In this document: positions 1-64,000 of the stretch, piece after piece
Layout: each line of letters begins with the position of its first letter
Position numbering within the stretch: position 1 is the stretch's first letter
Virus record (IMG/VR): IMGVR_UViG_3300020016_000004
Coordinates: 1 to 64,000 of that record
DNA length: 64,000 nt
Source of the DNA: a virus
Taxonomy: Duplodnaviria; Caudoviricetes
Reading direction: 5' to 3' (one strand)
Position numbers and translations under genes: made by a program
Notes under the pieces: generated by a model
The model's database searches: none
Told to the model about the DNA's origin: nothing
Seen by the model: only the letters and a program-made list of their open reading frames with translations

Positions 1-573
1 CAGGGTGTCGGCTGATAAATTTTTCAGGGTGTAGGCTGATAAATTGTTCAGGGTGTCGGCTGATAAATTTTTCAGGGTGTCGGCTGATAAATTTTTCAGG
101 GTGTAGGCTGATAAATTTTTCAGGGTGTAGGCTGATAAATTTTTCAGGGTGTAGGCTGATAAATTTTTCAGGGTGTAGGCTGATAAATTTTTCAGGGTGT
201 CGGCTGATAAATTTTTCAGGGTGTCGGCTGATAAATTTTTCAGGGTGTAGGCTGATAAATTGTTCAGGGTGTAGGCTGATAAATTGTTCAGGGTGTAGGC
301 TGATAAATTTTTCAGGGTGTCGGCTGATAAATTTTTCAGGGTGTCGGCTGATAAATTTTTCAGGGTGTAGGCTGATAAATTGTTCAGGGTGTAGGCTGAT
401 AAATTTTTCAGGGTGTCGGCTGATAAATTTTTCAGGGTGTAGGCTGATAAATTGTTCAGGGTGTCGGCTGATAAATTTTTCAGGGTGTCGGCTGATAAAT
501 TGTTCAGGGTGTCGGCTGATAAATTGTTCAGGGTGTCGGCTGATAAATTGTTCAGGGTGTCGGCTGATAAATT
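1..573. repeat. 24-bp tandem repeat CAGGGTGT[C/A]GGCTGATAAATT[T/G]TT, 23 full copies + 21 bp; runs off window start
   Basis: Read directly; only positions 9 and 22 of the unit vary. Confidence 0.98.
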
Positions 574-627
574 AGGCTTGGCACACGCCAATTCAAATAA
601 AAACTCTCTGGCTGCTTTTTTGCTCAT
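1..627 (-). CDS. Octapeptide-repeat protein MSKKAAREFLFELACAKP-(NLSA[D/Y]TL[N/K])n, 3' end outside window
   Basis: ATG at 627 after an A-rich spacer following the 654 stop; frame is stop-free through all units; absent from ORF track because it has no stop in the window. Confidence 0.8.
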   Translation of the reverse strand, partial: MSKKAAREFLFELACAKPNLSADTLNNLSADTLNNLSADTLNNLSADTLKNLSADTLNNLSAYTLKNLSADTLKNLSAYTLNNLSAYTLKNLSADTLKNLSADTLKNLSAYTLNNLSAYTLNNLSAYTLKNLSADTLKNLSADTLKNLSAYTLKNLSAYTLKNLSAYTLKNLSAYTLKNLSADTLKNLSADTLNNLSAYTLKNLSADTL

Positions 628-653
628 AATTTTGTGTTTTTTATGGTTTAAGA

Positions 654-917
654 TTATTCATCGCAATCGCAGACCCACTTGTCACGATTGTCGAGGATGT
701 GTTTTTTTATGTCGTCGGTCGTCAGGTCATCCGCTGTCGGCTGGTAGGGTGTCTTCACCAGCTGATCTCCGTTCTTGTAACTAATGCTTTCCCGGACAGG
801 AAGTGTAGCAGCCAGTTTTACCTTGAAGTCTTCTCCTGGTAAATAGTAAGGCTCTCCTTTGTATGTAAACGCGGGAATCGAATCATCCACAATAATTATG
901 TGTCTCATGGGAATCAT
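654..917 (-). CDS. Hypothetical protein
   Basis: ORF track; ATGA-coupled to upstream HNH gene. Confidence 0.7.
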   Translation of the reverse strand: MIPMRHIIIVDDSIPAFTYKGEPYYLPGEDFKVKLAATLPVRESISYKNGDQLVKTPYQPTADDLTTDDIKKHILDNRDKWVCDCDE

Positions 918-1444
918 GCTTCAATTACATTTAAGTTAGCAAATTCTCCAAAATGCTCTTTTGCTGCTATATTGTAAGCAAACGCCGCTGTAATTTCATC
1001 ATCAAAAACACCGATTAGCCGCTCCTTTTTGTTTACAGTAATTCTTGTGCGCCAACATTCGCCTCTTTTTCTTTTCGTTCGATCAACCCCTAAATATACA
1101 GACGTTGAGCCTATCGTTGATTTCTTATTCCTTTGGTTTTCGGAGGATGTACAGATTCGCAAATTGCTTTTATAATTGTGCAGTCCGTTTCTGTTTTCAT
1201 GATCTATTAAAATTTCCGCATCGCTAATTCTTAGTACGGCTCGGTGCATGGACAGCATTGCCGTTCCAACCCCCACCTCTTTATTAGAAACCCTTCTGTG
1301 GGCATAAAATGTATGGTCTTTTTCGCTTTTCTTAACCGACCAATTCCACCGCATAAGATAATCAAAATCTTCATCATCCACCAAGGCAACCAGTCCCATG
1401 TGGCCATACTTTTTTCCTCTCTTCGACAACGGAATCTCTTTCAT
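914..1444 (-). CDS. HNH homing endonuclease with AP2 domain
   Basis: LVDDEDF..L...W, IDHENRNGLHNYKSNLR, AAFAYNIAAKEHFGEFANLN. Confidence 0.9.
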   Translation of the reverse strand: MKEIPLSKRGKKYGHMGLVALVDDEDFDYLMRWNWSVKKSEKDHTFYAHRRVSNKEVGVGTAMLSMHRAVLRISDAEILIDHENRNGLHNYKSNLRICTSSENQRNKKSTIGSTSVYLGVDRTKRKRGECWRTRITVNKKERLIGVFDDEITAAFAYNIAAKEHFGEFANLNVIEA

Positions 1445-1448
1445 CTAA

Positions 1449-1619
1449 TTACGGTGTTACTGTTCTGCAAAATCTCTTTGTCCTTACAAGCCTGCGCAAA
1501 TATGCAAACCGATGTGGCTTTCCTCGCAGGTCCCTGATGGTAAAAATATCATTGGCGATCAATCTTCCCTTTTCCGTAAATCCAGAGTGTATTACTTCGT
1601 CTCGAATAATATTTTCCAT
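1449..1619 (-). CDS. Small hypothetical protein (56 aa, MENIIRDEVI...)
   Basis: Translated by hand; fills the gap between 1627 and 1444 exactly. Confidence 0.55.
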   Translation of the reverse strand: MENIIRDEVIHSGFTEKGRLIANDIFTIRDLRGKPHRFAYLRRLVRTKRFCRTVTP

Positions 1620-1626
1620 CGGCGGA

Positions 1627-1842
1627 TTATTTAGAGTTTTGTTTTATGAAATAATCAGATGTTATCATCATCCACCTGCATAATTTACAATAGCTTTCAA
1701 TGTCCGGTGGGCTTCCCGCCTCAATTCTGCTTAACGTGGACGCAGATATTCCAATCTTTTTTGCCGCACTTCTCATGGAGAGCTGTTGATACTTCCTGTG
1801 AGTTGAAACTTTCTCTGTAAATAGTTTTTGGTTAAAAATCAT
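1627..1842 (-). CDS. XRE-family HTH regulator
   Basis: LSMRSAAKKIGISASTLSRIEAG. Confidence 0.9.
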   Translation of the reverse strand: MIFNQKLFTEKVSTHRKYQQLSMRSAAKKIGISASTLSRIEAGSPPDIESYCKLCRWMMITSDYFIKQNSK

Positions 1843-1860
1843 GGTGTTTTATATCGGAAA

Positions 1861-1900
1861 CAAATGTACTATTAAAGAAACACTAAAGTCAAGTGTTATT
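1861..1900 (-). promoter_or_regulatory. Promoter AATAACACTTGAC-N18-GTACATTTG
   Basis: TACATTTG fits Bacteroidota -7 consensus TAnnTTTG; same upstream 13-mer recurs at 11287-11299. Confidence 0.65.
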
Positions 1901-2270
1901 TTTCATCCACCTGATTATCAATCGAATTGTTTTCTGAATGTACATCACCAATGCATATATCGTTGATTCCATCGCACCTCCCACAACATTCACCTTCACG
2001 TGGCGTCGCCTTCTTTATTTCCCAAAACACCCTGAAGAAAAGTTCTTCAAAGGTCATCCCGAGCCCTGCGGCCATTGCCTGTATTTCTTTTATCCGCATC
2101 CGCGCTGGGTCCCTCACCCAGCTTGTTACCGTTGGTCCAGTTACAAGATAGCCCGCATTGACGATGTGCTTATGAAGTTTATTGTTGGTCCATTTCTTAC
2201 GAACCAAAATTTTCTTTAACTTTTTCTTACAGCCAATTATTTCCATATTGATTAGTTTATATTTCCCCAT
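1896..2270 (-). CDS. Probable HTH DNA-binding protein with Cys-rich tail
   Basis: PTVTSWVRDPARMRIKEIQAMAAGLGMTFEELF resembles XRE fold; CCGRC tail. Confidence 0.55.
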   Translation of the reverse strand: MGKYKLINMEIIGCKKKLKKILVRKKWTNNKLHKHIVNAGYLVTGPTVTSWVRDPARMRIKEIQAMAAGLGMTFEELFFRVFWEIKKATPREGECCGRCDGINDICIGDVHSENNSIDNQVDEK

Positions 2271-2929
2271 TGGGCAGCAAAAGCTTTTGCAATTCCAGGA
2301 AAGGTTTTTGATCGGTACTCATTAAAATCTTTTTGCGGCTGCTTTCCGCCGAATCCTTTTCCTTGCGCGTACCACAACGGCTGACTTTTTTCTTTTCCAG
2401 TTTTAGAATCAACCCAAGTATGCTTCGCTCCCGAATCAACATGCGTGTTCTGTTCAAACAAATTATCTCCCTTCGTGTGCAACAACATGGGCAGCCCTGA
2501 CAACCACAAGCAGGTTTGTTTCTGATATTCGTCCCCGAAATAATACGGGTGAATTATTTGTGGCTTTGGCAACCTGGAATCCCCATTCATCGCTCCCATT
2601 GGATTCTCCATGTACACCCTCCTTGCTTTCTTTACAGCAAGCTGCCACAACTTAACCGTCCATTCGACGGCCTATATTCTTTCTTGGTGCCGTGGCTTTC
2701 CTGGAGCATAGTGCCGATTGCCTGATAGCGTCATTTTTGTACACACCGGATGTAGGCCGATGAAATCCCATTGCTTTAACTCAATCGCTTGCATTACATC
2801 CATTTTCAAATGCCACTCCGGATGACCGCCCGAACAATCCTTCAGGTCGTTGCTGTACGCTTCGTGTCCCGTCGCTCGAAAAGCATTGCATACCTCCTGT
2901 GATTCTTCACAACCAATTAATATCAGCAT
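2252..2929 (-). pseudogene. Phage C5 cytosine DNA methyltransferase interrupted by one in-frame TAG (2672-2674)
   Basis: ILIGCEES..VC.AFR..GHEAYSND, HPVCT and ENPMG motifs lie in one frame across ERI*AVEW. Confidence 0.8.
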
Positions 2930-3282
2930 GTTTTCTTTTCGCGTTCGTAATTAAAATCAATCCGTACACCGGGCTCATGCTTTTTCTTCCACACGCTTTT
3001 GTAGTCACTGGCAATTTCAATCTTGAACTTTACCTGCTGGTACATCCCGTAGTCATCATCGATGAACCGCTTAACAGCTTCTATAAATCGGTCCCACTCC
3101 GTTTGAATCAACTTATCCCAGTCCTCGCTGGTTGCTGTCGCCGGATCAAACGAAATCCGGTCGCCCTGCGGCAGCTTCTTCAACACATTGTATGCTTTCT
3201 CCCGATCAAAAATAATGGAGCCACCCATAGGCATCGCTAACAATCGCGCGTACGTCCGGTCGGTGTAGTTGGGTACACTCAT
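2923..3282 (-). CDS. Hypothetical protein
   Basis: ORF track; tight operon packing. Confidence 0.7.
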   Translation of the reverse strand: MSVPNYTDRTYARLLAMPMGGSIIFDREKAYNVLKKLPQGDRISFDPATATSEDWDKLIQTEWDRFIEAVKRFIDDDYGMYQQVKFKIEIASDYKSVWKKKHEPGVRIDFNYEREKKTC

Positions 3283-3938
3283 AGCTCGATAGAATTATTT
3301 ACCTGATTGCCGTACACACTCCAACCTTCATATTCGTGGTCGGCAAACATACCCTCCCTGCTTCGTGCAAATAATTCCAGCTTACGCGGAGTAGCAAAGG
3401 AAACCTGTACCGCCTTGTTGATCAGTTCCCGGAAATGCGCGGGCTTCTGCGAATGCTTGCCTGCTTTGGACTGGTGACATTCATCCAAATCAAAAACCTG
3501 ACTTTCATAAAAGTTTGCTTTCTGTTGACGGAACGCTTTCACCGTTCCTTTCGTGCCCAGTATCAAATGCTCACACTGCCCGCGAAACCAGTAACCCATA
3601 CCCATGCTCATAATTTTTCTCCACGTCAGCATCGTCTTGTATTTGAATCCCCATGCAGTCAAAGTCGCCAATCCTTCCGGCAACAACGGCACGGTAACCC
3701 ACAGGAAGCAAAGCGCGTCCTTCTCGGTTATCTCCCATATCGGCAGGTTCATAATGTCTTCGTTAGTCATCACGTCGTACTTCTGTTCGGCACCATGTTT
3801 ATAATCACGGCCCGTCTTTTTCTGCTCGTATGACCACGGCGGATCGCCGTAGATAACATTATACTTTTCAGAATGGAGGGCTGTCATCGTCGCTGTCATA
3901 ATTAAATTCAAATCTGCTTCCAGGATGTACAGGCTCAC
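3279..3938 (-). CDS. MT-A70-family N6-adenine methyltransferase (likely start 3899 or 3887)
   Basis: YGDPPWSY, LCFLWVT, WGFKYKTMLTWRK, HSQKP, KLELFAR. Confidence 0.92.
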   Translation of the reverse strand: MSLYILEADLNLIMTATMTALHSEKYNVIYGDPPWSYEQKKTGRDYKHGAEQKYDVMTNEDIMNLPIWEITEKDALCFLWVTVPLLPEGLATLTAWGFKYKTMLTWRKIMSMGMGYWFRGQCEHLILGTKGTVKAFRQQKANFYESQVFDLDECHQSKAGKHSQKPAHFRELINKAVQVSFATPRKLELFARSREGMFADHEYEGWSVYGNQVNNSIEL

Positions 3939-5832
3939 TCACAATTCTATTCGGAGTAATTATGCTGATCTGTGGAGTGTAGCTGTCAAGCACTGGGTTG
4001 AATCCATCATCGCTCTCAAACCCGCAGTTTCCCTTTACAATTCGTATTCGTACCGGTGAATCCATCGGGGTTGCTATTCCCCCCGTTTCGGTTTCCTTTA
4101 TTTTTCTCACATGGATTTCTGTCCACATCCAGTCCGTAGCATGCTGCACATACCTATGAACCGTAAAAAAGTCGTCCGCCCGATTAGAAAACTTTCCTCC
4201 TCCTTCGGTATCTGCTTTGCCCGGTGGCATTGGGAAGCCTTCATACTTGTGTCCCTTAGCATGGGTTCTCCTGAGCGCTTCAGTAACGGCGTGACAGTTT
4301 ATATAAACAGAGCAGTTGTGACGCTCCTTGAACAGCCGTAACTCTCCAGTTCCCTTATAATGATATTCGTGGGTGGATAGCTTGCTGAATGGCTCCATAT
4401 CGAGATCCAATGAGTTGTACGGATCAATTAAAAATGCCTGATATTCTTTTTCTTCAAATAGCTGCTCGGCGATTGTAATTAAATTCTTGTAGTTGTAGGC
4501 ATCTTTGTTAGCGATAAGCGCAAAATGCTTTTTCACCCACTGATAACCATTTTCAAGTTCCTCGTTGGTGAGTGCGGTAATTGGTTTGCAATAGTAAAGT
4601 TCAATTATCTTTCGCTTCACATATCCATTCCTGTTCTCCCCAGCATAAATAATCCACGACCATTCGTGTTTTTTCGCCGACAATACTGCAAGGAAAAGCA
4701 TTACAAGCGTTTTGCCAACATTGTCGTGGCCATTAACAATTACAAGATTTCCTTGTTTAAAAAGAAAATGTTCGTCAAGTTTCAGAATACCCGTTGATAG
4801 TCCCATTGGAATTTTGCCATCCCTGGCAAGCCGGAGATATACAAGGTCTTCATCGTCTACCGAAAGATATTTTTCAAGATTCTTGATTATCTTTTTTTCT
4901 TTGGTTTGAACGGGCTCTCGCGCCGCCCCGTATCCCTCCGCACGTAGCCTGCGCGATGCCTCAGAAAAATCTTTATTACATTCCAGCACAGCGTACACCG
5001 CATACGGCAAATGTGCTTTGAGCGAATCAAATTCAGTGGAAGTAGAAAAAACCGTAAACCACTTGTCTGCATGACGATATCCGGCCGAATGGCCCTCATC
5101 CTTCCCTGGTCGACGCAAGAGCGCGTTTTTACCATCGTTCGAGACAATCTTCCACCCATGCTTGACAAGCAGCGCCAGCACGTCCCCACGCTCGTTGTAA
5201 TCTTCCAGTGGGCTTAACTCACCATCTTTCGGTGTAGCATGATGAACAATTTGATCGCCCTTAAAGTTTTGGTTGAATTCTCTTGCCGTGTTGAGTAGGT
5301 GGTCACGTTCTTCGGGCGAAATTTCGGGAATCTGATGCAGGTGCTTTTCAATAAACTTATACCCTGGAGTAGGATATGCCGCGATATACCCGCCAATTCC
5401 CCTTGTTTCAATCAGCACCTTCACCTTTTCTCCGTTCCTGCGCTCCTCCTCTGTCGCTGGTCGCTCCGCAAGTTTCTGATTCCCTTCAATCCGCCGACAA
5501 CGATACAGCAGGTGATACCCACCGTTTACCGTAGCCTGGATGACAAGTTTTTTAAATATTTCCGGATTAACGCGATCTCGGTAGTCTTCAAACAATGTTC
5601 CCGTCAGATCATACTTGCAATCCAAATCCAGTGCTTCAAGATTTCCAGAAACCTCTCCGCATACAATTCCGATTGCTGGCGCTTCGGGATTAAAGTTTTT
5701 TTCAACCTGCGCCTCCGACATAAATTTCCCCTGAAATGGCTTCCATGAACCAATAGGCACCTTGTTGGCTCCGAGTTTAATTACGGAAACCCCCAAGCCA
5801 ATGTACTTTTTAACAGTTTCTATCTGGCTCAT
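3868..5832 (-). CDS. Primase-helicase: N-terminal prim-pol domain + DnaB-like SF4 helicase
   Basis: IGIVCG..SGNLEALDLD, T.NGGYHLLYR; Walker A GHDNVGKT, LIDPYNSL. Confidence 0.88.
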   Translation of the reverse strand: MSQIETVKKYIGLGVSVIKLGANKVPIGSWKPFQGKFMSEAQVEKNFNPEAPAIGIVCGEVSGNLEALDLDCKYDLTGTLFEDYRDRVNPEIFKKLVIQATVNGGYHLLYRCRRIEGNQKLAERPATEEERRNGEKVKVLIETRGIGGYIAAYPTPGYKFIEKHLHQIPEISPEERDHLLNTAREFNQNFKGDQIVHHATPKDGELSPLEDYNERGDVLALLVKHGWKIVSNDGKNALLRRPGKDEGHSAGYRHADKWFTVFSTSTEFDSLKAHLPYAVYAVLECNKDFSEASRRLRAEGYGAAREPVQTKEKKIIKNLEKYLSVDDEDLVYLRLARDGKIPMGLSTGILKLDEHFLFKQGNLVIVNGHDNVGKTLVMLFLAVLSAKKHEWSWIIYAGENRNGYVKRKIIELYYCKPITALTNEELENGYQWVKKHFALIANKDAYNYKNLITIAEQLFEEKEYQAFLIDPYNSLDLDMEPFSKLSTHEYHYKGTGELRLFKERHNCSVYINCHAVTEALRRTHAKGHKYEGFPMPPGKADTEGGGKFSNRADDFFTVHRYVQHATDWMWTEIHVRKIKETETGGIATPMDSPVRIRIVKGNCGFESDDGFNPVLDSYTPQISIITPNRIVSEPVHPGSRFEFNYDSDDDSPPF

Positions 5833-6608
5833 TTTTCGTTGGGGTGTTTGCCTCCTGGATATTTTTTATAAAAATCGGCATCCTTCATGTGCCGATAATC
5901 GTGCTGAAATTCTTTGTCTACATCCGACCACGGTTTGGTTAAAACAATTTCTTCGCTGACCGTATAACCAGATACAATTTCAATTTCATTTTCAGCATTT
6001 AGGTTAACCTTTTGGTTTCTATCTTGCTTAACCGTTTGGTTAACCAAATTAGGGTTGCCTCCGCGCATTCCTGCGATTTTTCGCGTTTTTGACAGTTCCT
6101 CCATTTTTTTGATTTTCCGGCTTTCAATCTTCATCTGCCCGTTATCGAGTTGAGTGAAATCAATTACATTTTTTTGGTTAAGTGTTTGGATAACCAAAAC
6201 AGAGTCTTCCATCGAACAAGACATTAACCTGGAGAAATCCTCATAGGAACCAATAATCTCCCCCCTTATGCTTGCATCCCACATATAAAGAATAAGATCA
6301 ACGTATCCGCCACGCACATTTAACGGGAGAACCCGGGTGTCCTTTAAATAATCACCAACATAAAAGGGAATGTATGGTTGTTTGCCCATGTGAAAATAAT
6401 GGTGTCCGCGTTCAAACAACATCCGGCTGAAACCATTATCGGGAGAAAATGGAACGGTTGTCGTCCTACTAACGGACACTATTTTGAAATAAGATTGTTT
6501 GTTTTCATTGGAATCTGTTTTCAGCTTTTGATTCGGGTGTAATAATAGAAACCATATTGAAACAAAAATATGTTGTGTGAAGTTATTTATCAACAGGTGT
6601 TTGTTCAT
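5829..6608 (-). CDS. YdaU/DUF1376-like replication initiator; homologous domain begins at Met 6389
   Basis: PYIPFYVGDYLKDTRVL....RGGYVDLILYMW; 73-codon in-frame extension to ATG 6608. Confidence 0.78.
   Translation of the reverse strand: MNKHLLINNFTQHIFVSIWFLLLHPNQKLKTDSNENKQSYFKIVSVSRTTTVPFSPDNGFSRMLFERGHHYFHMGKQPYIPFYVGDYLKDTRVLPLNVRGGYVDLILYMWDASIRGEIIGSYEDFSRLMSCSMEDSVLVIQTLNQKNVIDFTQLDNGQMKIESRKIKKMEELSKTRKIAGMRGGNPNLVNQTVKQDRNQKVNLNAENEIEIVSGYTVSEEIVLTKPWSDVDKEFQHDYRHMKDADFYKKYPGGKHPNEK
6390..6570 (-). promoter_or_regulatory. Putative interleaved two-stem leader (third, weaker copy)
   Basis: GCTGAAAAC(6525-6517)/GTTTCAGC(6433-6426) interleaved with GTGTCCG(6479-6473)/CGGACAC(6408-6402). 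Confidence 0.5.
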
Positions 6609-6847
6609 CGGCGGATCGCAAAGATTCTTTTCAACCCGCCGATGAACAACTCTTTTAACTTCTCATCTTTCTGTCCCTGCAGGAGTATTTTCCCTGTCCT
6701 GTACATATTTATTACAGCACCGCTTGTTGTCTTAATCTGGTAGCCGTAGTCAATAGTTCTCTCGGCGGAAATTCCATAATCGTTGTCAGCGAGTAGCATC
6801 TGTACTTTTTCAACAAGAGGGTTGGGTATGTTAGATTGATCGCTCAT
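6605..6847 (-). CDS. Stand-alone TBP-like domain protein
   Basis: YGYQIKTTSGAVINMYRTGKILLQG resembles N-termini of RNase HIII-like and TIR-like nucleotide-binding proteins. Confidence 0.55.
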   Translation of the reverse strand: MSDQSNIPNPLVEKVQMLLADNDYGISAERTIDYGYQIKTTSGAVINMYRTGKILLQGQKDEKLKELFIGGLKRIFAIRR

Positions 6848-6875
6848 TTTTTGTCGGCGGATTGAGAGGAGTCTT

Positions 6876-7160
6876 TTAAACTATTTGTTTGTAGTTTTTC
6901 TTGTTATGTATGACTTCCATCCCGCGCTTTTTTATTGTTATGTGTGCATGATTTGCATAGAAACCGTCTGGTGGATCAAATTTATATTCGGATGGATAAA
7001 GAGGAATTACCTTCAGCAAACCTTCTTCAAAGTCTATGGCGAGAACAATGCAGTCCATTTCAAATCTGTACGCCTCTGCAAGTTTGCCGGAATAGTCATT
7101 TGAAAATACAACAAGTTCAAACGGTTTCCATCTTCGCTTTTTAAATTCATCCTCGGTCAC
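6876..7160 (-). CDS. Hypothetical protein
   Basis: ORF track; ATGA coupling to upstream exonuclease. Confidence 0.7.
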   Translation of the reverse strand: MTEDEFKKRRWKPFELVVFSNDYSGKLAEAYRFEMDCIVLAIDFEEGLLKVIPLYPSEYKFDPPDGFYANHAHITIKKRGMEVIHNKKNYKQIV

Positions 7161-8101
7161 TTTACCGTTTCCTTTCCATCCGCCGACAATAATTTTGATT
7201 CTGATTTTTCTTTCTCGGCGGACGCAAGAGAATCTTGCGCCACAAATCTGGGTTTCAAATAGGTTCCGGCAGCAATCATTAGCTCTGTAAGTTTGTTCTT
7301 TTCTTCCTGTGGCACATCAAAACGAATTATCGTTATGTCCTGATAATAACCGCCCCGGTGAATCCAGGGAAGCGAGTCGTCTTCCGCCCAAAAGAATCTC
7401 GCTACTCCATCTTTCTTTTCGTGGTCATCGGATGTCACTTTTAATTTTGTCAAATCATCCTTGTACGGAACGCTTACGATTAACTCAAACACATCTACAT
7501 CAAGAAGAACGGCGTTGGAAATCATTTGTATAAAATATTTCTCTCCATCCTTGTGTGCTTTGCGTTTCAATCCTGTCATTGGATCAATCCAATCTTTGCG
7601 AATAGCGTTGATTGCGTCCATTCCACGAAGTCCACGATAGAACGGATCAACAAGCCTTGTGAATGAAGATAAGGTAGAGGGCGATTTCATTTCAAACCCT
7701 ATTCTTTTTTCTTCACCAAATTTTTCCCCCTCTGGCGAACCGCTCCACCAGTCTATTGTTGGGTGCACCATTACTTCAGCAGAACTTAGCCGATACGAAT
7801 TTGGCAGCTTCTGAAAAAAAAATGGCTCACATAATTTTCCATACATTAAGGGACGAGCATCCGATTCGTTGGTTATCGCCCGACCCAAGATCCTTTCTAC
7901 ATTGGTTTCGTTAATGTACGTGATGCAAGCGTCGCCCGGCCACGATTCAATGGTTCTTGCTTTGCTTTTCGGATTTGTGATTTTGTATGCAGCCAATTCA
8001 TCTTCTGCCATATCCCTCTTTCCTGTCGAGTAGAGGGCTACCGCTTCGCTCGACGTGAAATTGCCAAAGCGCAGGGGATTCATGTTTACTGTTGTTTCCA
8101 T
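7157..8101 (-). CDS. YqaJ/lambda-exonuclease-like recombination nuclease
   Basis: FTSSEAVAL, YGKLCEP, GSPEG, FEMKSP, QMISN; next to annealing protein. Confidence 0.78.
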   Translation of the reverse strand: METTVNMNPLRFGNFTSSEAVALYSTGKRDMAEDELAAYKITNPKSKARTIESWPGDACITYINETNVERILGRAITNESDARPLMYGKLCEPFFFQKLPNSYRLSSAEVMVHPTIDWWSGSPEGEKFGEEKRIGFEMKSPSTLSSFTRLVDPFYRGLRGMDAINAIRKDWIDPMTGLKRKAHKDGEKYFIQMISNAVLLDVDVFELIVSVPYKDDLTKLKVTSDDHEKKDGVARFFWAEDDSLPWIHRGGYYQDITIIRFDVPQEEKNKLTELMIAAGTYLKPRFVAQDSLASAEKEKSESKLLSADGKETVK

Positions 8102-8103
8102 TT

Positions 8104-8754
8104 TTATAGGTTGGTTAGTGTTTCGTGAATTTTCTTGTATGATGTTTTTTCTTTTCCATTAATTATGCGCAAATAGTTTTCCCTGTCCTCGGGGTGTATT
8201 TTGTCCAACTTATTCTCAAAAAGTCGCCGAAGACTAACATCATCCACCACATTTGATTTCAGAAGAGCATTGTAGTCCATCGTTTCCGCTCGGTTCAGGT
8301 CCTTGCCGAAGATCCGACCCCATTGCTCACAGGCATCCTTGATCGCATACGTCTTCGCTGCCGGTGCTGCTAACTGCGCTCCTGCCGGATCTTTGCCTAC
8401 GATATAAGCACCGACACCATCCTGGTATTCCTCTTTGTCTGTTACCGGATTCCTGACCGTTACACGCACCGTTATCACGATAGACTGCGCAAGCTCCTGT
8501 ACCGACCTTACCTCTGTCTGATAGCCCCCGTAGATGTATGCAAGGAGCCACTCAATCCGCTCGATAGGAAGGTACACCAGCGGAATCCATTCGCCCGATC
8601 TGTTCTGCACCTTGGCTGTGGGATGCTCTTTCAGCCATTCTTTTTTCGGCGGCTGGTTGAGAATCACCATCAGATTGTTCTCTGATTCAGAGAGGGGCTT
8701 CTCGTCAATGATGTCACTCAGTTTTGGTATGATATGCTTTGTTTCGTTTTTCAT
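8104..8754 (-). CDS. Rad52/Sak-like single-strand annealing protein
   Basis: YLPIERIEWLL, V.VRVTV, AKTYAIKDACEQWGRIFGKDLNR. Confidence 0.75.
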   Translation of the reverse strand: MKNETKHIIPKLSDIIDEKPLSESENNLMVILNQPPKKEWLKEHPTAKVQNRSGEWIPLVYLPIERIEWLLAYIYGGYQTEVRSVQELAQSIVITVRVTVRNPVTDKEEYQDGVGAYIVGKDPAGAQLAAPAAKTYAIKDACEQWGRIFGKDLNRAETMDYNALLKSNVVDDVSLRRLFENKLDKIHPEDRENYLRIINGKEKTSYKKIHETLTNL

Positions 8755-8781
8755 TTTTGTCGGGCGGATTTAAGGGAATTA

Positions 8782-9027
8782 TTAATCACTCATGTCTGTG
8801 TGAAAAACTATTTTACATTCATCGCAAATAGTCACCACATCTGTACATCTGTTCATAAAAAGAGAATTGTCAAATTCTCTCCAGCGCCTTTAGTTTTGAT
8901 GATTGTTGTGTCCAAGTGACACACAATTTTTTAAGTCTTCGTTGGAAGAAGATATTTGCCATCCGATGTCCCGATAGCCGGGTGGTAATTTCCATTTACC
9001 CGCATTTGGATTTGGTCTATGTGCCAT
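8782..9027 (-). pseudogene. Small Cys/His protein split by in-frame TAA (8890-8892)
   Basis: CVSLGHNNHQN*RRWREFDNS...ICDECKIVFHTDMSD continues in frame to TAA 8782. Confidence 0.55.
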
Positions 9028-9084
9028 GTTTTTTTTTGTTTTAAGATTCTTGTTTTTCCGCCGACAATAATGAATTTTAAAAAA

Positions 9085-9141
9085 CAAGCGGCTCTCTATT
9101 TTAAAGTCCCTGTTATTCCGGCTTCAAGGGACTACCGCTTG
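9085..9141 (-). terminator. Nested hairpin / intrinsic terminator after SSB-like gene
   Basis: CAAGCGG/CCGCTTG outer stem, AGTCCCT/AGGGACT inner stem, T-run downstream on minus. Confidence 0.55.
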
Positions 9142-9158
9142 CCGTTGTTCATGTTAAA

Positions 9159-10022
9159 TTAAAACGGGAGATCGTCTGCCGGATCAGCGTCTTCAGCAGT
9201 TGTTCTGATAACTTTTTTCTCGGCGGACTTAACTCCTCCGGTGTTCGGGGTAATCTTTCCGGGCGTGTGTGCTTCGGTTTCTATTACTTCCGCCGATGGC
9301 TCAACCTTCTCCTCGCCACCTTTCATCTTAAATTCTTTCCACTTCATGTATTCGTCAATCACGCTTTCAGCTTTCCAGTTATTAAAATCTTCTTCGCTGA
9401 TAAAATCGCCAACGGTAATGGCTGCGTACTTCGGTGGATTTTTCTGACGAAATTTTCCCAAATATTCTTTTGCTTTTTTACTGATGGTAGTGTCGGCTTC
9501 AAAGAATGTTTGAGGATTAAGGAGAACATACTTCTCCTGCAATTCTTCTTTGTGAGCGGTGATCTGATCAATGGCGATGGAAAGGTTTGTGGTCACTGCC
9601 ACAAGCCCATCTTCTGTCAGGACAAAAAGAACTTGGCGCTTCTTTAAAATACTTGTGCTGTTTTTGGTGATGTATTCTTCAATGACCGGCATGGCTCCTT
9701 TGGCGACGATAGCATATCCTTTCGGTGATGGCGCAAACAAAGCAATGGATTCATCATTTCTGAAATAGTAGGAAGAGGTATAGTTTCCTCCTTTACTGCC
9801 GAGATTATCAGAATAACTCGATGCCTCCATTGCCTGACCGATCAGGATTCCTTTTATCGGCGGATCAATTAGAGTGTCCTCCTTTTTTTCATTGTCCCAT
9901 GTGACGAATGTTGCTTTTCCGGTAGCATCTTCTTTCAGCTTAATTCTTGCTGCGATTTCTAATTTCGGTACTGCGTTTCCAGCACCTTGACTTTTTGAAA
10001 GCCTGTCCTTGATTGATGTCAT
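9159..10022 (-). CDS. Probable single-stranded DNA-binding protein
   Basis: Acidic C-terminus ADDLPF; adjacent to exonuclease/SSAP pair. Confidence 0.55.
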   Translation of the reverse strand: MTSIKDRLSKSQGAGNAVPKLEIAARIKLKEDATGKATFVTWDNEKKEDTLIDPPIKGILIGQAMEASSYSDNLGSKGGNYTSSYYFRNDESIALFAPSPKGYAIVAKGAMPVIEEYITKNSTSILKKRQVLFVLTEDGLVAVTTNLSIAIDQITAHKEELQEKYVLLNPQTFFEADTTISKKAKEYLGKFRQKNPPKYAAITVGDFISEEDFNNWKAESVIDEYMKWKEFKMKGGEEKVEPSAEVIETEAHTPGKITPNTGGVKSAEKKVIRTTAEDADPADDLPF

Positions 10023-10049
10023 GATTTTTGTTTTTAGAATTAGTACAAT

Positions 10050-10250
10050 TTAATTATGATTATGGATGATCGGCATTCTTACATACAGCTTGTTCCACTT
10101 AGGAACGGTTCTTTTAAGGTGAAGTATTTTCAGTTCATTATATTCGGGCGGAAGCAAAGGATTATTGCAATAAAAGTTTTCCTGCCACACACCGCCGCCA
10201 CACTCGATTTCGAGTTCTGGTTTCTCGAACGCTTTCTGGATTGTTTTCAT
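10050..10250 (-). CDS. Hypothetical protein
   Basis: ORF track; operon packing. Confidence 0.55.
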   Translation of the reverse strand: MKTIQKAFEKPELEIECGGGVWQENFYCNNPLLPPEYNELKILHLKRTVPKWNKLYVRMPIIHNHN

Positions 10251-10270
10251 TGTCGGCGGATGGACAGTAA

Positions 10271-10591
10271 TTAATAGTTTGGATTATAGTTTATTATTTT
10301 AACCGAGAGGTCAGATATTATTTCTTCCACTCGTTTACATTCATTTTCTATGTGAATCAGTTCTGTTTTTTTACACTCAATCTTCACAATTCTTTTCTCC
10401 TTTTTTACCTCTGATCGAATCCTCCAATACCGCCGAATCAAAAAGTCGTAGGTAAGTTTATAGTTAAACTTTTTCTCTACCATTGTTTCAAGCAGGTTTT
10501 CTCTGCGTGTAAAGAGTTCGTCTTTTACATCATCAAAGGTGTAGGTGGGAATAGTGGATTCCATTATAGTATTTTTTTTGCTGCCAAGCAA
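10271..10591 (-). CDS. Hypothetical coiled-coil protein (likely start at MESTIP)
   Basis: ORF track. Confidence 0.6.
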   Translation of the reverse strand: MLGSKKNTIMESTIPTYTFDDVKDELFTRRENLLETMVEKKFNYKLTYDFLIRRYWRIRSEVKKEKRIVKIECKKTELIHIENECKRVEEIISDLSVKIINYNPNY

Positions 10592-10634
10592 CGGTCAATG
10601 TATTGCTCAACGATTTCGGTTTGCTTTTTCGGGT

Positions 10635-11114
10635 TCATGCTTCGTCCAATAACAACGAATCCAAATGTCTTTCAAGTACGCCAGTCACGCTCATTCCAAA
10701 AGACCTAACCAGCTTGGTAAAATTGTCTTTCTTTTCTTTTGAAATCCGTAGATTTATTTGCGCCACCTTGTTGTTGCCACTTTTTTCGGTAAACGGTATT
10801 CTTTTTCGCATTACATTGTAAACAGAACCGTAGTGACTTATTATTAACTCCTCTTCTCGTCTAAATGCTGTTTCTGCATCATCAAATTGATCCACAATCT
10901 CAAGCAACGGCAACAGTCCGGCCCTCTTTAACCCATCAATCCACGCGACCTTTTTCTTGTTACTGTGTTTGTCGCTTATGTGCGCACCCAATCTATTCAA
11001 TGGGTTTTTTGTGCATCCAATATATTTTATAACACGATCAACAGGGCAAATCAACACGTATACTACATATTTTTTTTGTTGCAGCCTAATAATTCGAGAC
11101 CTGTTTGTTTTCAT
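10635..11114 (-). CDS. GIY-YIG nuclease fused to C-terminal ribbon-helix-helix-like domain
   Basis: VYVL...KYIGCTKNPLNRL..H, EEELI; QINLRISKEKKDNF..LVRSFGMSVTGVL. Confidence 0.8.
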   Translation of the reverse strand: MKTNRSRIIRLQQKKYVVYVLICPVDRVIKYIGCTKNPLNRLGAHISDKHSNKKKVAWIDGLKRAGLLPLLEIVDQFDDAETAFRREEELIISHYGSVYNVMRKRIPFTEKSGNNKVAQINLRISKEKKDNFTKLVRSFGMSVTGVLERHLDSLLLDEA

Positions 11115-11251
11115 TTTGAAAGTATGATATATTGATTTCCGATTTTCTTAAACTTCACTTTATTTTTTAAAATAAGAATATGTACCCACTGTCTGCTCTT
11201 CTTTATTTTGGTTGCATAATCTCCTACTGTATATTCTTTCATGTTTTTCAT
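11111..11251 (-). CDS. Small HTH (excisionase-like) DNA-binding protein, 46 aa
   Basis: Hand translation MKNMKEYTVGDYATKIKKSRQWVHILILKNKVKFKKIGNQYII; ATGA overlap with GIY-YIG start. Confidence 0.7.
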   Translation of the reverse strand: MKNMKEYTVGDYATKIKKSRQWVHILILKNKVKFKKIGNQYIILSK

Positions 11252-11257
11252 TGTCGG

Positions 11258-11299
11258 GCGTAAATGTACAATCGTAATTTACGCTTGTCAAGTGTTATT
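11258..11299 (-). promoter_or_regulatory. Promoter AATAACACTTGAC-N17-GTACATTTA with overlapping palindromic operator GCGTAAAT-N11-ATTTACGC
   Basis: Perfect 8-bp inverted repeat 11258-11265/11277-11284; promoter matches 1861-1900. Confidence 0.65.
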
Positions 11300-11364
11300 T
11301 TTTAACTGTTTGATTTTTAGGGTAATTATTTTTCTGGCAATTTTCAAAGATTTTTTTATTGCTA

Positions 11365-12057
11365 TTACTTAATGCGAAGAGACAGCCTATTCGGAGCGAC
11401 TATTACCAATCTTCCGCGACACCAATAGAAACCATTTCCCTCGGCGTAGGAGGCGACCTTTGCCGAACAGCGTTCGATCACACGCTTTGTTCTTGTGATG
11501 TCAACGTACAGGTTCTTTTCAAGCATACGAAGGATGGTGCTTCCCATAGAGGATGAGCAGTTCCATATTTTTGACAATCCTTTTGCAGACAGTATAAATT
11601 GTTGAGTTATTACACCTATATGTTTTGATGTCTTTGAGTGTTTCACCGCTTCTTTGTGATCCACCAAAGTCTTCGCATGGGTTAGGTCAAACTTTTTCTT
11701 TACAATGTACATGCACTGATCGTGCTTTTGTTTTAGTATTTGATAGTATAGGTTTCTTAGAATTATTTTTTCCTTGTGTTCTGTTTTTAAAACAAAATTT
11801 TTGAATTTTTTGCTGATATTTTTAAAGACAAGATTCTTTCCATGATACTCACACCACCCTTGTTCAAAAAATATCTTTATCATCCGGTTGATCTTTGTAA
11901 TGGAATATCCGGTTTTTTCAGAAAGTAATTTTGGTGAGTAATTAAAAATGCAGGAGTTCTTGTACTTGTATTTTACAAATAGAAAAAAGGCAAACTCCTT
12001 CAGGAGCCTGTTGTCTCGGCAAAAATTAAGAATCTTATGTGGTACCCTTATCTCCAT
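11365..12057 (-). CDS. Probable winged-HTH DNA-binding protein (replication or transcription role)
   Basis: LLSEKTGYSITKINRMIK and LSKIWNCSSSMGSTILRML HTH-like segments; start re-set to MEIRV. Confidence 0.5.
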   Translation of the reverse strand: MEIRVPHKILNFCRDNRLLKEFAFFLFVKYKYKNSCIFNYSPKLLSEKTGYSITKINRMIKIFFEQGWCEYHGKNLVFKNISKKFKNFVLKTEHKEKIILRNLYYQILKQKHDQCMYIVKKKFDLTHAKTLVDHKEAVKHSKTSKHIGVITQQFILSAKGLSKIWNCSSSMGSTILRMLEKNLYVDITRTKRVIERCSAKVASYAEGNGFYWCRGRLVIVAPNRLSLRIK

Positions 12058-12263
12058 GTTGCAAAATGGAGAACCCCGCCTTTTTAGGGACGGGGTTGTA
12101 TAGAACACTGAGTTACAAGTGGCACGTTATACGGTGTTGCAGACCGCTATCTTAATTTCTTTGTAAAGATAACTACTTTTTCTATACTTCCTTCTCCGCC
12201 ACAAATAAACTTCAAAATTCCTTTCGATCCGCCGACAATAAAAATTATTTATCAACAGGTTTT

Positions 12264-12653
12264 CTACTCTATAAACAAAACATTCTGCGGAAAGTTCGGA
12301 CTCATGCCAGCATGCAGGGAATTGTTTTTAAAGTTTAGCCCAATGCGATTGAATCCGTTTTTTACTAACGCCGGAATAACCTTGAATGCCTTTTGCGAAT
12401 CCCATTTTCCATCGGACCGGCGCAAGGTTATGTCGAAACACATGGTTGGAATCTCCCGGTGTTCATCCGTTGGAAAGCCTGCTGGATTATCCGGTGTTCT
12501 GTAATTCGATGTAACGGACATCGGAACCCCCGCGTCCGCCCGAGCATTATCAAGGGCTACAATGGCTATTAAACCAACTTTGTCCCAGTCAATTTTTGGA
12601 TCTCGTGCTGGTGAGAAGTATTTCAGAGAGGCAATCGTTTCTTCCCTTGTCAT
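12264..12653 (-). CDS. Endolysin candidate, peptidase M15-like
   Basis: VTSNYRTP, EH, FDI, GFNRIG, LHAG pattern; next to holin-like genes. Confidence 0.72.
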   Translation of the reverse strand: MTREETIASLKYFSPARDPKIDWDKVGLIAIVALDNARADAGVPMSVTSNYRTPDNPAGFPTDEHREIPTMCFDITLRRSDGKWDSQKAFKVIPALVKNGFNRIGLNFKNNSLHAGMSPNFPQNVLFIE

Positions 12654-12919
12654 TCCTTCGCTTTCTCAACCTCTTTTTCAATAGCAGCATTTACATTGTC
12701 GGGCAGAACACGCTCCGCCGCCTCTGGGGTGATTGGCTTGGTGCCTCCGGTAACTTCAGCGTCCTTACTAAAGATCAATCCGACCCCCGTTAATGCGCTT
12801 GCTGCAGCACCCATAATGACGGCAGCGGTGATGACAGGAGCAAATGCCACGGCGGTTATTGCCCCTACGATAGCAAGGACTCCCATGCTGGTCGTCTTCC
12901 ATGATTTTAACTTGAACAT
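12650..12919 (-). CDS. Holin-like membrane protein
   Basis: SWKTT.MG start, two hydrophobic helices, G.GLIFSKD; directly upstream of endolysin. Confidence 0.7.
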   Translation of the reverse strand: MFKLKSWKTTSMGVLAIVGAITAVAFAPVITAAVIMGAAASALTGVGLIFSKDAEVTGGTKPITPEAAERVLPDNVNAAIEKEVEKAKE

Positions 12920-12938
12920 GATGTTTATTTTTAGATTG

Positions 12939-13082
12939 TTAAGGAAATAATTTGCTGATTAAGTATGTCCACACTGAAGCTACGAACCATAATTCCGGTC
13001 GGCTGACATGGAAGAATAGTGTTATGAATGCTATGGAGCACAGAGTCCACGCGATGAGTACAATATATTTTGGAAGAGTCAT
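12939..13082 (-). CDS. Small membrane protein (47 aa, MTLPKYIVLIAW...)
   Basis: Hand translation; two hydrophobic stretches; fills gap in lysis block. Confidence 0.55.
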   Translation of the reverse strand: MTLPKYIVLIAWTLCSIAFITLFFHVSRPELWFVASVWTYLISKLFP

Positions 13083-13099
13083 TTTGCCTTTAATTTTAT

Positions 13100-13327
13100 C
13101 TACCACACAATCCACGGATGCCCCGCTATGGACAGCAATGCATTAATAAGGATGATGAGAACGATGAGTGCAAGCACTACGCGGATGATTTTATTAAATG
13201 GTTCAGGAACCCCGACATACGAAATTGCCCAGGTTATTAACCAAAATATGACACCGGCCACGATAAGCCATATTAATACCGATAACAGTGTGCTACCGGT
13301 GATTACCAATAATGTTGAGAGTACCAT
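13100..13327 (-). CDS. Two-TM membrane protein (Thivi_2564-like)
   Basis: LIWLIVAGVIFWLI.W....VPEPFNKIIRVV pattern. Confidence 0.65.
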   Translation of the reverse strand: MVLSTLLVITGSTLLSVLIWLIVAGVIFWLITWAISYVGVPEPFNKIIRVVLALIVLIILINALLSIAGHPWIVW

Positions 13328-13329
13328 GA

Positions 13330-13572
13330 TTATAGTTTTTTAAGTTTTGATTTATATCCTGCTTTGATTTTAAAGCCTCTTTTGAGCATGTATGCAAGAA
13401 TGAGTGGATCACACACCAGCTCGCAGAAGATGGCTGTAACCTCGTCAATGTTACCGCCATTCATTTTTACCTTTCCACCCTCCAGGCGTGATACGATTGT
13501 CTTTACCTGGTTCCCTTCGCTACGTGCATATTTGGTTGTAGAGATGAGGCTTTTGATTTTTTTTGTTGGCAT
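13330..13572 (-). CDS. Hypothetical protein
   Basis: ORF track. Confidence 0.6.
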   Translation of the reverse strand: MPTKKIKSLISTTKYARSEGNQVKTIVSRLEGGKVKMNGGNIDEVTAIFCELVCDPLILAYMLKRGFKIKAGYKSKLKKL

Positions 13573-13599
13573 GATTGGTTTTTGTTTAGTTTTTTTTTA

Positions 13600-13968
13600 T
13601 TACTTTCTTAACTTATAACAAACGTATGCAATAGAAAATATAATCGCAGCATATTCGGTCCAGTCGAATTTAATCTCATCAGTAAAAATACTTTCAACCA
13701 CTTTGTTAAATGCGAACGAAAGCGCTATTCCCATTATTAAGCTCACCATCCACCACTCAATAGTCAACAAGAACAATGCTCCATAACCAAGCGCATAAGT
13801 AACGCTGTCGCATATCCAGTAGCAGCGCAATCCCGCAGACAGTCCGTAGTGGTGCTTTACCCATACCCATAGGTGGCCTCTTATTAAAAAGTCACACACA
13901 AGGAACGCTACGAGCAAATCACGCGCAGCCACCTGGCGGACATGGTGGATGGGTCCCGATTCTTGCAT
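13600..13968 (-). CDS. Multi-TM membrane protein (start uncertain)
   Basis: Several hydrophobic segments. Confidence 0.6.
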   Translation of the reverse strand: MQESGPIHHVRQVAARDLLVAFLVCDFLIRGHLWVWVKHHYGLSAGLRCYWICDSVTYALGYGALFLLTIEWWMVSLIMGIALSFAFNKVVESIFTDEIKFDWTEYAAIIFSIAYVCYKLRK

Positions 13969-14161
13969 ACGTGCTTATGTTGTCTGCTTTATCATTATAT
14001 TCTTCCTCGTCAATTTCTTCTGCATTTGATTTGATCCATATTTCATCATGATCGGCTTCACTAACCCTGTACACGGTAGATGATTCCATTATCATAATAA
14101 TAGGATCGAGCAGGCTATAATAAAATGTTTCGTACTGTGTTGTTCTTTTGTAGTATGACAT
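13919..14161 (-). CDS. Small acidic protein ending GTHPPCPPGGCA
   Basis: ORF track. Confidence 0.6.
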   Translation of the reverse strand: MSYYKRTTQYETFYYSLLDPIIMIMESSTVYRVSEADHDEIWIKSNAEEIDEEEYNDKADNISTYARIGTHPPCPPGGCA

Positions 14162-14165
14162 TTGA

Positions 14166-14492
14166 CTATGGTTTTAGCATTGTAAAGAAGGTTGCAAGTT
14201 TGGCTAAGATGGCCTTTCCCGATATTCCAGCGGCGACACCAACACCGGTTGCTATTGAGGTGCCGACCACCTTTTGCCTGAAGTTATCATTGGAGAGTTT
14301 GTCTATTTTTTTAGAATACACATCAATTTCTTTTTCCAAGTCGTTGATTTTGTCTTCATGAATTTTTATTTTTCCAATAATGCCAGGGTTGCCGTATTGC
14401 GGATTGCCTATAATATGTTCTTCAAGTCGTTCAAATTCATTCTTGATGATCCTGAATGATTGCACAAGGCTTTGTTCGGCGGACTGGCTCAT
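14166..14492 (-). CDS. Coiled-coil protein with C-terminal TM segment (holin/lysis accessory-like)
   Basis: GNPQYGNPGIIG, heptad region, hydrophobic C-terminus. Confidence 0.6.
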   Translation of the reverse strand: MSQSAEQSLVQSFRIIKNEFERLEEHIIGNPQYGNPGIIGKIKIHEDKINDLEKEIDVYSKKIDKLSNDNFRQKVVGTSIATGVGVAAGISGKAILAKLATFFTMLKP

Positions 14493-14728
14493 AATTTCTT
14501 TTCTTTTCTTTCTTTATCATCACCCCTATTTTCCTGCCTTAATTCTGTTCTGCCCTCGAGATTTCCTGCGTCTTTAGCGTTTGTTAGCTGTACCGACAGC
14601 CCCCCGTTTATGGTTTTATGCACCTCCTCAATTTTTTTTCTGTTCCTTAAAGAAGATACAAATGCAGCAAGCCCCATCAAGGTAGATGGGATAACGAGAA
14701 TAATATCATGCCAGATGGAATCGGTCAT
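14489..14728 (-). CDS. Single-TM protein (holin-like)
   Basis: IILVIPSTLMGLAAFV, EVHKTINGGL. Confidence 0.6.
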   Translation of the reverse strand: MTDSIWHDIILVIPSTLMGLAAFVSSLRNRKKIEEVHKTINGGLSVQLTNAKDAGNLEGRTELRQENRGDDKERKEKKL

Positions 14729-15063
14729 TTCATTAACTCATCAATTTGATCTGTGGACATTTTTATAAGTCCTTTTAAGAATTTTTTTCTCATCGGGCTT
14801 ATCTCAAATTTTCCTTCCGATAGCATAAGGTCAATCTGACCAACCACAACCGAGTTAAATCCTTTGTGAAGATAGTGCATACCCGCAGAAAGGGTTCCCC
14901 CTGTTTTTGCTTCATCCAAATCGGTTGATAGCGAGAGAAGCGTTTCGCGACCCTCTTCCAGTATTGGTTTTGCTTCTTCAAACGTTTTTATTTTGCCGTG
15001 AGCGGTTAATAGCTGTTCGAGTTTGTGAAACTTCTTTTTTGATTCCTGTAATTTGTTTTTCAT
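14725..15063 (-). CDS. Hypothetical helical protein
   Basis: ORF track; start re-set to MKNKLQES. Confidence 0.6.
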   Translation of the reverse strand: MKNKLQESKKKFHKLEQLLTAHGKIKTFEEAKPILEEGRETLLSLSTDLDEAKTGGTLSAGMHYLHKGFNSVVVGQIDLMLSEGKFEISPMRKKFLKGLIKMSTDQIDELMK

Positions 15064-15106
15064 AGAATTATTTTTTAGTATTAGTTTTTGTTCTTTCCCG
15101 GAACGA

Positions 15107-15937
15107 TCAGTTTTTTCTTTTGCCCTTAAAGTTAGCGGTTGATACAGCGGGAGTGGGAACATCTACCGAAACGGGTTGATCGGCCCCAAAAGAATTAGCC
15201 ACTATTGAGGTAAAATGGCCCCCAATAGAAATCCCCGATATCATCATATTATCTGCCTGAAGCAATAATATTGCACTTGACCCACACAATGTTTTAACAT
15301 TAGCCGCTGTTAGAGTAGTGCCGTCTTTAGCAGGAATGATGGTCATTGGACAATTGTCCTGGGGATTACTGCATCCTGTATATATATTATAAGAAATAGT
15401 AACCGGAACACCGTTAACCATTATGCTATTTGGGTAAGCTAAGATATAGGCATCGGGTGCTTTATTAGGACATGCAGGATAGACAAATCCATTATTGGGT
15501 GCTGTGAAGGTTGTATAGCCCCCCCACACCTGTCTATTGTTAGGAACATAAGGAGTATTGTATAGCCTTACAACATATCGGTGAGGTAGTCCATCTCCAA
15601 CATCTCCTGTTCCATAATCATTTGCAGTTAAATTCCCAAACGGAATAGTAATTGATGTTCCGGTTCCTTTAGCAATCTTTACATAAATACCATCATCAAA
15701 AATTATCCAATACGGATTGCAGTTGTTGTCATAGACATTAAGGGTTTCCATGCAATGTTGAGCGGGGTTTGTTGATGCCTGCTTCTCAATGGTAAAGTAG
15801 GTCATGTTTGTCGGAGGATCGGTAATTGTAACCGTAACTCCGGACGAATTTACAGAGGATGTAACATCTGTGGCGAAACTAACTATCGAGTTAGTCAGCA
15901 TTGCAAAAAAGATAGATACTAAAATTAGTTTTTTCAT
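15107..15937 (-). CDS. Secreted beta-rich protein with signal peptide and paired Cys
   Basis: MKKLILVSIFFAMLTNSIVSFA signal peptide. Confidence 0.7.
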   Translation of the reverse strand: MKKLILVSIFFAMLTNSIVSFATDVTSSVNSSGVTVTITDPPTNMTYFTIEKQASTNPAQHCMETLNVYDNNCNPYWIIFDDGIYVKIAKGTGTSITIPFGNLTANDYGTGDVGDGLPHRYVVRLYNTPYVPNNRQVWGGYTTFTAPNNGFVYPACPNKAPDAYILAYPNSIMVNGVPVTISYNIYTGCSNPQDNCPMTIIPAKDGTTLTAANVKTLCGSSAILLLQADNMMISGISIGGHFTSIVANSFGADQPVSVDVPTPAVSTANFKGKRKN

Positions 15938-16079
15938 TTGTTTTTTTGATTTTAAGATTAAATGATTTGTATTCTTTATGAGATAAAATATATGAACAAA
16001 GCAATGGCGTATAGTATTCCGAGCCACAGTCCTTCGCTGTGATTCCAGTAATTAAAACCGTTGCCCTGTTCGTTATTCA

Positions 16080-16370
16080 TTAAAAACTGTTTTTTCTTAT
16101 TTTTGTTACCAGATCATCCACAACTTCTTCACCTGCCTTTCGATCGGTTGCTTCGGGATAATTGTCAGCGGGCCAATGAATAACTTTTGCAGAAGTAATG
16201 CTCACCCCACTTTCCCTCAATCGCTGAATAAACTCTTCTGCAATGGCTTCAGGGGTTGCTTTACTGAAGCCCCCACCTGTATTCGTGAAATCAACTATTT
16301 CACCGTCTTTTTTTGTGCGGTCTTGTCCGTGACCACCTACAGCATTAATTACTATTCTGAAATCTCCCAT
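16080..16370 (-). CDS. Hypothetical protein
   Basis: ORF track. Confidence 0.7.
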   Translation of the reverse strand: MGDFRIVINAVGGHGQDRTKKDGEIVDFTNTGGGFSKATPEAIAEEFIQRLRESGVSITSAKVIHWPADNYPEATDRKAGEEVVDDLVTKIRKNSF

Positions 16371-16432
16371 TGGTTTTTGATTTTTATGGTTAAATTATTT
16401 ATGTGATTTAGTTTTACCTTTTTGCGAAGGAA

Positions 16433-16879
16433 TTACTTTTTTCCCCTTCCCTTTGTACCAGACGTAGTGGTGGTTGTGGTTGTTCCGCCTTGCGTAACAG
16501 TTAATTGAGAAAAGGGCATATCTGCATACGGATCACCCAGGTTCACGCTTCCGCCGACAACCTCAATATTCTGTAACTCGTAATTGAACTTATTGCTTAA
16601 CACTACCGGGTAGTCTGTTGAGAGTTTCAGGCACATGATTCCGTGTGTTCCCAATATTACCGACAAGGGAACGATCATCATTCCGTTATCAATTGGGAGC
16701 ATTGTACTTTTTTGAGTAAAGCGATTATAAACAATATCCCATGCCCAAATTTGGGCCGAGGTTTTTCCTTCCAATCCAATGAAGAAAATTTGATGTCCGG
16801 TAAGCACTGGCGGATAATCAGGGTACCGTGGATCTATTCCTGAGAATAGGGGTTCTGTTTTTGAGATTGTTACATTCAT
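16433..16879 (-). CDS. Hypothetical beta-rich protein with poly-Thr tail
   Basis: ORF track. Confidence 0.65.
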   Translation of the reverse strand: MNVTISKTEPLFSGIDPRYPDYPPVLTGHQIFFIGLEGKTSAQIWAWDIVYNRFTQKSTMLPIDNGMMIVPLSVILGTHGIMCLKLSTDYPVVLSNKFNYELQNIEVVGGSVNLGDPYADMPFSQLTVTQGGTTTTTTTSGTKGRGKK

Positions 16880-16884
16880 GGTAT

Positions 16885-17118
16885 TTATTTTTTAGGTTTA
16901 ACTTTTTGCTTTGCTTTGGCAGACTCCGTTAATTTATAATCAATACCCTTGATAAGAGCGCGTAACTGAGCCTTTTTGTTATCGGTGGTCTTGGGGTCTT
17001 TCAGCGCTTTTTCAAGGACCGCTTTGCGCTTTGAGAGCAGGCTTTTGGTTGATGAGGGAAGTTGAGCTACTACCGACAAGGAGATCAATAAGGCGCCGAG
17101 TAAAAATATTTTTTTCAT
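16885..17118 (-). CDS. Small basic protein with signal peptide
   Basis: MKKIFLLGALLISLSVVAQ. Confidence 0.7.
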   Translation of the reverse strand: MKKIFLLGALLISLSVVAQLPSSTKSLLSKRKAVLEKALKDPKTTDNKKAQLRALIKGIDYKLTESAKAKQKVKPKK

Positions 17119-17140
17119 GATATTTATTTTTTGGTTAAAG

Positions 17141-17596
17141 TTATGCGATTTTTTCCCATGTAATTAAGCAGTCAAATGCATGACCTTCTACTGGGGAGTT
17201 CCCTAAACCCGGAAGTAATGTTTCGTTTCCGTTTTCAATAACAGACCCCGGACCCGAAATTAAAGTTATTTTTGAACCTCCTTTATGATAGATTCCGTCT
17301 GCCTTTAATTTAGCATAGCTACCATTTATTAGGTCGTTAAACTGAATGCTTTCGCTGTTCTTAACTCGGTCACGATTTGATGAATCCCTCCACACCAACT
17401 CTCCCCTTAATGTTTTATCAGATTCTCCGTTACCCTCTTTAAATGTGAACTCTACACTTATATCATAGATGCCTTCTTGGTCGGTTCCCAATATCTGATA
17501 AGGGGTGTAGGCGTCTTCTACATATTCGCCCCATACATCACAATTTCTGTCCTGAAATAGAATTGTCTGCTTTAATGTTTTCTTAATAATTATCAT
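17141..17596 (-). CDS. Hypothetical (possibly structural) protein
   Basis: ORF track; follows large fibre gene. Confidence 0.65.
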   Translation of the reverse strand: MIIIKKTLKQTILFQDRNCDVWGEYVEDAYTPYQILGTDQEGIYDISVEFTFKEGNGESDKTLRGELVWRDSSNRDRVKNSESIQFNDLINGSYAKLKADGIYHKGGSKITLISGPGSVIENGNETLLPGLGNSPVEGHAFDCLITWEKIA

Positions 17597-17608
17597 AGCA
17601 TTTGATTT

Positions 17609-20600
17609 TTAAAATTGAGGTTCGACGCAGACTCCTGCATCGTAGTTTATGCTTCCAAGCGAATTGACCAGAGTGGTGTATAATTTTATTTCTCCAAATG
17701 CGCTAACATTGATCTGAAACGCTCCATACAAGGGGGTGGTGGCCGTAGATACATTTACAGAGGTGACACCAGCAGGATAGAGGTCTATCGTTTTATGATT
17801 CCCGTTTTGGTCATCATACTCCAGCGTCATTTTTATAATATCAGTAGATATGCTATTTATAGTGAGATAGGGTGATATTAAGTGTTTCCCGGCACCACCA
17901 AAGGTAAAGTCATATATAACGGCTGCCGTGGTGGCCGCAAGGGTGTCTTTGCAATATGGGGTAGGCGAATAATTGTACCTATTGGTTTCATACAGCGTAT
18001 CACCATCTTCATCGCTCATAAATTCAATAAATGAACTGTCGCTTGCTCCAACAAAAAAGTCTTGACCATTTTTTAGGATTAAATTTCCACCAGAATAAAA
18101 CTGAACATAACTTGTTGGATCTACATTGCTGGTAGCATCAAACCGATATTTAAAATGCGGTCTTGCTCCGGTTATATCAGAAATAGATTCAATATTCCCG
18201 ATAAACATGGAAATATTAGTGGCATAATTAATTGTGGAAATGTCATATACGGGAGCCGCCGAAACAGCCAGAGTGTCTATTACGTTGGAATAGGTTTTAT
18301 AAACCTCGAATGAAGTAGTGTATATTTTGTTGTCGGGTACAATTACCTCAATGTCATTGGGGGCAATATAGATGTTACTAAAAAAATGACATCTTTTTCC
18401 AACATAGAGCGTATCATCTTCTCCAATTACAATGGGACCCTCAAAATCTGATCCTGTATCAGCAAACATTTTCCCGGCATCATGTAATGTGATATACTCA
18501 TCAAAAGTATTATACGGCATTGAATTAAATTGGCATCCCATTCCGGCTGTAAACTGGCTTACCTCACCACCCCCTTCTCCCTGGTTATGATAACCAAACT
18601 TAATATCTGAATACTGTCCGATGTCAAAATATTTACCAAGTGTATTTGAATCCAGGCGTAATGAGGCTACTTTTCCAAGATTCAATCCATATATGCCAGA
18701 GTATCGTTGTTTATAATCCTTCAGGGTTAACTTGGAATCAATTTCAAGGCTGGCATTTATGATTTGTGCATTACTTGAATCAACATTGATCTCGCATTGC
18801 CTTGCTGTTACATTTTGAGTTTCGTAGTAAGCAACCTGGTAACAGTTTAAAAGAGCAGCTATCGCCCACTTAACACAATTAGGAGTATTGGTAAGTACTA
18901 CAAATCCGGGATAACTTTGTTCAACAGGATTAACGAGAAAAGTATTGTCTTTGATAAGGGTAATAAAGTCTAAATCCCATAGGTACTCAACAGGAATAGC
19001 CACATTGGCGATATTATAATAATACAACCTTGTATTTACTAACTGTACTCCATTCCATTGTCCACTGATGGGAAAGGAATAGTCAACATTTTGATCTGAT
19101 GGTGAAGCACCTGCCGATGGGTTTGTAATTGTATAGGTCGCACCAATGATTACTGTATCAGCAGCAACAGCTGCTATGAATTGAGCAGATGTGCAAGCAA
19201 TGGAATCTATTGTAGCAGGGTACTTCCAATGATCATATCCATCAGCACTAACAGTAAGAACTTTGTTGGTGGCTTCTTCTCCATTTTTAATACGAATAGT
19301 ATCTATACGTACGTCAAATTTATTTTTTCCAAAACCCAGACTGTCACGAATGCCTGTTCCTGCCGTGTCCTGTACAATAAGTCCAGGCACACCCGGGTGT
19401 GTCGCTTTTATGTGAAGCTGTGCAGCAGGTCTGTCAAATCTATATACACCTATTCCTGCAGTGAAAGTATAAAAGCTGGGTTCATTACCACCAAGGATCA
19501 ACACATTGTCAAACTCGGCTTTGCTTCTATATCCGTAGGTAGAGGTATAATTAAGCGAAGCCCCAATATTTCCAGAGTAACATCCAGTTGCCGTATTCCA
19601 GCTTCCATCAATATTATGATCAGAAGACTGGCGACCAATGTATGTATTTGACTTTCCTGTTGTATTTATAGAACCGGCCTCTGATCCTGCAAATGTGTTG
19701 TTAAATCCGGTGGTATTCTCTCCTCCGGCAAACCACCCAAGAACTGTATTTTCATGACCCGTTGTATTGGATCCTAATGTAAATCTTCCAAAAGCTGAAT
19801 TTTTTAAATTGGTGTTACGATATACTCCCCCAGCTTCTGCACCAAAAACTGTTGTACCAAAATCATGAGATAATCCTGCGATCTCTGTTGCTCCAATGGA
19901 AAAGAAAGTTGTATCGTTTAGTTTTATCTGTGAAGCATTAATGGCAAGAGGAGAACACGCATTGATCGTATGCACATAAAGGCTATTTAAGCATCCTGTA
20001 ATCGTTGTATCAATAGATCCTCCTCCACCTCCAACAGGGAATTGATGGGAAACACCATCAATAGTATATTTTACGGTGTCTTTACTTGCTACACCAAAAA
20101 TTGTGTCCACCTTTCCATTATCCTTTACCTGGTTGTCTGCCGTAAAAGTTATTATTTGATTTGCCCATGTTCCCCGAAGAACGCAATTATTAAATGAGGC
20201 AAAGTCTACATAACAGTTATTCAGATTTGCAAACCTGATACTATCGCCCGTATCTCCATTATGTATTTCTGTATTTTCAACAAAAGCATTTTCAAGATTA
20301 ACCCCTGTTCCCGCTGCCGAAGCTATAATATCAGAATTGGTATAAAGTACATTGGTTGTCTTCCCGAAATTCTGAATATTTGAATTGAAGATAAATGTTT
20401 TGTTGGCGCTCGCTGTCAAGTGAATGTCTGTGCCGCTTGTACGCTCTCCATCTATGGAGAACCCTTCCACCTGTATGCTATTTGCTTCAAAATAAACTCT
20501 CGAAGCCACTCCCATGCGCATGCTTTTCAACTTGCATCCTGTATGGCTTTGAATGTCCACCACGCTGTTCCTGCCAATGGTACACCCGTTTATTTCTGCT

Positions 20601-22402
20601 CCAGCACCGATGTTTAATATTCCACCGGTAGTAATATTACTCACAGGGGAAATGTCATTATAAAGAATGTCTGAGTTATCTCCCGTGAAAGAGAAGGTAA
20701 TATCAGGAGATCCACCAGCATTATATCCAAGTACATGGTTTCCTTCAAATGTCAGAGATGTATGATTGTCGGCGCGAAAATAAGAGTCCTTAAAATTGTT
20801 GGAAATAAAATAAGTATTTCCGGCGATAACATCAGACTGATCAAAGTCCTCCATCAGCGTGTTATCAATTTTATTATCCGTCTCAAATGAAAACCAATCA
20901 AAAGGAAACATGCCGATAGCGCTTTGCCCAATGGTTCCAGCAATGACAGCATTATTGCCAAGAGGCTCATACACTGATGTAACAAGGTTGTTCTGTACAT
21001 CATAAGTAGCTGTTACCATAACAGTATCGCTCATGAAACTGTTAATAAAGTACCCCTGTCCGCCGACCTCCAACCTTCCCTTGGTCAGAGCCATGATATT
21101 AAGTTTCATGTGGACCCCCGTTTGTCCCGCACCGGCATTACTGACCTGGTATATAACTGTTGAATCGGCAGTGTAGGTATTAACAAGCGTTTTAAGTGCG
21201 GCAGCAGTAATGGGTATAATTGACATTCCCCCTCCTCCCGCCGAACCAATAGTAACCGTACCCGCCCCATTATCAGTAATGGTGATACTTCCAGATTGGG
21301 CTAAATTTAAAAGGGCCTGATCAACATTTGGTGTTCCATTGGTTTCAAGAGACAATGATGACCCTCCGCCACCCGGCTGCCAACTTAAATTACCAAGACC
21401 ATCATTGGTCCACACATCTCCAGCGTTTCCCTGCGTGTTAGTATATACATAGGGAACGCTGTTTATTGTCCAATTAGGAGAATTGAACTCATATCCGCCT
21501 GATATTAGATTCCTTACGATAATAGCGGCATTTGTTGGTCCAGTATTAGGATCAAACCCAATATACGTATCTCCAAAATATTCTGTAATAATACCATTCC
21601 ATCCGCTTGGAGGGCTTCCGCTAAAGGTTGTAGAATTATAATAGAACCCAACCGGATAAGCGTTGCTTTGGTCTATGTCTCCCAGTATGGCGTCGGTTGA
21701 CGTGCTTCTTACTCCCGTCCCATTTGCACCAAGGGTTTGGACGCCGGCAGAAAAAACGCCGCTAATATATGTAAGCTGGTTTGATCCCACTAATGGATTG
21801 GCTGCGCCATCTCCCACGGCAACCTGTCCGCCATCGAGCGATACACCACCGCCAGTCGGCGAAAAGAAGTTGGTCGTTATCACGTTCCACCTGTGGGTAA
21901 ACCCGGAATATCTTAAAAGAGCCACATATCCGCTTTGCAGAGGATAGGTGGCAATTCCAAGTGGCAGGGAAAATCTTCCCGCCGCCTGTGAGCTAAGATT
22001 TTCGTTTATCAATACAATACTATCTCCATTTGTGCTAAGATTCCCAAGTAATAGCCACCTGCCATCCACGCCATTCTGAAGTCCACCGAGCCTTATCGTG
22101 TTGTTTTTAAATCTTAAATCAAAAGTTGTGGTTTGAAGTGAATAATTTAAAACTATTCCTGATGCAGAGGAGTCATACCTTGTTCCATCAAGAACAATCT
22201 GACCGTTTAATGCAAAAAAATTATCTACAATAAGAGAGTCCGGAATTTTTAACCCGTTTATAAAATATTGATTAACCGAAGTATTTGCCGACCCAATCAA
22301 AACCGGTGTGCCAAGGCCCGATGTTGGAAAGTTTATTTGCTGCGCATGCATGGCGCATACAAATAAAACGAATAGTCCGGTTAGTTTAAGTGATTTGGTC
22401 AT
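17609..22402 (-). CDS. 1597-aa mosaic tail fibre/adhesin-like protein with N-terminal signal peptide
   Basis: Signal peptide; beta-helix-like Asn/Gly repeats; NT..G..N..LG head repeats; PAAQLHI motif. Confidence 0.7.
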   Translation of the reverse strand: MTKSLKLTGLFVLFVCAMHAQQINFPTSGLGTPVLIGSANTSVNQYFINGLKIPDSLIVDNFFALNGQIVLDGTRYDSSASGIVLNYSLQTTTFDLRFKNNTIRLGGLQNGVDGRWLLLGNLSTNGDSIVLINENLSSQAAGRFSLPLGIATYPLQSGYVALLRYSGFTHRWNVITTNFFSPTGGGVSLDGGQVAVGDGAANPLVGSNQLTYISGVFSAGVQTLGANGTGVRSTSTDAILGDIDQSNAYPVGFYYNSTTFSGSPPSGWNGIITEYFGDTYIGFDPNTGPTNAAIIVRNLISGGYEFNSPNWTINSVPYVYTNTQGNAGDVWTNDGLGNLSWQPGGGGSSLSLETNGTPNVDQALLNLAQSGSITITDNGAGTVTIGSAGGGGMSIIPITAAALKTLVNTYTADSTVIYQVSNAGAGQTGVHMKLNIMALTKGRLEVGGQGYFINSFMSDTVMVTATYDVQNNLVTSVYEPLGNNAVIAGTIGQSAIGMFPFDWFSFETDNKIDNTLMEDFDQSDVIAGNTYFISNNFKDSYFRADNHTSLTFEGNHVLGYNAGGSPDITFSFTGDNSDILYNDISPVSNITTGGILNIGAGAEINGCTIGRNSVVDIQSHTGCKLKSMRMGVASRVYFEANSIQVEGFSIDGERTSGTDIHLTASANKTFIFNSNIQNFGKTTNVLYTNSDIIASAAGTGVNLENAFVENTEIHNGDTGDSIRFANLNNCYVDFASFNNCVLRGTWANQIITFTADNQVKDNGKVDTIFGVASKDTVKYTIDGVSHQFPVGGGGGSIDTTITGCLNSLYVHTINACSPLAINASQIKLNDTTFFSIGATEIAGLSHDFGTTVFGAEAGGVYRNTNLKNSAFGRFTLGSNTTGHENTVLGWFAGGENTTGFNNTFAGSEAGSINTTGKSNTYIGRQSSDHNIDGSWNTATGCYSGNIGASLNYTSTYGYRSKAEFDNVLILGGNEPSFYTFTAGIGVYRFDRPAAQLHIKATHPGVPGLIVQDTAGTGIRDSLGFGKNKFDVRIDTIRIKNGEEATNKVLTVSADGYDHWKYPATIDSIACTSAQFIAAVAADTVIIGATYTITNPSAGASPSDQNVDYSFPISGQWNGVQLVNTRLYYYNIANVAIPVEYLWDLDFITLIKDNTFLVNPVEQSYPGFVVLTNTPNCVKWAIAALLNCYQVAYYETQNVTARQCEINVDSSNAQIINASLEIDSKLTLKDYKQRYSGIYGLNLGKVASLRLDSNTLGKYFDIGQYSDIKFGYHNQGEGGGEVSQFTAGMGCQFNSMPYNTFDEYITLHDAGKMFADTGSDFEGPIVIGEDDTLYVGKRCHFFSNIYIAPNDIEVIVPDNKIYTTSFEVYKTYSNVIDTLAVSAAPVYDISTINYATNISMFIGNIESISDITGARPHFKYRFDATSNVDPTSYVQFYSGGNLILKNGQDFFVGASDSSFIEFMSDEDGDTLYETNRYNYSPTPYCKDTLAATTAAVIYDFTFGGAGKHLISPYLTINSISTDIIKMTLEYDDQNGNHKTIDLYPAGVTSVNVSTATTPLYGAFQINVSAFGEIKLYTTLVNSLGSINYDAGVCVEPQF

Positions 22403-22890
22403 GATAGGACGAGTAAGAATATATCTTCGGATCCATTGGCCATCGTTATGGTGGATCCGGCAAAGGAGTAATATACTGGTGACGCGGCATACCTTATCCT
22501 GCTTGACAAGGTTGCGTCAGTGAATAAAATGAAATTTACATCAGGAGATTTCCCGGTGAGAACAAATTGAGCTCCGTAAATTGAGGTGTCTATGGAGTCG
22601 CCCGTAAAATCGACCTTTGGTATTGATACCATTGCGATTGCAGATGATCCACCCGAAAAAGTAAATATCACCGATACTGTGCCACCTGCATTATAGTATA
22701 GATCGCCTGTGCTTATGTCAAGATAAAACTGTCCGTCGGCAAGAAGCCCCGGCGTGGGTGCGCCCGAGCCGAATATCCATGTACCCCGAAGCATCTTTGT
22801 CTTCAGGTCATTGATGACCATCCAAAAATACTCTCCTGTAACATAGGCTAAGTTCCGCCCCTGATTGGATAAATCAACACCATTACTCAT
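22399..22890 (-). CDS. Tail/fibre-associated structural protein
   Basis: GSGAP...L.ADGQFYLD.STGDLY motif typical of phage fibre adaptor segments. Confidence 0.6.
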   Translation of the reverse strand: MSNGVDLSNQGRNLAYVTGEYFWMVINDLKTKMLRGTWIFGSGAPTPGLLADGQFYLDISTGDLYYNAGGTVSVIFTFSGGSSAIAMVSIPKVDFTGDSIDTSIYGAQFVLTGKSPDVNFILFTDATLSSRIRYAASPVYYSFAGSTITMANGSEDIFLLVLS

Positions 22891-22928
22891 TCGCGTGACG
22901 AGATTAAAAAGTTAGAAACCGTAAATCT

Positions 22929-22938
22929 AAATGCGAAT
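22929..22938 (-). promoter_or_regulatory. Candidate late promoter motif ATTCGCATTT
   Basis: Exact copies also at 43911 and 48497, all intergenic before structural genes. Confidence 0.55.
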
Positions 22939-22997
22939 AAGAATGGCAAACTTAAAAATAAATTCTATTCAAAACCTGCTCATGCTAAACTTTACTT

Positions 22998-24698
22998 TTA
23001 ACAGCACCCACAGATATTGTTTACTTTGTCTATGATAGAGCGGACTTCGCTGTCACTCAGGCACCCGTCAGATACCTCTACGGTGTTTTCTGTTCCGCCC
23101 GAGAACAAACTACTATAACTATGTGGTCCGAGCTTACCTGTATATCCAAATGTTACCGTAGCCTCATTATATCCTCCATCGGGAGCACATATCTGTATGG
23201 CTGCATCTCCAAGATCGGTCGCACTATATCCATTTCCAATATTGGTAACGATATAATCTATCATATCCTGGAAGGTGGCAAAAAAAACTGAACTGAAACT
23301 GAATATCACATTGCCGTCCACTGTCACGTATCCTTCTGTTATCTCGGTATCGCTGTCAAGAAAAGCAAATATCACGCAAGAGCGATCTCCATAAATGGTG
23401 ATGGTGCCCGATGGTATGTAGTTCCGAATGATCTGATGTGCGCGTGTGACATAGCTTAAATTCTCTTCTTCACAATGGCATAGTTCTTCGCCGTTTTCCT
23501 GTGCGATTCTTATTTCATCGGCGAGCCGGGAGGAACAGCATGCTATATTATCTGCGATAGCCTGTGTTTGTGGATATGTCAGATCGGTGGTCGGTACTGC
23601 TGCAGGTTCCAATATGGTAACGCTTGCCGTTTGTGTGCATCCATTGCTGTCTGTCACTACCACGGTATAGGTTCCGCCGGGAAGCCCTGAAATAGATGGT
23701 GTGTCAGCACCATTACTCCATGAGTACGAATATGGCTCATCGCCGCCCGTAACGGTATCTACGCTTGCAAATCCGTTGGGAGCAAACAAATTGGTGGAGT
23801 CAGAGGATATTGCTGATATTGTAAATCCACCCAAAATAAACAGGTTCACACCACCGGTAACGATAAATGTGCCTATGCTTCCTGCCGCATCATCAGTGAA
23901 CACCATTCCAAGCGGACTCGCGGAAGGAGTATAAACAACAGACCCTCCAGCACCGCCGGGACTCCATGCATAAGTGGGACCCACAAGTTCGGGGTCATCA
24001 TAAGATACCGAAACGGTTCTATCTCCGCTGGCACACAGAGCCAGGTCGGCAGAAAAGTTAAGTGTTACCTCTTCTGCCCAATAAGTATATCCGTATATTC
24101 GTAAAATGGCACCGGAAGAATCTGTTATTTCTGCCCATACTTCGTCTTCAAGCGGAATTCCGGTGATATTCGAGCCGATATGCCCGGTTGACCATACCGT
24201 AAAGTAGCCTCCCGCTCCGCTGATAACACTTACTGCGAAGTCAGACTTATTATATCCGGACTGAACCTGCACAGAATTGATATTGGTGAGTGTTCCTATG
24301 TTTATCTTAGATACCCCGTAGGCGCTCGGAAACCGTGGTATCAATATCGCTTTAAGTCCATCAACTATTGGTGCGTAGGTGGCAAATATCACCATATTTA
24401 GCCCGAAAGTGGCTGTTCCCAAAACAAATGTCCACGTATTTGTTCCGACTGTTAATGCAAATGCATTTGACTGAAACCGGTAGAACGGATGTCCATCTGC
24501 ATTTGTCAGCGGTGCTACAAAGGTCAGCGTGTCGCCTTCGTTATAATACCGATACTGATCAGAAGTTATCTGTCCGTTGACAACAACATCTCCATTTCCA
24601 TAGACATCGAGTGGAGCCTGGATGATGATTGGCTGTATAGGAGTGGTGGTGGCTCCGTTATATGCGAATATGATTCTTCTTATAGCCATATCATACAC
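22998..24698 (-). CDS. Cys-rich structural protein with an inserted SprB-like repeat
   Basis: TGGDEPYSYSWSNG....ISGLPGGTYTVVVTDSNGC; ends ICGCC. Confidence 0.7.
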   Translation of the reverse strand: MYDMAIRRIIFAYNGATTTPIQPIIIQAPLDVYGNGDVVVNGQITSDQYRYYNEGDTLTFVAPLTNADGHPFYRFQSNAFALTVGTNTWTFVLGTATFGLNMVIFATYAPIVDGLKAILIPRFPSAYGVSKINIGTLTNINSVQVQSGYNKSDFAVSVISGAGGYFTVWSTGHIGSNITGIPLEDEVWAEITDSSGAILRIYGYTYWAEEVTLNFSADLALCASGDRTVSVSYDDPELVGPTYAWSPGGAGGSVVYTPSASPLGMVFTDDAAGSIGTFIVTGGVNLFILGGFTISAISSDSTNLFAPNGFASVDTVTGGDEPYSYSWSNGADTPSISGLPGGTYTVVVTDSNGCTQTASVTILEPAAVPTTDLTYPQTQAIADNIACCSSRLADEIRIAQENGEELCHCEEENLSYVTRAHQIIRNYIPSGTITIYGDRSCVIFAFLDSDTEITEGYVTVDGNVIFSFSSVFFATFQDMIDYIVTNIGNGYSATDLGDAAIQICAPDGGYNEATVTFGYTGKLGPHSYSSLFSGGTENTVEVSDGCLSDSEVRSIIDKVNNICGCC

Positions 24699-25299
24699 AT
24701 CCGCAACCTGTACGATTGCAGATATCTGTTAGTTGTTCGATTAAATCTTTTGCCCTTTGTATTTTCGGCGGATCGCAGAGAAACGAATTCTTTATTGCCT
24801 CCAATGTGTTCCACGCTTTTGTAAAATCAGATCCTCCGCATTTACATTCATCGGTACACTTGCATAATTTGTAGGTGGCGGCCATCTTGTTCACGCAGCA
24901 TTCAAGTGTACATAAGATTGGAAGTTCAATGGTTACTGTTTCTGAGTATTCCCCGATTCCGCCCGAATCATCTCCTGTTACTGTATAAATAGCGGTGATC
25001 ACCTGTGATGGAATTTTTTCCTCGGAGGCATAACCTAAAACGGTATTCAGTACTTGGTATGCAAGCTGAGTGTCATCGGTAGGAAAGGTATCGAACAAAT
25101 CAATTTGTGGAATAACAGTTCCGTTCTGCAGGGTAATATCAAGCGTTGCCGTGAGTGCGGTGTCTATGTCGGGTCTTGGCGAATTCCAGCCGCCGGGATT
25201 GGAAGCAGAATAAGCACCCGTGAGTTCGAGCCAGTTAATGCTCTTGCAGTTGCTTGGCCAGGTAATGTCACCTTTTAATACTACTCCTGAATTTGTCAT
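24691..25299 (-). CDS. Cys-rich structural protein
   Basis: ECCV..CKC.DECKC, ends ICNRTGCGCV. Confidence 0.7.
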   Translation of the reverse strand: MTNSGVVLKGDITWPSNCKSINWLELTGAYSASNPGGWNSPRPDIDTALTATLDITLQNGTVIPQIDLFDTFPTDDTQLAYQVLNTVLGYASEEKIPSQVITAIYTVTGDDSGGIGEYSETVTIELPILCTLECCVNKMAATYKLCKCTDECKCGGSDFTKAWNTLEAIKNSFLCDPPKIQRAKDLIEQLTDICNRTGCGCV

Positions 25300-25354
25300 T
25301 TGTCAAATGTATGTTTATATTGGTTTTATTATTTGTCTGATGAAAATTATTTAT

Positions 25355-25531
25355 TCACTTCCGCACGAGAATAACACCTCTTACATCTTCAATTCTCTCA
25401 ACCACTTGTTTAAAGCATTCATCACAGAAAGGTTTATGAGACGTATTATTCATCTCTTCTGTACATAGAATACACACTTCTTTTTTGATGGTGTATTCAA
25501 ACTGTTCTACTTTTCCCGTGCTGTCTGTCAT
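25355..25531 (-). CDS. Small zinc-finger-like protein (58 aa)
   Basis: Hand translation; CILC...CDEC; ATGA overlap with 25528 stop. Confidence 0.55.
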   Translation of the reverse strand: MTDSTGKVEQFEYTIKKEVCILCTEEMNNTSHKPFCDECFKQVVERIEDVRGVILVRK

Positions 25532-28500
25532 TTTTTCTTTTTTATTTGTTCTCTTAAAATCGGAATCCCCGTTTGAAGATTTTCCAATACACCTTCGGGT
25601 TTCCTTTTTTGTATTTCTCCCATTTCATCCTTGTCCATGAACTCAGCCGTTTCTTGAATAAGCCGTGGCACCAAGAAACCCTTTGCTATATCTCCTACGG
25701 CGTAGGCTGTGCCGCCATTTTTTAAATCCTGTGTGGTACGTGCAGCCTCTCCGATAAATGGTTGTTGTTCTGCGAGTCCCCATGTAGACGCCCCCATTCC
25801 TTTTTCAAGAGCCTCTGCTGCTGTCTTATGCTTGCCAAGCATTTTGTCCTGCACTCTTTTTATTGTCGCACCGAATTGAAGCATTTCAAGAGCCGGAGCA
25901 TGCAGGAATACGTGAGGTATCTTAACACCTAAAAAATCTACGTCACCAAAATGAATGTCGTCTTTTTTCTTTTTGCCAGGTTGATAATATCCTCCAATCT
26001 TATCGGCATTCATGTAGCCGATGGTGAGCAGCGTTGCTCCCAAAGTTTGTTTCTTTAAATTCCTGAGAACATAATCTTTTTGTTCAGGGGTTAAGTTTTC
26101 AACACCTTTTCTTAAAACATTTGCTGCTTTAAGTCCTCCCGCTAAATAGGAAGATGTTTCGGCAACAAAGTTTGATGGTATTTTTACAATCGGGAGTAGG
26201 AGGCGGAACCCTGTAGCCACACTTCCAGCGCCCTTATTTTCAAGTATCTTTAAAAATCCCTGATAAGCAGTGACCACGTTATTCTCATTCATAAAAATAG
26301 TGCGCTGCGCATCTTCGTATGCCTTGGCGCCTATCTCGGCTTGTACCAAAGGATCACTTGCATCAGCGCCATTGCGGATAGCATGCTCCATTCTTTTTTC
26401 AAAAGAACGAAAAAACTCTCCTCGTTTTGGCATTGTTTTCAGGGCTGAGTGAAGCTGTCCGAAAAAATCAAGCGCCTCTGGCGGTAATGATGACCTTCCA
26501 AATAGCTGGTCAAGTTCTCCCTTACCGGCCTTGGCTGTTTCCCATATATCCTTATAGGTAGCTTTTTTAAATGCTTCCGTGATATTTTTTGCTTCTGCTT
26601 TAGCATTGTAGCCACCTTCTCTCGGAGCATCTTTGGCGACTTTGGGAACAGCCTTTCCTATCCCCCACCCAATACCTTCTTCGATAGTTGATGTTAAAAA
26701 CTGACGCGCTGTTGCTGCTGCGGTGAGTTTTCCAAGCGTCTTTACTCCTGACAGGATAGCGAAGCGTTGCCACTTTAAAAGCGCATCACGAACCCTCTCT
26801 CCTTTGCCACGATTCTTTTTTTCGTATTCTCTTTTTAGAAGATTGAACTTATCCTGTGCTTTTTTCTCGGCGGCTTTTAAGGCCAGGCGCTCACGGTCAA
26901 GAACTGGTTTTTGTTTTTTCTTGAAAAGAGATTCTTTTATATGATCAACTGTAAGCCCGGTGATAGCACCCCTTAATTTATCATGAATATTGGATGCAAT
27001 TTCTTCCGCCGATACAATGCCATCTTTAATATAATTCTTGGCAAGTTTTGTTAGTACTGGTATCATTTCAACAGGAATAGGATTGGCAGAAAGTTTTGCT
27101 CTCTGTTTTTTTGCTATCCGGTATAACTGAACATACAGGTTTTCGCGATCTTTCTTTAAATATTCTTTTGTGGCGGTACGTGGAGAACGCTTCTTTTCTT
27201 TTTCAGAATCTTTTATCAGGTCACGTAACGCCTCATTTTCTGAACCAAGTTCAGAAATCTTTTTTTCGTACTCCTCATTTTTTTTACGAAGTTCTTGTAT
27301 TTCCTTATGCAGAGATTCAATATGTGCTATTTCTGCTTCTGTCAGCGGCTCACCCTTAATATTTTTTATCTGGGCTTTCATGGTGGCAAGAGAGAAGTCT
27401 TTCTCCAAAGCCATTTGTACAGATCGCAGGGCACGACCACTTGTGGTAGTAGCGTTATTGACACCCCTTAAAAGTGTTTCATACCGATCCTGTATAGCTG
27501 CTGCTGTAATTCTGTTTTCTGGAGTATCGGGTTCTTGCGCGATGTCATCAATCTGATTTTGAAGCTGACGTTTGCGGGTTAAAAGAAGCGCAAGGTTTTC
27601 ATCGGACACTGGTTTGTTGATATTGTCTGCGTACTCTTGTGCGAGTTCGTCGGCATTGACTCTTCCTGTTTCTATTTTACTTTTTGCTTCGTCGGCGAGT
27701 TTTCCAAAATCCTGTTTAAGTCCGTCTTTAAAGTCTTCATCAATACCGATACGATCCCATTCCTTTTTTAACTCCTCCTTGGTGATGCCCTTGATTTCTT
27801 CTCTCTCGAAACTCTTGGCTACTTTCTCAACCACCTCTTCCGCATGCACCTTATCTTCTTTGGAAAAATCCTGGTACCATTTTGTTTCTTTGACGCTTTG
27901 GATAACATGGGCAATCGCTTCTTTCAGGGTTATTCCACCGAGTCCGATTGAACCTTCTACAATATTTTTCAAATCATCAAATAATTTTGTCTGTTCCTCT
28001 GGCGTGAGATTTTTTTTGACTCCGAATTTATTTACAACACCATTTACACCACTTGCAATTTTTGCTTTCTGCTTTTCTTTTAATTCATTCTGTTTATCAA
28101 TTTTTTCTTCTACAAGAGCGGATTTCTCTTTCGAGCGAACTTCTGCAAGTTTCGTTTTCAAATCGGCGATTTCAGAAACCTCGCGATCTAATCTTGACTG
28201 ATCTGACTTGCTTATATTTTTTTTGAATGTACCGTCTTGCTTTTTAAACTTTTCCGAAAACTTTTCGTGTTCCGCAGTTTTTTTATCAAGAATTTTTTCA
28301 AGAGACTCTTTTGCTAATGTGTAATTTGGCTTTTCATTCGGTAATTTTTCTCCCTCAAATTTAGCAACCTCATTTTTTAATTCAGGAAGCCTAAGCAATC
28401 TATCAACTTCATACAAATCATTAAATTTATTTTCTGCAATATCAGATTCAATTCTTTTTACAGTGGCTATATTTGTCTCGTGCTTATCGAGAGAGTACTT

Positions 28501-30624
28501 GTATTCATCCGATTCTAATTCAGCTTGCTTCTGATATAAGTTTTCCTGTTCCTTGTTGCCGGATTTCTTTGCTGTTTCAAGATTTTCAAGGGCGGAATTT
28601 TTCGACTCCTCCGCTTTGGCGAGAGAAGAATAATCGCCCATCGGAACTTGTTTCGGAAGAGGCGCTCTCCTTATATCTTTAGCGATTGGTTTTTGCTCAC
28701 TAACCTTCCAATGCTTTTCAACTTCCTTGTATGCCTCTTCAAGACCGTCAGCCGCTAATCTGAACTGACCGTCACCCTCAACGTCGAAAACAACCTGTGT
28801 GGTCCCACTTGTTTCGTGGGTTGATGTTTCAAATCCCTCCTTTTCTAAAACTTTTTTAATTTCATTTTGAAAATCGGGAGAAAATTTTTCTACCTCCAAT
28901 ACGTCAACAACGGCAAGTTTCGCTCTCTGGATTTGTGAGAGTAAATCGTCTTTTTGAACCTTCAATGATACACCCTCTTTTTTTGCACTTGCTTTTGCTT
29001 CTGGTGCTTTCTCAATCACTTTGGATTTTATTTCTGCAAGCGATGGTTTTGACCTGTCAGACTTTACTTTTTTTATTACCTCATCAGGTATCTCCTGAAC
29101 GGTATTGTATTTCTTCCCAGTGCGTTTGTTGACAGAATTTAAAAGATGTGTTGCATTTGAAAAATCATTCTCTTTTGCAATTTTATTTGCTTCATTAATG
29201 GCGGTTTTTTCTTCGGCGGATTTTACAGATTCCTTTACTTCCGCCCGAGAAGAAACAACAGGAGGCTCTTCACCTCCTGCTTTCACAAGTGGTTCAGAAA
29301 TCAGTACTTCATTTTCCCCGGTTTGGGTTTCATCGCTGACTTCTTTTTCTTTTTTGCCATTGGCTTCAGATTTAATTTCGGAAACATTTGATTCCGCAGT
29401 TTCCGTAGGCGGAATTATTTCTTTTTCTTCACCCGCTCCGGCAGTTTCTTTCCCTTCGTTGCCCTGTTCCACTCCTTCACCCCCCCCGCTCCGAGTGCTT
29501 TCTTCCCCGATGGGCTGTTCACCCACCGATTTTGTGCTTTCGATTTTGCTGGCATCTACTTTTTTAGGATTTAATTTGTTTAACTGATCGAGAATTAATT
29601 TCTTTCCTTCTTCGCTCCTTGCAAGTGGCAATGCCTCCTCGAGTTTTGATACAGTTTCTATCTGCTTCTCCTTCGCTGCGAGTTCAACTTGCGTTTTTTC
29701 AATTTCGGGAGCGAATAATTTTTGTGCATCCTCTCCCATAATAGGAAGAGCGTTGTTCAAATCTTGCGTGAGTGCAATTTCTTTTTCTTTTATAGGAGCA
29801 AGATCGGGATGAGTATTGTCAACAACGACTTCTTTGGCTGCCTGTGCAATCTCCTCTGGTGTAGATTTTCCTATTGATTCGGCGGCTTGATTAACTTCAT
29901 CAACAGAAAGTTCCTTTCCGTTTTTAATTTTATCGCCGAGCAATCCTAATTTATGAAAACCAAGTAGCGTCACTCCTATATCGGCAAGTCCAAGCCCTGC
30001 TTTGCCTGCATCTGATTCGAGTAATTCAGGACTAAATTTTTCAGCAAGAGAAGAGATTGGAGCAAAAACGTAGTTGATATATTTTTCAGGAACAACTTTT
30101 CCTGCAAGTTCTGTTCCCATAGTAAAGGCGGCAACGGGTGGGAGCACATTCAGCATACCGAAAGCAGCCGTGGCAAGACCGTGAGCGGTTTGTAAAAGTT
30201 GCGTAGGGTTCGCTGGCATTCCAAAGGTAGAGTGTGTTGCTATTTCTTTTATTCCAGAGCCTACTCCATGTACAAGTGCTTTTACCGGAGATGTGGCAAT
30301 ATCGGCAGCGTCCTTTATTTCGTGATATGGAGTGCCAGGGATATTTGATAAAGCAGAAAGCGCATTCAGAACTCCCTTTTTTTCGTTCTTTCCTTCGTCC
30401 GATTTTCTACTTTTCGCCGACAATCCAAATGGTAAAAAAGAAGGTTTTATTAAGGTCTCACTGACTAAATTTTTCTCTGCCTCTGTTTGTGGAGGGTCAA
30501 TGGTGGGGATATCATTATCGGCGGATTTTTTAGAATCTGATACAGGAGCGGTCTCGTCCCATGAAGGAGAGTTATTTTCCACCTCAGTTGTTTCGTCCCA
30601 TGAAGGTTGATTCCCTACTCCCAT
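25528..30624 (-). CDS. Large internal virion/ejection protein (1698 aa)
   Basis: Helical, K/E/A-rich; last and largest of three genes after tail gene; no NADFDGD RNAP motif seen. Confidence 0.65.
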   Translation of the reverse strand: MGVGNQPSWDETTEVENNSPSWDETAPVSDSKKSADNDIPTIDPPQTEAEKNLVSETLIKPSFLPFGLSAKSRKSDEGKNEKKGVLNALSALSNIPGTPYHEIKDAADIATSPVKALVHGVGSGIKEIATHSTFGMPANPTQLLQTAHGLATAAFGMLNVLPPVAAFTMGTELAGKVVPEKYINYVFAPISSLAEKFSPELLESDAGKAGLGLADIGVTLLGFHKLGLLGDKIKNGKELSVDEVNQAAESIGKSTPEEIAQAAKEVVVDNTHPDLAPIKEKEIALTQDLNNALPIMGEDAQKLFAPEIEKTQVELAAKEKQIETVSKLEEALPLARSEEGKKLILDQLNKLNPKKVDASKIESTKSVGEQPIGEESTRSGGGEGVEQGNEGKETAGAGEEKEIIPPTETAESNVSEIKSEANGKKEKEVSDETQTGENEVLISEPLVKAGGEEPPVVSSRAEVKESVKSAEEKTAINEANKIAKENDFSNATHLLNSVNKRTGKKYNTVQEIPDEVIKKVKSDRSKPSLAEIKSKVIEKAPEAKASAKKEGVSLKVQKDDLLSQIQRAKLAVVDVLEVEKFSPDFQNEIKKVLEKEGFETSTHETSGTTQVVFDVEGDGQFRLAADGLEEAYKEVEKHWKVSEQKPIAKDIRRAPLPKQVPMGDYSSLAKAEESKNSALENLETAKKSGNKEQENLYQKQAELESDEYKYSLDKHETNIATVKRIESDIAENKFNDLYEVDRLLRLPELKNEVAKFEGEKLPNEKPNYTLAKESLEKILDKKTAEHEKFSEKFKKQDGTFKKNISKSDQSRLDREVSEIADLKTKLAEVRSKEKSALVEEKIDKQNELKEKQKAKIASGVNGVVNKFGVKKNLTPEEQTKLFDDLKNIVEGSIGLGGITLKEAIAHVIQSVKETKWYQDFSKEDKVHAEEVVEKVAKSFEREEIKGITKEELKKEWDRIGIDEDFKDGLKQDFGKLADEAKSKIETGRVNADELAQEYADNINKPVSDENLALLLTRKRQLQNQIDDIAQEPDTPENRITAAAIQDRYETLLRGVNNATTTSGRALRSVQMALEKDFSLATMKAQIKNIKGEPLTEAEIAHIESLHKEIQELRKKNEEYEKKISELGSENEALRDLIKDSEKEKKRSPRTATKEYLKKDRENLYVQLYRIAKKQRAKLSANPIPVEMIPVLTKLAKNYIKDGIVSAEEIASNIHDKLRGAITGLTVDHIKESLFKKKQKPVLDRERLALKAAEKKAQDKFNLLKREYEKKNRGKGERVRDALLKWQRFAILSGVKTLGKLTAAATARQFLTSTIEEGIGWGIGKAVPKVAKDAPREGGYNAKAEAKNITEAFKKATYKDIWETAKAGKGELDQLFGRSSLPPEALDFFGQLHSALKTMPKRGEFFRSFEKRMEHAIRNGADASDPLVQAEIGAKAYEDAQRTIFMNENNVVTAYQGFLKILENKGAGSVATGFRLLLPIVKIPSNFVAETSSYLAGGLKAANVLRKGVENLTPEQKDYVLRNLKKQTLGATLLTIGYMNADKIGGYYQPGKKKKDDIHFGDVDFLGVKIPHVFLHAPALEMLQFGATIKRVQDKMLGKHKTAAEALEKGMGASTWGLAEQQPFIGEAARTTQDLKNGGTAYAVGDIAKGFLVPRLIQETAEFMDKDEMGEIQKRKPEGVLENLQTGIPILREQIKKKK

Positions 30625-32096
30625 TTAACAAATTGTTTTGTTTCAGAATTAAATAACCCGATTCTTCCATCTTTTGTTTTGCGAGCTACCAAGTTTGACT
30701 CATTTGTCTGATCGCCTCCGGAACTTTTTTTAGTAGAGGAAACTGTCTTTTCTCTTATTGTTCCTGTTTTGTTGGTTCCGCGTTCAAGGGTTCCGGTTAC
30801 GGCAGAACGAACCTCATACGGATTTTTACCAAACTCCGCTTTTATCTTGTCAGCATTTTCGGGAATATATGGAACTGATATCTCTGTTGTTTCGGTAGTG
30901 TATTTTTCGTTTCCATTAGCATCCTCCTGTGTTGTTCCGTCTGCATTTTTTAGGGGAATTTTGTTTTTATGGGCCACTATCAAAACAGCTTTCCCGTCTT
31001 TAGGTATTTCAAAACGGAGTGGCACACCTTCTACCGTTTCTCCACCAGACTTTCCGCCCTTGAACTCCATCTCTTTATTTTGTGTGGCATCTTTTTTAAC
31101 GAAAGTGAAGACTTCCTTTCCGCTTGAATCAGCGTTGTACTGCCAGATATTGTCACCATCACGATAGGTATTTCCTTCTACCTTCCACTCCTTATTTTTA
31201 TCTGCCTGTGTTTCTCTCGGCGGATTGTCGGCATACGGATGAAGCCTACTTTGTGTGCCGAACTTTCCAGCAGCCCATTCCCTTGCAGCCGCCCGAAGAG
31301 CATCCGTAGCTCTATGCTGTTCATTGGGATCGCTGCTGTTAATCAATTTTGCATCGGGATATTTTTTCTCGATAACATCACCATATTTATAACGGAAGGT
31401 TTGAAGCGCATCTACATCATTTAAAATATCATCCGCCGTTTTATCAATAGCATCCGCCGTTGGCGCCGTGATTGTTTCCTGCCATGCCCTACGATTTCCT
31501 GTTGCAACGTCGGGAATATATTGAACCTTCCCAAGCCTTTCCTCGGTGAGTGTTTTGTATTTATCTGGTATCTGCGAGAGATTGACTTCTTTGATCGGAG
31601 GAAGATCGAACCCGTATTGAGGTGTGGTGATTAGTCCGTTGTTCATGTCGGCAAGAGAGGCCCATTGCTCACTTGTGGTTTCCATATTGTTTGCCGCCGC
31701 CATAATTTTCTCGCGATTAGGAAACAATATTCCTTCTGTTTGCGAAACTTTTTTTAGTGTAGAGTTAGCACTGAGTAGCGGGTTGATCTGTTCCTGGTAC
31801 TGAGCCTTGTTTGCCTCCCATATATTCCTGGCTTTTACTGGATCTCCCACACGGTTTTTTATTTCTACATAATCATTGGCAGCTTTCTTCACCACCTCGC
31901 CGACTTGTTTTGCATAGACCGGATAGAGATTGTCTGTACCAAGTTTGAAATCGTCTAAATTTATTAATTTTTCAGGTGTTTCTTTTCTCTTGTACCGTTC
32001 GGTCGTGGCGTATGCACGTAAAGCGGTAGAGGAGTAATCCGGACCGCGGCCGGAAATGCTTTTGCCTATGCCAATATTTGAAACTACATCAGCCAT
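30615..32096 (-). CDS. Internal virion/ejection protein
   Basis: Position and composition. Confidence 0.55.
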   Translation of the reverse strand: MADVVSNIGIGKSISGRGPDYSSTALRAYATTERYKRKETPEKLINLDDFKLGTDNLYPVYAKQVGEVVKKAANDYVEIKNRVGDPVKARNIWEANKAQYQEQINPLLSANSTLKKVSQTEGILFPNREKIMAAANNMETTSEQWASLADMNNGLITTPQYGFDLPPIKEVNLSQIPDKYKTLTEERLGKVQYIPDVATGNRRAWQETITAPTADAIDKTADDILNDVDALQTFRYKYGDVIEKKYPDAKLINSSDPNEQHRATDALRAAAREWAAGKFGTQSRLHPYADNPPRETQADKNKEWKVEGNTYRDGDNIWQYNADSSGKEVFTFVKKDATQNKEMEFKGGKSGGETVEGVPLRFEIPKDGKAVLIVAHKNKIPLKNADGTTQEDANGNEKYTTETTEISVPYIPENADKIKAEFGKNPYEVRSAVTGTLERGTNKTGTIREKTVSSTKKSSGGDQTNESNLVARKTKDGRIGLFNSETKQFVKWE

Positions 32097-32809
32097 TACC
32101 TATAACCTCCCGTATTTTCCCAGTCCGTTGTTCCCTGTGGCGGCAATCCTGGAGAAAGCGAGTTTGTGGGCTGTCCGCCGACACCCATCAACCTTTTATA
32201 CCATCCGAATTGATCATTATTTGTATCAAAGACATGATTCTGATCTTGATTGTCAAGCACCCCGGCAGTTATTAAAGTATTCCCAACACCCATTAACCGG
32301 CTACGACTATCTGCTACCCCCTGCCCAAGCGCATTTTCTGCCATTAATCTGGTCTGTTGCTGAGTGCGAATATTATTGTTGGCGATGTTTTGAAGGTTTT
32401 GAGAAAAGGAGTCTGCGTATCTTTCTTTGCTTAACTTCAACTGAGCATCACGCTGCGCAAAATCACCGAGAGATTTTTGATTGCTGATGTTCTGCGTTCC
32501 GGCGATAACCCTACCAAGCGCACCACCACTTGCATCCATTGCCCGTTGCGTCTGTGTGTTTATATTCGATGCATTCTGCTGCATCCATGCTGCTTTTTCT
32601 TGCGGAGAGAAGCCGTAGCGAGCGCCAATATTGGCTCGTTCCCTGGACGCTCTCATCTGAGGGTCTTCCGACTGCAATGGGAACTTCTCTTTGTGAAGAT
32701 TTTTCATTGCATTAAGTCCTGTGAAGAGACTGTATATCCCCTCTAATCCTGTTACTCCTGCAAGACCATAGAGTAGGGGTGCTATCGAATTTTTCTTTTC
32801 ATCTGCCAT
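32096..32809 (-). CDS. Small ejection protein with N-terminal hydrophobic helix
   Basis: IAPLLYGLAGVTGLEGIYSLF, Q/A-rich helical body. Confidence 0.6.
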   Translation of the reverse strand: MADEKKNSIAPLLYGLAGVTGLEGIYSLFTGLNAMKNLHKEKFPLQSEDPQMRASRERANIGARYGFSPQEKAAWMQQNASNINTQTQRAMDASGGALGRVIAGTQNISNQKSLGDFAQRDAQLKLSKERYADSFSQNLQNIANNNIRTQQQTRLMAENALGQGVADSRSRLMGVGNTLITAGVLDNQDQNHVFDTNNDQFGWYKRLMGVGGQPTNSLSPGLPPQGTTDWENTGGYR

Positions 32810-32835
32810 TGTGGGGTAAATTTAATTTTTATTTG

Positions 32836-35800
32836 TTATGATTGATTTCTTCTCGGGCGAATTTTTGATGGCATGCTCATCTCCACTAACTTTTGATATT
32901 CTCGAGGATCAAAAAACATTTTTACTAAACAATAATCTCCAATAATAAAACTTGTGTCCTCGTTATTTGCTGCCCCTGTTGATGAGGTGGTGGTATCCAT
33001 GCGGATTCCGGCGTCGTAATTCATCTCACGGAAAGTAAAGTCTGCGGCTACCATGAAGGTCTTTTGTCCCATGCTCCCTTCCACCTCTACTCTGACGGGC
33101 ACTTTCGATGTTCTGAATCTCACCGCCAAAAATCTTTTTATGTCATCCATCTGGGCGTTAATGACAAAGACATAGTAGCCGGATTCAACCTGATCAGAGT
33201 ACCATACAAGGAATTCACCCCTTCCGTGTTCAAATGTTCGACCCTCATTTTCCTTTGGTCGTGGAGAAAGATATGTGTTTTTCCATGTGAGGTATATCTT
33301 AGGATGGAAAGAATAGAAGGTGTCGAACTTGTTTGTCGTTTCGTTGAACACCACCGTGTAAATATTATACACTCGTGGGTCGTTCCAGAGATATTTCCAT
33401 GTCGGCGGATAAAGAAGAACCCCATCACTCGGCTGATCGGTATTTCCACTCACCAGCGATTCATAAAAATCGGGGAATTCTTCAAAAGTTTCTGAACTAC
33501 CATCCTGAACAATACTTCCGGAAGAATAGATATTTACCACCGTTGTCGCTGTCGCCGTAGCCCCGGATGATGCCCCGGTGATCACCTCTCCAACCTGGAA
33601 GAACTGACTTGCATTAACAACAAACATATAGTTATTGCTGTTGGCGGTAAGGGTAATCACTCCGCTACCACCCATATCACCAGAGATATTCTCGCCCGAT
33701 GAAAAGGCTCCGGTGAGCCCTGTAAAAATTATCTTATATGCACTCTCGCCAAAAGGAGTTTCTGTCCATTCTGCTATCCCAGTTTTCCATGCGCGTACCG
33801 TCCAGATAGCTTCTGTATTTCTATCGTTCCATACTCCATGTATTCCAAGACCGTCGGCAGGGGTGTCGTAGAGTCCAGCGAATCTCAAAAATTCGCCGAA
33901 GAAAGAACTCATCCCATGCACATCAGAGATACACACCGTCCCGTCCGATGGCTCAAACCTCATCACCCTCCTGTAATCAGAAGACATCCAGTACACCACA
34001 TCTTTACCGGCTTTTGTCTTTCCCTTTATGAGTCCATACCTGTGTTTTGAACCATAGGTAGATAAGGTGCGGCCCTTCTGTGTCATTATCCCCGCATTAC
34101 CCATGATAACATCGGTATTGCTTGCCACAAGCATACCCGTGGTATTAAAATACTGCATTTCAAAATGCCTGTCCTGCCATGACATCAGCTCTCCATTTAC
34201 ATTCATGATCTCGGTAATCTGACCATGGCTCAACTGCAGGTCGCGGAAATTTAATGGTAGGAAGGTACGGTAGTTGTCTACCACCGAGTTTTCAGGTTTT
34301 AAATCAGAATACGGTATATGTGCTGGCTGATCGGTGGCTACGGGCTGGTTGGGATCAAATACAGAGTCTGCTATCACTCCGTTTTCTATGTTATATCCGG
34401 TGTTGTATTCGGGAACCACATCAGAATCTATGCTTTCAAGCCATGCTGAGTTGGTGATAGCCGGGTACCGGTTCTGGTTACTCTGTGTAATATCAGTATT
34501 TCTCATCTGGGTATTCACCCTGTTCTGAGAGTAAAAAGAAAACCCGCCACCAAAGCCAGTTTTAGCGTAGTTATTCCCACTTATATCAGCATTACTCGTC
34601 TGTGGCATAACGTGTTTGATATAGCTTTTTTGTGTAAAGCAATCTCCACCAAACATGGCAAGCCCTGTTACCGCCGATGGAGTATCTGATGTTATCTTGT
34701 AAACAAGCCCTGTAGGAACCGTTTTCACGCTTGTTACATTTCCGAACTTGCCGCTACCCTTAAAGCGATAGTGCTGCACCCGGTACACCCCAAAATCCGT
34801 GTTTCCGGCTCCGTTCACATCCGTTAAATCATCGGTTGTGGTGATAACGGGGGATGTTGGGTTGTCATAAAGGAAAGACGCCGATGGTATTAAGTCGCCA
34901 AAAAGTCCCACGATAAGGCCAATATTTTTTGTAAAAGAGACGGCATTAATTGTAACCGTTGACCCTTGCGCTACATCCTGTCCGGCTACTATGTTCACTC
35001 CGCTCGGCGGATTGGCAACCGAAGGCGCCTGATATGTGTTAGTGTTGACAAAACCGTTAAATTCTCGCAAAGAAGAGTAGATAGCACATCCACCCGCCAC
35101 CCCTTGAACACCCGTTGCATTTACCAGCAGTTCGCCTGGGCTTCCATAGTTTATGATAGAATCTCCTGCCACAAGAGCAAAGCCAGAGTTTACAAAAAGA
35201 TATTCAGGAGAATAGAAAGCAAAGAATTTTCTGTTGGTAACATAGTTAGCCGGAAACCCCCATAAAGCTATCTGATAGGCGTATGCATTATAGTTGTAGT
35301 CAACGTTATTTGGGGTTGCTGACGTTCCGTTGATATCATAAAACCATTCACCTGAGATAAATGGAAATTCTATGAGCGGTGGTGTAGTCGCAAAAGCGGG
35401 GGTAAGTTCAATGTCAATATTGGCATCGTAAGGTGAACCTGTTTCAAAAGATATTAGAGCATCGGCGGACATGGCAGCTACCCCGTCCGCCCGAACCTCA
35501 ATATAATCATCAATCATTTCAGGACGCTCAAATATGATCTCATCAATTAAGTCTCTGGCAGGAACCCCATCAATGAGAAAATCCACATTGGGCATGTTTA
35601 GTTCGATATACGGAACATACACATCATTGCCGCTGGCATCTGTCAGATCGTAGCTGGCAAGAGCAGCGCCCACCCTTCTGTCATCAGTTGGATTAGCTAT
35701 TATATTGGTAACAAGGGTGTCAATACGGATATAGTCAACCCAAAAACTTTGTGTGACAAAGCCTGTTTTTAGCTTGGCTTTGGCATAAACGGCATATATC

Positions 35801-37824
35801 TCGTTAAACATATATCCCATTTTTCCATATACGTTGAAGGGGGTGATGTACTCGCCGGATCGGTAGGTTCCAGACACAGGAATGCGTACACCGTCAATAG
35901 TATCTCGTTTGATGGTATGGGTAATGGTGGCAAAAAAATCTGATAGATCAATGGGCGCCGACGAGGTTGTGTTGGCAAGGACAAGGTGGTTGTCTACTCC
36001 TGCAATATTTTCTGCCGTCAGTATATCATTAAAAACCGCCGAGAAATTTGCAACATCAAAACTCTGCACCCCTGTTTCAAGTCCTGTATGAACGATTTGT
36101 TGCGTGGGCTCTTGTGTGAGTAGGTCCCGCTTTATAACATATCCAATGGGAACGGGACTGCCATCCACATAGTAAAGACCGATAAGCTCCACGTATTTGA
36201 ATAGGTTAGGAATAATACCGGTTATCTCCAATATGTTTTGTTTTCCCGTGACGGTAAAAGAGTCATTACCCCCTATAAGAGGAAGACTGGCTGAATTAAG
36301 ATTGATAGCATTTTCAACACATACATTAACAGGGTTGGTAGGATCAGTAATCATGGTAGGAGAAAAGTTATCGGTGAGCATGCGCACGGCATACCTCCAA
36401 TTTCCGGCTTCTATTCCCCCTCCTGTCTGAAATTGGTTGACCCACGCAACATCAAAGGTTGATGTGTTTAATATCAACTGAATCTCCTGCGCTATGCTCC
36501 CATATTCATAAATGCCAAGAGGGTTGATGTAGCTCAATGCTCCATCGGCCACATATGCGCCAGTATAATAAGTCACCCGGGGAACATTGTTTTTCCCATC
36601 CACATAATAAAGGGACTTTAAAAAGTTGTTGCGCTCGCAGAATGTTTTTATCTGGTGCTTGGTGTTGAAGTTAAACTCCCGGCTTCTTATCAAAGTCGTG
36701 TATGTCCATATTTGCGTGTTCTCGTCCTGAACAGCTACGCCTATCTCGCCAAGCCCGACTGTATTGATTGTAAGGTTTCCGCCCGATACAGATTCTACAT
36801 CTGCCGTTACCCCTGTGCCGTTATCAATGTCTGTTATCGCCAGATCAAACCAATTCCCAGACGTTATGGTAAATGTGAGAGAATCAAAACCATTGTCACC
36901 TACCACCGTTCCTACTGCTCCGTTAGAAGCTGTTATAGTGTCGGCGGCAGCAAAGGTTCCTCCGGCAAGATTTGAATAATTTAACCTTATTTGAAAAGCA
37001 TTTGCAAATGCAGACCCCTGCAGGTCAATATGTGTAGCATCAACAAGGGTAGATATCCAGTTTCCGTTTGCCTCGGTAGTTCCTATGACCCCCGAAATAA
37101 TACTGTGCGTATAATCGGGTAGGTCTGTGGTGTCTTCCAATGTTATCCGGATCAGACCCGTTCCGTCATTAGTGGCATCGAGGATTCTTAATACACTTGG
37201 TATATTGTGCTGGTTGGTGCTCCATACGAATAAATCTCCAAGAAGATCATAGCTGCCAATAGTTACAAGCTGACCGGACAAGGAAGCGTCAATAGCTTCT
37301 TGTATGATGATAGGCAATGGCTCGTCAACAGCACCGGTGAGCATGATAGTGTAATCCCAAAAGAAGACAGCCGTAAAGTCAAAAGAAAAATACCCCGAAT
37401 TTGCACTTGTCTGCACAAGGGGGCCCGGCGTATAGCCACCACCGAGGGTTCCCGTGATAGCGGTGATGGTATCTGCATAGGTAGCCGCTAAATCATTTGA
37501 CGTGGGGGTATAGGTAGATGTTCCTATGGTGAGTCCGTTGCCATCGAAAAACTCAAGTGTTCTTGCCGTAGGTGTCACCTGCGATGAGTCAAGGTAAATG
37601 CGATACATTTTATCCTGAGATGAAACAAACGGAAGGGTATATGCAAGAATATTCCCAATAACCACTTCTCTGTCAGCGGTTGTGGCGCCAACTGTTGTTG
37701 TTGACCTGTTGTTAAGAGAGTCGACAAAATCACCATTTTTCAGATAGCGCGGATCAATATCCTTCGCCATCCCGCCTAAGAGTGGCTTGAAAAGAAAGGA
37801 TATTATATTTCGCAGCGTTGCCAT
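32836..37824 (-). CDS. Major tail (nozzle/muzzle, stabilisation-protein-like) protein with inserted beta domains
   Basis: GGMAKDIDP...D.LN.R N-terminus, GLHGVWND, VFNE....FDTFYSFHP C-terminal pattern. Confidence 0.72.
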   Translation of the reverse strand: MATLRNIISFLFKPLLGGMAKDIDPRYLKNGDFVDSLNNRSTTTVGATTADREVVIGNILAYTLPFVSSQDKMYRIYLDSSQVTPTARTLEFFDGNGLTIGTSTYTPTSNDLAATYADTITAITGTLGGGYTPGPLVQTSANSGYFSFDFTAVFFWDYTIMLTGAVDEPLPIIIQEAIDASLSGQLVTIGSYDLLGDLFVWSTNQHNIPSVLRILDATNDGTGLIRITLEDTTDLPDYTHSIISGVIGTTEANGNWISTLVDATHIDLQGSAFANAFQIRLNYSNLAGGTFAAADTITASNGAVGTVVGDNGFDSLTFTITSGNWFDLAITDIDNGTGVTADVESVSGGNLTINTVGLGEIGVAVQDENTQIWTYTTLIRSREFNFNTKHQIKTFCERNNFLKSLYYVDGKNNVPRVTYYTGAYVADGALSYINPLGIYEYGSIAQEIQLILNTSTFDVAWVNQFQTGGGIEAGNWRYAVRMLTDNFSPTMITDPTNPVNVCVENAINLNSASLPLIGGNDSFTVTGKQNILEITGIIPNLFKYVELIGLYYVDGSPVPIGYVIKRDLLTQEPTQQIVHTGLETGVQSFDVANFSAVFNDILTAENIAGVDNHLVLANTTSSAPIDLSDFFATITHTIKRDTIDGVRIPVSGTYRSGEYITPFNVYGKMGYMFNEIYAVYAKAKLKTGFVTQSFWVDYIRIDTLVTNIIANPTDDRRVGAALASYDLTDASGNDVYVPYIELNMPNVDFLIDGVPARDLIDEIIFERPEMIDDYIEVRADGVAAMSADALISFETGSPYDANIDIELTPAFATTPPLIEFPFISGEWFYDINGTSATPNNVDYNYNAYAYQIALWGFPANYVTNRKFFAFYSPEYLFVNSGFALVAGDSIINYGSPGELLVNATGVQGVAGGCAIYSSLREFNGFVNTNTYQAPSVANPPSGVNIVAGQDVAQGSTVTINAVSFTKNIGLIVGLFGDLIPSASFLYDNPTSPVITTTDDLTDVNGAGNTDFGVYRVQHYRFKGSGKFGNVTSVKTVPTGLVYKITSDTPSAVTGLAMFGGDCFTQKSYIKHVMPQTSNADISGNNYAKTGFGGGFSFYSQNRVNTQMRNTDITQSNQNRYPAITNSAWLESIDSDVVPEYNTGYNIENGVIADSVFDPNQPVATDQPAHIPYSDLKPENSVVDNYRTFLPLNFRDLQLSHGQITEIMNVNGELMSWQDRHFEMQYFNTTGMLVASNTDVIMGNAGIMTQKGRTLSTYGSKHRYGLIKGKTKAGKDVVYWMSSDYRRVMRFEPSDGTVCISDVHGMSSFFGEFLRFAGLYDTPADGLGIHGVWNDRNTEAIWTVRAWKTGIAEWTETPFGESAYKIIFTGLTGAFSSGENISGDMGGSGVITLTANSNNYMFVVNASQFFQVGEVITGASSGATATATTVVNIYSSGSIVQDGSSETFEEFPDFYESLVSGNTDQPSDGVLLYPPTWKYLWNDPRVYNIYTVVFNETTNKFDTFYSFHPKIYLTWKNTYLSPRPKENEGRTFEHGRGEFLVWYSDQVESGYYVFVINAQMDDIKRFLAVRFRTSKVPVRVEVEGSMGQKTFMVAADFTFREMNYDAGIRMDTTTSSTGAANNEDTSFIIGDYCLVKMFFDPREYQKLVEMSMPSKIRPRRNQS

Positions 37825-38528
37825 TAACGGATGGTAGGATATAAAAAGGTGCTGTAATTTCCAGTTAAAAGAGCGACAGGAGCCGATGTATTGATGATCT
37901 GGTTCATCTTTTGTTTTATCTGCTCACGCGCCTGTTCAAATTTTCTTCGGGCGGCAAGACCCCTTACCCGGCTACCCTGTGCGCTACCTTTCCGTTGCCA
38001 CTCCTTCACCTGCATGGGTGTGTACATCTCCGGGTACGAAAGAGCGAAGTCTGCCGCCGACAAAAAAGAAAGCGCTGTATAGGCCTCCTCGTTGATAATT
38101 ACCAGTCCCTCACAATCGGTGTCTACCGCCTGATAAGCAATCTGAAATTCGGTTTCATCGCTCACGGCAAGAATAAAATAGGCTGTTCTACCTTGAATAT
38201 CGAGCAGATTGCTCAATGGATTGATTGCCTGCGATGAGGACACATTACACCCGCATTGAGTAAAAAACGGGAAATCCACGAATGTTCCTGGAATACATGA
38301 ATTGGAGGCCCGAAAAGCAAGGAGTCTTTTACAATCTTTGGGGAGTGAGAACTTGGAATCGTTAATCTCAACGGTACAATTTTTAATAATAAGAGTTTCG
38401 TTGGTTGACAGGTCTCTCGCGTTTTGCAGCACTATCGAAGATAACCACACGTCATTGTTGCTATCTGGCAACCTGAGTATTTGCTTCACATTTGCCAAAA
38501 CCTCTTCATACGAAATTATTGCATCCAT
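37824..38528 (-). CDS. Tail ring/adaptor protein (crAss-like)
   Basis: Position between head and tail genes; LPKDC..L motif. Confidence 0.6.
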   Translation of the reverse strand: MDAIISYEEVLANVKQILRLPDSNNDVWLSSIVLQNARDLSTNETLIIKNCTVEINDSKFSLPKDCKRLLAFRASNSCIPGTFVDFPFFTQCGCNVSSSQAINPLSNLLDIQGRTAYFILAVSDETEFQIAYQAVDTDCEGLVIINEEAYTALSFLSAADFALSYPEMYTPMQVKEWQRKGSAQGSRVRGLAARRKFEQAREQIKQKMNQIINTSAPVALLTGNYSTFLYPTIR

Positions 38529-39208
38529 CAGTGTCTCAATTTCCAGTTAGTGTTTTTAAGTGTCGGCGCCCCATCGTTACTATCCGATAGCGTGTCCGGC
38601 TGACGGGCAGAAATCTGATTCAGCGTTGACTGCTGAATATACGTTTCCATGAATTTTATCATATCTCCAGAAATTGGGTAGTCGCTCAGCTGCAGGTTAT
38701 AGGTAGGAATAAGCGTTGGGTTATCCCATACTGCAATAACCAGTGGCTTTTTAATTGTGTCACGTGAAACAAGTGTCATGATTAATCCTTCAATGAGCAC
38801 TCCGATGTATCTGCCGTTAGCGGGACTCATGTGAGAGTTCTTTAAAAAATCAGCCAGTTCGTTGCGTGATTTTATTCGGCGGAAATTTTTTATTTTTAAA
38901 ATCTTATCCCCACCGGTTCCACAGTACACAAGTCCATCACTTGCCTGATTTGCCTGGATAAACCCTGTGGGAAGCTCAAAGCGGGTATAACACAAGGAAT
39001 CCTGAAAAGTAGATTCGTATTCTGGATAATGGTTCTGCAGCGATTGTGGCGACCAACGCCTGAATTTTATAAAATCCTGACGAAGAATAAATGCCCTGGC
39101 ATCATGGATAATGGAATATAGATAGGAAGAGTCCAAAACTCCTTCATCGGTAGCTATGCCACCACCAACAAGCCTGTCAAGTTGTTCTGCTAATTCTGGT
39201 AGTTTCAT
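38528..39208 (-). CDS. Tail ring/adaptor protein (crAss-like)
   Basis: AVWDNPT, DYPISGDM at C-terminus. Confidence 0.6.
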   Translation of the reverse strand: MKLPELAEQLDRLVGGGIATDEGVLDSSYLYSIIHDARAFILRQDFIKFRRWSPQSLQNHYPEYESTFQDSLCYTRFELPTGFIQANQASDGLVYCGTGGDKILKIKNFRRIKSRNELADFLKNSHMSPANGRYIGVLIEGLIMTLVSRDTIKKPLVIAVWDNPTLIPTYNLQLSDYPISGDMIKFMETYIQQSTLNQISARQPDTLSDSNDGAPTLKNTNWKLRH

Positions 39209-39210
39209 AT

Positions 39211-40299
39211 CTAAGGGTTTGTGACAATTAGTTCCTGTTCACCTTGCGCTAAACTTCCGTCTCTGAGTGCCAGTGCCATCATTTTTCCAACTTCACTAAT
39301 CCACAGGTATTGAAAATACAATGGGTACCAGCTACTCATGTCAATGGAGGTATCAGCCACATTAACAAATTGAGGAGGTACACGGATATAATCGAAGGTA
39401 GCGGTAGAAACCGGTGTCGCTGGCAGTATCTTGATCAGTAGTTTTGATTGCTGAAAAAAAGGGTTATAAACAGTCGGTTTTCCAAGAATGGTTCCCTTTT
39501 CATCGCTTCTCTTGAATTTCAGCACACTATCGGTAACGAGTTCTGATATCGTACCCGTACCAGTCTGGGCACCGTTACCCACTGCCGGAGTCTGAAATGT
39601 TGAATCAGTGTACAGCCCGTAGGTAAAATCGGTGTATTGTTTTAAAAAGAAGGTTCCGTTGGCATTAGTATTTCCCGCGATGCCGCCGACTAAAACTTTG
39701 CTTCCTGTCTTAAAATAGGATCTCTTGTTAATGGTGATCACTATAGGTGTAGCATTCGTTGATCCTGTTATCGTAAATATTGTAGGAAGTGTAAAACTGG
39801 CCGAACCAAAAAGATAGTGATAATAGTCTGATAGCATAACCGGAGAGGTAACATATCCTGTATTAGCGGTATAGGCTCCTGCCGATGCGGTAACGATAGC
39901 CGTGAATGTGGTTGCACCAGTTACGGTGATAACAAATGTCCCGTTGGGGTTGGTGGTGAATCCTGCGATTCCGCTCGTTGTTACTGTATTGCCAGTTAAA
40001 AGATTATGAGGAAGTTCGGTTGTAAAAGTTCCCGTGATAGCCGCGATGGTAACGTTGGCAAGCAAAAGGGGGGCAGTATATACTTGGTTATTATTTACCG
40101 TGATGGTCTGGTCGGTGGCAATTAAGAAATTAAGCTCATCGAATGCATTCTGATTATTCAGCCGATTCAAATAAATATCCTGTGCCGATTGGATAATAGC
40201 TTTTTTAAACCAACGGTTGAGCTTGATGTCATCATAAAAAGCAGTATAGGAAAGGTCCGTTTCTTGCTCGAAGATTTTCTTCAGTTCATTGCCTGTCAT
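39211..40299 (-). CDS. Tail ring/adaptor protein with two inserted Thr/Gly-rich beta domains
   Basis: Ring-like N- and C-termini (DYIRVP) flank ITG.TNATPIVIT-type repeats. Confidence 0.6.
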   Translation of the reverse strand: MTGNELKKIFEQETDLSYTAFYDDIKLNRWFKKAIIQSAQDIYLNRLNNQNAFDELNFLIATDQTITVNNNQVYTAPLLLANVTIAAITGTFTTELPHNLLTGNTVTTSGIAGFTTNPNGTFVITVTGATTFTAIVTASAGAYTANTGYVTSPVMLSDYYHYLFGSASFTLPTIFTITGSTNATPIVITINKRSYFKTGSKVLVGGIAGNTNANGTFFLKQYTDFTYGLYTDSTFQTPAVGNGAQTGTGTISELVTDSVLKFKRSDEKGTILGKPTVYNPFFQQSKLLIKILPATPVSTATFDYIRVPPQFVNVADTSIDMSSWYPLYFQYLWISEVGKMMALALRDGSLAQGEQELIVTNP

Positions 40300-40312
40300 T
40301 TTTTCTTAATAA

Positions 40313-40344
40313 AGAAAGCAACCCCACAATAGAAGTTGCTTTCT
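40313..40344 (-). terminator. Intrinsic terminator
   Basis: AGAAAGCAAC/GTTGCTTTCT 10-bp stem. Confidence 0.65.
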
Positions 40345-40367
40345 GTGTTGTTTTTAAACGAGAATAT

Positions 40368-41543
40368 TTAAACGAGTTCTTTCTCTTTTTTCAGTAATTC
40401 TTTTTTACGTTCGGTGACTCTTTTTTTAACATCTTCAAACTTCATCTCCGGCTGGGAGTCAATTTCATCGGTGAGCCCAAGTTCTTTCACCTCTGCCCAT
40501 ACCGGCTCGGCTTCATCTTTCAGTTTATTGAGCGAATCAAGGGTAGGAACACCTTTCCACGAAAGACGAAGTGTTGATTTGCAATATGCTTTCAGGTCCT
40601 CGTAATTGCTCTTATGAGCAAGACGAATAGCTACATCCGATGGCTTATCGAATTTTGTCAGTACTTCGTCAAGATCGTCATCGTTCATGCTGTCGGCTTT
40701 GGCTACCATCATAAAGAGGTGTTCTTTTAGCTGCTCATGATTGTTAAACCATACGATAGCCTCCTCCACGCCTGAACCGATAACATCATTTCCGAACATC
40801 CATGCTGCACCAGCTTTTCCGATAAGCATTTTTCCATCGTCCAAGCGCACATACTGCGCTTTTAAAATTGTCGTCTTTAATGCATAGGAAGCGTCTTCGG
40901 CGTTGTAATCATTTACAAAATGGTCAAGAAATGTTTTTCCTGAATTTCCAAACTGAGTTCTTCGGTAAACGATTCCAAAGCCAGGCTCTACAAGGCGGAC
41001 AAAAGCCTCTGAGTGGCGCATGTTCTGTGTCTGTCCATCTTCCATTACCGTAGGATTCTCTCCGTAATAATACATGACAGCCAATTTATCTTTGTAACTC
41101 ATGTTATTGACTTTATTATAAGCCGCTCCCATGAGTTTAATATTCTTTACGTTTTTAACATGATCAGCCGCCATATCCTCAAACTCGAAGATCATCCCTG
41201 TCCCGGCATTAGGATTTGATTTCATCGTCTGGCTGCCATCGTGGTAGGTCATACCTTCCACATTATTCATCTGATGATGGTATGGGATAAGTTCACATAC
41301 TTTCCGCCGATCATCATTTTTATTATCGCGGAAATTCGGATCATCATCATAGTTAAGTGAAAAACTTTTATCGGGCGTTACGCGAAGAAACAGCGGTTCA
41401 TCTGACGGTGTTGCTTCTACTTTCAGGATAGCCCTGAAGTCTTTTGTAATGATGTAGGGCTTGCCCTTGTAAATTACTTTCGAAAACTCAATCCAGCCAC
41501 CCGCGGTTCCGGATGCTGCTCTGATAATACAATTGTGTTTCAT
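40368..41543 (-). CDS. Hypothetical protein in head module
   Basis: ORF track. Confidence 0.8.
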   Translation of the reverse strand: MKHNCIIRAASGTAGGWIEFSKVIYKGKPYIITKDFRAILKVEATPSDEPLFLRVTPDKSFSLNYDDDPNFRDNKNDDRRKVCELIPYHHQMNNVEGMTYHDGSQTMKSNPNAGTGMIFEFEDMAADHVKNVKNIKLMGAAYNKVNNMSYKDKLAVMYYYGENPTVMEDGQTQNMRHSEAFVRLVEPGFGIVYRRTQFGNSGKTFLDHFVNDYNAEDASYALKTTILKAQYVRLDDGKMLIGKAGAAWMFGNDVIGSGVEEAIVWFNNHEQLKEHLFMMVAKADSMNDDDLDEVLTKFDKPSDVAIRLAHKSNYEDLKAYCKSTLRLSWKGVPTLDSLNKLKDEAEPVWAEVKELGLTDEIDSQPEMKFEDVKKRVTERKKELLKKEKELV

Positions 41544-41593
41544 TGGTTTTTTTGGGTGTTTGTAAATGTTAAATTCTTATATGGGTTATGATT

Positions 41594-41603
41594 AATTGCG
41601 AAT
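41594..41603 (-). promoter_or_regulatory. Variant late promoter motif ATTCGCAATT
   Basis: 9/10 match, just after terminator, 51 nt before 41543 start. Confidence 0.45.
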
Positions 41604-41609
41604 GTGAAA

Positions 41610-41641
41610 AAACTACTCCCCGTATTTCAGAGGAGTAGTTT
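41610..41641 (-). terminator. Intrinsic terminator after capsid genes
   Basis: AAACTACTCC/GGAGTAGTTT stem followed by T-run on minus. Confidence 0.75.
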
Positions 41642-41659
41642 GATAAAACTAATTTAAAC

Positions 41660-42442
41660 TTATTGACCAGCTACACTAATAACTTCAGGGTTGATAGTGG
41701 TTCCAGATGTAAAGGCGTCCAGCGTTAAATCAATCGCACTTATCAAGGCTGAATAATTAGTTGCGCTTTCTAAAATCGCCAACATCGTCTGCCATCCCTG
41801 GTTCACACGCATCGTATTATTTTCCCCGATGTTTTCAAAACCGAGTTTGTAATAGATGGTGTAAGCTGCTCCCGTTGTTGTGGCTGGAGCCCCGATAGCA
41901 ACAAGGGCCGCACCGGTTCCGCGGATATTGATGCCCGTTGTGGTCTGGGTCACCGTACTCGCCGTTCCAGATCCGTCCAGTACCCATGCTCCTCCGTAGA
42001 TGATAGGGTAATTGGTGTTGGCTGTGATGATGAGCGTTGCTGTTCCGGAGGCTGTCACATACGTTGTTCCCTCGGCGGTAAATTGCAATCTGAACTGATC
42101 GGCAACCGTAGTTGCTGTCGGAGTTCCGGTAGCCGGAGTAACGACAGTGTAGGTCTTTGGAACAGTCGTTGAAGTCCCCTGTGTTGAAGAGGTAGGAATC
42201 TGCTGAGAAAACTGCAACTTATAGGTTGCGCTGTTGGCAGGATTTGCGCCGACAGTAAAAGTAATTACTCCTGCCGTTGCAGAGGTAATAGCGGTTTCTT
42301 TGATGATGGTATTTGGCTGTATGTCATCGTACTTGAACCAGAATTGTCCAGCGATGTAAGCCACACGGTTTTTGACAGTCACCACACCCGCCGATGCGCT
42401 GATGGTGTCTAAAACAATCCATTGATAATTATTTCTTTGCAT
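41660..42442 (-). CDS. Capsid auxiliary/decoration protein, Thr/Ala-rich
   Basis: Directly after MCP within same terminator unit. Confidence 0.6.
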   Translation of the reverse strand: MQRNNYQWIVLDTISASAGVVTVKNRVAYIAGQFWFKYDDIQPNTIIKETAITSATAGVITFTVGANPANSATYKLQFSQQIPTSSTQGTSTTVPKTYTVVTPATGTPTATTVADQFRLQFTAEGTTYVTASGTATLIITANTNYPIIYGGAWVLDGSGTASTVTQTTTGINIRGTGAALVAIGAPATTTGAAYTIYYKLGFENIGENNTMRVNQGWQTMLAILESATNYSALISAIDLTLDAFTSGTTINPEVISVAGQ

Positions 42443-42486
42443 TTTATTTGAGTTTTTTAGAGTTTAATTAATTGATCGTTTTAGGA

Positions 42487-43839
42487 TTAATGTTTGAATT
42501 CAAATAATCCCTGTCCTTTGGCAACCATCGCCACACCTGAGTCATCCAAGAATTCAACAGTAGTTCCATCAACAGGAGAAGCAGTAACTTGGTTTTGACC
42601 GATGTTACCCATTCCTGTATTGTTGCCCTGTCCTGATCCTGTCATACCCGGAGTTTCTTTGCGGATGACTTCGGAGGTAGAATTAGGATCATCAGAGGTG
42701 TGAATCAACTGCACCATCTTGGCTTTCTGACCGTTCATATTTGTCGGCGCCATATTGAGCACATACACCGAGTCTTTATGCCAATCTTCGATCTTTTCAG
42801 AATTTAGAAGCGAGAAATTTGTCAGCACCTTCACGTTGATGCCAGCGATAAACACCTCGCGGGTATCAAGGGAAACACTCATTTTGTCATTTCTCCTTTC
42901 AGCAGCGGCAAAAGCCATTTGAGAAGGATAGAACGTTCCGATTTGCTGCAATGCGCGTCTTCCTGGCATAAGCAAAATTTCCGATCCCATGGCAGGATTC
43001 ACCGAAGCGGCCTGCAATACCATGGACTCAAACTGTGCCTGAGTCATCGGGGCGTTGGAAGAGATGTAGTTTCCGGAATTGTCAATAATCCTGTTACGGA
43101 TTCCGTAAGTCTTGGAAGCCACGCCATCAGAAAGCTGAAGTCCTGTTCCGCCTTTTCCGAACATATACTTGTATGCGCACTCCCATAAGAAGCGGTTGAA
43201 AGTATTAGCCTCTGTATCGGTGTAACCGTAGAACACTTTTTCGCCAGCCGTTGTAGTGCTTTCAAAAAGATTCTGTTTTTCCCGGCGAGCAATCTGACAT
43301 GTGTCACGAGTTATCTCTGACCAATCCACTTGAACATCTTTCTGATCGTACAGTGTTGTGGTCCCAACAGAATTGAAGTTGGCTGCAATTTTACCGTTAG
43401 CCCTTATTGTGGTATTCGCTGGAAAATGCGTTCCAGCGGTAAGGGTGGTAGATGGGTTGTTAAGTGGTCCAACGGTGATGGTTCCCGGCGATGCCTGAAG
43501 CACGTAGCCTTCGAACATGTTGTGATCCGAGACTTTCTGGTCTTTCCTGAAAGAGGCATACGTTGCATCAGTGAAAGTGAGAATCAGGTTGTTTCCTGAC
43601 TGTGTAGCCGAGGCGATTACTGCCTGTACGGTTTGAACGTTTTTGATAGGAGTATTAAAACTTCCATCGGGCGTCATAGTAGGAATAGACTTTCCGAAAA
43701 TGTCTGAATTTCGGAAGAGCATCCACGCCTGCAGATCGGCAGCATTGTAGTCCCACAAAAGCTGGTTGAAGCTCTTGTAGTGCAGCAACGCCGAAAAGTA
43801 GCTGTTTATAAATTGTGGGTTTTGATTTGTAGTATTCAT
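42487..43839 (-). CDS. Major capsid protein
   Basis: 450 aa after scaffold; WSEITRDTCQI, ECAYKYMFGKG, KTYGIRNRI patterns. Confidence 0.82.
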   Translation of the reverse strand: MNTTNQNPQFINSYFSALLHYKSFNQLLWDYNAADLQAWMLFRNSDIFGKSIPTMTPDGSFNTPIKNVQTVQAVIASATQSGNNLILTFTDATYASFRKDQKVSDHNMFEGYVLQASPGTITVGPLNNPSTTLTAGTHFPANTTIRANGKIAANFNSVGTTTLYDQKDVQVDWSEITRDTCQIARREKQNLFESTTTAGEKVFYGYTDTEANTFNRFLWECAYKYMFGKGGTGLQLSDGVASKTYGIRNRIIDNSGNYISSNAPMTQAQFESMVLQAASVNPAMGSEILLMPGRRALQQIGTFYPSQMAFAAAERRNDKMSVSLDTREVFIAGINVKVLTNFSLLNSEKIEDWHKDSVYVLNMAPTNMNGQKAKMVQLIHTSDDPNSTSEVIRKETPGMTGSGQGNNTGMGNIGQNQVTASPVDGTTVEFLDDSGVAMVAKGQGLFEFKH

Positions 43840-43910
43840 TTTAGATTAATGGTTAAGATGGTTGGAATCGAAGGAACTCTCCTTGCGACATTTTGCAATA
43901 AGAAAAAATC

Positions 43911-43920
43911 AAATGCGAAT
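43911..43920 (-). promoter_or_regulatory. Candidate late promoter motif ATTCGCATTT upstream of MCP
   Basis: Exact repeat of 22929 and 48497. Confidence 0.55.
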
Positions 43921-45026
43921 TAGCGAACCGGCTTAGCAGTAGATATAGTATGCTCAAACTGTTCTTTCTCACTCATAACGGTTCCTTGCGGAGTACGCAC
44001 GACTTTGGCGCTGCCATCGGTAGCACCATACTCTTTTTCAAATTCTTCCCAGGCTTCTGCGTAGGTAGTGCTTCTCACTTCCTCGATCAGAGTCTCTTTG
44101 AATAATTTGAAATGCGCGAACTCAAAAAGATCGTTAGCATTCAATGAACCATCTTGGTTTTTGCCAATTAATCCATTCGGGTCTTTTAATATATTTTTCA
44201 AACTCTCCGACATCTGCGGTGTGCCGACAAGACCATAGTGGTTTTTTCCAATATAGTCGTCGCAAAGTTTGTTAAAATCTTGTTGTGTTTTTTCGGCGGC
44301 TGCAATAGCTGCCTGTGCCAGAGTCGCTGATTCAGCCGTCCCCTCTTTTACTTTGGCAAGAAAATTTAACTTCTTCTTGCTGACATCGCCACGAAGTTTT
44401 TCTTTGATGACGTTGGTGGCAGCCGTTTTCTGGTAGGGCTTCATCTCCTCAAAATCAGCCATGGCTTCTTCAAGGTCTTCTCCCGTGAGCCCTTTTTCTT
44501 TACAGTCAATTTCGTAAAGCTGCTCTTTGGTAAGCTGGTCAGGGTTGATGCCCTCCACCTCTTTTAAAATATCGAATAAATCTTTTCCTGATTTTTTTGC
44601 CTCCCGCAAAATCTGAACATCTTCATCCGATAACTGCTTTTCGTAATCAGCATTTTTTTTTTCGAGTTCTTCGATACGTGCCTGAATGTGTGGTGGAACC
44701 TCACCATCCTTCACCTCGACAACATCGGTTTTCGCTTTTACAAAAGTCTCGGGCTTTTTTGACTTTGCTTTCTCTTTGAATTTAGCAAGCCGGTCTGTGG
44801 TGTCAACAGGCTTTGCTTCTCCTTGCGGAGGTTCGGGCTTTGCTTCGGCGGGTGTAGGGGAAACCTTCTCAGTGTTGGTAGGAAGTTTTTCAATAGCAAC
44901 AGGTGCGGGTGTATCCGACTTTGCTTCAGCAGGATTCTCCACTTTTACAGGAGGATTGTTTTTCGCCCGAGTAACATTTGCTTCTGTCGTTGGCACCATA
45001 ACTGGCATTACTTCTGTTTCTACCAT
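43920..45026 (-). CDS. Capsid scaffolding protein
   Basis: P/E/K-rich disordered N-terminus, coiled coil, directly before MCP; TATATTTG at 45049-45056 supports start 45026. Confidence 0.72.
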   Translation of the reverse strand: MVETEVMPVMVPTTEANVTRAKNNPPVKVENPAEAKSDTPAPVAIEKLPTNTEKVSPTPAEAKPEPPQGEAKPVDTTDRLAKFKEKAKSKKPETFVKAKTDVVEVKDGEVPPHIQARIEELEKKNADYEKQLSDEDVQILREAKKSGKDLFDILKEVEGINPDQLTKEQLYEIDCKEKGLTGEDLEEAMADFEEMKPYQKTAATNVIKEKLRGDVSKKKLNFLAKVKEGTAESATLAQAAIAAAEKTQQDFNKLCDDYIGKNHYGLVGTPQMSESLKNILKDPNGLIGKNQDGSLNANDLFEFAHFKLFKETLIEEVRSTTYAEAWEEFEKEYGATDGSAKVVRTPQGTVMSEKEQFEHTISTAKPVR

Positions 45027-45152
45027 GGAAATATCGAATGTTGAGGGACAAATATAATTTGAACATGCGGTGTTAGTAATTTTTTTCAAACTTAAATTTA
45101 TCACGAACAACAAATGACTATCATTGCACCAAACTAAACACAACAGACAACT

Positions 45153-45329
45153 ATGGATTCATGTAACGTAACAGTAAAGATAACAGGTGATGCTTTTCAA
45201 CTTGTGTTTGACAAGCAAACAGCAATGACGAAGGCGGGGAATGGTGCATTAAAAAATCGTGTCCCATATCCGAAGGTCATACAAAAACTTCTGGAAGAGC
45301 ATGTGGAACTTTTAAAGAAAGTAAAATGA
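45153..45329 (+). CDS. Small ribbon-helix-helix-like protein (58 aa)
   Basis: Hand translation MDSCNVTVKITGDAFQLVFDKQ...YPKVIQKLLEEH; ATGA overlap with HNH start. Confidence 0.55.
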   Translation: MDSCNVTVKITGDAFQLVFDKQTAMTKAGNGALKNRVPYPKVIQKLLEEHVELLKKVK

Positions 45330-46057
45330 AAACAAAAATTTGTACTCGATGTAAAATCGAAAAGGATGAGGACTGTTTCGGACTACAGCAACCAGACAAA
45401 ACATGGTTACGGACACGATGTAAAGAGTGTTTGCAAGAAATGAAGTTGCTTAAATGGTTTAAAGAACCTGTTGAAAATCTTGAAGGCGAAGAATGGAGAG
45501 ATGTTGTCGGCGAAAAATCCCACTACCAAGTCAGCAACAAAGGAAGAATAAAAAAAATTTACAAAGAGAACCCGTGGATTGAGCTACTGCTAAAACAAGT
45601 TACCGTTGCTGGATACTCAGCATGTACACTCACACCACCAAAAAGACTTGCTAAAATTCACCGCTTAATTGGAATCGCTTTTATTCCTAATCCAGAAAAT
45701 AAGCCAGCCATCAATCACATCAACGGAATTAAAACCGATAATCGTGTAGAAAATTTAGAATGGTGTACCAATTCTGAAAACACAAGACACCGATTCGATG
45801 TTCTCAAACAAGTTAGTGGAAACACAGGAAACCGTGGAATATTAAATCCGCTGTCAAAAAAAATTGTTCAAATGGATTTGAACGGCAATAAAATAAAGAT
45901 ATGGGATAGTTGCGCAGATGCTTTTTCACATTTTACAAATAGAAAAAGAAGGGAAGGCAGCAATATAAGTGAGTCAATTAAAAAGAACACAACAGCATGG
46001 GGGTATAAATGGAAGTATTTTACACCTGAATCTGTTCTTGTTGTTGCGGTTGATTAA
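45326..46057 (+). CDS. NUMOD4-HNH-NUMOD1 homing endonuclease
   Basis: EEWRDVVG...YQVSNKGRIK, HRLIGIAFIPNPENKPAINHINGIKTDNRVENLEWCT, TAWGYKWKY. Confidence 0.93.
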   Translation: MKTKICTRCKIEKDEDCFGLQQPDKTWLRTRCKECLQEMKLLKWFKEPVENLEGEEWRDVVGEKSHYQVSNKGRIKKIYKENPWIELLLKQVTVAGYSACTLTPPKRLAKIHRLIGIAFIPNPENKPAINHINGIKTDNRVENLEWCTNSENTRHRFDVLKQVSGNTGNRGILNPLSKKIVQMDLNGNKIKIWDSCADAFSHFTNRKRREGSNISESIKKNTTAWGYKWKYFTPESVLVVAVD

Positions 46058-48455
46058 CCATCGCAAGTTGCTTTTGGATAAGATCGGTTATCTGCGCTAT
46101 GTATGCATCATCCAGTTTATAATCTCTTTCCAATCCAGCCTTCACTTCTTCCTTTTTAATTTCCCAACTTGATTTCAAATTAATTTCTGCCAATTTTTTC
46201 GTGAGATCGGCAACCTGTTGTTGCATGGCAAGAATCTGATTTGACTGCTGGGTTTGTGCAAGTGTCGCCTGTTCTGTTTTCATTTCCAGCATTTGATTTT
46301 CTTGATTCTCCCTGCGCTTATCGTCTATATATTGTTCCAGTTGAACGATAGATTCTGTGAATGTTTTGTTTTTAAGAATCATCATTATGTTTTTGATGGA
46401 TTCGGCGGCTTCCAATGTTGGATTGACGGCCATCGCAATAAGCGCCTGCTTTAATGTAGCCATATCCGCCACTGCAACAGAATCGTTTTCTTCCAGGTAA
46501 CACCAGAGGTCTTCAAATCGCATCTCCTTAGTCAATTTAAGCAGGCGAACATCCTTCGCCGAAACAGGAAGAATCACGTTCTTATCTTCTTTGTCGAGCA
46601 TGATGAGTTTACTCTTGTTGGCGGCATACTGAATGCACCGCCTCCAATGCTCCTGCAGGGACGAGTAAAGCGAAAGTCCGGATAGTTCTGATCGGGCTAT
46701 GGTGTTCTCCTGAACCCCTTTCCCTATAGTGGTGCTCTGTTCGCCGAGAGAAATATCCGTTAAATTAACGATGGCTTTCATTTCCACCTCAATATCCCGT
46801 TTCAATGTGAGGTACTGAGTGATGTAGTCGTGGTTACTCATGTCCACCGCTTTTACAAGCCCCTCTATTCCTCCCTTATCTATTTCTGGGTCTCCTGTCG
46901 GCGGAACAACTGTAATGTGGAACGTTTTTAAATCGTTGACAATATTCTGGGTGGTGAGCGATTCGCCGAGCTTCCCGCCATGGATGAAATAATTTTTTCC
47001 CAAGTCCTGCGCAGTGTATTCGCGTATCCGGTACCGTACAGCATCGAGTTCATCCTGTTTTGGCCTCAACCGGCTGACAATAGATTTTACATAGCCGGCC
47101 AATTTCCCCTGACACAAAAACAGAATTGGAATGATAGGTTTTCTTTTATCGCCGAACGGACGGACCTGGTAGGGTTCGTATCCGTATTCAAGTAACCATT
47201 TGTTACCGAGAATGACGGCTTTGTGGACCTTCCATACCTGTGAGTCACCTTTTATCTCATAGCCGTTTTTCATCGGCGTACCGGCAGGCAACTGAGAGGC
47301 GTCAATACCCGGGTCATAATATTTTTTGTAATCATCAATTTTTTTAACACGCTTGTTCCCGTATTTATTGGTGGTCTTGATGTAGCGGGTGTCGCAGCGT
47401 GTGATCCAGTACACTGTTGCCTTGCTCATCCATTTCTGATTATTGTACCACCATTTTACATTGGTGAAAGGAGCGTTGTAGTACTCCATCCAGTCTGATG
47501 AGTTTACTTCATTACCGTACAGCACAGCCTTGATCTCATCTACCATGATTGGGTTTAGGTCCTTGTACTCCTGAAGAATTTCTTCGAGCGTAACGGGAAG
47601 AATAAACCCGCCTCTTGTCTGACCTTCGCCGTACTCTCCCCATGTGGAGAAATCGTAGATGCAAGAATGACCGGGCAGGTATTCCGTGCTTAGCTGTCCA
47701 TCTTTTTCTTTGAAATGCATGCCGGTTAAATTGGCAATAGCCGTTTCTTTCGCTGATGCAACAAACATCTCGGCCATACGGTTCTGGTAGTATGCTGATC
47801 TGGCGATCACCGTACCTGCGTTCTGATATTCCAGACGAATCTTTTCTTTGGCATTTTTTATCTCGGAAGGATTGGAATAATCTATTCCACCTGCAGGATT
47901 ATATTTCACCTCTCCGGCACCGAGTTCATTGAGTACATCACCTATCTCGGCGGCAAGATCGATTTTTTCAAATACCTCTTTCTTTTTTAAAAGCGAGTTT
48001 TCTGAAATGGAATCACAAGAAATGTTTTTTTCTATCGGATCAATTAAGGTGATACACTTACCAACAATATGATCAACCAAACTTCGTATCTCCTGTCCTT
48101 TGATAAACACGTTTGGTAAAGGGTTGTTATTGAGGTCAACGGTCAGGTGATTGAAAATACCGTTGGGCTGGTTGCCGTAGTAGTAGTCGTAGTTTGACAA
48201 CATCTCATCCACGATGCTTAACGATCCGCCGCCGAGAGAACTGCCGTTACCAGTTACTATTGAGGTTGGTGTGGGTGCTGCGCCTGTGGTGGTAAAGCTT
48301 GACGGCACGGAATAACAGTTGTACAAATTTTTAATTATCCACCTGCCGTATTGCAAAAACCAAGTTCCCCCATCTTTGAACTTTTCGTGTTCGCTTGCCA
48401 AATCGTTTGGATGTGGCACAATAATCGGGTCTTTGGGGACTACTAATGGGAACAT
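46020..48455 (-). CDS. Portal protein (crAss-like size)
   Basis: 811 aa after terminase; NYDYYYG, Q-rich helical C-terminus. Confidence 0.82.
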   Translation of the reverse strand: MFPLVVPKDPIIVPHPNDLASEHEKFKDGGTWFLQYGRWIIKNLYNCYSVPSSFTTTGAAPTPTSIVTGNGSSLGGGSLSIVDEMLSNYDYYYGNQPNGIFNHLTVDLNNNPLPNVFIKGQEIRSLVDHIVGKCITLIDPIEKNISCDSISENSLLKKKEVFEKIDLAAEIGDVLNELGAGEVKYNPAGGIDYSNPSEIKNAKEKIRLEYQNAGTVIARSAYYQNRMAEMFVASAKETAIANLTGMHFKEKDGQLSTEYLPGHSCIYDFSTWGEYGEGQTRGGFILPVTLEEILQEYKDLNPIMVDEIKAVLYGNEVNSSDWMEYYNAPFTNVKWWYNNQKWMSKATVYWITRCDTRYIKTTNKYGNKRVKKIDDYKKYYDPGIDASQLPAGTPMKNGYEIKGDSQVWKVHKAVILGNKWLLEYGYEPYQVRPFGDKRKPIIPILFLCQGKLAGYVKSIVSRLRPKQDELDAVRYRIREYTAQDLGKNYFIHGGKLGESLTTQNIVNDLKTFHITVVPPTGDPEIDKGGIEGLVKAVDMSNHDYITQYLTLKRDIEVEMKAIVNLTDISLGEQSTTIGKGVQENTIARSELSGLSLYSSLQEHWRRCIQYAANKSKLIMLDKEDKNVILPVSAKDVRLLKLTKEMRFEDLWCYLEENDSVAVADMATLKQALIAMAVNPTLEAAESIKNIMMILKNKTFTESIVQLEQYIDDKRRENQENQMLEMKTEQATLAQTQQSNQILAMQQQVADLTKKLAEINLKSSWEIKKEEVKAGLERDYKLDDAYIAQITDLIQKQLAMVNQPQQQEQIQV

Positions 48456-48496
48456 GCGCTATCTTTTTTGAGATACTTTCTGAAAAAGGAAAAGAT

Positions 48497-48506
48497 AAAT
48501 GCGAAT
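48497..48506 (-). promoter_or_regulatory. Candidate late promoter motif ATTCGCATTT upstream of portal
   Basis: Exact repeat of 22929 and 43911. Confidence 0.55.
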
Positions 48507-48562
48507 GTTATTTGCAAATGAACGAAAATAATATCAAATCCGCCGAAGAAGATAATAATTTT

Positions 48563-50509
48563 TCACACAGTCTTGGTTTCATAGTAGGTAACACCTCCCC
48601 GCATGACAAGGGTGGTGGTGGTGATTTTTCTCGGCGGCTTCTTGGGCTTCGGGGCTTCATCGAAGTTCGGACGAGCGGTAAAGAACTGTAGCCACGCATC
48701 CCGTAAATCGCAGTTAACGGACTTTGGCATTAACAACTGTTCTATCAATGGAAGCATCTGTATCGAATGAGCGTACTTGCGCAAGAACATGTTTCCTTGC
48801 TTATGTTGGAAGTCTATGAGTTCCGGAGTCCTGTATTGAAACATCTTCTTCTGATCTGTCCATCCTTTACCGGATAAATCTTTTCGCATTGCTATCAATT
48901 CCTTGTGTCCACGTGATATTAAGAAGTTTCCGAAATGAGAGGCATGCGATGCATTGGCCTCAGCATAAAACTTTTCAAAGCCACCAAATTGATTGTAATA
49001 AAGTCCCTGGTTCAACAAATTATAATATGCGCCTTCGATTGTTTTCGGGCGCTCAGAGTACAATAGTACGGGCATGTACGGATCTGAATTGGGATCAAAA
49101 ACCTTTACCACTACGCCAGCAATATTAGACCCCTCTATTCCTCCGGTATCTGTGTCGGTGGCTACACCGTCAGCTAAGTGAACGTATATACATCCTTGTT
49201 TCGGCGGTTCAAGCATCCACACCTTCCCTTGTTGATTGGGGTTTGCTGTGATAGCGCCATTCAGATTTACAATACTGAATTTACCTAAAGGAACATCGGC
49301 ATTCAATATTGCTGTCTTTTGCTGTTTTAATATTTCTACTACATCGTCTTCCCAACACAACCCCCCAGCCGATGAACCAAATGCCTCATCAACAGTTTCG
49401 GGATACTGTCTTTTAATTTTCATCTGTCCAGATGCGGTAGCAAAATCAAGTTCGTTTTTTCTAAATGATTTTGCTTCATCAATCTTAGAGTTTCCGTACT
49501 CATCAATAAAGTCCTCTCGCCCCTCATATTGTGGATTGAAGTATCGGTAAAGCCAACTTTGTGTTCTTCCGTTGGCATCCCTCATCGAAGGGTCCGATTC
49601 GTTCCATATTTGGAAAAACATAGGTGCTCCTTTTGGAGTCATGGATTCAAGTGTCGCCGGAAGGAATATCTTCCCGAAAGCGCGTTTACCAATTTGAAGC
49701 TGTTGTTTGATTGTTGACAACGCCTCGATGATATCCATCTCCTCGATAGTTCCAGGCTCATCAATATACACCCCCCTTGGTCGCTTTCCCTGATATGCAG
49801 ATGGCAATGTAGGCCTGTGGTCAATCACATTATTCAAACCACCCTGATACTTTGATCCATCTTTTTCTCCGATAAAAGTAAGTTTCGATGTAATCTCTTT
49901 TCTTCCTTTTGAATCATTGCTGGTTGGCTTTAAATAGTCGGGGATGCGGCGATGTGACCTAATTATCCTTCCAACGAACAGGTTGTTTTTTGCTTCCGTT
50001 GCATTTAGTGATTGTAGTCCAAAAAGACAATCATTCTCAATAAGAGTTGCTAAATTATAAATGTGCGCTAATGCAAATTCCGTTTTTGAAAATCGTTTTG
50101 CAGACAACATGATTGCGCCAAAACAAAGGTTGTCCTTCTCGCATAGATCCACAAAATATGCCCACTTGGTTTGTGCATACCGATAATCAGGCATACCATC
50201 AGGGGTAATGGCAGCCATATACCAATAATTAAGATAAAAATAGTGTGATCCTGTTATGTAGGTCGGTACGCCGTTGTTAAAAAACCAGTATCCCTCTACT
50301 CTTCTTGTGAGTTCGGTGGTTATTATTTCGAGTTGCGATTCCCTTCTGAGTTTTTTAAATTCATCGTCAGTAAGAAAATTCTGCTTCTGAAATTTTTGCT
50401 TTTTTGAAGAAATCTCATATCCTGCAATTAATTTTTCGTCAGGCAGTTTTGGAAGCCGATAAACCAGTCCGTCATCACTCAGGGATACTTCCTTTTTAAA
50501 CCTTGCCAT
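48563..50509 (-). CDS. terL: Terminase large subunit
   Basis: GYWFFNNGVPTYITGSHYFYL, AKRFSKT (Walker A-like), VYIDEPG (Walker B), C-terminal nuclease region. Confidence 0.88.
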   Translation of the reverse strand: MARFKKEVSLSDDGLVYRLPKLPDEKLIAGYEISSKKQKFQKQNFLTDDEFKKLRRESQLEIITTELTRRVEGYWFFNNGVPTYITGSHYFYLNYWYMAAITPDGMPDYRYAQTKWAYFVDLCEKDNLCFGAIMLSAKRFSKTEFALAHIYNLATLIENDCLFGLQSLNATEAKNNLFVGRIIRSHRRIPDYLKPTSNDSKGRKEITSKLTFIGEKDGSKYQGGLNNVIDHRPTLPSAYQGKRPRGVYIDEPGTIEEMDIIEALSTIKQQLQIGKRAFGKIFLPATLESMTPKGAPMFFQIWNESDPSMRDANGRTQSWLYRYFNPQYEGREDFIDEYGNSKIDEAKSFRKNELDFATASGQMKIKRQYPETVDEAFGSSAGGLCWEDDVVEILKQQKTAILNADVPLGKFSIVNLNGAITANPNQQGKVWMLEPPKQGCIYVHLADGVATDTDTGGIEGSNIAGVVVKVFDPNSDPYMPVLLYSERPKTIEGAYYNLLNQGLYYNQFGGFEKFYAEANASHASHFGNFLISRGHKELIAMRKDLSGKGWTDQKKMFQYRTPELIDFQHKQGNMFLRKYAHSIQMLPLIEQLLMPKSVNCDLRDAWLQFFTARPNFDEAPKPKKPPRKITTTTLVMRGGVTYYETKTV

Positions 50510-50801
50510 TCTTGTTCTTTATTGCCAATCTTGCTTCATCAATTAAATCAACACCAGGTTCTCTTGTTTCTTCTGATTGCAGTGTTACAGATGCAGCCTC
50601 CTTTTTTGTACGACCAGTTTTTACCGCTGGCGGCAGATTAATGTTTATTAGTTCGGAAAGTTTGTATAGCCTGTCATAGTCCTTCATCGGTGTTTTTATG
50701 GCTTCGCGTATGAGTGAGGCGATATAATGACGGAATTCTTCCTTTGCCTTTACAATGTCATCTGTACCACTTACTTTTTCTTCAATAGGTTGATCTACCA
50801 C
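50496..50801 (-). CDS. Hypothetical; terminase small subunit candidate
   Basis: Position only. Confidence 0.4.
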   Translation of the reverse strand: MVDQPIEEKVSGTDDIVKAKEEFRHYIASLIREAIKTPMKDYDRLYKLSELININLPPAVKTGRTKKEAASVTLQSEETREPGVDLIDEARLAIKNKNGKV

Positions 50802-50811
50802 TGTTCTCGTT

Positions 50812-51345
50812 TTATTTAAAATTCAAATTTGCAAATTCGCCATGATGCTTTTTTGCAGCCTCATCATATAGCTTTGCTGCACCAATTTCATCTTTTCTAT
50901 ACCCGAGCGTCTTGGTTTTCCCGCCAACGCGAATCAGCGCCCTCCATCCACCTGTCTGTGCAGCTCTCGACACACCCAAATATGAAGATGCTGCGTTCTT
51001 TTGAGACTTCCTGTTGACTTGGTTTTGGCTATGGGTTGATTCGCGTAAATTGCTTCTTCGATCATTGAGCCCATCGTGATCTATGTGATCAACTTGAATT
51101 GATTTTTCGGTTATTCCCATTATTAACCTGTGAGCAAGAAGCGTATGGTGTCTCTTGGTTCCCAGAATCCCCACATTTGTTGCAGCGTAAAAAGTATATC
51201 TGCCTTTCAGCAAATACCATGTGTGCTTATTAACTAATTCAAAATCCTGCTCATCCACCACAAGGTATTTTACACCATATTTGGCAGAAGTGATTTTTAT
51301 CTCACGAAACGCATGTATTCCTTTTACTTCAGTAGGTTCTACCAT
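50812..51345 (-). CDS. HNH homing endonuclease with AP2 domain
   Basis: VDHIDHDGLNDRRSNLR, AAKLYDEAAKKHHGEFANLN. Confidence 0.9.
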   Translation of the reverse strand: MVEPTEVKGIHAFREIKITSAKYGVKYLVVDEQDFELVNKHTWYLLKGRYTFYAATNVGILGTKRHHTLLAHRLIMGITEKSIQVDHIDHDGLNDRRSNLRESTHSQNQVNRKSQKNAASSYLGVSRAAQTGGWRALIRVGGKTKTLGYRKDEIGAAKLYDEAAKKHHGEFANLNFK

Positions 51346-51707
51346 TCTTTTAATCCTCCAATTGGTTTGTCGTCAAATGAATTTTTGTCGGCGGATTGAG
51401 AAGAAACATTAAATGAATTGTAATCATTAGTTTTTTTATCAATCGCATCAGAAAGAATCGCATTAATCAATCGTTTCCATATTTCGTTTTTGTCAAATTT
51501 ACCCCACCAAGATTCACGATACACCACAACACCATTAAATGTGGCTGAAATTTCTCCCTCCTTCTCGCTGACGACCACAGAATATTTACTGTGATTCATG
51601 AAAAGCTGATCAAAGATTTTTCTGTAATCTATTGCTTCTTCAGGCATGACAGTTATCCCATAGGTTTTTAATTCGTGAATCATTTCTTTAGCAGTGCGCT
51701 CCACCAT
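51339..51707 (-). CDS. Hypothetical protein
   Basis: ORF track. Confidence 0.6.
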   Translation of the reverse strand: MVERTAKEMIHELKTYGITVMPEEAIDYRKIFDQLFMNHSKYSVVVSEKEGEISATFNGVVVYRESWWGKFDKNEIWKRLINAILSDAIDKKTNDYNSFNVSSQSADKNSFDDKPIGGLKEW

Positions 51708-52684
51708 TTTTTTCTGTTCTCGTTTAAAACTTTTAAATCGTAATCATTCTTCACGCAAAGATATGCGTTCTCGGCGGATGCAGGAGATTTCAGTGCAAGG
51801 TCAATGGTATTTATCCAATGTTTGATTCGCTCTTTGTGAACCAAATAATTTCCTCCGTGTGATTTTTCGTTGAAGCGAATGAAGGGCGAAACCATTGAAC
51901 AAACAGTGGGTACTTCCCATACGGAAGACTCAAGTACCTTGATTTCAGATTTTGAATTATTAAATTTATTATCGGGCAACGGGCAGAGAAACACATCGCA
52001 TGCTGCCGGGAATTCAAGTGCTATGTTCCTATCCTGCCAGCCGATGCAAACGATGTTCTTCTGACCAGTGAGCCCGAGAATATTTAAGAAGTCAATATTG
52101 GAGGCGATAGCGAAAGTTATATTTCCTCTCTGCAAAAGTTCTTTCATCGCCGGACGAATGAGCGCCAAAGAATCTACATGGGATGGTGTGCCCTGCCAGC
52201 CAATAATTTTATTTCCTTCCGGAATCTTATGCTCCCGCCGAAACTCATCCCTTATCCTTTCCTTTTCATCGAGTCTGTAATTATCGAAGTTGATACTATT
52301 TAAAAATACTTCTGTCTTGGTAGGATATGGAAGTGCTTTTTTTAACTGAGGAGTTGAAACATGAATGTAGTCGGCGAGTCGAAGACATTCTTTGAAAACA
52401 GGAAGTCCGTTCTTTTGTTTCAATTCTTCATAGACGGGGTTGGAGAAAGGGAGATTGAAAAGGTCGTCGTCCGTGTCAACTACGAGTACTCCGCCATCAC
52501 TCTGAAATTGCTGAATGAATGGAATGAGCGTTTTGTCAATAGGCTGATGAAGTACAATAGCATCGTATTTTTCATCCTGATTCATTTCGGGCGAAATGAA
52601 AAGAAACTCTATACCGTCAATCTTCAAATTTGAATACGGCTCGAATGTGCGATACGAATTACCCGATGTTATTAATACTTTCAT
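51680..52684 (-). CDS. GT-B (GT4-like) glycosyltransferase
   Basis: VDTDDDLF, IIGWQGTPSH, PL.DNKFNNSKSEIKVLE. Confidence 0.85.
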   Translation of the reverse strand: MKVLITSGNSYRTFEPYSNLKIDGIEFLFISPEMNQDEKYDAIVLHQPIDKTLIPFIQQFQSDGGVLVVDTDDDLFNLPFSNPVYEELKQKNGLPVFKECLRLADYIHVSTPQLKKALPYPTKTEVFLNSINFDNYRLDEKERIRDEFRREHKIPEGNKIIGWQGTPSHVDSLALIRPAMKELLQRGNITFAIASNIDFLNILGLTGQKNIVCIGWQDRNIALEFPAACDVFLCPLPDNKFNNSKSEIKVLESSVWEVPTVCSMVSPFIRFNEKSHGGNYLVHKERIKHWINTIDLALKSPASAENAYLCVKNDYDLKVLNENRKKWWSALLKK

Positions 52685-53181
52685 GTTACTTTTAACTCAG
52701 GATGCTGTTCAATAAATTGTTCCCATCCACCGATAGGAAGGAATGGAACTTTTGCTGTGCGGAAGAATGTAGGTATGCCATGTGCTATATCAGCGTTTTC
52801 CATACGTGATATAATTTCAGAACAAAATTCTTTGTCGGCGGCAAAATTAGAATCCATGATTCCTGCTATTTCAAATTCCTCTCCGATCCGCCGAAGAAAC
52901 CAATTCACCGTGTTCACATAGCTTACCTCTGCTTTTGTTTCTATAAGTATAATCTGCTTTCCTAAATCTTTGTTTTTTTTGAAAGTATTTATGTAATGTG
53001 CTACTCTTGAACAGTTGTCGAATACGAAGATCGCTCCACAGTCAGATGCAAGCAGTGCTTCAAAGGAGGCGTGAAAAATTTCCATTGGCTTACTGTCAAT
53101 GGGGGCTGTGGATGAAAATCTATTCTCATCTTTGGGTATCGCCGAAAGGAAAAGAATCGGTATGGAGCGGACTACGTTCAT
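52681..53181 (-). CDS. Possible short/degenerate GT-A-like protein
   Basis: VFDNCS, AGIMDSNF; inside sugar cluster. Confidence 0.4.
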   Translation of the reverse strand: MNVVRSIPILFLSAIPKDENRFSSTAPIDSKPMEIFHASFEALLASDCGAIFVFDNCSRVAHYINTFKKNKDLGKQIILIETKAEVSYVNTVNWFLRRIGEEFEIAGIMDSNFAADKEFCSEIISRMENADIAHGIPTFFRTAKVPFLPIGGWEQFIEQHPELKVT

Positions 53182-53447
53182 CAGAAACCTTTTTTAATTG
53201 CATATATCAGTGAATTAAATTGCTCTGGCGACAGCCTTATCGTTGCCGGAACCATTGAATTTTTCTCAAGTGGTTCTTCAAGAATCAACTCACCTCCATC
53301 AACACGGTATGGTCGTAGTACATCTTGTTCTGATGCCTCAGCAAAGAACAGGCAGTACTTGTTTTCTGCCTCATCGAAATAGAATTTTACTTGCATAATT
53401 ATGTGGTTATATTGTTTTTTGCCATTCAATCGTTTTAAGAATACCAA
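53181..53447 (-). CDS. Hypothetical protein
   Basis: ORF track. Confidence 0.55.
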   Translation of the reverse strand: MVFLKRLNGKKQYNHIIMQVKFYFDEAENKYCLFFAEASEQDVLRPYRVDGGELILEEPLEKNSMVPATIRLSPEQFNSLIYAIKKGF

Positions 53448-54300
53448 GTTTAATATTTGTTTTCGGCGACCAGCCGAGAATCTTTTCAGCCTTTGAAATA
53501 TCTAAACACCTCCTGTTAATACCATCAATACTTCTCTTTGGAATCATCTGTATGGAATGGGGCCTGTCGAGTGCCGAACAAATCATTTTAGAAAGATCAA
53601 TAATTGAGGTCTCTATTCCTGTTGCAATGTTGTACTCATCATTCATTGCCGGTAGTTCAATGCACCTCATCACAGCATCCACTACATCTTCAACGTAGGT
53701 GAAGTCTCTTGTCTGCTTACCGTCACCTATTATTTTTATAGATTCTCCTTTGATCGCCGAATGAATCATCTTCCCAACAACACCACAATATTCTGATGAC
53801 GGTCGCTGATTAATCCCCGTGACATTGCTTAAACGAATCGTTGTATAATTTCCACGCTCTTGCAGATACATCTCAGAAATTCTTTTCGACGTATCATAAG
53901 AGTTGACACAATGGATTTTTGCGTGTTCGGGAGTTGGTATTTCTTCGGCGGAATTGTAAACTGAAGCCGTCGAAGTAAAAATTATTTTTCCGCGAAACTT
54001 CTGAAATAAATTTATTGCATGTAAGGCATTGTTAGAAAAAGTTTCTGTCTCATGGGTTTGAGCGTAAATGATGTTTGAAACAGCGCAATGTACAAGTACA
54101 TCAAAGTCGTTCAAAAATCTTGCACCAGCTTCATTGAAATCCTTGTCCATCCACGCCAAACCTTCTGGAATATTCTCTCTGCTTCCAAAAGATAAATTAT
54201 CTATTCCATAGACATCTATGCCAAGATCAATCAGTCGTGCGCAAATTCTACTCCCTACGAAACCCACACAACCAGTTACAAGGCACTTTGTTTTATACAT
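53407..54300 (-). CDS. NAD-dependent nucleotide-sugar epimerase/dehydratase
   Basis: TGCVGFVGS, YDTSK (YxxxK), GDGKQTRDFTYVEDVV. Confidence 0.93.
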   Translation of the reverse strand: MYKTKCLVTGCVGFVGSRICARLIDLGIDVYGIDNLSFGSRENIPEGLAWMDKDFNEAGARFLNDFDVLVHCAVSNIIYAQTHETETFSNNALHAINLFQKFRGKIIFTSTASVYNSAEEIPTPEHAKIHCVNSYDTSKRISEMYLQERGNYTTIRLSNVTGINQRPSSEYCGVVGKMIHSAIKGESIKIIGDGKQTRDFTYVEDVVDAVMRCIELPAMNDEYNIATGIETSIIDLSKMICSALDRPHSIQMIPKRSIDGINRRCLDISKAEKILGWSPKTNIKLGILKTIEWQKTI

Positions 54301-55123
54301 ACGCTCGTTTCTCCCAGTTTTTATGTTCGTTTGCATGACACTTTGCGCACAAGGACTCCCAATCAGAAATATCTCTTTTATATAAATGGCTTTTGTTATG
54401 CCACTGAAATCTTTTAGATTCTAATGCGCCGCATCTTTCACATGAAGACGCTTTCCCAAGTTGCCTATAAACCCAACCGTGGATCGCCTCGTACCCAACA
54501 TCGTCCCCTTTCCATAGCGGATGGTGTTCTCCCGATCTTTCAGGAAACTTCTTATCTTTATTCCATGATCGCTGACCACTCTTAAACTCAGTGAACACAC
54601 CCCGTCGTTCCCCGCCCTTTATACTTCCTTTATTTGGTTTACAAATTCCCGTTCCACCGAGCCCATTATTCCACGGCAAATTATTCTTTTTAAACCAGCC
54701 AGAATTTTCTTTATGCTTTGTGTATCCGTGGGTTTTTGAGCGAATCATATACTTGTAGCCGCACACCCTGCTACAACACTTGTCCTTCCCTTGCTCCAAC
54801 CTCCACTTTTTGGCTTCAAATGCTTTCCCGCATGGACAGGTTTTTGTTATTGTACTTTCCGGCTTCGGCCTTCTCTTGTTTTTGTACAAGACCGAACACC
54901 CCATACTACAAAATTTAGAAAATCTTTTTCCATAATTTTTTGGAACAAACACTTTTCCGCACCCACATATTTTATTTTTCATATCAAATAAATAGCGCCC
55001 CGATTGAAGATGGCTATTACCAACCCAATGAAGGAGAGATACATCTTCGCACGAGGCGTTTAAAGTTTTTGTTTGGGAACATTGAATTAGCAATAGCGTT
55101 ACAAATATAAAAATTGTTTTCAT
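54293..55123 (-). CDS. HNH endonuclease with Cys-rich and NUMOD3-like repeats; homologous part starts at Met 54982
   Basis: CSRVC, PWNNG, SWNKD, Y.AIHGWVYRQLGKA..C..C, LCAKCH. Confidence 0.85.
   Translation of the reverse strand: MKTIFIFVTLLLIQCSQTKTLNASCEDVSLLHWVGNSHLQSGRYLFDMKNKICGCGKVFVPKNYGKRFSKFCSMGCSVLYKNKRRPKPESTITKTCPCGKAFEAKKWRLEQGKDKCCSRVCGYKYMIRSKTHGYTKHKENSGWFKKNNLPWNNGLGGTGICKPNKGSIKGGERRGVFTEFKSGQRSWNKDKKFPERSGEHHPLWKGDDVGYEAIHGWVYRQLGKASSCERCGALESKRFQWHNKSHLYKRDISDWESLCAKCHANEHKNWEKRAYV
54983..55109 (-). promoter_or_regulatory. Structured leader: TATATTTG promoter + interleaved stems A (18 bp) and B (6+7 bp)
   Basis: Pairings read directly; see findings. Confidence 0.75.
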
Positions 55124-55890
55124 ATCGAACGTTTCATTTGTAAATATTCATCAAAATAAATCTGCGGCTTTCCTTCCATTGAAAAAATAATGTAGTCTTT
55201 ATATGCCCGGTAAACTTTTCCGATGTTGGTATGCTCCACTTTTATATCGGGAATAATAGCCCAATCGTACCCATGATCTTTGAAATCCTGAATCATCATT
55301 TCTATGTGACCGTATATTGTTGCTGTCGGCGGATATGGAAGTTCCCTGTTAATTTTATTCAGGAACGCTCCATTGAAAGCAATCTGAGCCCAATTTACAA
55401 CACCCTTCATGCGCCAAACGACAATATCATTGAATAATTCTTTAGTATAAAAATCTTCCTTTATTGTTTCGATGACACCTACCTGGGCCAATGATGCAAG
55501 AGCAAAATTAGAATTGCGACAAACTCTCGTCATCGCATTCACCCATCCATTATCCAAAACCACTTCATCCGGATCGCAACCGATAATTACATCGGAGTCG
55601 TCTGGCTGAATTATATCTATTGCCCGCGACCAATTTTGCTGAACGCCAACGTTATCTATTTTCAAATAGTGAGATCCATAAAGCCAACAGAGTTTTTTTA
55701 ATTTCTCGGTATTATTTTTTTTCGCCGACTCAATATCCTCCGGAATAACATCTCCTTCTTCCAACGGAAAGCCTAAATCGAAAACGTAGTGAGTGAAATC
55801 AACTTTGTTTTGTGCATACAGCCTTTCTACCGCACCAGTTACCTGATCAGGGGTATTGAAGGCAAGGGTGACGCAACTTACAGAATTCAT
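55120..55890 (-). CDS. GT-A (GT2-like) glycosyltransferase
   Basis: IGCDPDEV DxD motif, NVGVQQNW. Confidence 0.72.
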   Translation of the reverse strand: MNSVSCVTLAFNTPDQVTGAVERLYAQNKVDFTHYVFDLGFPLEEGDVIPEDIESAKKNNTEKLKKLCWLYGSHYLKIDNVGVQQNWSRAIDIIQPDDSDVIIGCDPDEVVLDNGWVNAMTRVCRNSNFALASLAQVGVIETIKEDFYTKELFNDIVVWRMKGVVNWAQIAFNGAFLNKINRELPYPPTATIYGHIEMMIQDFKDHGYDWAIIPDIKVEHTNIGKVYRAYKDYIIFSMEGKPQIYFDEYLQMKRSI

Positions 55891-55902
55891 ATTTGTGCTT
55901 GA

Positions 55903-56670
55903 TTAATTGTTGTGCTTATTTTCACATATAATTCTTTCAACATTCCATCCTCTATACATTCTGGACCTAAACAATACAATGTCCACATTATACTTTTTAG
56001 CCATGTCTTTTGGAGACAACTTTTCTCCTTCATATTCTAATAATACGTTGTTTCTTCTATTGTATGCCTGTTGTATAACGGTTGCCCACCGACAATTTGA
56101 TGGTTCATAATTTCCATTATTATTTATACGGTCTATTTCAAGGCTTTCTGAATAACCATTTGAGATGGACCAATTATAAAAGGAAACAAAACTGTTGTCC
56201 CACTCCTTGCATATAGATATTCCTCTCCCACCATAATTTTTATACGAATCCAGTTTTCCGTTCTTACATCGTTGCCTCATTCCATTCCAAATATAATACA
56301 GACGATGCCTTCTTTTCCCATGCTTGTATCCATTAGATTCGTCTCCATATCTCGGGCAACCACACGAAGTGCTCATTCCCTTTATCAAGGTATAGCTTTG
56401 AATTATTTTTTCATTCCCGCAGTCACACCTACATAAAAAGTATTTGAATCTATCTGCTTCGTGAGAATAATTTAAAACAACCCACTTCCCAAATCTCTTT
56501 CCAGAAATATTGTGATCCCTTAACACCCTCTTCCTTTTTTCCATAACATTAAATAAATGCGCCTCTCGGACAAATGGCTTAGAGTTCGTACCGTGAGGAA
56601 CAAACACATTTGTCGTTGAGGCGTTTAAAAATATTTTTGGAAACATAGTACGATACTCTAAGCGGAACAA
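55903..56670 (-). CDS. HNH-type homing endonuclease; homologous part starts at Met 56544
   Basis: CRCDCGNEK, RLYYIWNGMRQRC, YGGRGISICKEW, IDRINNNGNYEPSNCRWAT. Confidence 0.9.
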   Translation of the reverse strand: MFRLEYRTMFPKIFLNASTTNVFVPHGTNSKPFVREAHLFNVMEKRKRVLRDHNISGKRFGKWVVLNYSHEADRFKYFLCRCDCGNEKIIQSYTLIKGMSTSCGCPRYGDESNGYKHGKRRHRLYYIWNGMRQRCKNGKLDSYKNYGGRGISICKEWDNSFVSFYNWSISNGYSESLEIDRINNNGNYEPSNCRWATVIQQAYNRRNNVLLEYEGEKLSPKDMAKKYNVDIVLFRSRMYRGWNVERIICENKHNN

Positions 56671-56675
56671 ATATA
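56545..56675 (-). promoter_or_regulatory. Structured leader: TATATTTG promoter + interleaved stems A (13 bp, one bulge) and B (6+8 bp)
   Basis: Pairings read directly; see findings. Confidence 0.75.
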
Positions 56676-56676
56676 A

Positions 56677-57390
56677 TTATTTAAACAAACAATGATCCTT
56701 ATATTCTGGATAATTATTAACAAAATCCTCATAGGACTTTTGTCTGTTCAAATAATCAATAAATAGGTTGCATGGCATATAAATTATGGGCTGACCAGAG
56801 AATGCCCACATCTCGGCTTCAAATCTATTGGCAGTGTCCAATTCATCAATCTCAACAAGCGATCTGATATACTCTGAATTAAACATCCACATATTACCAG
56901 ACGAATGTGTCCTATTAGATGGGCTTACCCTTGCAGGAATAATCTTTATCGCACACAAATCATATCCAAGAAACTTCATGTTAAGCGCCTTGTAGTTTTG
57001 CCTCCACTCACCTATCGTCCAGTGCATAAGATAGTCCCTCCAAACCTTTCCAGCATTTTTGTTTGGATCGGTTGGATAGGAACACGCCTTATCGTGGATA
57101 TAAGCACCGTAAAAAAGAGGCGATTCATTGCAAACCTTTTTCAGAATCCTAAGTGTGTGAAATTCATATCGCTTAATATCTATGTGATGGTAAAATTCTG
57201 CCCGATAAACTTTTTCATCGGCGAAAATTTCCTTAACTTTTTCAAGATCGTTTCCCAAAACACCTACATATACAAGATCGCATTCGTTGTAGAATCCTGA
57301 CTTAACAACTTGTTGCAGTTGCTCCCTGACAATATCTTCCCAATGGTTTAGTTGCGCAATGTGAAAGAACATCTTGAATGGTATTTGCAT
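56677..57390 (-). CDS. Putative glycosyltransferase-like protein
   Basis: YEFHTL, YIHDKACS, H.SGNMW..NSEYI, RFEAEMW pattern; in sugar cluster. Confidence 0.55.
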   Translation of the reverse strand: MQIPFKMFFHIAQLNHWEDIVREQLQQVVKSGFYNECDLVYVGVLGNDLEKVKEIFADEKVYRAEFYHHIDIKRYEFHTLRILKKVCNESPLFYGAYIHDKACSYPTDPNKNAGKVWRDYLMHWTIGEWRQNYKALNMKFLGYDLCAIKIIPARVSPSNRTHSSGNMWMFNSEYIRSLVEIDELDTANRFEAEMWAFSGQPIIYMPCNLFIDYLNRQKSYEDFVNNYPEYKDHCLFK

Positions 57391-58478
57391 CAGAATAGTG
57401 CTATTTCATTTTGAAAATACTTTCTCTCGTAAATCTTCATTCCGCTTGACCTTTCTATTTTTTCGGGCGCATTGAGGTCGATGATAAACTGCTTTATGCT
57501 TGTTACCATGTTTTCGTCAAAACCGCTTACATTTTCGCCGAAGATAACAACATACTCACCATTACATTGAAACCTGATTTCATAATACGGATTGTCAATG
57601 TCCCTGGTCGTTGTCTCCCATATCCTGATTTTCGTATTGTCGCCGAGCATGACAATGTTGAAGTCTTTATCTTTCTGCGATTGTAATAGCATCAACTGTT
57701 CTTCGTCGCTTACAAGAAATGTTGCGAACGGGCGAAGGAAAACTCCGTGATCAGAAGGCCATACGATCTTGTGCTCTTTTACCCATGAGGAACCGCATCT
57801 ATGCTGAATAAAATAATCTATTGGAAACGGAGCGACGGTTAGTTTTTTCTCGGCGGCATCTCGCATATTCTGACCAAAAGGGGCTCCGTTATCATTCGCT
57901 GCTCCGAGTTCTTTGTACATCCATGAGCGGTACATGGAGGCTGATGGATGGGCGTACCGGAGAACATCGTTTTCGTCTTTCGGCGTCCCTACTCCATAGT
58001 TGGAGTGGCTTACAAGCATGAGAGAACCGGTTGCATATAAATTATCATCGGCGGAAAATTGCTCTACCATTTTTTCTATGAATCCACCGAAGCGAACAAT
58101 AACATCAGAATCAAACGTCATTACAAGCGGCGTGTCCACAAGGTTCCTGATGGCAAAGTCCAATATCTCTCCGTGAGAGTTCCTTCCCACGTAATTATAT
58201 ACTGTTAGGTTCTCGGTAGTTAGTTCTTTGTATTTTAAATACAGCGTTGATTGATCTTCGCTGTCACCATCCATCACCAATATTTTAATGTACGGATAAA
58301 ACCGCAGGAGGCTTTCGATAGCAATTTGCGTAAACTCCTTTGTCTGCCGCTGACAGATGATACAGGTGACAGGAAACTGCTTCCATATTGCTTCGTGAAA
58401 ACTTTCATCGAAGTCTGGGTGTGCAAGCTGAATGGCACCCTCCAGATTGCACATTGCAAAATATTGTTCATCTGTCAT
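57390..58478 (-). CDS. GT2-family glycosyltransferase
   Basis: LVMDGDS, HGEILD, MTFDSDV. Confidence 0.82.
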   Translation of the reverse strand: MTDEQYFAMCNLEGAIQLAHPDFDESFHEAIWKQFPVTCIICQRQTKEFTQIAIESLLRFYPYIKILVMDGDSEDQSTLYLKYKELTTENLTVYNYVGRNSHGEILDFAIRNLVDTPLVMTFDSDVIVRFGGFIEKMVEQFSADDNLYATGSLMLVSHSNYGVGTPKDENDVLRYAHPSASMYRSWMYKELGAANDNGAPFGQNMRDAAEKKLTVAPFPIDYFIQHRCGSSWVKEHKIVWPSDHGVFLRPFATFLVSDEEQLMLLQSQKDKDFNIVMLGDNTKIRIWETTTRDIDNPYYEIRFQCNGEYVVIFGENVSGFDENMVTSIKQFIIDLNAPEKIERSSGMKIYERKYFQNEIALF

Positions 58479-58948
58479 AATGATTCAATTTTAAAAGAGA
58501 AATATTCTTCCCCTTTTTTCACAATTACTTTTTTTAAATTCATCTCGTAAATTTCCCGATCATCGAAATGATATTTTTTTGAGAGTATATCCAATACCTG
58601 TTTTGTTGGATTGTCAATGTCGCTGGCTTTGTTGCTGAATCCAAACTCCAGTGATACTTTCAGATTTGTCGCATTAAGAATCAGGTGCGGGAGTAGCATA
58701 GAAACCCGTTTCTGGTACTTCATGTAAGCAACGCTTTTGAAGCGCTTTCCTTTCCATGCTTCATTCACACTCATGGGCTTCACCAAAATTTTTATCGCTC
58801 CGTTTTCTATGGTCGGCGAATGAAAATGAATGTTGACAGGAGCCTTCTTTTCCGCCCGAGCACTAACATTTAGCTGCACTTTATTTTTGGCAGCAATCCT
58901 TTCTTGCATAAGACGAAGATCGTTCTCGGTGTAGGTCGTGCGGCTCAT
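58475..58948 (-). CDS. rusA: RusA-like Holliday junction resolvase
   Basis: PMSVNEAW, SDIDNPTKQVLDIL, DDREI. Confidence 0.85.
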   Translation of the reverse strand: MSRTTYTENDLRLMQERIAAKNKVQLNVSARAEKKAPVNIHFHSPTIENGAIKILVKPMSVNEAWKGKRFKSVAYMKYQKRVSMLLPHLILNATNLKVSLEFGFSNKASDIDNPTKQVLDILSKKYHFDDREIYEMNLKKVIVKKGEEYFSFKIESL

Positions 58949-59133
58949 TTCTTTTTCAGTTTATTAATTTTCAGAAACACACCATTGCCTAAGTAAACGT
59001 AATCGAAGTGTCGCGAAGCATCCTTTACTGTTCCACCGTGCTTTATCTTCCATCCTGAGAGACGGACACAGTTTGATGGCTGAATAATCCTGTTAAACAG
59101 ACGTATGAAGAAGTAGAGAATGATAATATCCAT
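58945..59133 (-). CDS. Small hypothetical protein
   Basis: Start re-set to MDIIIL after upstream RHH stop. Confidence 0.5.
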   Translation of the reverse strand: MDIIILYFFIRLFNRIIQPSNCVRLSGWKIKHGGTVKDASRHFDYVYLGNGVFLKINKLKKK

Positions 59134-59134
59134 T

Positions 59135-59272
59135 TTATTTTTTCTTCTTTTTTTTATATTCCTTAATGGCTTCGTTGATCGTGAAGACAAATGATATTCC
59201 CTTTGCCTTCTGGTCTTTCAGGAATTTCATATTCTCATCCGTAGGATAGTATGTTATTGATTCTGCTTTCAT
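59135..59272 (-). CDS. Small ribbon-helix-helix-like regulator (45 aa)
   Basis: Hand translation MKAESITYYPTDENMKFLKDQKAKGISFVFTINEAIKEY; TATGTTTG 6 nt upstream. Confidence 0.65.
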   Translation of the reverse strand: MKAESITYYPTDENMKFLKDQKAKGISFVFTINEAIKEYKKKKKK

Positions 59273-59341
59273 CGGCGACAAACATAAAATAAATTATTTA
59301 ACTTTTTTACTTTGTATGAAAATAATTATTAACATTGCGCG

Positions 59342-59830
59342 ATGAATAAATACTACAAGCCATCGCTCGAAGAGTTTCATGTCAATTTTGAATACGAGCT
59401 ATTGGAAATTGAAGGAAAACTTATTAGTGGCACCCCTTGTAAATACAAATGGGTAAAATGCTCAGACTTCTCTTACGATCTTCTCGCCGATGATACCGAT
59501 ACTGTTTCAGAATTAAAAAGACGAATTGACGATAATTTAATTCGCGTCAAATATCTGGACAGAGAAGACATTGAATCGTGCGGATGGGAAGCCTCCGAAG
59601 ATTTGCCTGTGGTAAGATATGACAATAACAATGGCGTGTTGTGCAATGAAAGAAGGTCCCCCGTTTATGAACTGAATGAAAAAATGCTTGTGTATTTTGA
59701 AGACGATCATCTTCTGGAAATATACCACTTCACTACTCATCAGATTGAACCGATCAGATTCCGTTTTATCGGCACGATAAAAAATAAATCAGAATTACTC
59801 GTACTGATGAAACAACTTAGCATAGCATGA
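59342..59830 (+). CDS. Hypothetical protein
   Basis: First gene of divergent plus-strand operon. Confidence 0.75.
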   Translation: MNKYYKPSLEEFHVNFEYELLEIEGKLISGTPCKYKWVKCSDFSYDLLADDTDTVSELKRRIDDNLIRVKYLDREDIESCGWEASEDLPVVRYDNNNGVLCNERRSPVYELNEKMLVYFEDDHLLEIYHFTTHQIEPIRFRFIGTIKNKSELLVLMKQLSIA

Positions 59831-60330
59831 GTCGCCCATTTGTCTTTGAGAAAAAACTTCTCACTCCCATAAAGGGCAGAGACATGAACGCTATCCGTAA
59901 GAATATCTGCGGAGAACAGATTGGTCACGGACTGTACCGCGATGTGTACGAACTCAAATTTGATCCCCGTTATGTTGTAAAGATTGAAGTAGATATGTCA
60001 CAGGCTGTATTCGCCAATGCAACAGAGTGGAGAAATTACATCAACAACAAAGAGTGGAAGTGGTTTGAACAGTGGCTTGCTCCATGCATGCTAATAAGTG
60101 AAACAGGTCAGTGGATGATCCAGCGCAGAGTAAACTGGAAGAATAAAACAAAGAAAGATTATCCGAAAGAGATTCCTTCCATGTTCACCGATACAAAATA
60201 TGATAACTTCGGATGGATCGGAAACCGCCTGGTATGCTGTGATTATTCTTACATTCCTTTCACGCTGCCGAAAACCCAAACAAAGCGAGCAAAATGGTGG
60301 GGAGATTCGGCGAATATAAAAGCAACTTAA
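59827..60330 (+). CDS. Minimal protein-kinase-like fold protein
   Basis: IGHGLYRDVY, VVKIE, NATEW, DTKYDNFG, CCDY. Confidence 0.7.
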   Translation: MSRPFVFEKKLLTPIKGRDMNAIRKNICGEQIGHGLYRDVYELKFDPRYVVKIEVDMSQAVFANATEWRNYINNKEWKWFEQWLAPCMLISETGQWMIQRRVNWKNKTKKDYPKEIPSMFTDTKYDNFGWIGNRLVCCDYSYIPFTLPKTQTKRAKWWGDSANIKAT

Positions 60331-60332
60331 AC

Positions 60333-60776
60333 ATGAAGGCAGAAGAACTTAGATACAAAAATTTGATTCAGCGCAAAGGCGTTGTTTATTCTGTCAACGA
60401 CATTTTCGTGGCAAGCGGCTTGCTTACTGTGCTTCCTACCGAATCGGAAGAAACGCTTGGCAGGGTGACTATTCATGATTTTGAAGGAATAGAATTAACC
60501 GATGAGTGGCTTAGAAAACTCGGCTTTACTCCGAATGAAAACGCATATCACACCTTTCCAACAAGCAGTAATCCACAAAAAAAGTGTTACGAATGGTATG
60601 TTTGCGAAAAAATAGTTTTGCAAAACAATGTTGATTCACCACCCAATTTAAGTATTCATTATTACAACTCATACGGGAATGAAGAAACCGAAACAATAAT
60701 GGAAGTTAAGTTTGTTCATCAACTTCAAAACCTATACTTCGCATTAACCGGAAACGAACTAACGTACACACTATGA
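60333..60776 (+). CDS. Hypothetical phage protein
   Basis: GIELTDEWLRKLGF, VHQLQNLYFALTGNEL common Bacteroidota-phage pattern. Confidence 0.75.
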   Translation: MKAEELRYKNLIQRKGVVYSVNDIFVASGLLTVLPTESEETLGRVTIHDFEGIELTDEWLRKLGFTPNENAYHTFPTSSNPQKKCYEWYVCEKIVLQNNVDSPPNLSIHYYNSYGNEETETIMEVKFVHQLQNLYFALTGNELTYTL

Positions 60777-60913
60777 CACACCCACCACTACACATCAAGA
60801 AGCGCATCACCTACGGACGAGGATCGTTCGCAAGGATTCCTCTCTTGTCGCCCGAAGAAAAACTTCGTCGCCGAAAGGAGCGTGAGATAAGAAGGAATGA
60901 AAAGTTCTGGTAA
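60773..60913 (+). CDS. Small basic protein (46 aa)
   Basis: Hand translation; ATGA overlap. Confidence 0.45.
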   Translation: MTHPPLHIKKRITYGRGSFARIPLLSPEEKLRRRKEREIRRNEKFW

Positions 60914-61009
60914 AAGTTTTTCGTAACACAACTATGGCGTAGCCAGATACATAATATGGTCGGGCTTTTTTATTCGGCGGACGTAAAGGATTCTTTTCAA
61001 TCTGACGAC

Positions 61010-61039
61010 AAAAAAATACGCATCCGTTTCCAGATGCGT
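61010..61039 (-). terminator. Intrinsic terminator
   Basis: ACGCATC/GATGCGT stem + 7-T tract on minus. Confidence 0.75.
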
Positions 61040-61066
61040 TCAACAATACTAATAAGATCGTTCGGA

Positions 61067-61321
61067 TTACGGTTTCGCTGCCGGGGTATTTGCCAAGACT
61101 GCTGCTGCAATCTCATCCGCTTCGGTATTGATACCATCAGCGATACCCTGCAATTCAGCAAGCTCTTCCGGAGAGTTACCTGCATCGGCAAGATTCTGAA
61201 TAGCGGTTGCCAAACTTGCTGACAAAGAGTTAAGCAATTCTACTACCGATGCTTTAACGGTTTTTAATTTTTCAATCGCTGCTTTCTGAGCGGTGAAATC
61301 GAGTGGAGTTGAATCAGGCAT
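61067..61321 (-). CDS. Small Ala-rich coiled-coil protein
   Basis: ORF track; IAAAVLANTP C-terminus. Confidence 0.75.
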   Translation of the reverse strand: MPDSTPLDFTAQKAAIEKLKTVKASVVELLNSLSASLATAIQNLADAGNSPEELAELQGIADGINTEADEIAAAVLANTPAAKP

Positions 61322-61344
61322 TTTATTTTGTTTTTAATGGTTAT

Positions 61345-61551
61345 TTATTGAGGTGTGTTTAGATCAACACTTTTTTTAAGTTCGTCAGATGCTCTATTTA
61401 TTTCTTCCGTCTCACTGTTAATTGTTTTCTGGTATTCTTTGGAAATACTCACAGCCTTTATAATCTCATCGAGTTTATGAAGCATCTGAAGCATATCCTT
61501 CTCTGATCCGTGAGAATGAAGGTGAATGTCTGCGTGAATTTCAAGTTTCAT
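61345..61551 (-). CDS. Small coiled-coil protein
   Basis: ORF track; IHLHSH motif. Confidence 0.65.
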   Translation of the reverse strand: MKLEIHADIHLHSHGSEKDMLQMLHKLDEIIKAVSISKEYQKTINSETEEINRASDELKKSVDLNTPQ

Positions 61552-61628
61552 GTTACAAAGAAAACAAATATTTCAATCCACATCTTTACATAATTAAAAA
61601 AGTTATTTACATCTTTTCTCGGCGGCAC

Positions 61629-61659
61629 AAAAAGAATCCCGGGGAATTCACCACGGGAT
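61629..61659 (-). terminator. Possible intrinsic terminator
   Basis: ATCCCG/CGGGAT stem followed by TCTTTTT on minus. Confidence 0.5.
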
Positions 61660-61792
61660 CCTAATCAACACGAATCACAATAACACCAGGGCAAGATACT
61701 ATCCAATTCCCCCAAATCCGCCGAGAACAAAACCAACTTATCAACATGCATGGCACAAATATTTATTTCTACATTTGTACAAACAAAAAATC

Positions 61793-62029
61793 ATGCAAGC
61801 AAACCTCTTCATCAACGAGAACAATTACCTGCTCAACTACTCCCTCTCGCCCGAGAACAATATCATCGTTGAATCCATCTTGGATGAAACCGGTGCCGAT
61901 CAAAAATCCAGACTGCCTTACCAACAAGCCCTCGCCCTGCTGCAAACCGAGATTCATAATAATCCGCCGACAACAAAAGACACCCACACCAATATCTTTT
62001 TGTACCCCCTCCACAGGAGAGCCATTTGA
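61793..62029 (+). CDS. Hypothetical protein
   Basis: TACATTTG at 61770-61777 then ATG 61793. Confidence 0.5.
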   Translation: MQANLFINENNYLLNYSLSPENNIIVESILDETGADQKSRLPYQQALALLQTEIHNNPPTTKDTHTNIFLYPLHRRAI

Positions 62030-62382
62030 AAAAAAAATTTTTTGGAAAATTGGTTTTTTTGGGCATGCATTTTAAAAGTATCTGCGTTTTTTGGACAGTT
62101 TCGCGTACGGGCCGGTCACCCCCACCGTGTTGCCGTCGAAATTTTCAAAAAAAACCCCTCCCCCACTGCTTTTTCAGCTCCGGATTTTTCAAACTCCTGC
62201 ATTCTGCTCTGATCCGCTCCGCTTTCCTTAAAACATCGAATGAGCTAAACCAGGTTAGGATAAACCATTCCTTGCGGGCCGCTGGCAATGGCGAAGGGCG
62301 CGAAGGCGAAGGCGATGGAAGCAAATGTTGTTTAACATAAAACTATTTAACATATTATTTTAGAACAAAAGAAAAGCCGGGT

Positions 62383-62784
62383 TTATTGAACGTGCTTACC
62401 AAGCCACTTATAAGCATCAGTTATAAAATGTTCATCGTTATCTAAATAGTTTGGTATTGAGGGCTGTACAATATTAACAATTTGCTTTTTGTGCTGTTCT
62501 ATTGTCATCGCTTCACAGGCTTTTGCGTTCTCCTTTATATTGAATTGAGCCAAAATGATTAGTTGAGGATAATCACTCATTTGCCACATAGTTTTTATTA
62601 TCCAATCACTTTTTGGCGTCATCTTGTAAAGAGTATTTGCAAGGTGCTTCCTGTATTCAAGCTTGGCAAAGTCGATGTGCTGTTTCAATCTTGCTCCTGG
62701 ATAACAAGTCATTCCTATATATTTTATTACAAGTGCATCAGGACAAAGCAAGCCATAAACCACATACTTTCTTTCGTGTTTCAT
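62383..62784 (-). CDS. GIY-YIG nuclease
   Basis: YVVYGLL...KYIGMT..PGARLKQH, EAMTI. Confidence 0.8.
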   Translation of the reverse strand: MKHERKYVVYGLLCPDALVIKYIGMTCYPGARLKQHIDFAKLEYRKHLANTLYKMTPKSDWIIKTMWQMSDYPQLIILAQFNIKENAKACEAMTIEQHKKQIVNIVQPSIPNYLDNDEHFITDAYKWLGKHVQ

Positions 62785-63005
62785 ATTGAATAATTTAGTT
62801 TTAATCCGATTGAATCCAAATATATTTTTAGGCTCTTAACGCTTACCGAATCATTGCCGGTTTCTATCTTCTTTACCGTCCTTGCGTTCAATCCGGTTTG
62901 CTTCACGCTTATTTTCGCTGATTTTCTTAGCTCCTTTAGGTTCATTGCACAATAATACATAAAAACTCCGTAAATATTGTACTGCAATACTCGTTTTATA
63001 AACAA
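62781..63005 (-). CDS. Small XRE-like HTH protein (likely start 62945)
   Basis: LKELRKSAKISV..GLNARTVKKIETG..SVSVKSLKIYLDSIG; ATGA overlap with GIY-YIG. Confidence 0.75.
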   Translation of the reverse strand: MFIKRVLQYNIYGVFMYYCAMNLKELRKSAKISVKQTGLNARTVKKIETGNDSVSVKSLKIYLDSIGLKLNYSI

Positions 63006-63087
63006 TTTATTAACAAATTATTATTGAAACAGATACAAGTTGAGCCAGATTTCATACTTTTGATGCGAATAAACGCCAATTATCCAC

Positions 63088-63432
63088 ATGTCTGCTGGTT
63101 CCCACTTCACAAAAAAGGTATTTCAAGCATGTGACAGAGAAAGCGACTATCTTAAAGGGGTTTTTTCAGCCAATAGATACACTATACGGACAGTTATAGG
63201 AGAGTTTAACCGTGTGTTGGATAGTCGGGGGATTTCAGAGAATCAGGCGATAAAAGAGCTTAGGGCGCTCGGCGGGATAATAACCAGGAACACGCTTAAC
63301 AAGATGAGGAAGGGAGAATATTACACGGCTTCAACCACTTTTTTAAATATCCTTTCACGTTATGCGGGTTATAAAGATTTTATTGATCTGGCATATCATG
63401 TGAGAAGCCGTGAGCTTGGTTTGCCTACGTAA
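63088..63432 (+). CDS. Probable HTH repressor-like protein, divergent from 62945
   Basis: GISENQAIKEL...ITRNTLNKMRKG; TACTTTTG at 63055-63062. Confidence 0.55.
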   Translation: MSAGSHFTKKVFQACDRESDYLKGVFSANRYTIRTVIGEFNRVLDSRGISENQAIKELRALGGIITRNTLNKMRKGEYYTASTTFLNILSRYAGYKDFIDLAYHVRSRELGLPT

Positions 63433-63614
63433 ATATCATTTGTCTTGGGATGATTTTTATCGGCGGATGCAAGAGAACTTTTGTATTTATTTACAACTTT
63501 TGTCTGTGTTTTTCAGTTAGTTAACTCTTTTTTAATTTTCAAGCTATTTAATCAAAAAACGCAGAAAAGTATGTACTTTTATTTGAATTCAATTTAAAAA
63601 CGAATGTTGATTGA

Positions 63615-63647
63615 TTTGCAATGGTATGTACCTTTAGTTTACATTTG
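63615..63647 (+). promoter_or_regulatory. Bacteroidota-type promoter TTTG-N21-TACATTTG
   Basis: Matches -33/-7 consensus. Confidence 0.65.
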
Positions 63648-63682
63648 TCGTATAAATCAGAAACTTATAAAAAATAAACACT

Positions 63683-64000
63683 ATGAAAACTACATCTTAC
63701 AACACAGAAGTTTTAAATTACGGAATTGAAAATCTTAAAAACGTACAGGCTGACAGCGTACACGGATGCGACCTTCATAATCGCCTATTCAATGAAGATT
63801 ATTTTATCATTGGTTATCATCAAGCGGAAGAATTCCTAAAGAATACGGTTGAGGGAATCTTTGGTTGTATTGAGAAAATCAAAACTTACGAACAAGATAA
63901 TTTTGGTCAGGTATCAACCGATTTATCCAGCTCTGAAAAAGTTGCTAATATGTACGCTTACATAGTCGGAGAAGAGATATTACAAGAATCCGAAACGCTT
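63683..64000 (+). CDS. Acidic early protein, 3'-truncated by window end
   Basis: Hand translation MKTTSYNTEVLNYG...DLHNRLFNEDYFIIGYHQAEEFL...EKVANMYAYIVGEEIL. Confidence 0.75.
   Translation, partial: MKTTSYNTEVLNYGIENLKNVQADSVHGCDLHNRLFNEDYFIIGYHQAEEFLKNTVEGIFGCIEKIKTYEQDNFGQVSTDLSSSEKVANMYAYIVGEEILQESETL

Follow-up and report, generated by a model that had tools for sequence, protein, structure and literature searches.

A selected, strand-specific octamer in the genome of an uncultured soil phage and its possible reading by the phage primase-helicase

Why should a single eight-letter word recur dozens of times in the genome of an uncultured soil phage (G000)? An exact search of the window, the whole 64,000-nt stretch that was analysed, found 40 sites of TCGGCGGA (TCCGCCGA on the other strand), divided 25 to 15 between the + and - strands (Table 1). 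One hundred dinucleotide-preserving shuffles of the window gave a mean of 1.02 sites and a maximum of 4. This agreed with the chance expectation of about one site given in an earlier sequence-only reading, whose 33 listed coordinates were all correct, while seven sites, marked in the table, had been overlooked. The whole genome (77,810 bp) contained 46 sites, 29 and 17 by strand, against about one expected. The excess was about 45-fold, and TCGGCGGA was the top-count 8-mer of the genome. Single-letter variants were enriched as well. The core TCGGCG (CGCCGA on the other strand) had 115 copies with 17 expected, and CGCCCGA had 37 with 3.5 expected; both had been noticed before as frequent. The sites occurred in both orientations and in both kinds of DNA, as also seen earlier: 34 of the 46 (74%) were within genes and 12 were intergenic, though non-coding DNA makes up only 10% of the genome.

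The enrichment is not an assembly artefact, because an independent Logan assembly of the same runs was identical across 544-20000 and the word also filled a phage contig of another sample. The other refutation named beforehand, a codon-preserving shuffle, left the excess in place, with 34 gene-borne copies against 3.3 expected after synonymous-codon shuffling. Within genes, 21 copies were sense and 13 antisense, whereas the synonymous-codon shuffle yielded 1.8 and 1.5 (maximum 6) and a codon-order shuffle 0.65 and 0.89. Ser-Ala-Asp/Glu tripeptides were encoded using TCGGCGGA in 16 of 22 cases. In the ortholog comparison, the same codons of relatives had different bases at the word positions, and the amino acids often differed too. 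Since the excess was present on both strands and throughout genes, selection acts on the DNA itself, and it prevails over codon usage and even over the sequence of the proteins. A 4.7-kb low-GC island with a transposase and a homing-nuclease gene contained no core sites against 9.4 expected; this DNA was recently acquired, probably from a bacterial source. With the excess surviving codon shuffles, the variants enriched and the recently acquired DNA free of the word, the earlier proposal of a selected signal of uptake-sequence or Chi-like behaviour was upheld: TCGGCGGA is a real, selected, strand-specific cis-signal at the DNA level. The palindromic types offered beside it, HIP1 and parS, were not retained, as the word is asymmetric. 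For an iterated palindrome of the HIP1 type, the palindromic versions TCCGCGGA and TCGGCCGA were found once and never, respectively.

Table 1. Sites of TCGGCGGA, composite elements and candidate reader genes, in window coordinates ("site" denotes TCGGCGGA; "overlooked" denotes absence from the sequence-only list).
Feature	Coordinates	Strand	Remarks	Basis
Site	1619..1626	+	intergenic	exact match
Site	2345..2352	-	overlooked	exact match
Gene, candidate reader	3868..5832	-	Prim-Pol (AEP primase-polymerase) fused to DnaB/T7-gp4-type SF4 helicase	
Site	5490..5497	-	within primase-helicase gene	exact match
ORF, possible initiator	5829..6389	-	weakly DUF1376-like, upstream of primase-helicase	below Pfam cut-off
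Composite	6608..6642	.	TCGGCGGA-N7-GATTC-N8-CCGCCGA at stop of ORF 6605-6847	
Site	6762..6769	+		exact match
Site	6854..6861	+	6 nt ahead of ATG of ORF 6605-6847	
Gene	7157..8101	-	YqaJ/lambda-Exo-like exonuclease, common to L118 and L120	
Site	7179..7186	-		exact match
Site	7215..7222	+		exact match
Gene	8104..8754	-	Rad52-like single-strand annealing protein, common to L118 and L120	
Site	9057..9064	-	intergenic	exact match
Site	9220..9227	+		exact match
Site	9289..9296	-		exact match
Site	9857..9864	+	overlooked	exact match
Site	10253..10260	+	2 nt ahead of an ATG	
Site	12228..12235	-	intergenic	exact match
Site	14476..14483	+		exact match
Site	16550..16557	-		exact match
Site	21059..21066	-	within 1597-aa ORF	exact match
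Site	24765..24772	+		exact match
Site	27005..27012	-	within 1698-aa ORF	exact match
Composite	29213..29248	.	TCGGCGGA-N7-GATTC-N8-CCGCCCGA, within 1698-aa ORF	
Site	30518..30525	+		exact match
Site	31217..31224	+		exact match
Site	32174..32181	-	overlooked	exact match
Site	33402..33409	+		exact match
Site	35004..35011	+	overlooked	exact match
Site	35462..35469	+	inverted variant partner copy at 35487	
Site	38876..38883	+	overlooked; FRRIK here, FDRIK in relative	
Site	41303..41310	-	overlooked	exact match, ortholog comparison
Site	46898..46905	+	portal gene; VPPT here, IPAT/LPTV in relatives	
Site	48539..48546	-	portal-terminase gap	exact match
Site	51388..51395	+		exact match
Site	51771..51778	+	SAE here, CSE in relative	
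Site	52887..52894	-	overlooked	exact match
Site	53945..53952	+		exact match
Site	55326..55333	+		exact match
Site	58048..58055	+		exact match
Site	60974..60981	+	intergenic	exact match
Site	61717..61724	-	intergenic	exact match
Site	61963..61970	-	intergenic	exact match
Site	63460..63467	+	intergenic	exact match

The DNA uptake sequences of Neisseriaceae (DUS) and Pasteurellaceae (USS) show the same huge excess in both orientations and all reading frames, and they share with TCGGCGGA the enriched one-off variants and AT-rich flanks. However, they reside in competent bacteria, on the chromosome, and owe their spread to uptake bias and recombination, whereas the carrier of TCGGCGGA is a lytic-type phage. 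An uptake sequence would occur about once per kb in the host chromosome. Among 547 sampled Bacteroidota genomes, which may not include the host, there was no specific excess; the densest had one copy per 5.4 kb, and the density was explained by composition where examined. A host-wide word of the uptake type, as had been suggested, was thus not borne out in this sample. In G515, the most enriched genome examined, the octamer occurred 84 times against a Markov expectation of 82.5 (54:30 by strand), as one among many CGGCG-rich words. An extended form of the word was at chance level in five genomes.

The strand arrangement was clearest in a second phage from another sample (L118), where the same word occurred about every 470 bp. 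Its copies were divided 30 to 34 by strand and nearly alternated, though all genes are co-directional; orientation switched in 48 of 63 cases, compared with 31.9 ± 4.0 expected. Pairs closer than 300 bp numbered 6 on the same strand and 32 on opposite strands, with 20 expected for each. Weaker versions of both trends were seen in G000. Per strand, L118 had a site about every 0.9 kb; in G000 the interval was 1 kb for the core and 2.7-4.6 kb for the exact word. Opposite-strand copies were just 13-70 bp apart at several places. That close pairs were avoided only within a strand pointed to a reader working on one strand at a time, such as a primase-helicase, an exonuclease or a helicase-nuclease. 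TCGGCGGA is most likely read in this way by a replication or recombination enzyme, and the same avoidance makes a packaging or plain duplex-binding mark, both within the range of the earlier proposal, now unlikely.

A T-tract occupied positions -6 to -1, on the 5' side of TCGGCG and in the same strand, regardless of the direction of transcription (P=1e-20 and 1e-13 for the two transcription classes in G000; P=2e-12 and 3e-9 in L118), and the consensus was 5'-(T-rich x6)-TCGGCG-G-A-W-3'. About a third of the G000 sites had GAWTC 7-8 bp away, the strict partner in 6 cases at the 34 genic sites (0.5 expected) and a relaxed pattern at 8 of the 12 intergenic ones. A few sites formed palindromic composites, and that at 6608..6642 consisted of two inverted words flanking a central GAWTC. 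At least nine sites were 0-6 nt ahead of start codons. These features, together with the over-use of intergenic DNA and the several small HTH-like proteins encoded by the phage, would suit a duplex-DNA-binding protein of the phage, either a global regulator in the style of operators or stoperators or a protein that marks or condenses the genome, with the sites ahead of start codons as the regulatory ones. We consider this rather improbable. Most sites are genic with an orientation unrelated to transcription, most plainly in L118, and a duplex binder does not predict avoidance on the same strand only. The core family showed no association with start codons (23% vs 19%), and L118 had no GAWTC partner.

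The stoperators of cluster A mycobacteriophages (L5-type) likewise form dozens of asymmetric copies over a phage genome, are read by a phage protein and are in part located at promoters; they are intergenic, aligned with transcription and recognised in two parts by a monomer (PMC9283540). Stoperators and repressor operators were rejected here, given the sense and antisense copies within genes and the independence of orientation from transcription. Promoters of a phage RNA polymerase or sigma factor were rejected as well, because only about 14 of the 46 sites were within 80 nt of a same-strand start and the core had no start-codon association. N4-type promoter hairpins were looked for and not found.

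Among the word-bearing phages, the word accompanied the replication genes. L118 has in common with G000 only the Prim-Pol-helicase (66%), the exonuclease, the annealase and two small ORFs, which constitute a replication/recombination module. The word was weakly present in L120, with a Prim-Pol 67% identical. It was absent from L119 (Prim-Pol 59-62% identical) and from six relatives found via the terminase (44-78%), and nothing comparable appeared in 76 loci (1.16 Mb) around Prim-Pol homologues at 31-48% identity. The link between module and word consists of two strong cases and one weak, all found by Prim-Pol search, other routes being unevenly sampled. The densest cluster of TCGGCGGA, five exact copies in 615 bp (6608-7222), adjoins the replication genes. 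In the primase-helicase, Pfam PF09250 spans residues 9-169 (E=1.1e-10) and a PHROG 'DNA polymerase/primase' match reached 1.4e-70. The predicted model of the C-terminal half matched the folds of the DnaB, G40P and T7 gp4 helicases with probability 1.0. No helix-bundle reading domain was identified, residues 208-300 being mixed alpha/beta in the full-length model; the N-terminal part modelled alone had a pLDDT of 49, too poor for a search.

On this basis we tentatively propose, with a probability of about 0.35, that TCGGCGGA is the template recognition, start or loading site of the phage's own Prim-Pol/DnaB-type primase-helicase. The helicase would travel 5'->3' on single-stranded template DNA, and the primase part would recognise TCGGCG(GA) and initiate, on the T-tract immediately 5' of it, a primer rich in purines. 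Because either strand could serve as lagging-strand template, a grid of sites would be carried by both strands at roughly the spacing of Okazaki fragments. The co-occurrence of the word with the replication module, the strand symmetry, the T-tract and the enzyme architecture all count in support. The Prim-Pol of phage NrS-1, like that of G000 a phage-encoded AEP enzyme, has an 8-nt recognition sequence (5'-TTTGGTTA-3', also GTG(G/A)) and begins its primer at the bases immediately 5' of that sequence (PMC8718748), and the corresponding position in G000 is T-rich. T7 gp4 is a fusion of primase and helicase, as is the G000 enzyme. Common to the sites of NrS-1 and T7 and to TCGGCGGA are an asymmetric word of 6-8 nt, the proposed one-strand reading and a spacing near that of Okazaki fragments on both strands. 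However, TTTGGTTA is unrelated to the GC-rich TCGGCGGA, and most homologues of the G000 enzyme occur without such a word; a long recognition word is not general to this enzyme family. To our knowledge, a genome-wide selected excess of so long a word has not been described for NrS-1 or T7. The GAWTC-partnered subset and the sites ahead of start codons are outside what priming explains. A more far-reaching version, which we hold to be doubtful, is that the primase-helicase evolved a 7-8-nt template specificity and that the genome was rewritten, down to protein sequence, into a private priming grid on two strands. Phage rather than host DNA would then be primed efficiently, and the grid would move with the module between otherwise unrelated phages.

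The main rival to priming is a Chi-like signal of a host AddAB/RecBCD-type helicase-nuclease. The phage would accumulate the host word in both orientations, and the ends of linear or rolling-circle DNA would be spared and channelled into recombination. Chi is likewise short, asymmetric and G-rich, with an orientation-dependent action and copies throughout genes. Its imperfect copies may be partly active, which would suit the enriched single-letter variants, and phages can gain by acquiring sites; the discovery of Chi goes back to a lambda mutation that had created a site. The sequence GCGG also occurs within known AddAB Chi sites, for example AGCGG and GAAGCGG. The function of TCGGCGGA likewise seems to depend on orientation and coverage: both strands carry the word, and close pairs are avoided only when they are on the same strand. 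Furthermore, G000, L118 and L120 have a common restriction-site avoidance profile (GATC kept, CCGG high), whereas the word-less relatives avoid GATC, CCGG or GGCC. The common profile suggests similar hosts, and a shared host could explain the distribution of the word equally well. Nevertheless, we regard a host signal as unlikely. A Chi word is determined by an enzyme of the host, whose chromosome carries it in excess and with a skew. For TCGGCGGA, the sampled Bacteroidota, which may not include the host, gave no specific excess, a count at the Markov expectation in the most enriched genome examined and an extended form at chance. Chi in E. coli is several times sparser than the one word per 0.5-1.7 kb seen here, and the T-tract is not a known Chi feature. 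In addition, the phage has its own exonuclease and annealase, and the transposase island, likely bacterial, has no copies.

These two phage proteins could themselves be the readers, with the word as a pause or hotspot signal that limits resection and loads the annealase. Both genes are common to the three word-bearing phages and were not seen in the examined part of L119. Such a reader would track one strand, which fits the pair spacing and alternation in L118, and a specific sequence containing GGCGA makes lambda exonuclease pause. However, sequence-dependent regulation is not established for this exonuclease family, and the exonuclease of L142, 46% identical and about as close as that of L118, occurs without the word. 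A correlation is the only tie. We find this reading quite improbable. Still less probable is a mark for site-specific single-strand nicks or base modification by a phage nuclease or transferase. G000 encodes many HNH and GIY-YIG nucleases, an MT-A70 methyltransferase and a glycosyltransferase cluster, and the nick motifs of T5-like or tf-like phages are asymmetric like this word. Nicking at opposite-strand copies 13-70 bp apart would nevertheless risk double-strand breaks, the methyltransferase families of G000 and L118 differ, and it is not evident why selection should favour a hundredfold multiplication of such sites.

Should a phage enzyme require a long DNA word, and should the genome have been reshaped to provide it, the selection of DNA words would count as a measurable force in phage protein evolution, because the amino acids at word sites differ from those of relatives. 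Such words in uncultured phages could then be given a function, and the word could serve as a marker by which replication modules, or hosts, are followed through mosaic genomes. If the signal is instead Chi-like and belongs to the host, it would give a first handle on such signals in a lineage of soil Bacteroidota and allow the host to be predicted from sequence alone.

The octamer TCGGCGGA and its reverse complement TCCGCCGA were found at 40 places in the window, where dinucleotide shuffles gave an expectation of 1.0, and at 46 genome-wide, forming the most frequent 8-mer of the phage. The sequence-only reading had reported this over-representation from 33 listed sites; all 33 were correct, and 7 further sites had been missed. 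Intergenic DNA held 12 of the 46 copies, though non-coding sequence makes up 10% of the genome, and the 34 copies within genes (21 sense, 13 antisense) used all three frames. The codon-preserving shuffle proposed in that reading as a check left the enrichment in place. The 34 in-gene copies compared with 3.3 after synonymous-codon shuffling and 1.5 after codon-order shuffling, ruling out a by-product of codon or dipeptide usage. An assembly or sequencing artefact was ruled out by an identical independent Logan assembly, by the open frames and by the occurrence of the word in a contig from another sample. A literature search for the raw word returned primers only.

The spelling of individual peptides showed the same preference. 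Among 22 Ser-Ala-Asp/Glu tripeptides, 12 were spelled TCCGCCGA and 4 TCGGCGGA, while codon usage predicted a share of about 3% for each spelling. The orthologous codons in relatives had different bases and often different residues (FRRIK vs FDRIK, VPPT vs IPAT, SAE vs CSE). These ortholog alignments contained substitutions, not insertions, which ruled out a small mobile element inserted in frame. Variants of the word with one letter changed or one insertion were enriched 5- to 25-fold, and the invariant part was TCGGCG (115 copies vs 17 expected). The longest stretch free of this core was a low-GC island with no core sites where 9.4 would be expected (P about 1e-4), from which the whole word family was absent. 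It encodes an IS1-like DDE transposase, an HNH-AP2 nuclease, and P63C-domain and M78-like proteins, so DNA of recent acquisition is free of the word. The codon shuffles, the differing residues in relatives and the word-free acquired island agree with the selected cis-signal first proposed: the word is real and selected at the DNA level.

The excess of TCAGCCGA had a different origin, mainly a 24-bp tandem array, every unit of which includes a word copy with one mismatch. In the Logan assembly the array was collapsed to short pieces with a depth 4-7x that of unique sequence. Since it lies at both contig ends, the record probably closes on itself by way of this array. A separate hexamer repeat near the end of the genome contributes about 20 copies of CGCATACG and as many of CGCATCCG.

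Table. Positions of features in the window, in the whole phage genome (G000) and in the contig piece covering its end (L013)
Feature	Position	Strand	Remarks
24-bp tandem array, unit TCAGCCGACACCCTGAAMAATTTA	window 1-627; G000 77736-77810 (L013:14736-14810)		
Primase-helicase gene	window 3868-5832		
YqaJ/lambda-Exo-like exonuclease and Rad52-like annealase, adjoining	window 7157-8754	-	Red-type recombination pair; not recognised by Pfam
Palindromic composites TCGGCGGA-N7-GATTC-N8-CCGCC(C)GA	6608 and 29213		
TAnnTTTG boxes, upstream regions	window 13330-13572, 22399-22890, 24691-25299, 55903-56646, 59135-59272, 63088, 63683		
Low-GC island, longest core-free stretch	G000 66361-71101 (L013:3361-8101)		35.6% GC
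(GCGTAT/GCGGAT)n hexamer tandem repeat	G000 ~74290-74335 (L013 ~11290-11335)		within ORF 73993-74805

The sites had a polar anatomy. Six T-rich bases lay directly 5' of TCGGCG on the same strand as the core, for cores in sense and in antisense orientation to the local genes alike (P=1e-20 and 1e-13 in the phage genome), and the core was followed 3' by G, A, then A or T. At about a third of the sites, GAWTC stood 7-8 bp off the other end of the word; the strict pattern was found at 6 of the 34 in-gene sites (0.5 expected) and a relaxed one at 8 of the 12 intergenic sites, and a few sites formed palindromic composites. Flank folding energies equalled those of random genome segments, ruling out a hairpin or N4-type structured promoter. 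At least 9 sites lay 0-6 nt ahead of start codons, and the core family as a whole showed no association with start codons. An ordinary promoter or ribosome-binding signal was therefore rejected as a general explanation, and a subset of sites may have such a role. Sites for a duplex-binding regulator or marker are an unlikely reading, placed third. No IHF/HU-like protein was matched by Pfam in the phage genome. Still less probable, and the last of our readings, is that the word marks nick or modification sites.

The full IMG/VR record, from a soil metagenome, has 77,810 bp and 41% GC, with a CheckV estimate of 100%; the window is its first 64 kb. The window carries genes for a portal and a large terminase, together with three giant ORFs and a group of small early genes. 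The terminase relatives of the phage encode crAss-type ring and muzzle proteins. The closest cultured relatives by terminase, at 27% identity only, infect Flavobacterium and Cellulophaga, and no close relatives were found by terminase in IMG/VR or by Prim-Pol in JGI metagenomes. Several phage genes are preceded by TAnnTTTG, the Bacteroidota -7 promoter box; the positions of these boxes fit the expectation for host-type promoters. The box at 59272 is followed by tCGCCG-ATG, a sequence arrangement that suggests a leaderless transcript. Because of these boxes and the cultured relatives, the host is likely a member of the Bacteroidota.

A Chi-like signal of the host, our second-placed reading, would require the word in host genomes and appears doubtful. 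A Flavobacteriales-labelled MAG contains a copy 90% identical to the phage transposase, and we searched 146 genomes of the order of this MAG and 401 spread evenly over its phylum. The highest density was one copy per 5.4 kb. In the most enriched genome examined (G515), the octamer matched Markov expectation, was split 54:30 by strand and was one of many CGGCG-rich words, and the extended form was at chance level in the five genomes tested. No host-wide word was thus found in the order of the MAG, and no host-type signal among the 547 genomes, a small sample. The octamer was missing from about 30 genomes because they avoid CGNCG, a distinct effect. Near-complete CGNCG purging was seen in entire blocks of genomes within one Bacteroidota order (G003, G035, G062-G065, G078-G088, G097-G099, G128-G130, G139-G146). 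In G065 (loci L094-L104), CGACG occurred 0 times vs 217 expected and CGCCG once vs 160, and CTAG reached 0.03 of its expected count. Such avoidance of a 5-bp site is extreme and has no connection with the phage word.

Six phages linked by terminase (44-78% identity; L009, L011, L012, L115-L117) had no such word, and their best 8-mers did not exceed the null except in one borderline case. This was L012 (a Logan contig, 53%-identical terminase), in which GCTACCGA occurred 7 times in 22 kb (log10P -7.7 vs a null minimum of -5.1); it ends in CCGA, like the phage word, and may represent a weak word specific to that phage. Phages reached through the primase-helicase differed among themselves. L118, from another sample (66% identity), carried CCGCCGA 64 times in 29.9 kb, 30/34 by strand and also within tail-side genes; L120 (67%) showed a weak excess, with 13 copies of the CGCCGA core vs about 2-3 expected, and L119 (59%) none. 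Directly ahead of the tail-side genes of L118 lies the gene for a protein of 3,513 residues that has SNF2/ResIII-like helicase domains (L141:1-1513). In all three word-bearing phages GATC was kept and CCGG was high, a restriction-avoidance profile absent from word-less relatives. Given this profile, a shared host is a live explanation of the word distribution. The phage genome has 0 CTAG sites vs about 280 expected, and a number of 6-bp palindromes, among them ACGCGT and AGATCT, do not occur, which looks like strong restriction avoidance; relatives avoid other sets (GATC, CCGG, GGCC).

The phage and L118 share the primase-helicase, the YqaJ-like exonuclease, the Rad52-like annealase and two small ORFs, and nothing more. 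A private recombination signal is improbable: possession of the exonuclease is not enough to predict the word, since a locus with a 46%-identical exonuclease (L142) has none. We place first, at a probability of about 0.35, the reading that the word marks start or loading sites of the primase-helicase. This protein joins a Prim-Pol domain to an SF4 helicase, with a fold match to DnaB and T7 gp4; a structure model of its N-terminal 345 residues was too poor for use. The Prim-Pol of phage NrS-1 recognizes an 8-nt sequence, and its primer starts on the bases immediately 5' of that sequence (PMC8718748). A purine-rich primer would, by analogy, be templated by the T-tract 5' of TCGGCG. A survey of 76 loci (1.16 Mb) holding homologues with 31-48% identity found no comparable word, and L119 had none either, so the long word is at most a lineage-specific acquisition.

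Strand behavior was clearest in L118. Orientation switched at 48 of 63 steps (31.9 +/- 4.0 expected), close to alternation. Same-strand pairs less than 300 bp apart were depleted (6 vs 20 expected), with no depletion of opposite-strand pairs (32 vs 20). The phage genome showed these tendencies in weak form. Its even spacing was also weak (CV 0.79, P=0.07 overall; 0.60, P=0.02 for the minority strand) and missing for the wider core family, so even spacing was rejected as a general feature. A limited literature search found no earlier account of such a word for crAss-like phages or for other phages of Bacteroidota. Because close same-strand pairs are depleted and orientations alternate in L118, we read each strand as needing separate coverage, which points to a reader traveling along one strand. 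Overall, the word is read strand by strand and belongs specifically to a small phage lineage or to its host.

Follow-up and report, generated by a model that had tools for sequence, protein, structure and literature searches.

Why should HNH genes of different kinds stand behind the same RNA leader, and what would such a leader do? In the window analysed here, a stretch of 64,000 nucleotides of viral DNA, two HNH genes are each preceded by a leader in which the strands of two predicted helices, A and B, interleave in the order 5'A-5'B-3'A-3'B. The first-pass annotation, made from the letters of the window, had described these two leaders. Both are real, and every string and coordinate given for them is present in the sequence, but two proved too low a number, as the genome contains three copies and a wider family lies beyond it.

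The leaders of this genome and their genes

Leader 1 opens with a Bacteroidota-type −7 promoter box, TATATTTG, at 56668–56675 (this and all following features lie on the minus strand), with the G at 56663 as the predicted +1. The 5' strand of helix A (A5', 56648–56663) starts at this position. It is followed by an A-rich loop, L1 (56624–56647), with a conserved TTTAAA at its end, by the 5' strand of helix B (B5', 56607–56623), composed of outer CGCCTC, a 3-nt internal loop and inner GACAAATG, and by a pyrimidine-rich loop, L2 (56592–56606). The 3' strand of helix A (A3', 56577–56591) adjoins the 3' strand of helix B (B3', 56560–56576) with a 0-nt linker, and B3' consists of inner CATTTGTC, a loop and outer GAGGCG. 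A U-rich tail, which is also the translation initiation region (56545–56559), leads to the ATG at 56544 of HNH gene 1 (55903–56544), whose 213-aa product belongs to PHROG 374 ‘HNH endonuclease’ and has no Pfam match.

Leader 2 is laid out in the same way, with TATATTTG at 55102–55109, a predicted +1 at the G at 55097, A5' at 55080–55097 (helix A is 18 bp here, including four G-U pairs), B5' at 55042–55058 (CGCCTC, a 4-nt loop and GAAGATG), A3' at 55013–55030, again 0 nt from B3' at 54996–55012 (CATCTTC, a loop and GGGGCG), and the U-rich tail and initiation region at 54983–54995. HNH gene 2 (54293–54982, ATG at 54982) encodes 229 aa with a weak C-terminal PF01844 HNH match. The stored public call for this gene is 276 aa, an instance of the leader being absorbed into the ORF by gene callers.

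The longer call would agree with the leaders being protein-coding N-terminal extensions, as would the lack of an in-frame stop in leaders 1 and 2 and an ATG at 55123 that overlaps the upstream stop codon. However, 10 of the 14 family leaders tested, including leader 3 (see below), contain in-frame stops, so the lack of stops in leaders 1 and 2 is not shared by the family at large; the short form matches its PHROG family from residue 11 onward, and conservation tracks base pairing rather than codons. The coding reading was given almost no weight and was rejected.

Leader 3, the third copy, lies outside the window (L042:3331–3445, minus strand), ahead of an HNH gene unrelated to the other two. 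In the 77.8 kb genome there are exactly two occurrences of the 12-mer TTTAAACGCCTC. When the 81 TAnnTTTG sites of the genome were scored, the top three real scores were those of the three HNH leaders, a fourth high score merely overlapping leader 3. Across six complete related records, 172 kb with 453 promoter-like sites, all seven of the best scores lay upstream of HNH genes. HNH proteins 1 and 2 have no detectable similarity; the same holds among all three nucleases of this genome. The module was rightly called portable, the promoter and leader travelling as a unit ahead of unrelated HNH genes. The relatives found for HNH gene 2 were partial only, and the leader was absent from their upstream regions.

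The sharing of one leader bears on autogenous control, in which the nuclease would bind and repress its own leader in the manner of T4 gp32 and its 5' pseudoknot. The gene 32 operator (PMC3014915) is indeed similar, with a pseudoknot at the 5' end and an A+U-rich initiation region after it, and I-TevI represses its own expression, although at the level of DNA (PMC2988022). It is nevertheless unlikely that the downstream protein regulates itself, because three unrelated nucleases of one genome have the same leader. In addition, the helix sequences differ between copies and the conserved bases are few, and we regard an autogenous operator as quite improbable.

Family members and covariation of the helices

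About 15 further members were found in unrelated viral and metagenome contigs; they form two sequence groups (I and II) and all lie upstream of HNH genes, a link that is biased in that most outside members were reached via relatives of one HNH type. Family leaders are about 105–125 nt long, and the encoded proteins are small homing-type nucleases of 163–229 aa. Because an unrestricted energy scanner gave a high background in GC-rich loci, only promoter-anchored, AT-rich matches were accepted. Three loci (L066, L068 and L086) that have both helices, but neither a promoter box nor a model match, were counted as possible members only. Exact-pattern scans of viral and metagenome contigs with the leader 1 and 2 motifs returned no matches, nor did model R1 over 151 genomes from the phylum of a Bacteroidetes-labelled MAG. 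The 32 matches of a looser leader pattern were all chance-like and were discarded.

The first-pass annotation had not recognized a described family, and the comparison with Rfam 15, which no member matches, agrees with this. At gathering thresholds there were 0 matches on the window and 0 on 16 member loci; with E values of up to 10 allowed over the region, the best match on a leader was to RAGATH-7-assoc, with a score of 20.9 bits (E 0.91; threshold 88.5). The bases conserved between the groups are few, namely a YGC start and a GCC junction, with UUGCCAA conserved in group II only. A highly conserved ligand pocket of the riboswitch type was not found across distant members.

Both helices covary in the homologs of groups I and II as sense-strand RNA, so the proposal that the stems keep pairing through compensatory changes is upheld. 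Over helices A and B, 91% of cells were paired, compared with 29–43% in slid controls, and none of 500 shuffles reached the observed value. In a MAFFT alignment of group II, which was fitted to no structure, helix A was 97.8% paired, with five of nine pairs changed on both sides, and helix B was 93% paired, with two-sided changes in 13 of 15 pairs (slid controls, 35–44%; shuffles, 0/500). Under a model without helix A, seven group II sequences were 95.7% paired in A, 90.5% paired in B (two-sided changes in 14 of 15 pairs) and 82.9% paired in hairpin C.

For group I, helix B was 92.8% paired, with changes on both sides in 10 of 14 pairs. Since MAFFT did not align the helices of this group by their ends, and the model-fitted alignment A9 had helix A out of register, helix A was tallied with an end-anchored script; this tally, fitted to the helix ends, gave 72 of 72 cells paired with 2–6 pair types per position, against 0.56 for permuted partners. 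Helix A was present in all of the members found by models that lack it (L221, the second G004 copy, leader 2 of the window and L131). The summed duplex energies of the interleaved helices were −41.0 and −44.8 kcal/mol for leaders 1 and 2, compared with −4.8 and −7.2 (sd 8–9) for their dinucleotide shuffles, the best of which gave −22.8; none of the 60 shuffles reached the observed values.

Inverted repeats also pair as DNA, and the module is located at cassette borders, as would be expected of a DNA-level element at the 5' border of the cassette, such as a cruciform, a recombination site or a homing site. However, 59 of 585 helix pairs (about 10%) are G-U, which become A-C mismatches on the opposite strand. 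In 28 of 36 cases the sense strand also gives the stronger helix, a count made with helices that had been defined on that strand, and the constant spacing from both promoter and start codon speaks for RNA. We consider a DNA-level element very improbable.

Fold geometry and nuclease expression

The interleaved order had been taken to mean either an H-type pseudoknot or mutually exclusive helices. The order itself stands, and each helix is independently supported by covariation, but the geometry is not that of a classical H-type knot, whose helices stack across a short or absent linker between B5' and A3'. Here that linker is 7–25 nt, and the short one (0–3 nt) is between A3' and B3'. The stems are 9–20 bp (A) and 14–23 bp (B) long, without common nucleotides. 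In most members the distance from promoter box to helix A is constant, the first T of TAnnTTTG lying 12 nt ahead of the helix start. The −7 box is numbered T−12 to G−5 (PMC6847099, PMC9723704), and helix A thus starts at the predicted +1. A promoter inside the 5' arm of a helix was not found, and the only conserved box is upstream of both helices. The fold is unusual in that the predicted first transcribed base pairs beside a terminator-like helix.

The likeness to a terminator comes from several features. The outer five pairs of helix B are 67% GC, compared with 38% for its inner pairs, and the 5' flank of the helix is A-rich. The 8 nt that follow the helix contain a mean of 5.1 U, and 15 of 18 members have five or more; elsewhere in this phage, initiation regions consist of 23% U and 44% A. 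Judged from sequence, the GC-rich base, U-rich tail and A-rich 5' flank would fit termination. However, the loop of helix B, which contains A3', is 26–37 nt, far above that of canonical terminators and outside the 3–8 nt of a compact hairpin, and helix B was not called in a simple consensus terminator scan.

Helix B also ends only 1–15 nt upstream of the start codon, so that positions −20 to −1 are largely base-paired, with a predicted pairing probability of 0.71 (18 leaders) compared with 0.44 (sd 0.20) at 52 other gene starts. For ribosomes to load, Bacteroidota need an A-rich initiation region that is free of structure, and the modelled burial of −20 to −1 by helix B would fit a block to translation.

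The reading we prefer, with a probability of about 0.5, is that these leaders are an uncatalogued family belonging to self-contained cassettes (promoter, leader and free-standing HNH homing-endonuclease gene) in phages with Bacteroidota-type promoters, and that they damp nuclease expression in cis by premature termination, blocked initiation or both. Nuclease output would be held low in two ways: a share of transcripts would stop at helix B and its U tail, ahead of the ORF, and in those that read through, helix B would block ribosome loading. Helix A would tie the transcript 5' end into the loop of helix B, and this tie could set up the fold in advance or hold it in place, and could shield the 5' end from decay enzymes.

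Apart from the long loop of helix B, further points count against damping. The downstream genes are tightly packed, and an efficient terminator following the cassette's promoter would have polar effects on them. Burial of the initiation region would be only partial in leaders 1 and 2, where 13–15 nt separate the GC core of B from the ATG. Finally, the A and B states of group I, taken as nested alternatives, are near-equal in energy, a result that suits either a switch or a knot.

In such a two-state switch, A and B would be sterically exclusive. Early formation of A would free B3' and the initiation region (on), and refolding, a trans factor or a read-through 5' extension would favour B (off); the switch could thus distinguish cassette-promoter transcripts from operon read-through. 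Folds with A or B enforced differ little in group I (A/B: −28.6/−26.4, −26.4/−26.7, −30.9/−29.8 and −31.6/−30.8), the 0–3 nt linker together with long stems would strain a knot, helix A starts exactly at the predicted +1, and the UUGCCAA conserved in group II offers the UGG of A3' a pairing partner in place of A. Against this, A and B compete for no common nucleotides, and the length of the loops would allow a knot, those of group I being A-rich (L1) and pyrimidine-rich (L2), as in loop-helix triplexes. In group II, B is better than A by 10–19 kcal/mol, so the two states would be unbalanced, and no conserved pocket or factor-binding site is visible. On balance, we consider a switch rather improbable.

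The position of helix A suggests a further role. Because helix A begins at +1 and abuts B, only cassette-promoter transcripts could stack A on B, as one nicked helix of 25–35 bp, and read-through transcripts of the host operon would bear a 5' extension at the nick. The leader may therefore sense the transcript 5' end, stopping or silencing one transcript class and passing the other. This idea is drawn from the predicted geometry and we think it rather unlikely; if true, it would let a selfish nuclease cassette be tolerated inside essential phage operons without polarity.

The paired 5' end, the terminator-like 3' end and the conserved promoter box would also suit a leader that acts mainly as a stabiliser, or an independent small RNA, compact at about 110 nt, whose ends are both in helices and which has its own function, the nuclease being expressed via read-through only. 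However, the element was found only directly upstream of an ORF, with the start codon 1–15 nt past B, and its loops are poorly conserved, leaving no apparent target-binding surface. A separate RNA function is thus improbable, and damping in cis remains the reading we prefer.

Relation to known control of homing endonucleases

Homing endonucleases are selfish genes whose dosage must stay low, and the known controls have been described almost exclusively in T4-like coliphages. That phage homing-endonuclease genes can carry structured regulatory leaders is already known; the present variant is new. In the T4 family, the genes for I-TevI, I-TevII, I-TevIII, segB and Aeh1 mobE are kept low by hairpins that sequester the ribosome-binding site (PMC2988022). 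Both systems place a cis RNA structure right before a phage homing-endonuclease ORF that buries, or here would bury, the ribosome-binding region, with the same presumed purpose of keeping a selfish nuclease low. The T4-family hairpins, however, are single and lie over a Shine-Dalgarno sequence, and a late or middle promoter nested inside the hairpin yields open transcripts, whereas the leaders described here have two interleaved covarying helices, no Shine-Dalgarno sequence, and a promoter upstream of both whose +1 is the first base of A.

Transcripts of T4 mobE are limited by an intrinsic terminator (PMC2790892), which resembles helix B in being a GC-rich stem with a U tract that lowers, or would lower, the number of transcripts over an HNH homing-endonuclease ORF. 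That terminator has a simple stem of 9 bp closed by a 4-nt loop and lies 27 nt into the ORF of a gene without its own promoter. In contrast, the terminator-like helix here is in the 5' UTR, and its 26–37 nt loop pairs with the transcript 5' end. The gene 32 leader of T4, T2 and RB69 (PMC3014915, PMC535899) likewise has a pseudoknot at a phage mRNA 5' end, followed by an A+U-rich initiation region. It is a small classical H-type knot, 67 nt upstream of the start codon, that nucleates gp32 binding, whereas the present leaders have long stems, a short linker between the 3' strands and no evident common protein partner.

HEARO (HNH Endonuclease-Associated RNA and ORF), the omega RNA of IscB, is likewise structured and encoded immediately ahead of an ORF that contains HNH, a location similar to that of the leaders. 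Unlike HEARO, which was among the Rfam families without a match here, the leaders have no free guide segment, and the proteins are not IscB.

Bacteroidota are a phylum without Shine-Dalgarno-led initiation, and the family would be a distinct solution to nuclease control for their phages, a portable promoter-plus-leader unit common to unrelated nucleases. It might also be of use as a compact low-expression part for Bacteroidota. The putative assignment to Bacteroidota phages is drawn from the promoter type only. Close relatives of the terminase and of the 256-aa neighbour were not found in IMG/VR. No RNA run was listed among those containing the DNA of this soil phage, and the same phage was seen, at low depth, in one further soil run.

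Three structured leaders in one phage genome

Two minus-strand leaders in the window had been described in the first-pass annotation, each lying between a promoter box and an HNH gene and each built from two helices, A and B, with their strands in the order A5'-B5'-A3'-B3'. All of the listed features were present exactly as claimed when the minus strand was read. Leader 1 extends from the box TATATTTG at 56675-56668 to the ATG at 56544, and leader 2 from its box at 55109-55102 to the ATG at 54982. Helix A of both was recovered by single-sequence folding, and the 12-mer TTTAAACGCCTC occurs only in these two leaders within the whole 77.8 kb phage record (an IMG/VR soil record, the window being its first 64 kb, with gene content that includes a terminase, a portal protein and a primase-polymerase). 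A script seeking a pair of interleaved helices in which A3' abuts B3' gave energies of −41.0 for leader 1 and −44.8 kcal/mol for leader 2, against −4.8 and −7.2 for dinucleotide shuffles (sd 8–9, best −22.8), with 0/60 matching the value of leaders 1 and 2.

A third leader was found outside the window by searching for the Bacteroidota-type −7 promoter box, TAnnTTTG. Leader 3 (minus strand, genome 67445-67331, equivalent to 3445-3331 of the fetched locus L042) begins with TATATTTGTTCCGC, identical to leader 1, and has a 9-bp helix A and a long helix B of differing sequence. It belongs to the second sequence group, group II. Its downstream gene is a third HNH gene, encoding 163 aa of the HNH_3/AP2 kind, so that an HNH gene follows 3/3 copies in this genome. 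When the 81 TAnnTTTG sites of the genome were scored, the top three real values were the three HNH leaders, while a fourth high score was a mere overlap with leader 3. Just upstream of the leader 3 promoter lies a small canonical terminator hairpin, GAAGCC..GGCTTC plus a T run (L042:3455-3500, minus strand; genome about 67455-67500), which indicates that read-through into this cassette of promoter, leader and nuclease gene is blocked; cassettes 1 and 2 lack such a shield.

A reading of the leaders as coding sequence, prompted by the stop-free frames of leaders 1 and 2, was rejected. Such frames are not a family trait, with in-frame stops seen in 10/14 leaders tested, including leader 3. The public call for HNH gene 2, 276 aa from the ATG at 55123 (minus strand), takes in the whole leader (window 54983-55123). 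Its start site was therefore in all likelihood miscalled. Within the extension, the first 20 residues resemble a lipoprotein signal peptide.

Covariation in a wider leader family

Relatives of the third nuclease were aligned, and this alignment was used to fetch 240 loci from viral, genome and metagenome collections. Members in unrelated contigs were then detected with the interleaved-helix script and two covariance models. Group I members outside this genome (L044, L100, L131, L229, L136 and L279) have a long helix A, and a helix B in which an internal loop separates a GC-rich outer segment from an inner one. Those of group II (L051, L062, L111, L237, L221 and a second copy in the L100 record, L302:1501-1619) have an A of 9–11 bp, a B of 15–19 bp, a conserved UUGCCAA, a small hairpin C and the junction GCCUUU. 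Each group's model weakly picks up members of the other at the correct place, indicating that the two groups are related.

The proposal that pairing is kept through compensatory change was borne out, since A and B covary in both groups. When five group II leaders were aligned with plain MAFFT, helix A was 97.8% paired with both sides changed at 5/9 pairs, and helix B was 93% paired with both sides changed at 13/15 pairs. Sliding the partners by 1–3 columns lowered pairing to 35–44%, and 0/500 shuffles matched the observed pairing. With seven group II sequences aligned to a model containing B and C but not A, pairing was 95.7% for A, 90.5% for B (double changes at 14/15 pairs) and 82.9% for C. 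Helix A is present even in members found by A-free models. For group I, helix B was 92.8% paired with both sides changed at 10/14 pairs in an alignment fitted to B, while the outer nine pairs of helix A, in an alignment anchored on the helix ends, were paired in 72/72 cells with 2–6 pair types per position (0.56 paired with permuted partners). Swapping partners among 17 leaders weakened helix A from −20.7 to −10.3 and helix B from −29.5 to −15.8. No family member gave an Rfam match, and the leader family is real, covariation-supported and uncatalogued.

G-U pairs make up roughly a tenth of the total, and the sense strand gives the stronger helix in 28/36 cases, the helices having been defined on that strand. 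With this caveat, both observations suggest that the element acts as RNA rather than DNA. Across six complete related records, which together hold 172 kb and 453 promoter-like sites, the seven best hits all precede HNH genes (7/7), a link that is biased because a single HNH type served to find the outside loci.

Leader anatomy and a possible damping mechanism

In most members the start of helix A lies 12 nt downstream of the box's first T. Since the Flavobacterium box spans −12 to −5 (PMC6847099, PMC9723704), transcription is predicted to begin (+1) at the first nucleotide of A, which is a G that follows a pyrimidine. Loop L1 is rich in A. Loop L2 of group I is rich in pyrimidines, and that of group II contains hairpin C. 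The strands are interleaved as in an H-type pseudoknot, one of the two topologies originally proposed, but the geometry is not the classical one, because the short linker sits between the two 3' strands (A3' to B3' gap, 0–3 nt). If the helices were stacked, the 5' end would lie at the nick of a quasi-continuous 25–35 bp helix. The UUGCCAA of group II follows B5' (A5/A8 alignments), and its CCA can pair with the UGG of A3'. Hairpin C and B would thereby become a single long rod, which might form in place of helix A but would give no covariation signal, as both sides are invariant.

Helix B is richer in GC in its outer five pairs (67%) than in its inner pairs (38%), and is flanked by an A-rich run on the 5' side and a U-rich tail on the 3' side (5.1 U per 8 nt); other initiation regions of this phage have 23% U and 44% A. 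It has the marks of an intrinsic terminator except for its large loop of 26–37 nt, and it also spans the initiation region, ending, with its A-U extension, 1–15 nt before the ATG. Pairing probability at −20 to −1 was 0.71 in the leaders and 0.44 at 52 other gene starts.

Homing endonucleases of T4 are held down by burial of the ribosome-binding region (I-TevI and others, PMC2988022) or by an intrinsic terminator (mobE, PMC2790892), and the leader anatomy fits both controls. Bacteroidota initiation relies on low structure and upstream adenines (PMC6847099). From this requirement, the terminator marks and the cover over the initiation region, we infer that the leader is a cis-acting damper, which may work at the levels of both termination and ribosome loading. 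By pairing within the loop of B, helix A would anchor the transcript's 5' end there, and it may lock B, oppose B, or tell cassette transcripts from read-through. As nested alternatives, A and B have near-equal energy in group I, whereas in group II B is favoured by a wide margin. Such control of the nuclease by its leader would be a new form of a known type of regulation.

A look-alike leader and other nuclease genes

The same layout appears at window 6390-6569 (minus strand), upstream of a replication gene of the DUF1376/primosomal-like type, for which the ATG at 6389, not 6608, seems to be the true start. Here helix A is GCTGAAAAC/GTTTCAGC, helix B is GTGTCCG..GACAAC / GTTGTT..CGGACAC, and the tail is U-rich. 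Helix A lies about 30 nt off the predicted +1, and support is marginal, with 1/60 shuffles matching the score. This look-alike gave no covariance-model match, and homologues were not found.

Neither the structured leader nor a comparable intergenic one was found at any of four other HNH-like genes of the genome: three HNH_3-like genes (window 45326-46057, plus; 914-1444, minus; 50812-51345, minus) and an HNH-like gene starting at about 72.6 kb (minus). At a GIY-YIG homing-endonuclease-like gene (window 62784-62831, minus) the same −7 box is followed by a short, plain, unstructured leader, so the structured leader is not common to all nuclease cassettes of the phage.

The three leader-bearing nucleases are mutually unrelated, except for a short motif common to genes 1 and 3. 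Within the ORF of HNH gene 1 (window 55906-56544, minus) there is an extra TATATTTG box (56288-56295, minus), which might serve as promoter for the 256-aa gene downstream, in the manner of promoters embedded in T4 endonuclease genes, although a chance match is also expected. HNH gene 1 matches PHROG 374 and no model of Pfam or NCBIfam. The nuclease motif of this gene is IDR..N..NCRW, with Arg at the first-His position of the third nuclease (IDH), and judged from this motif its product may be catalytically degenerate.
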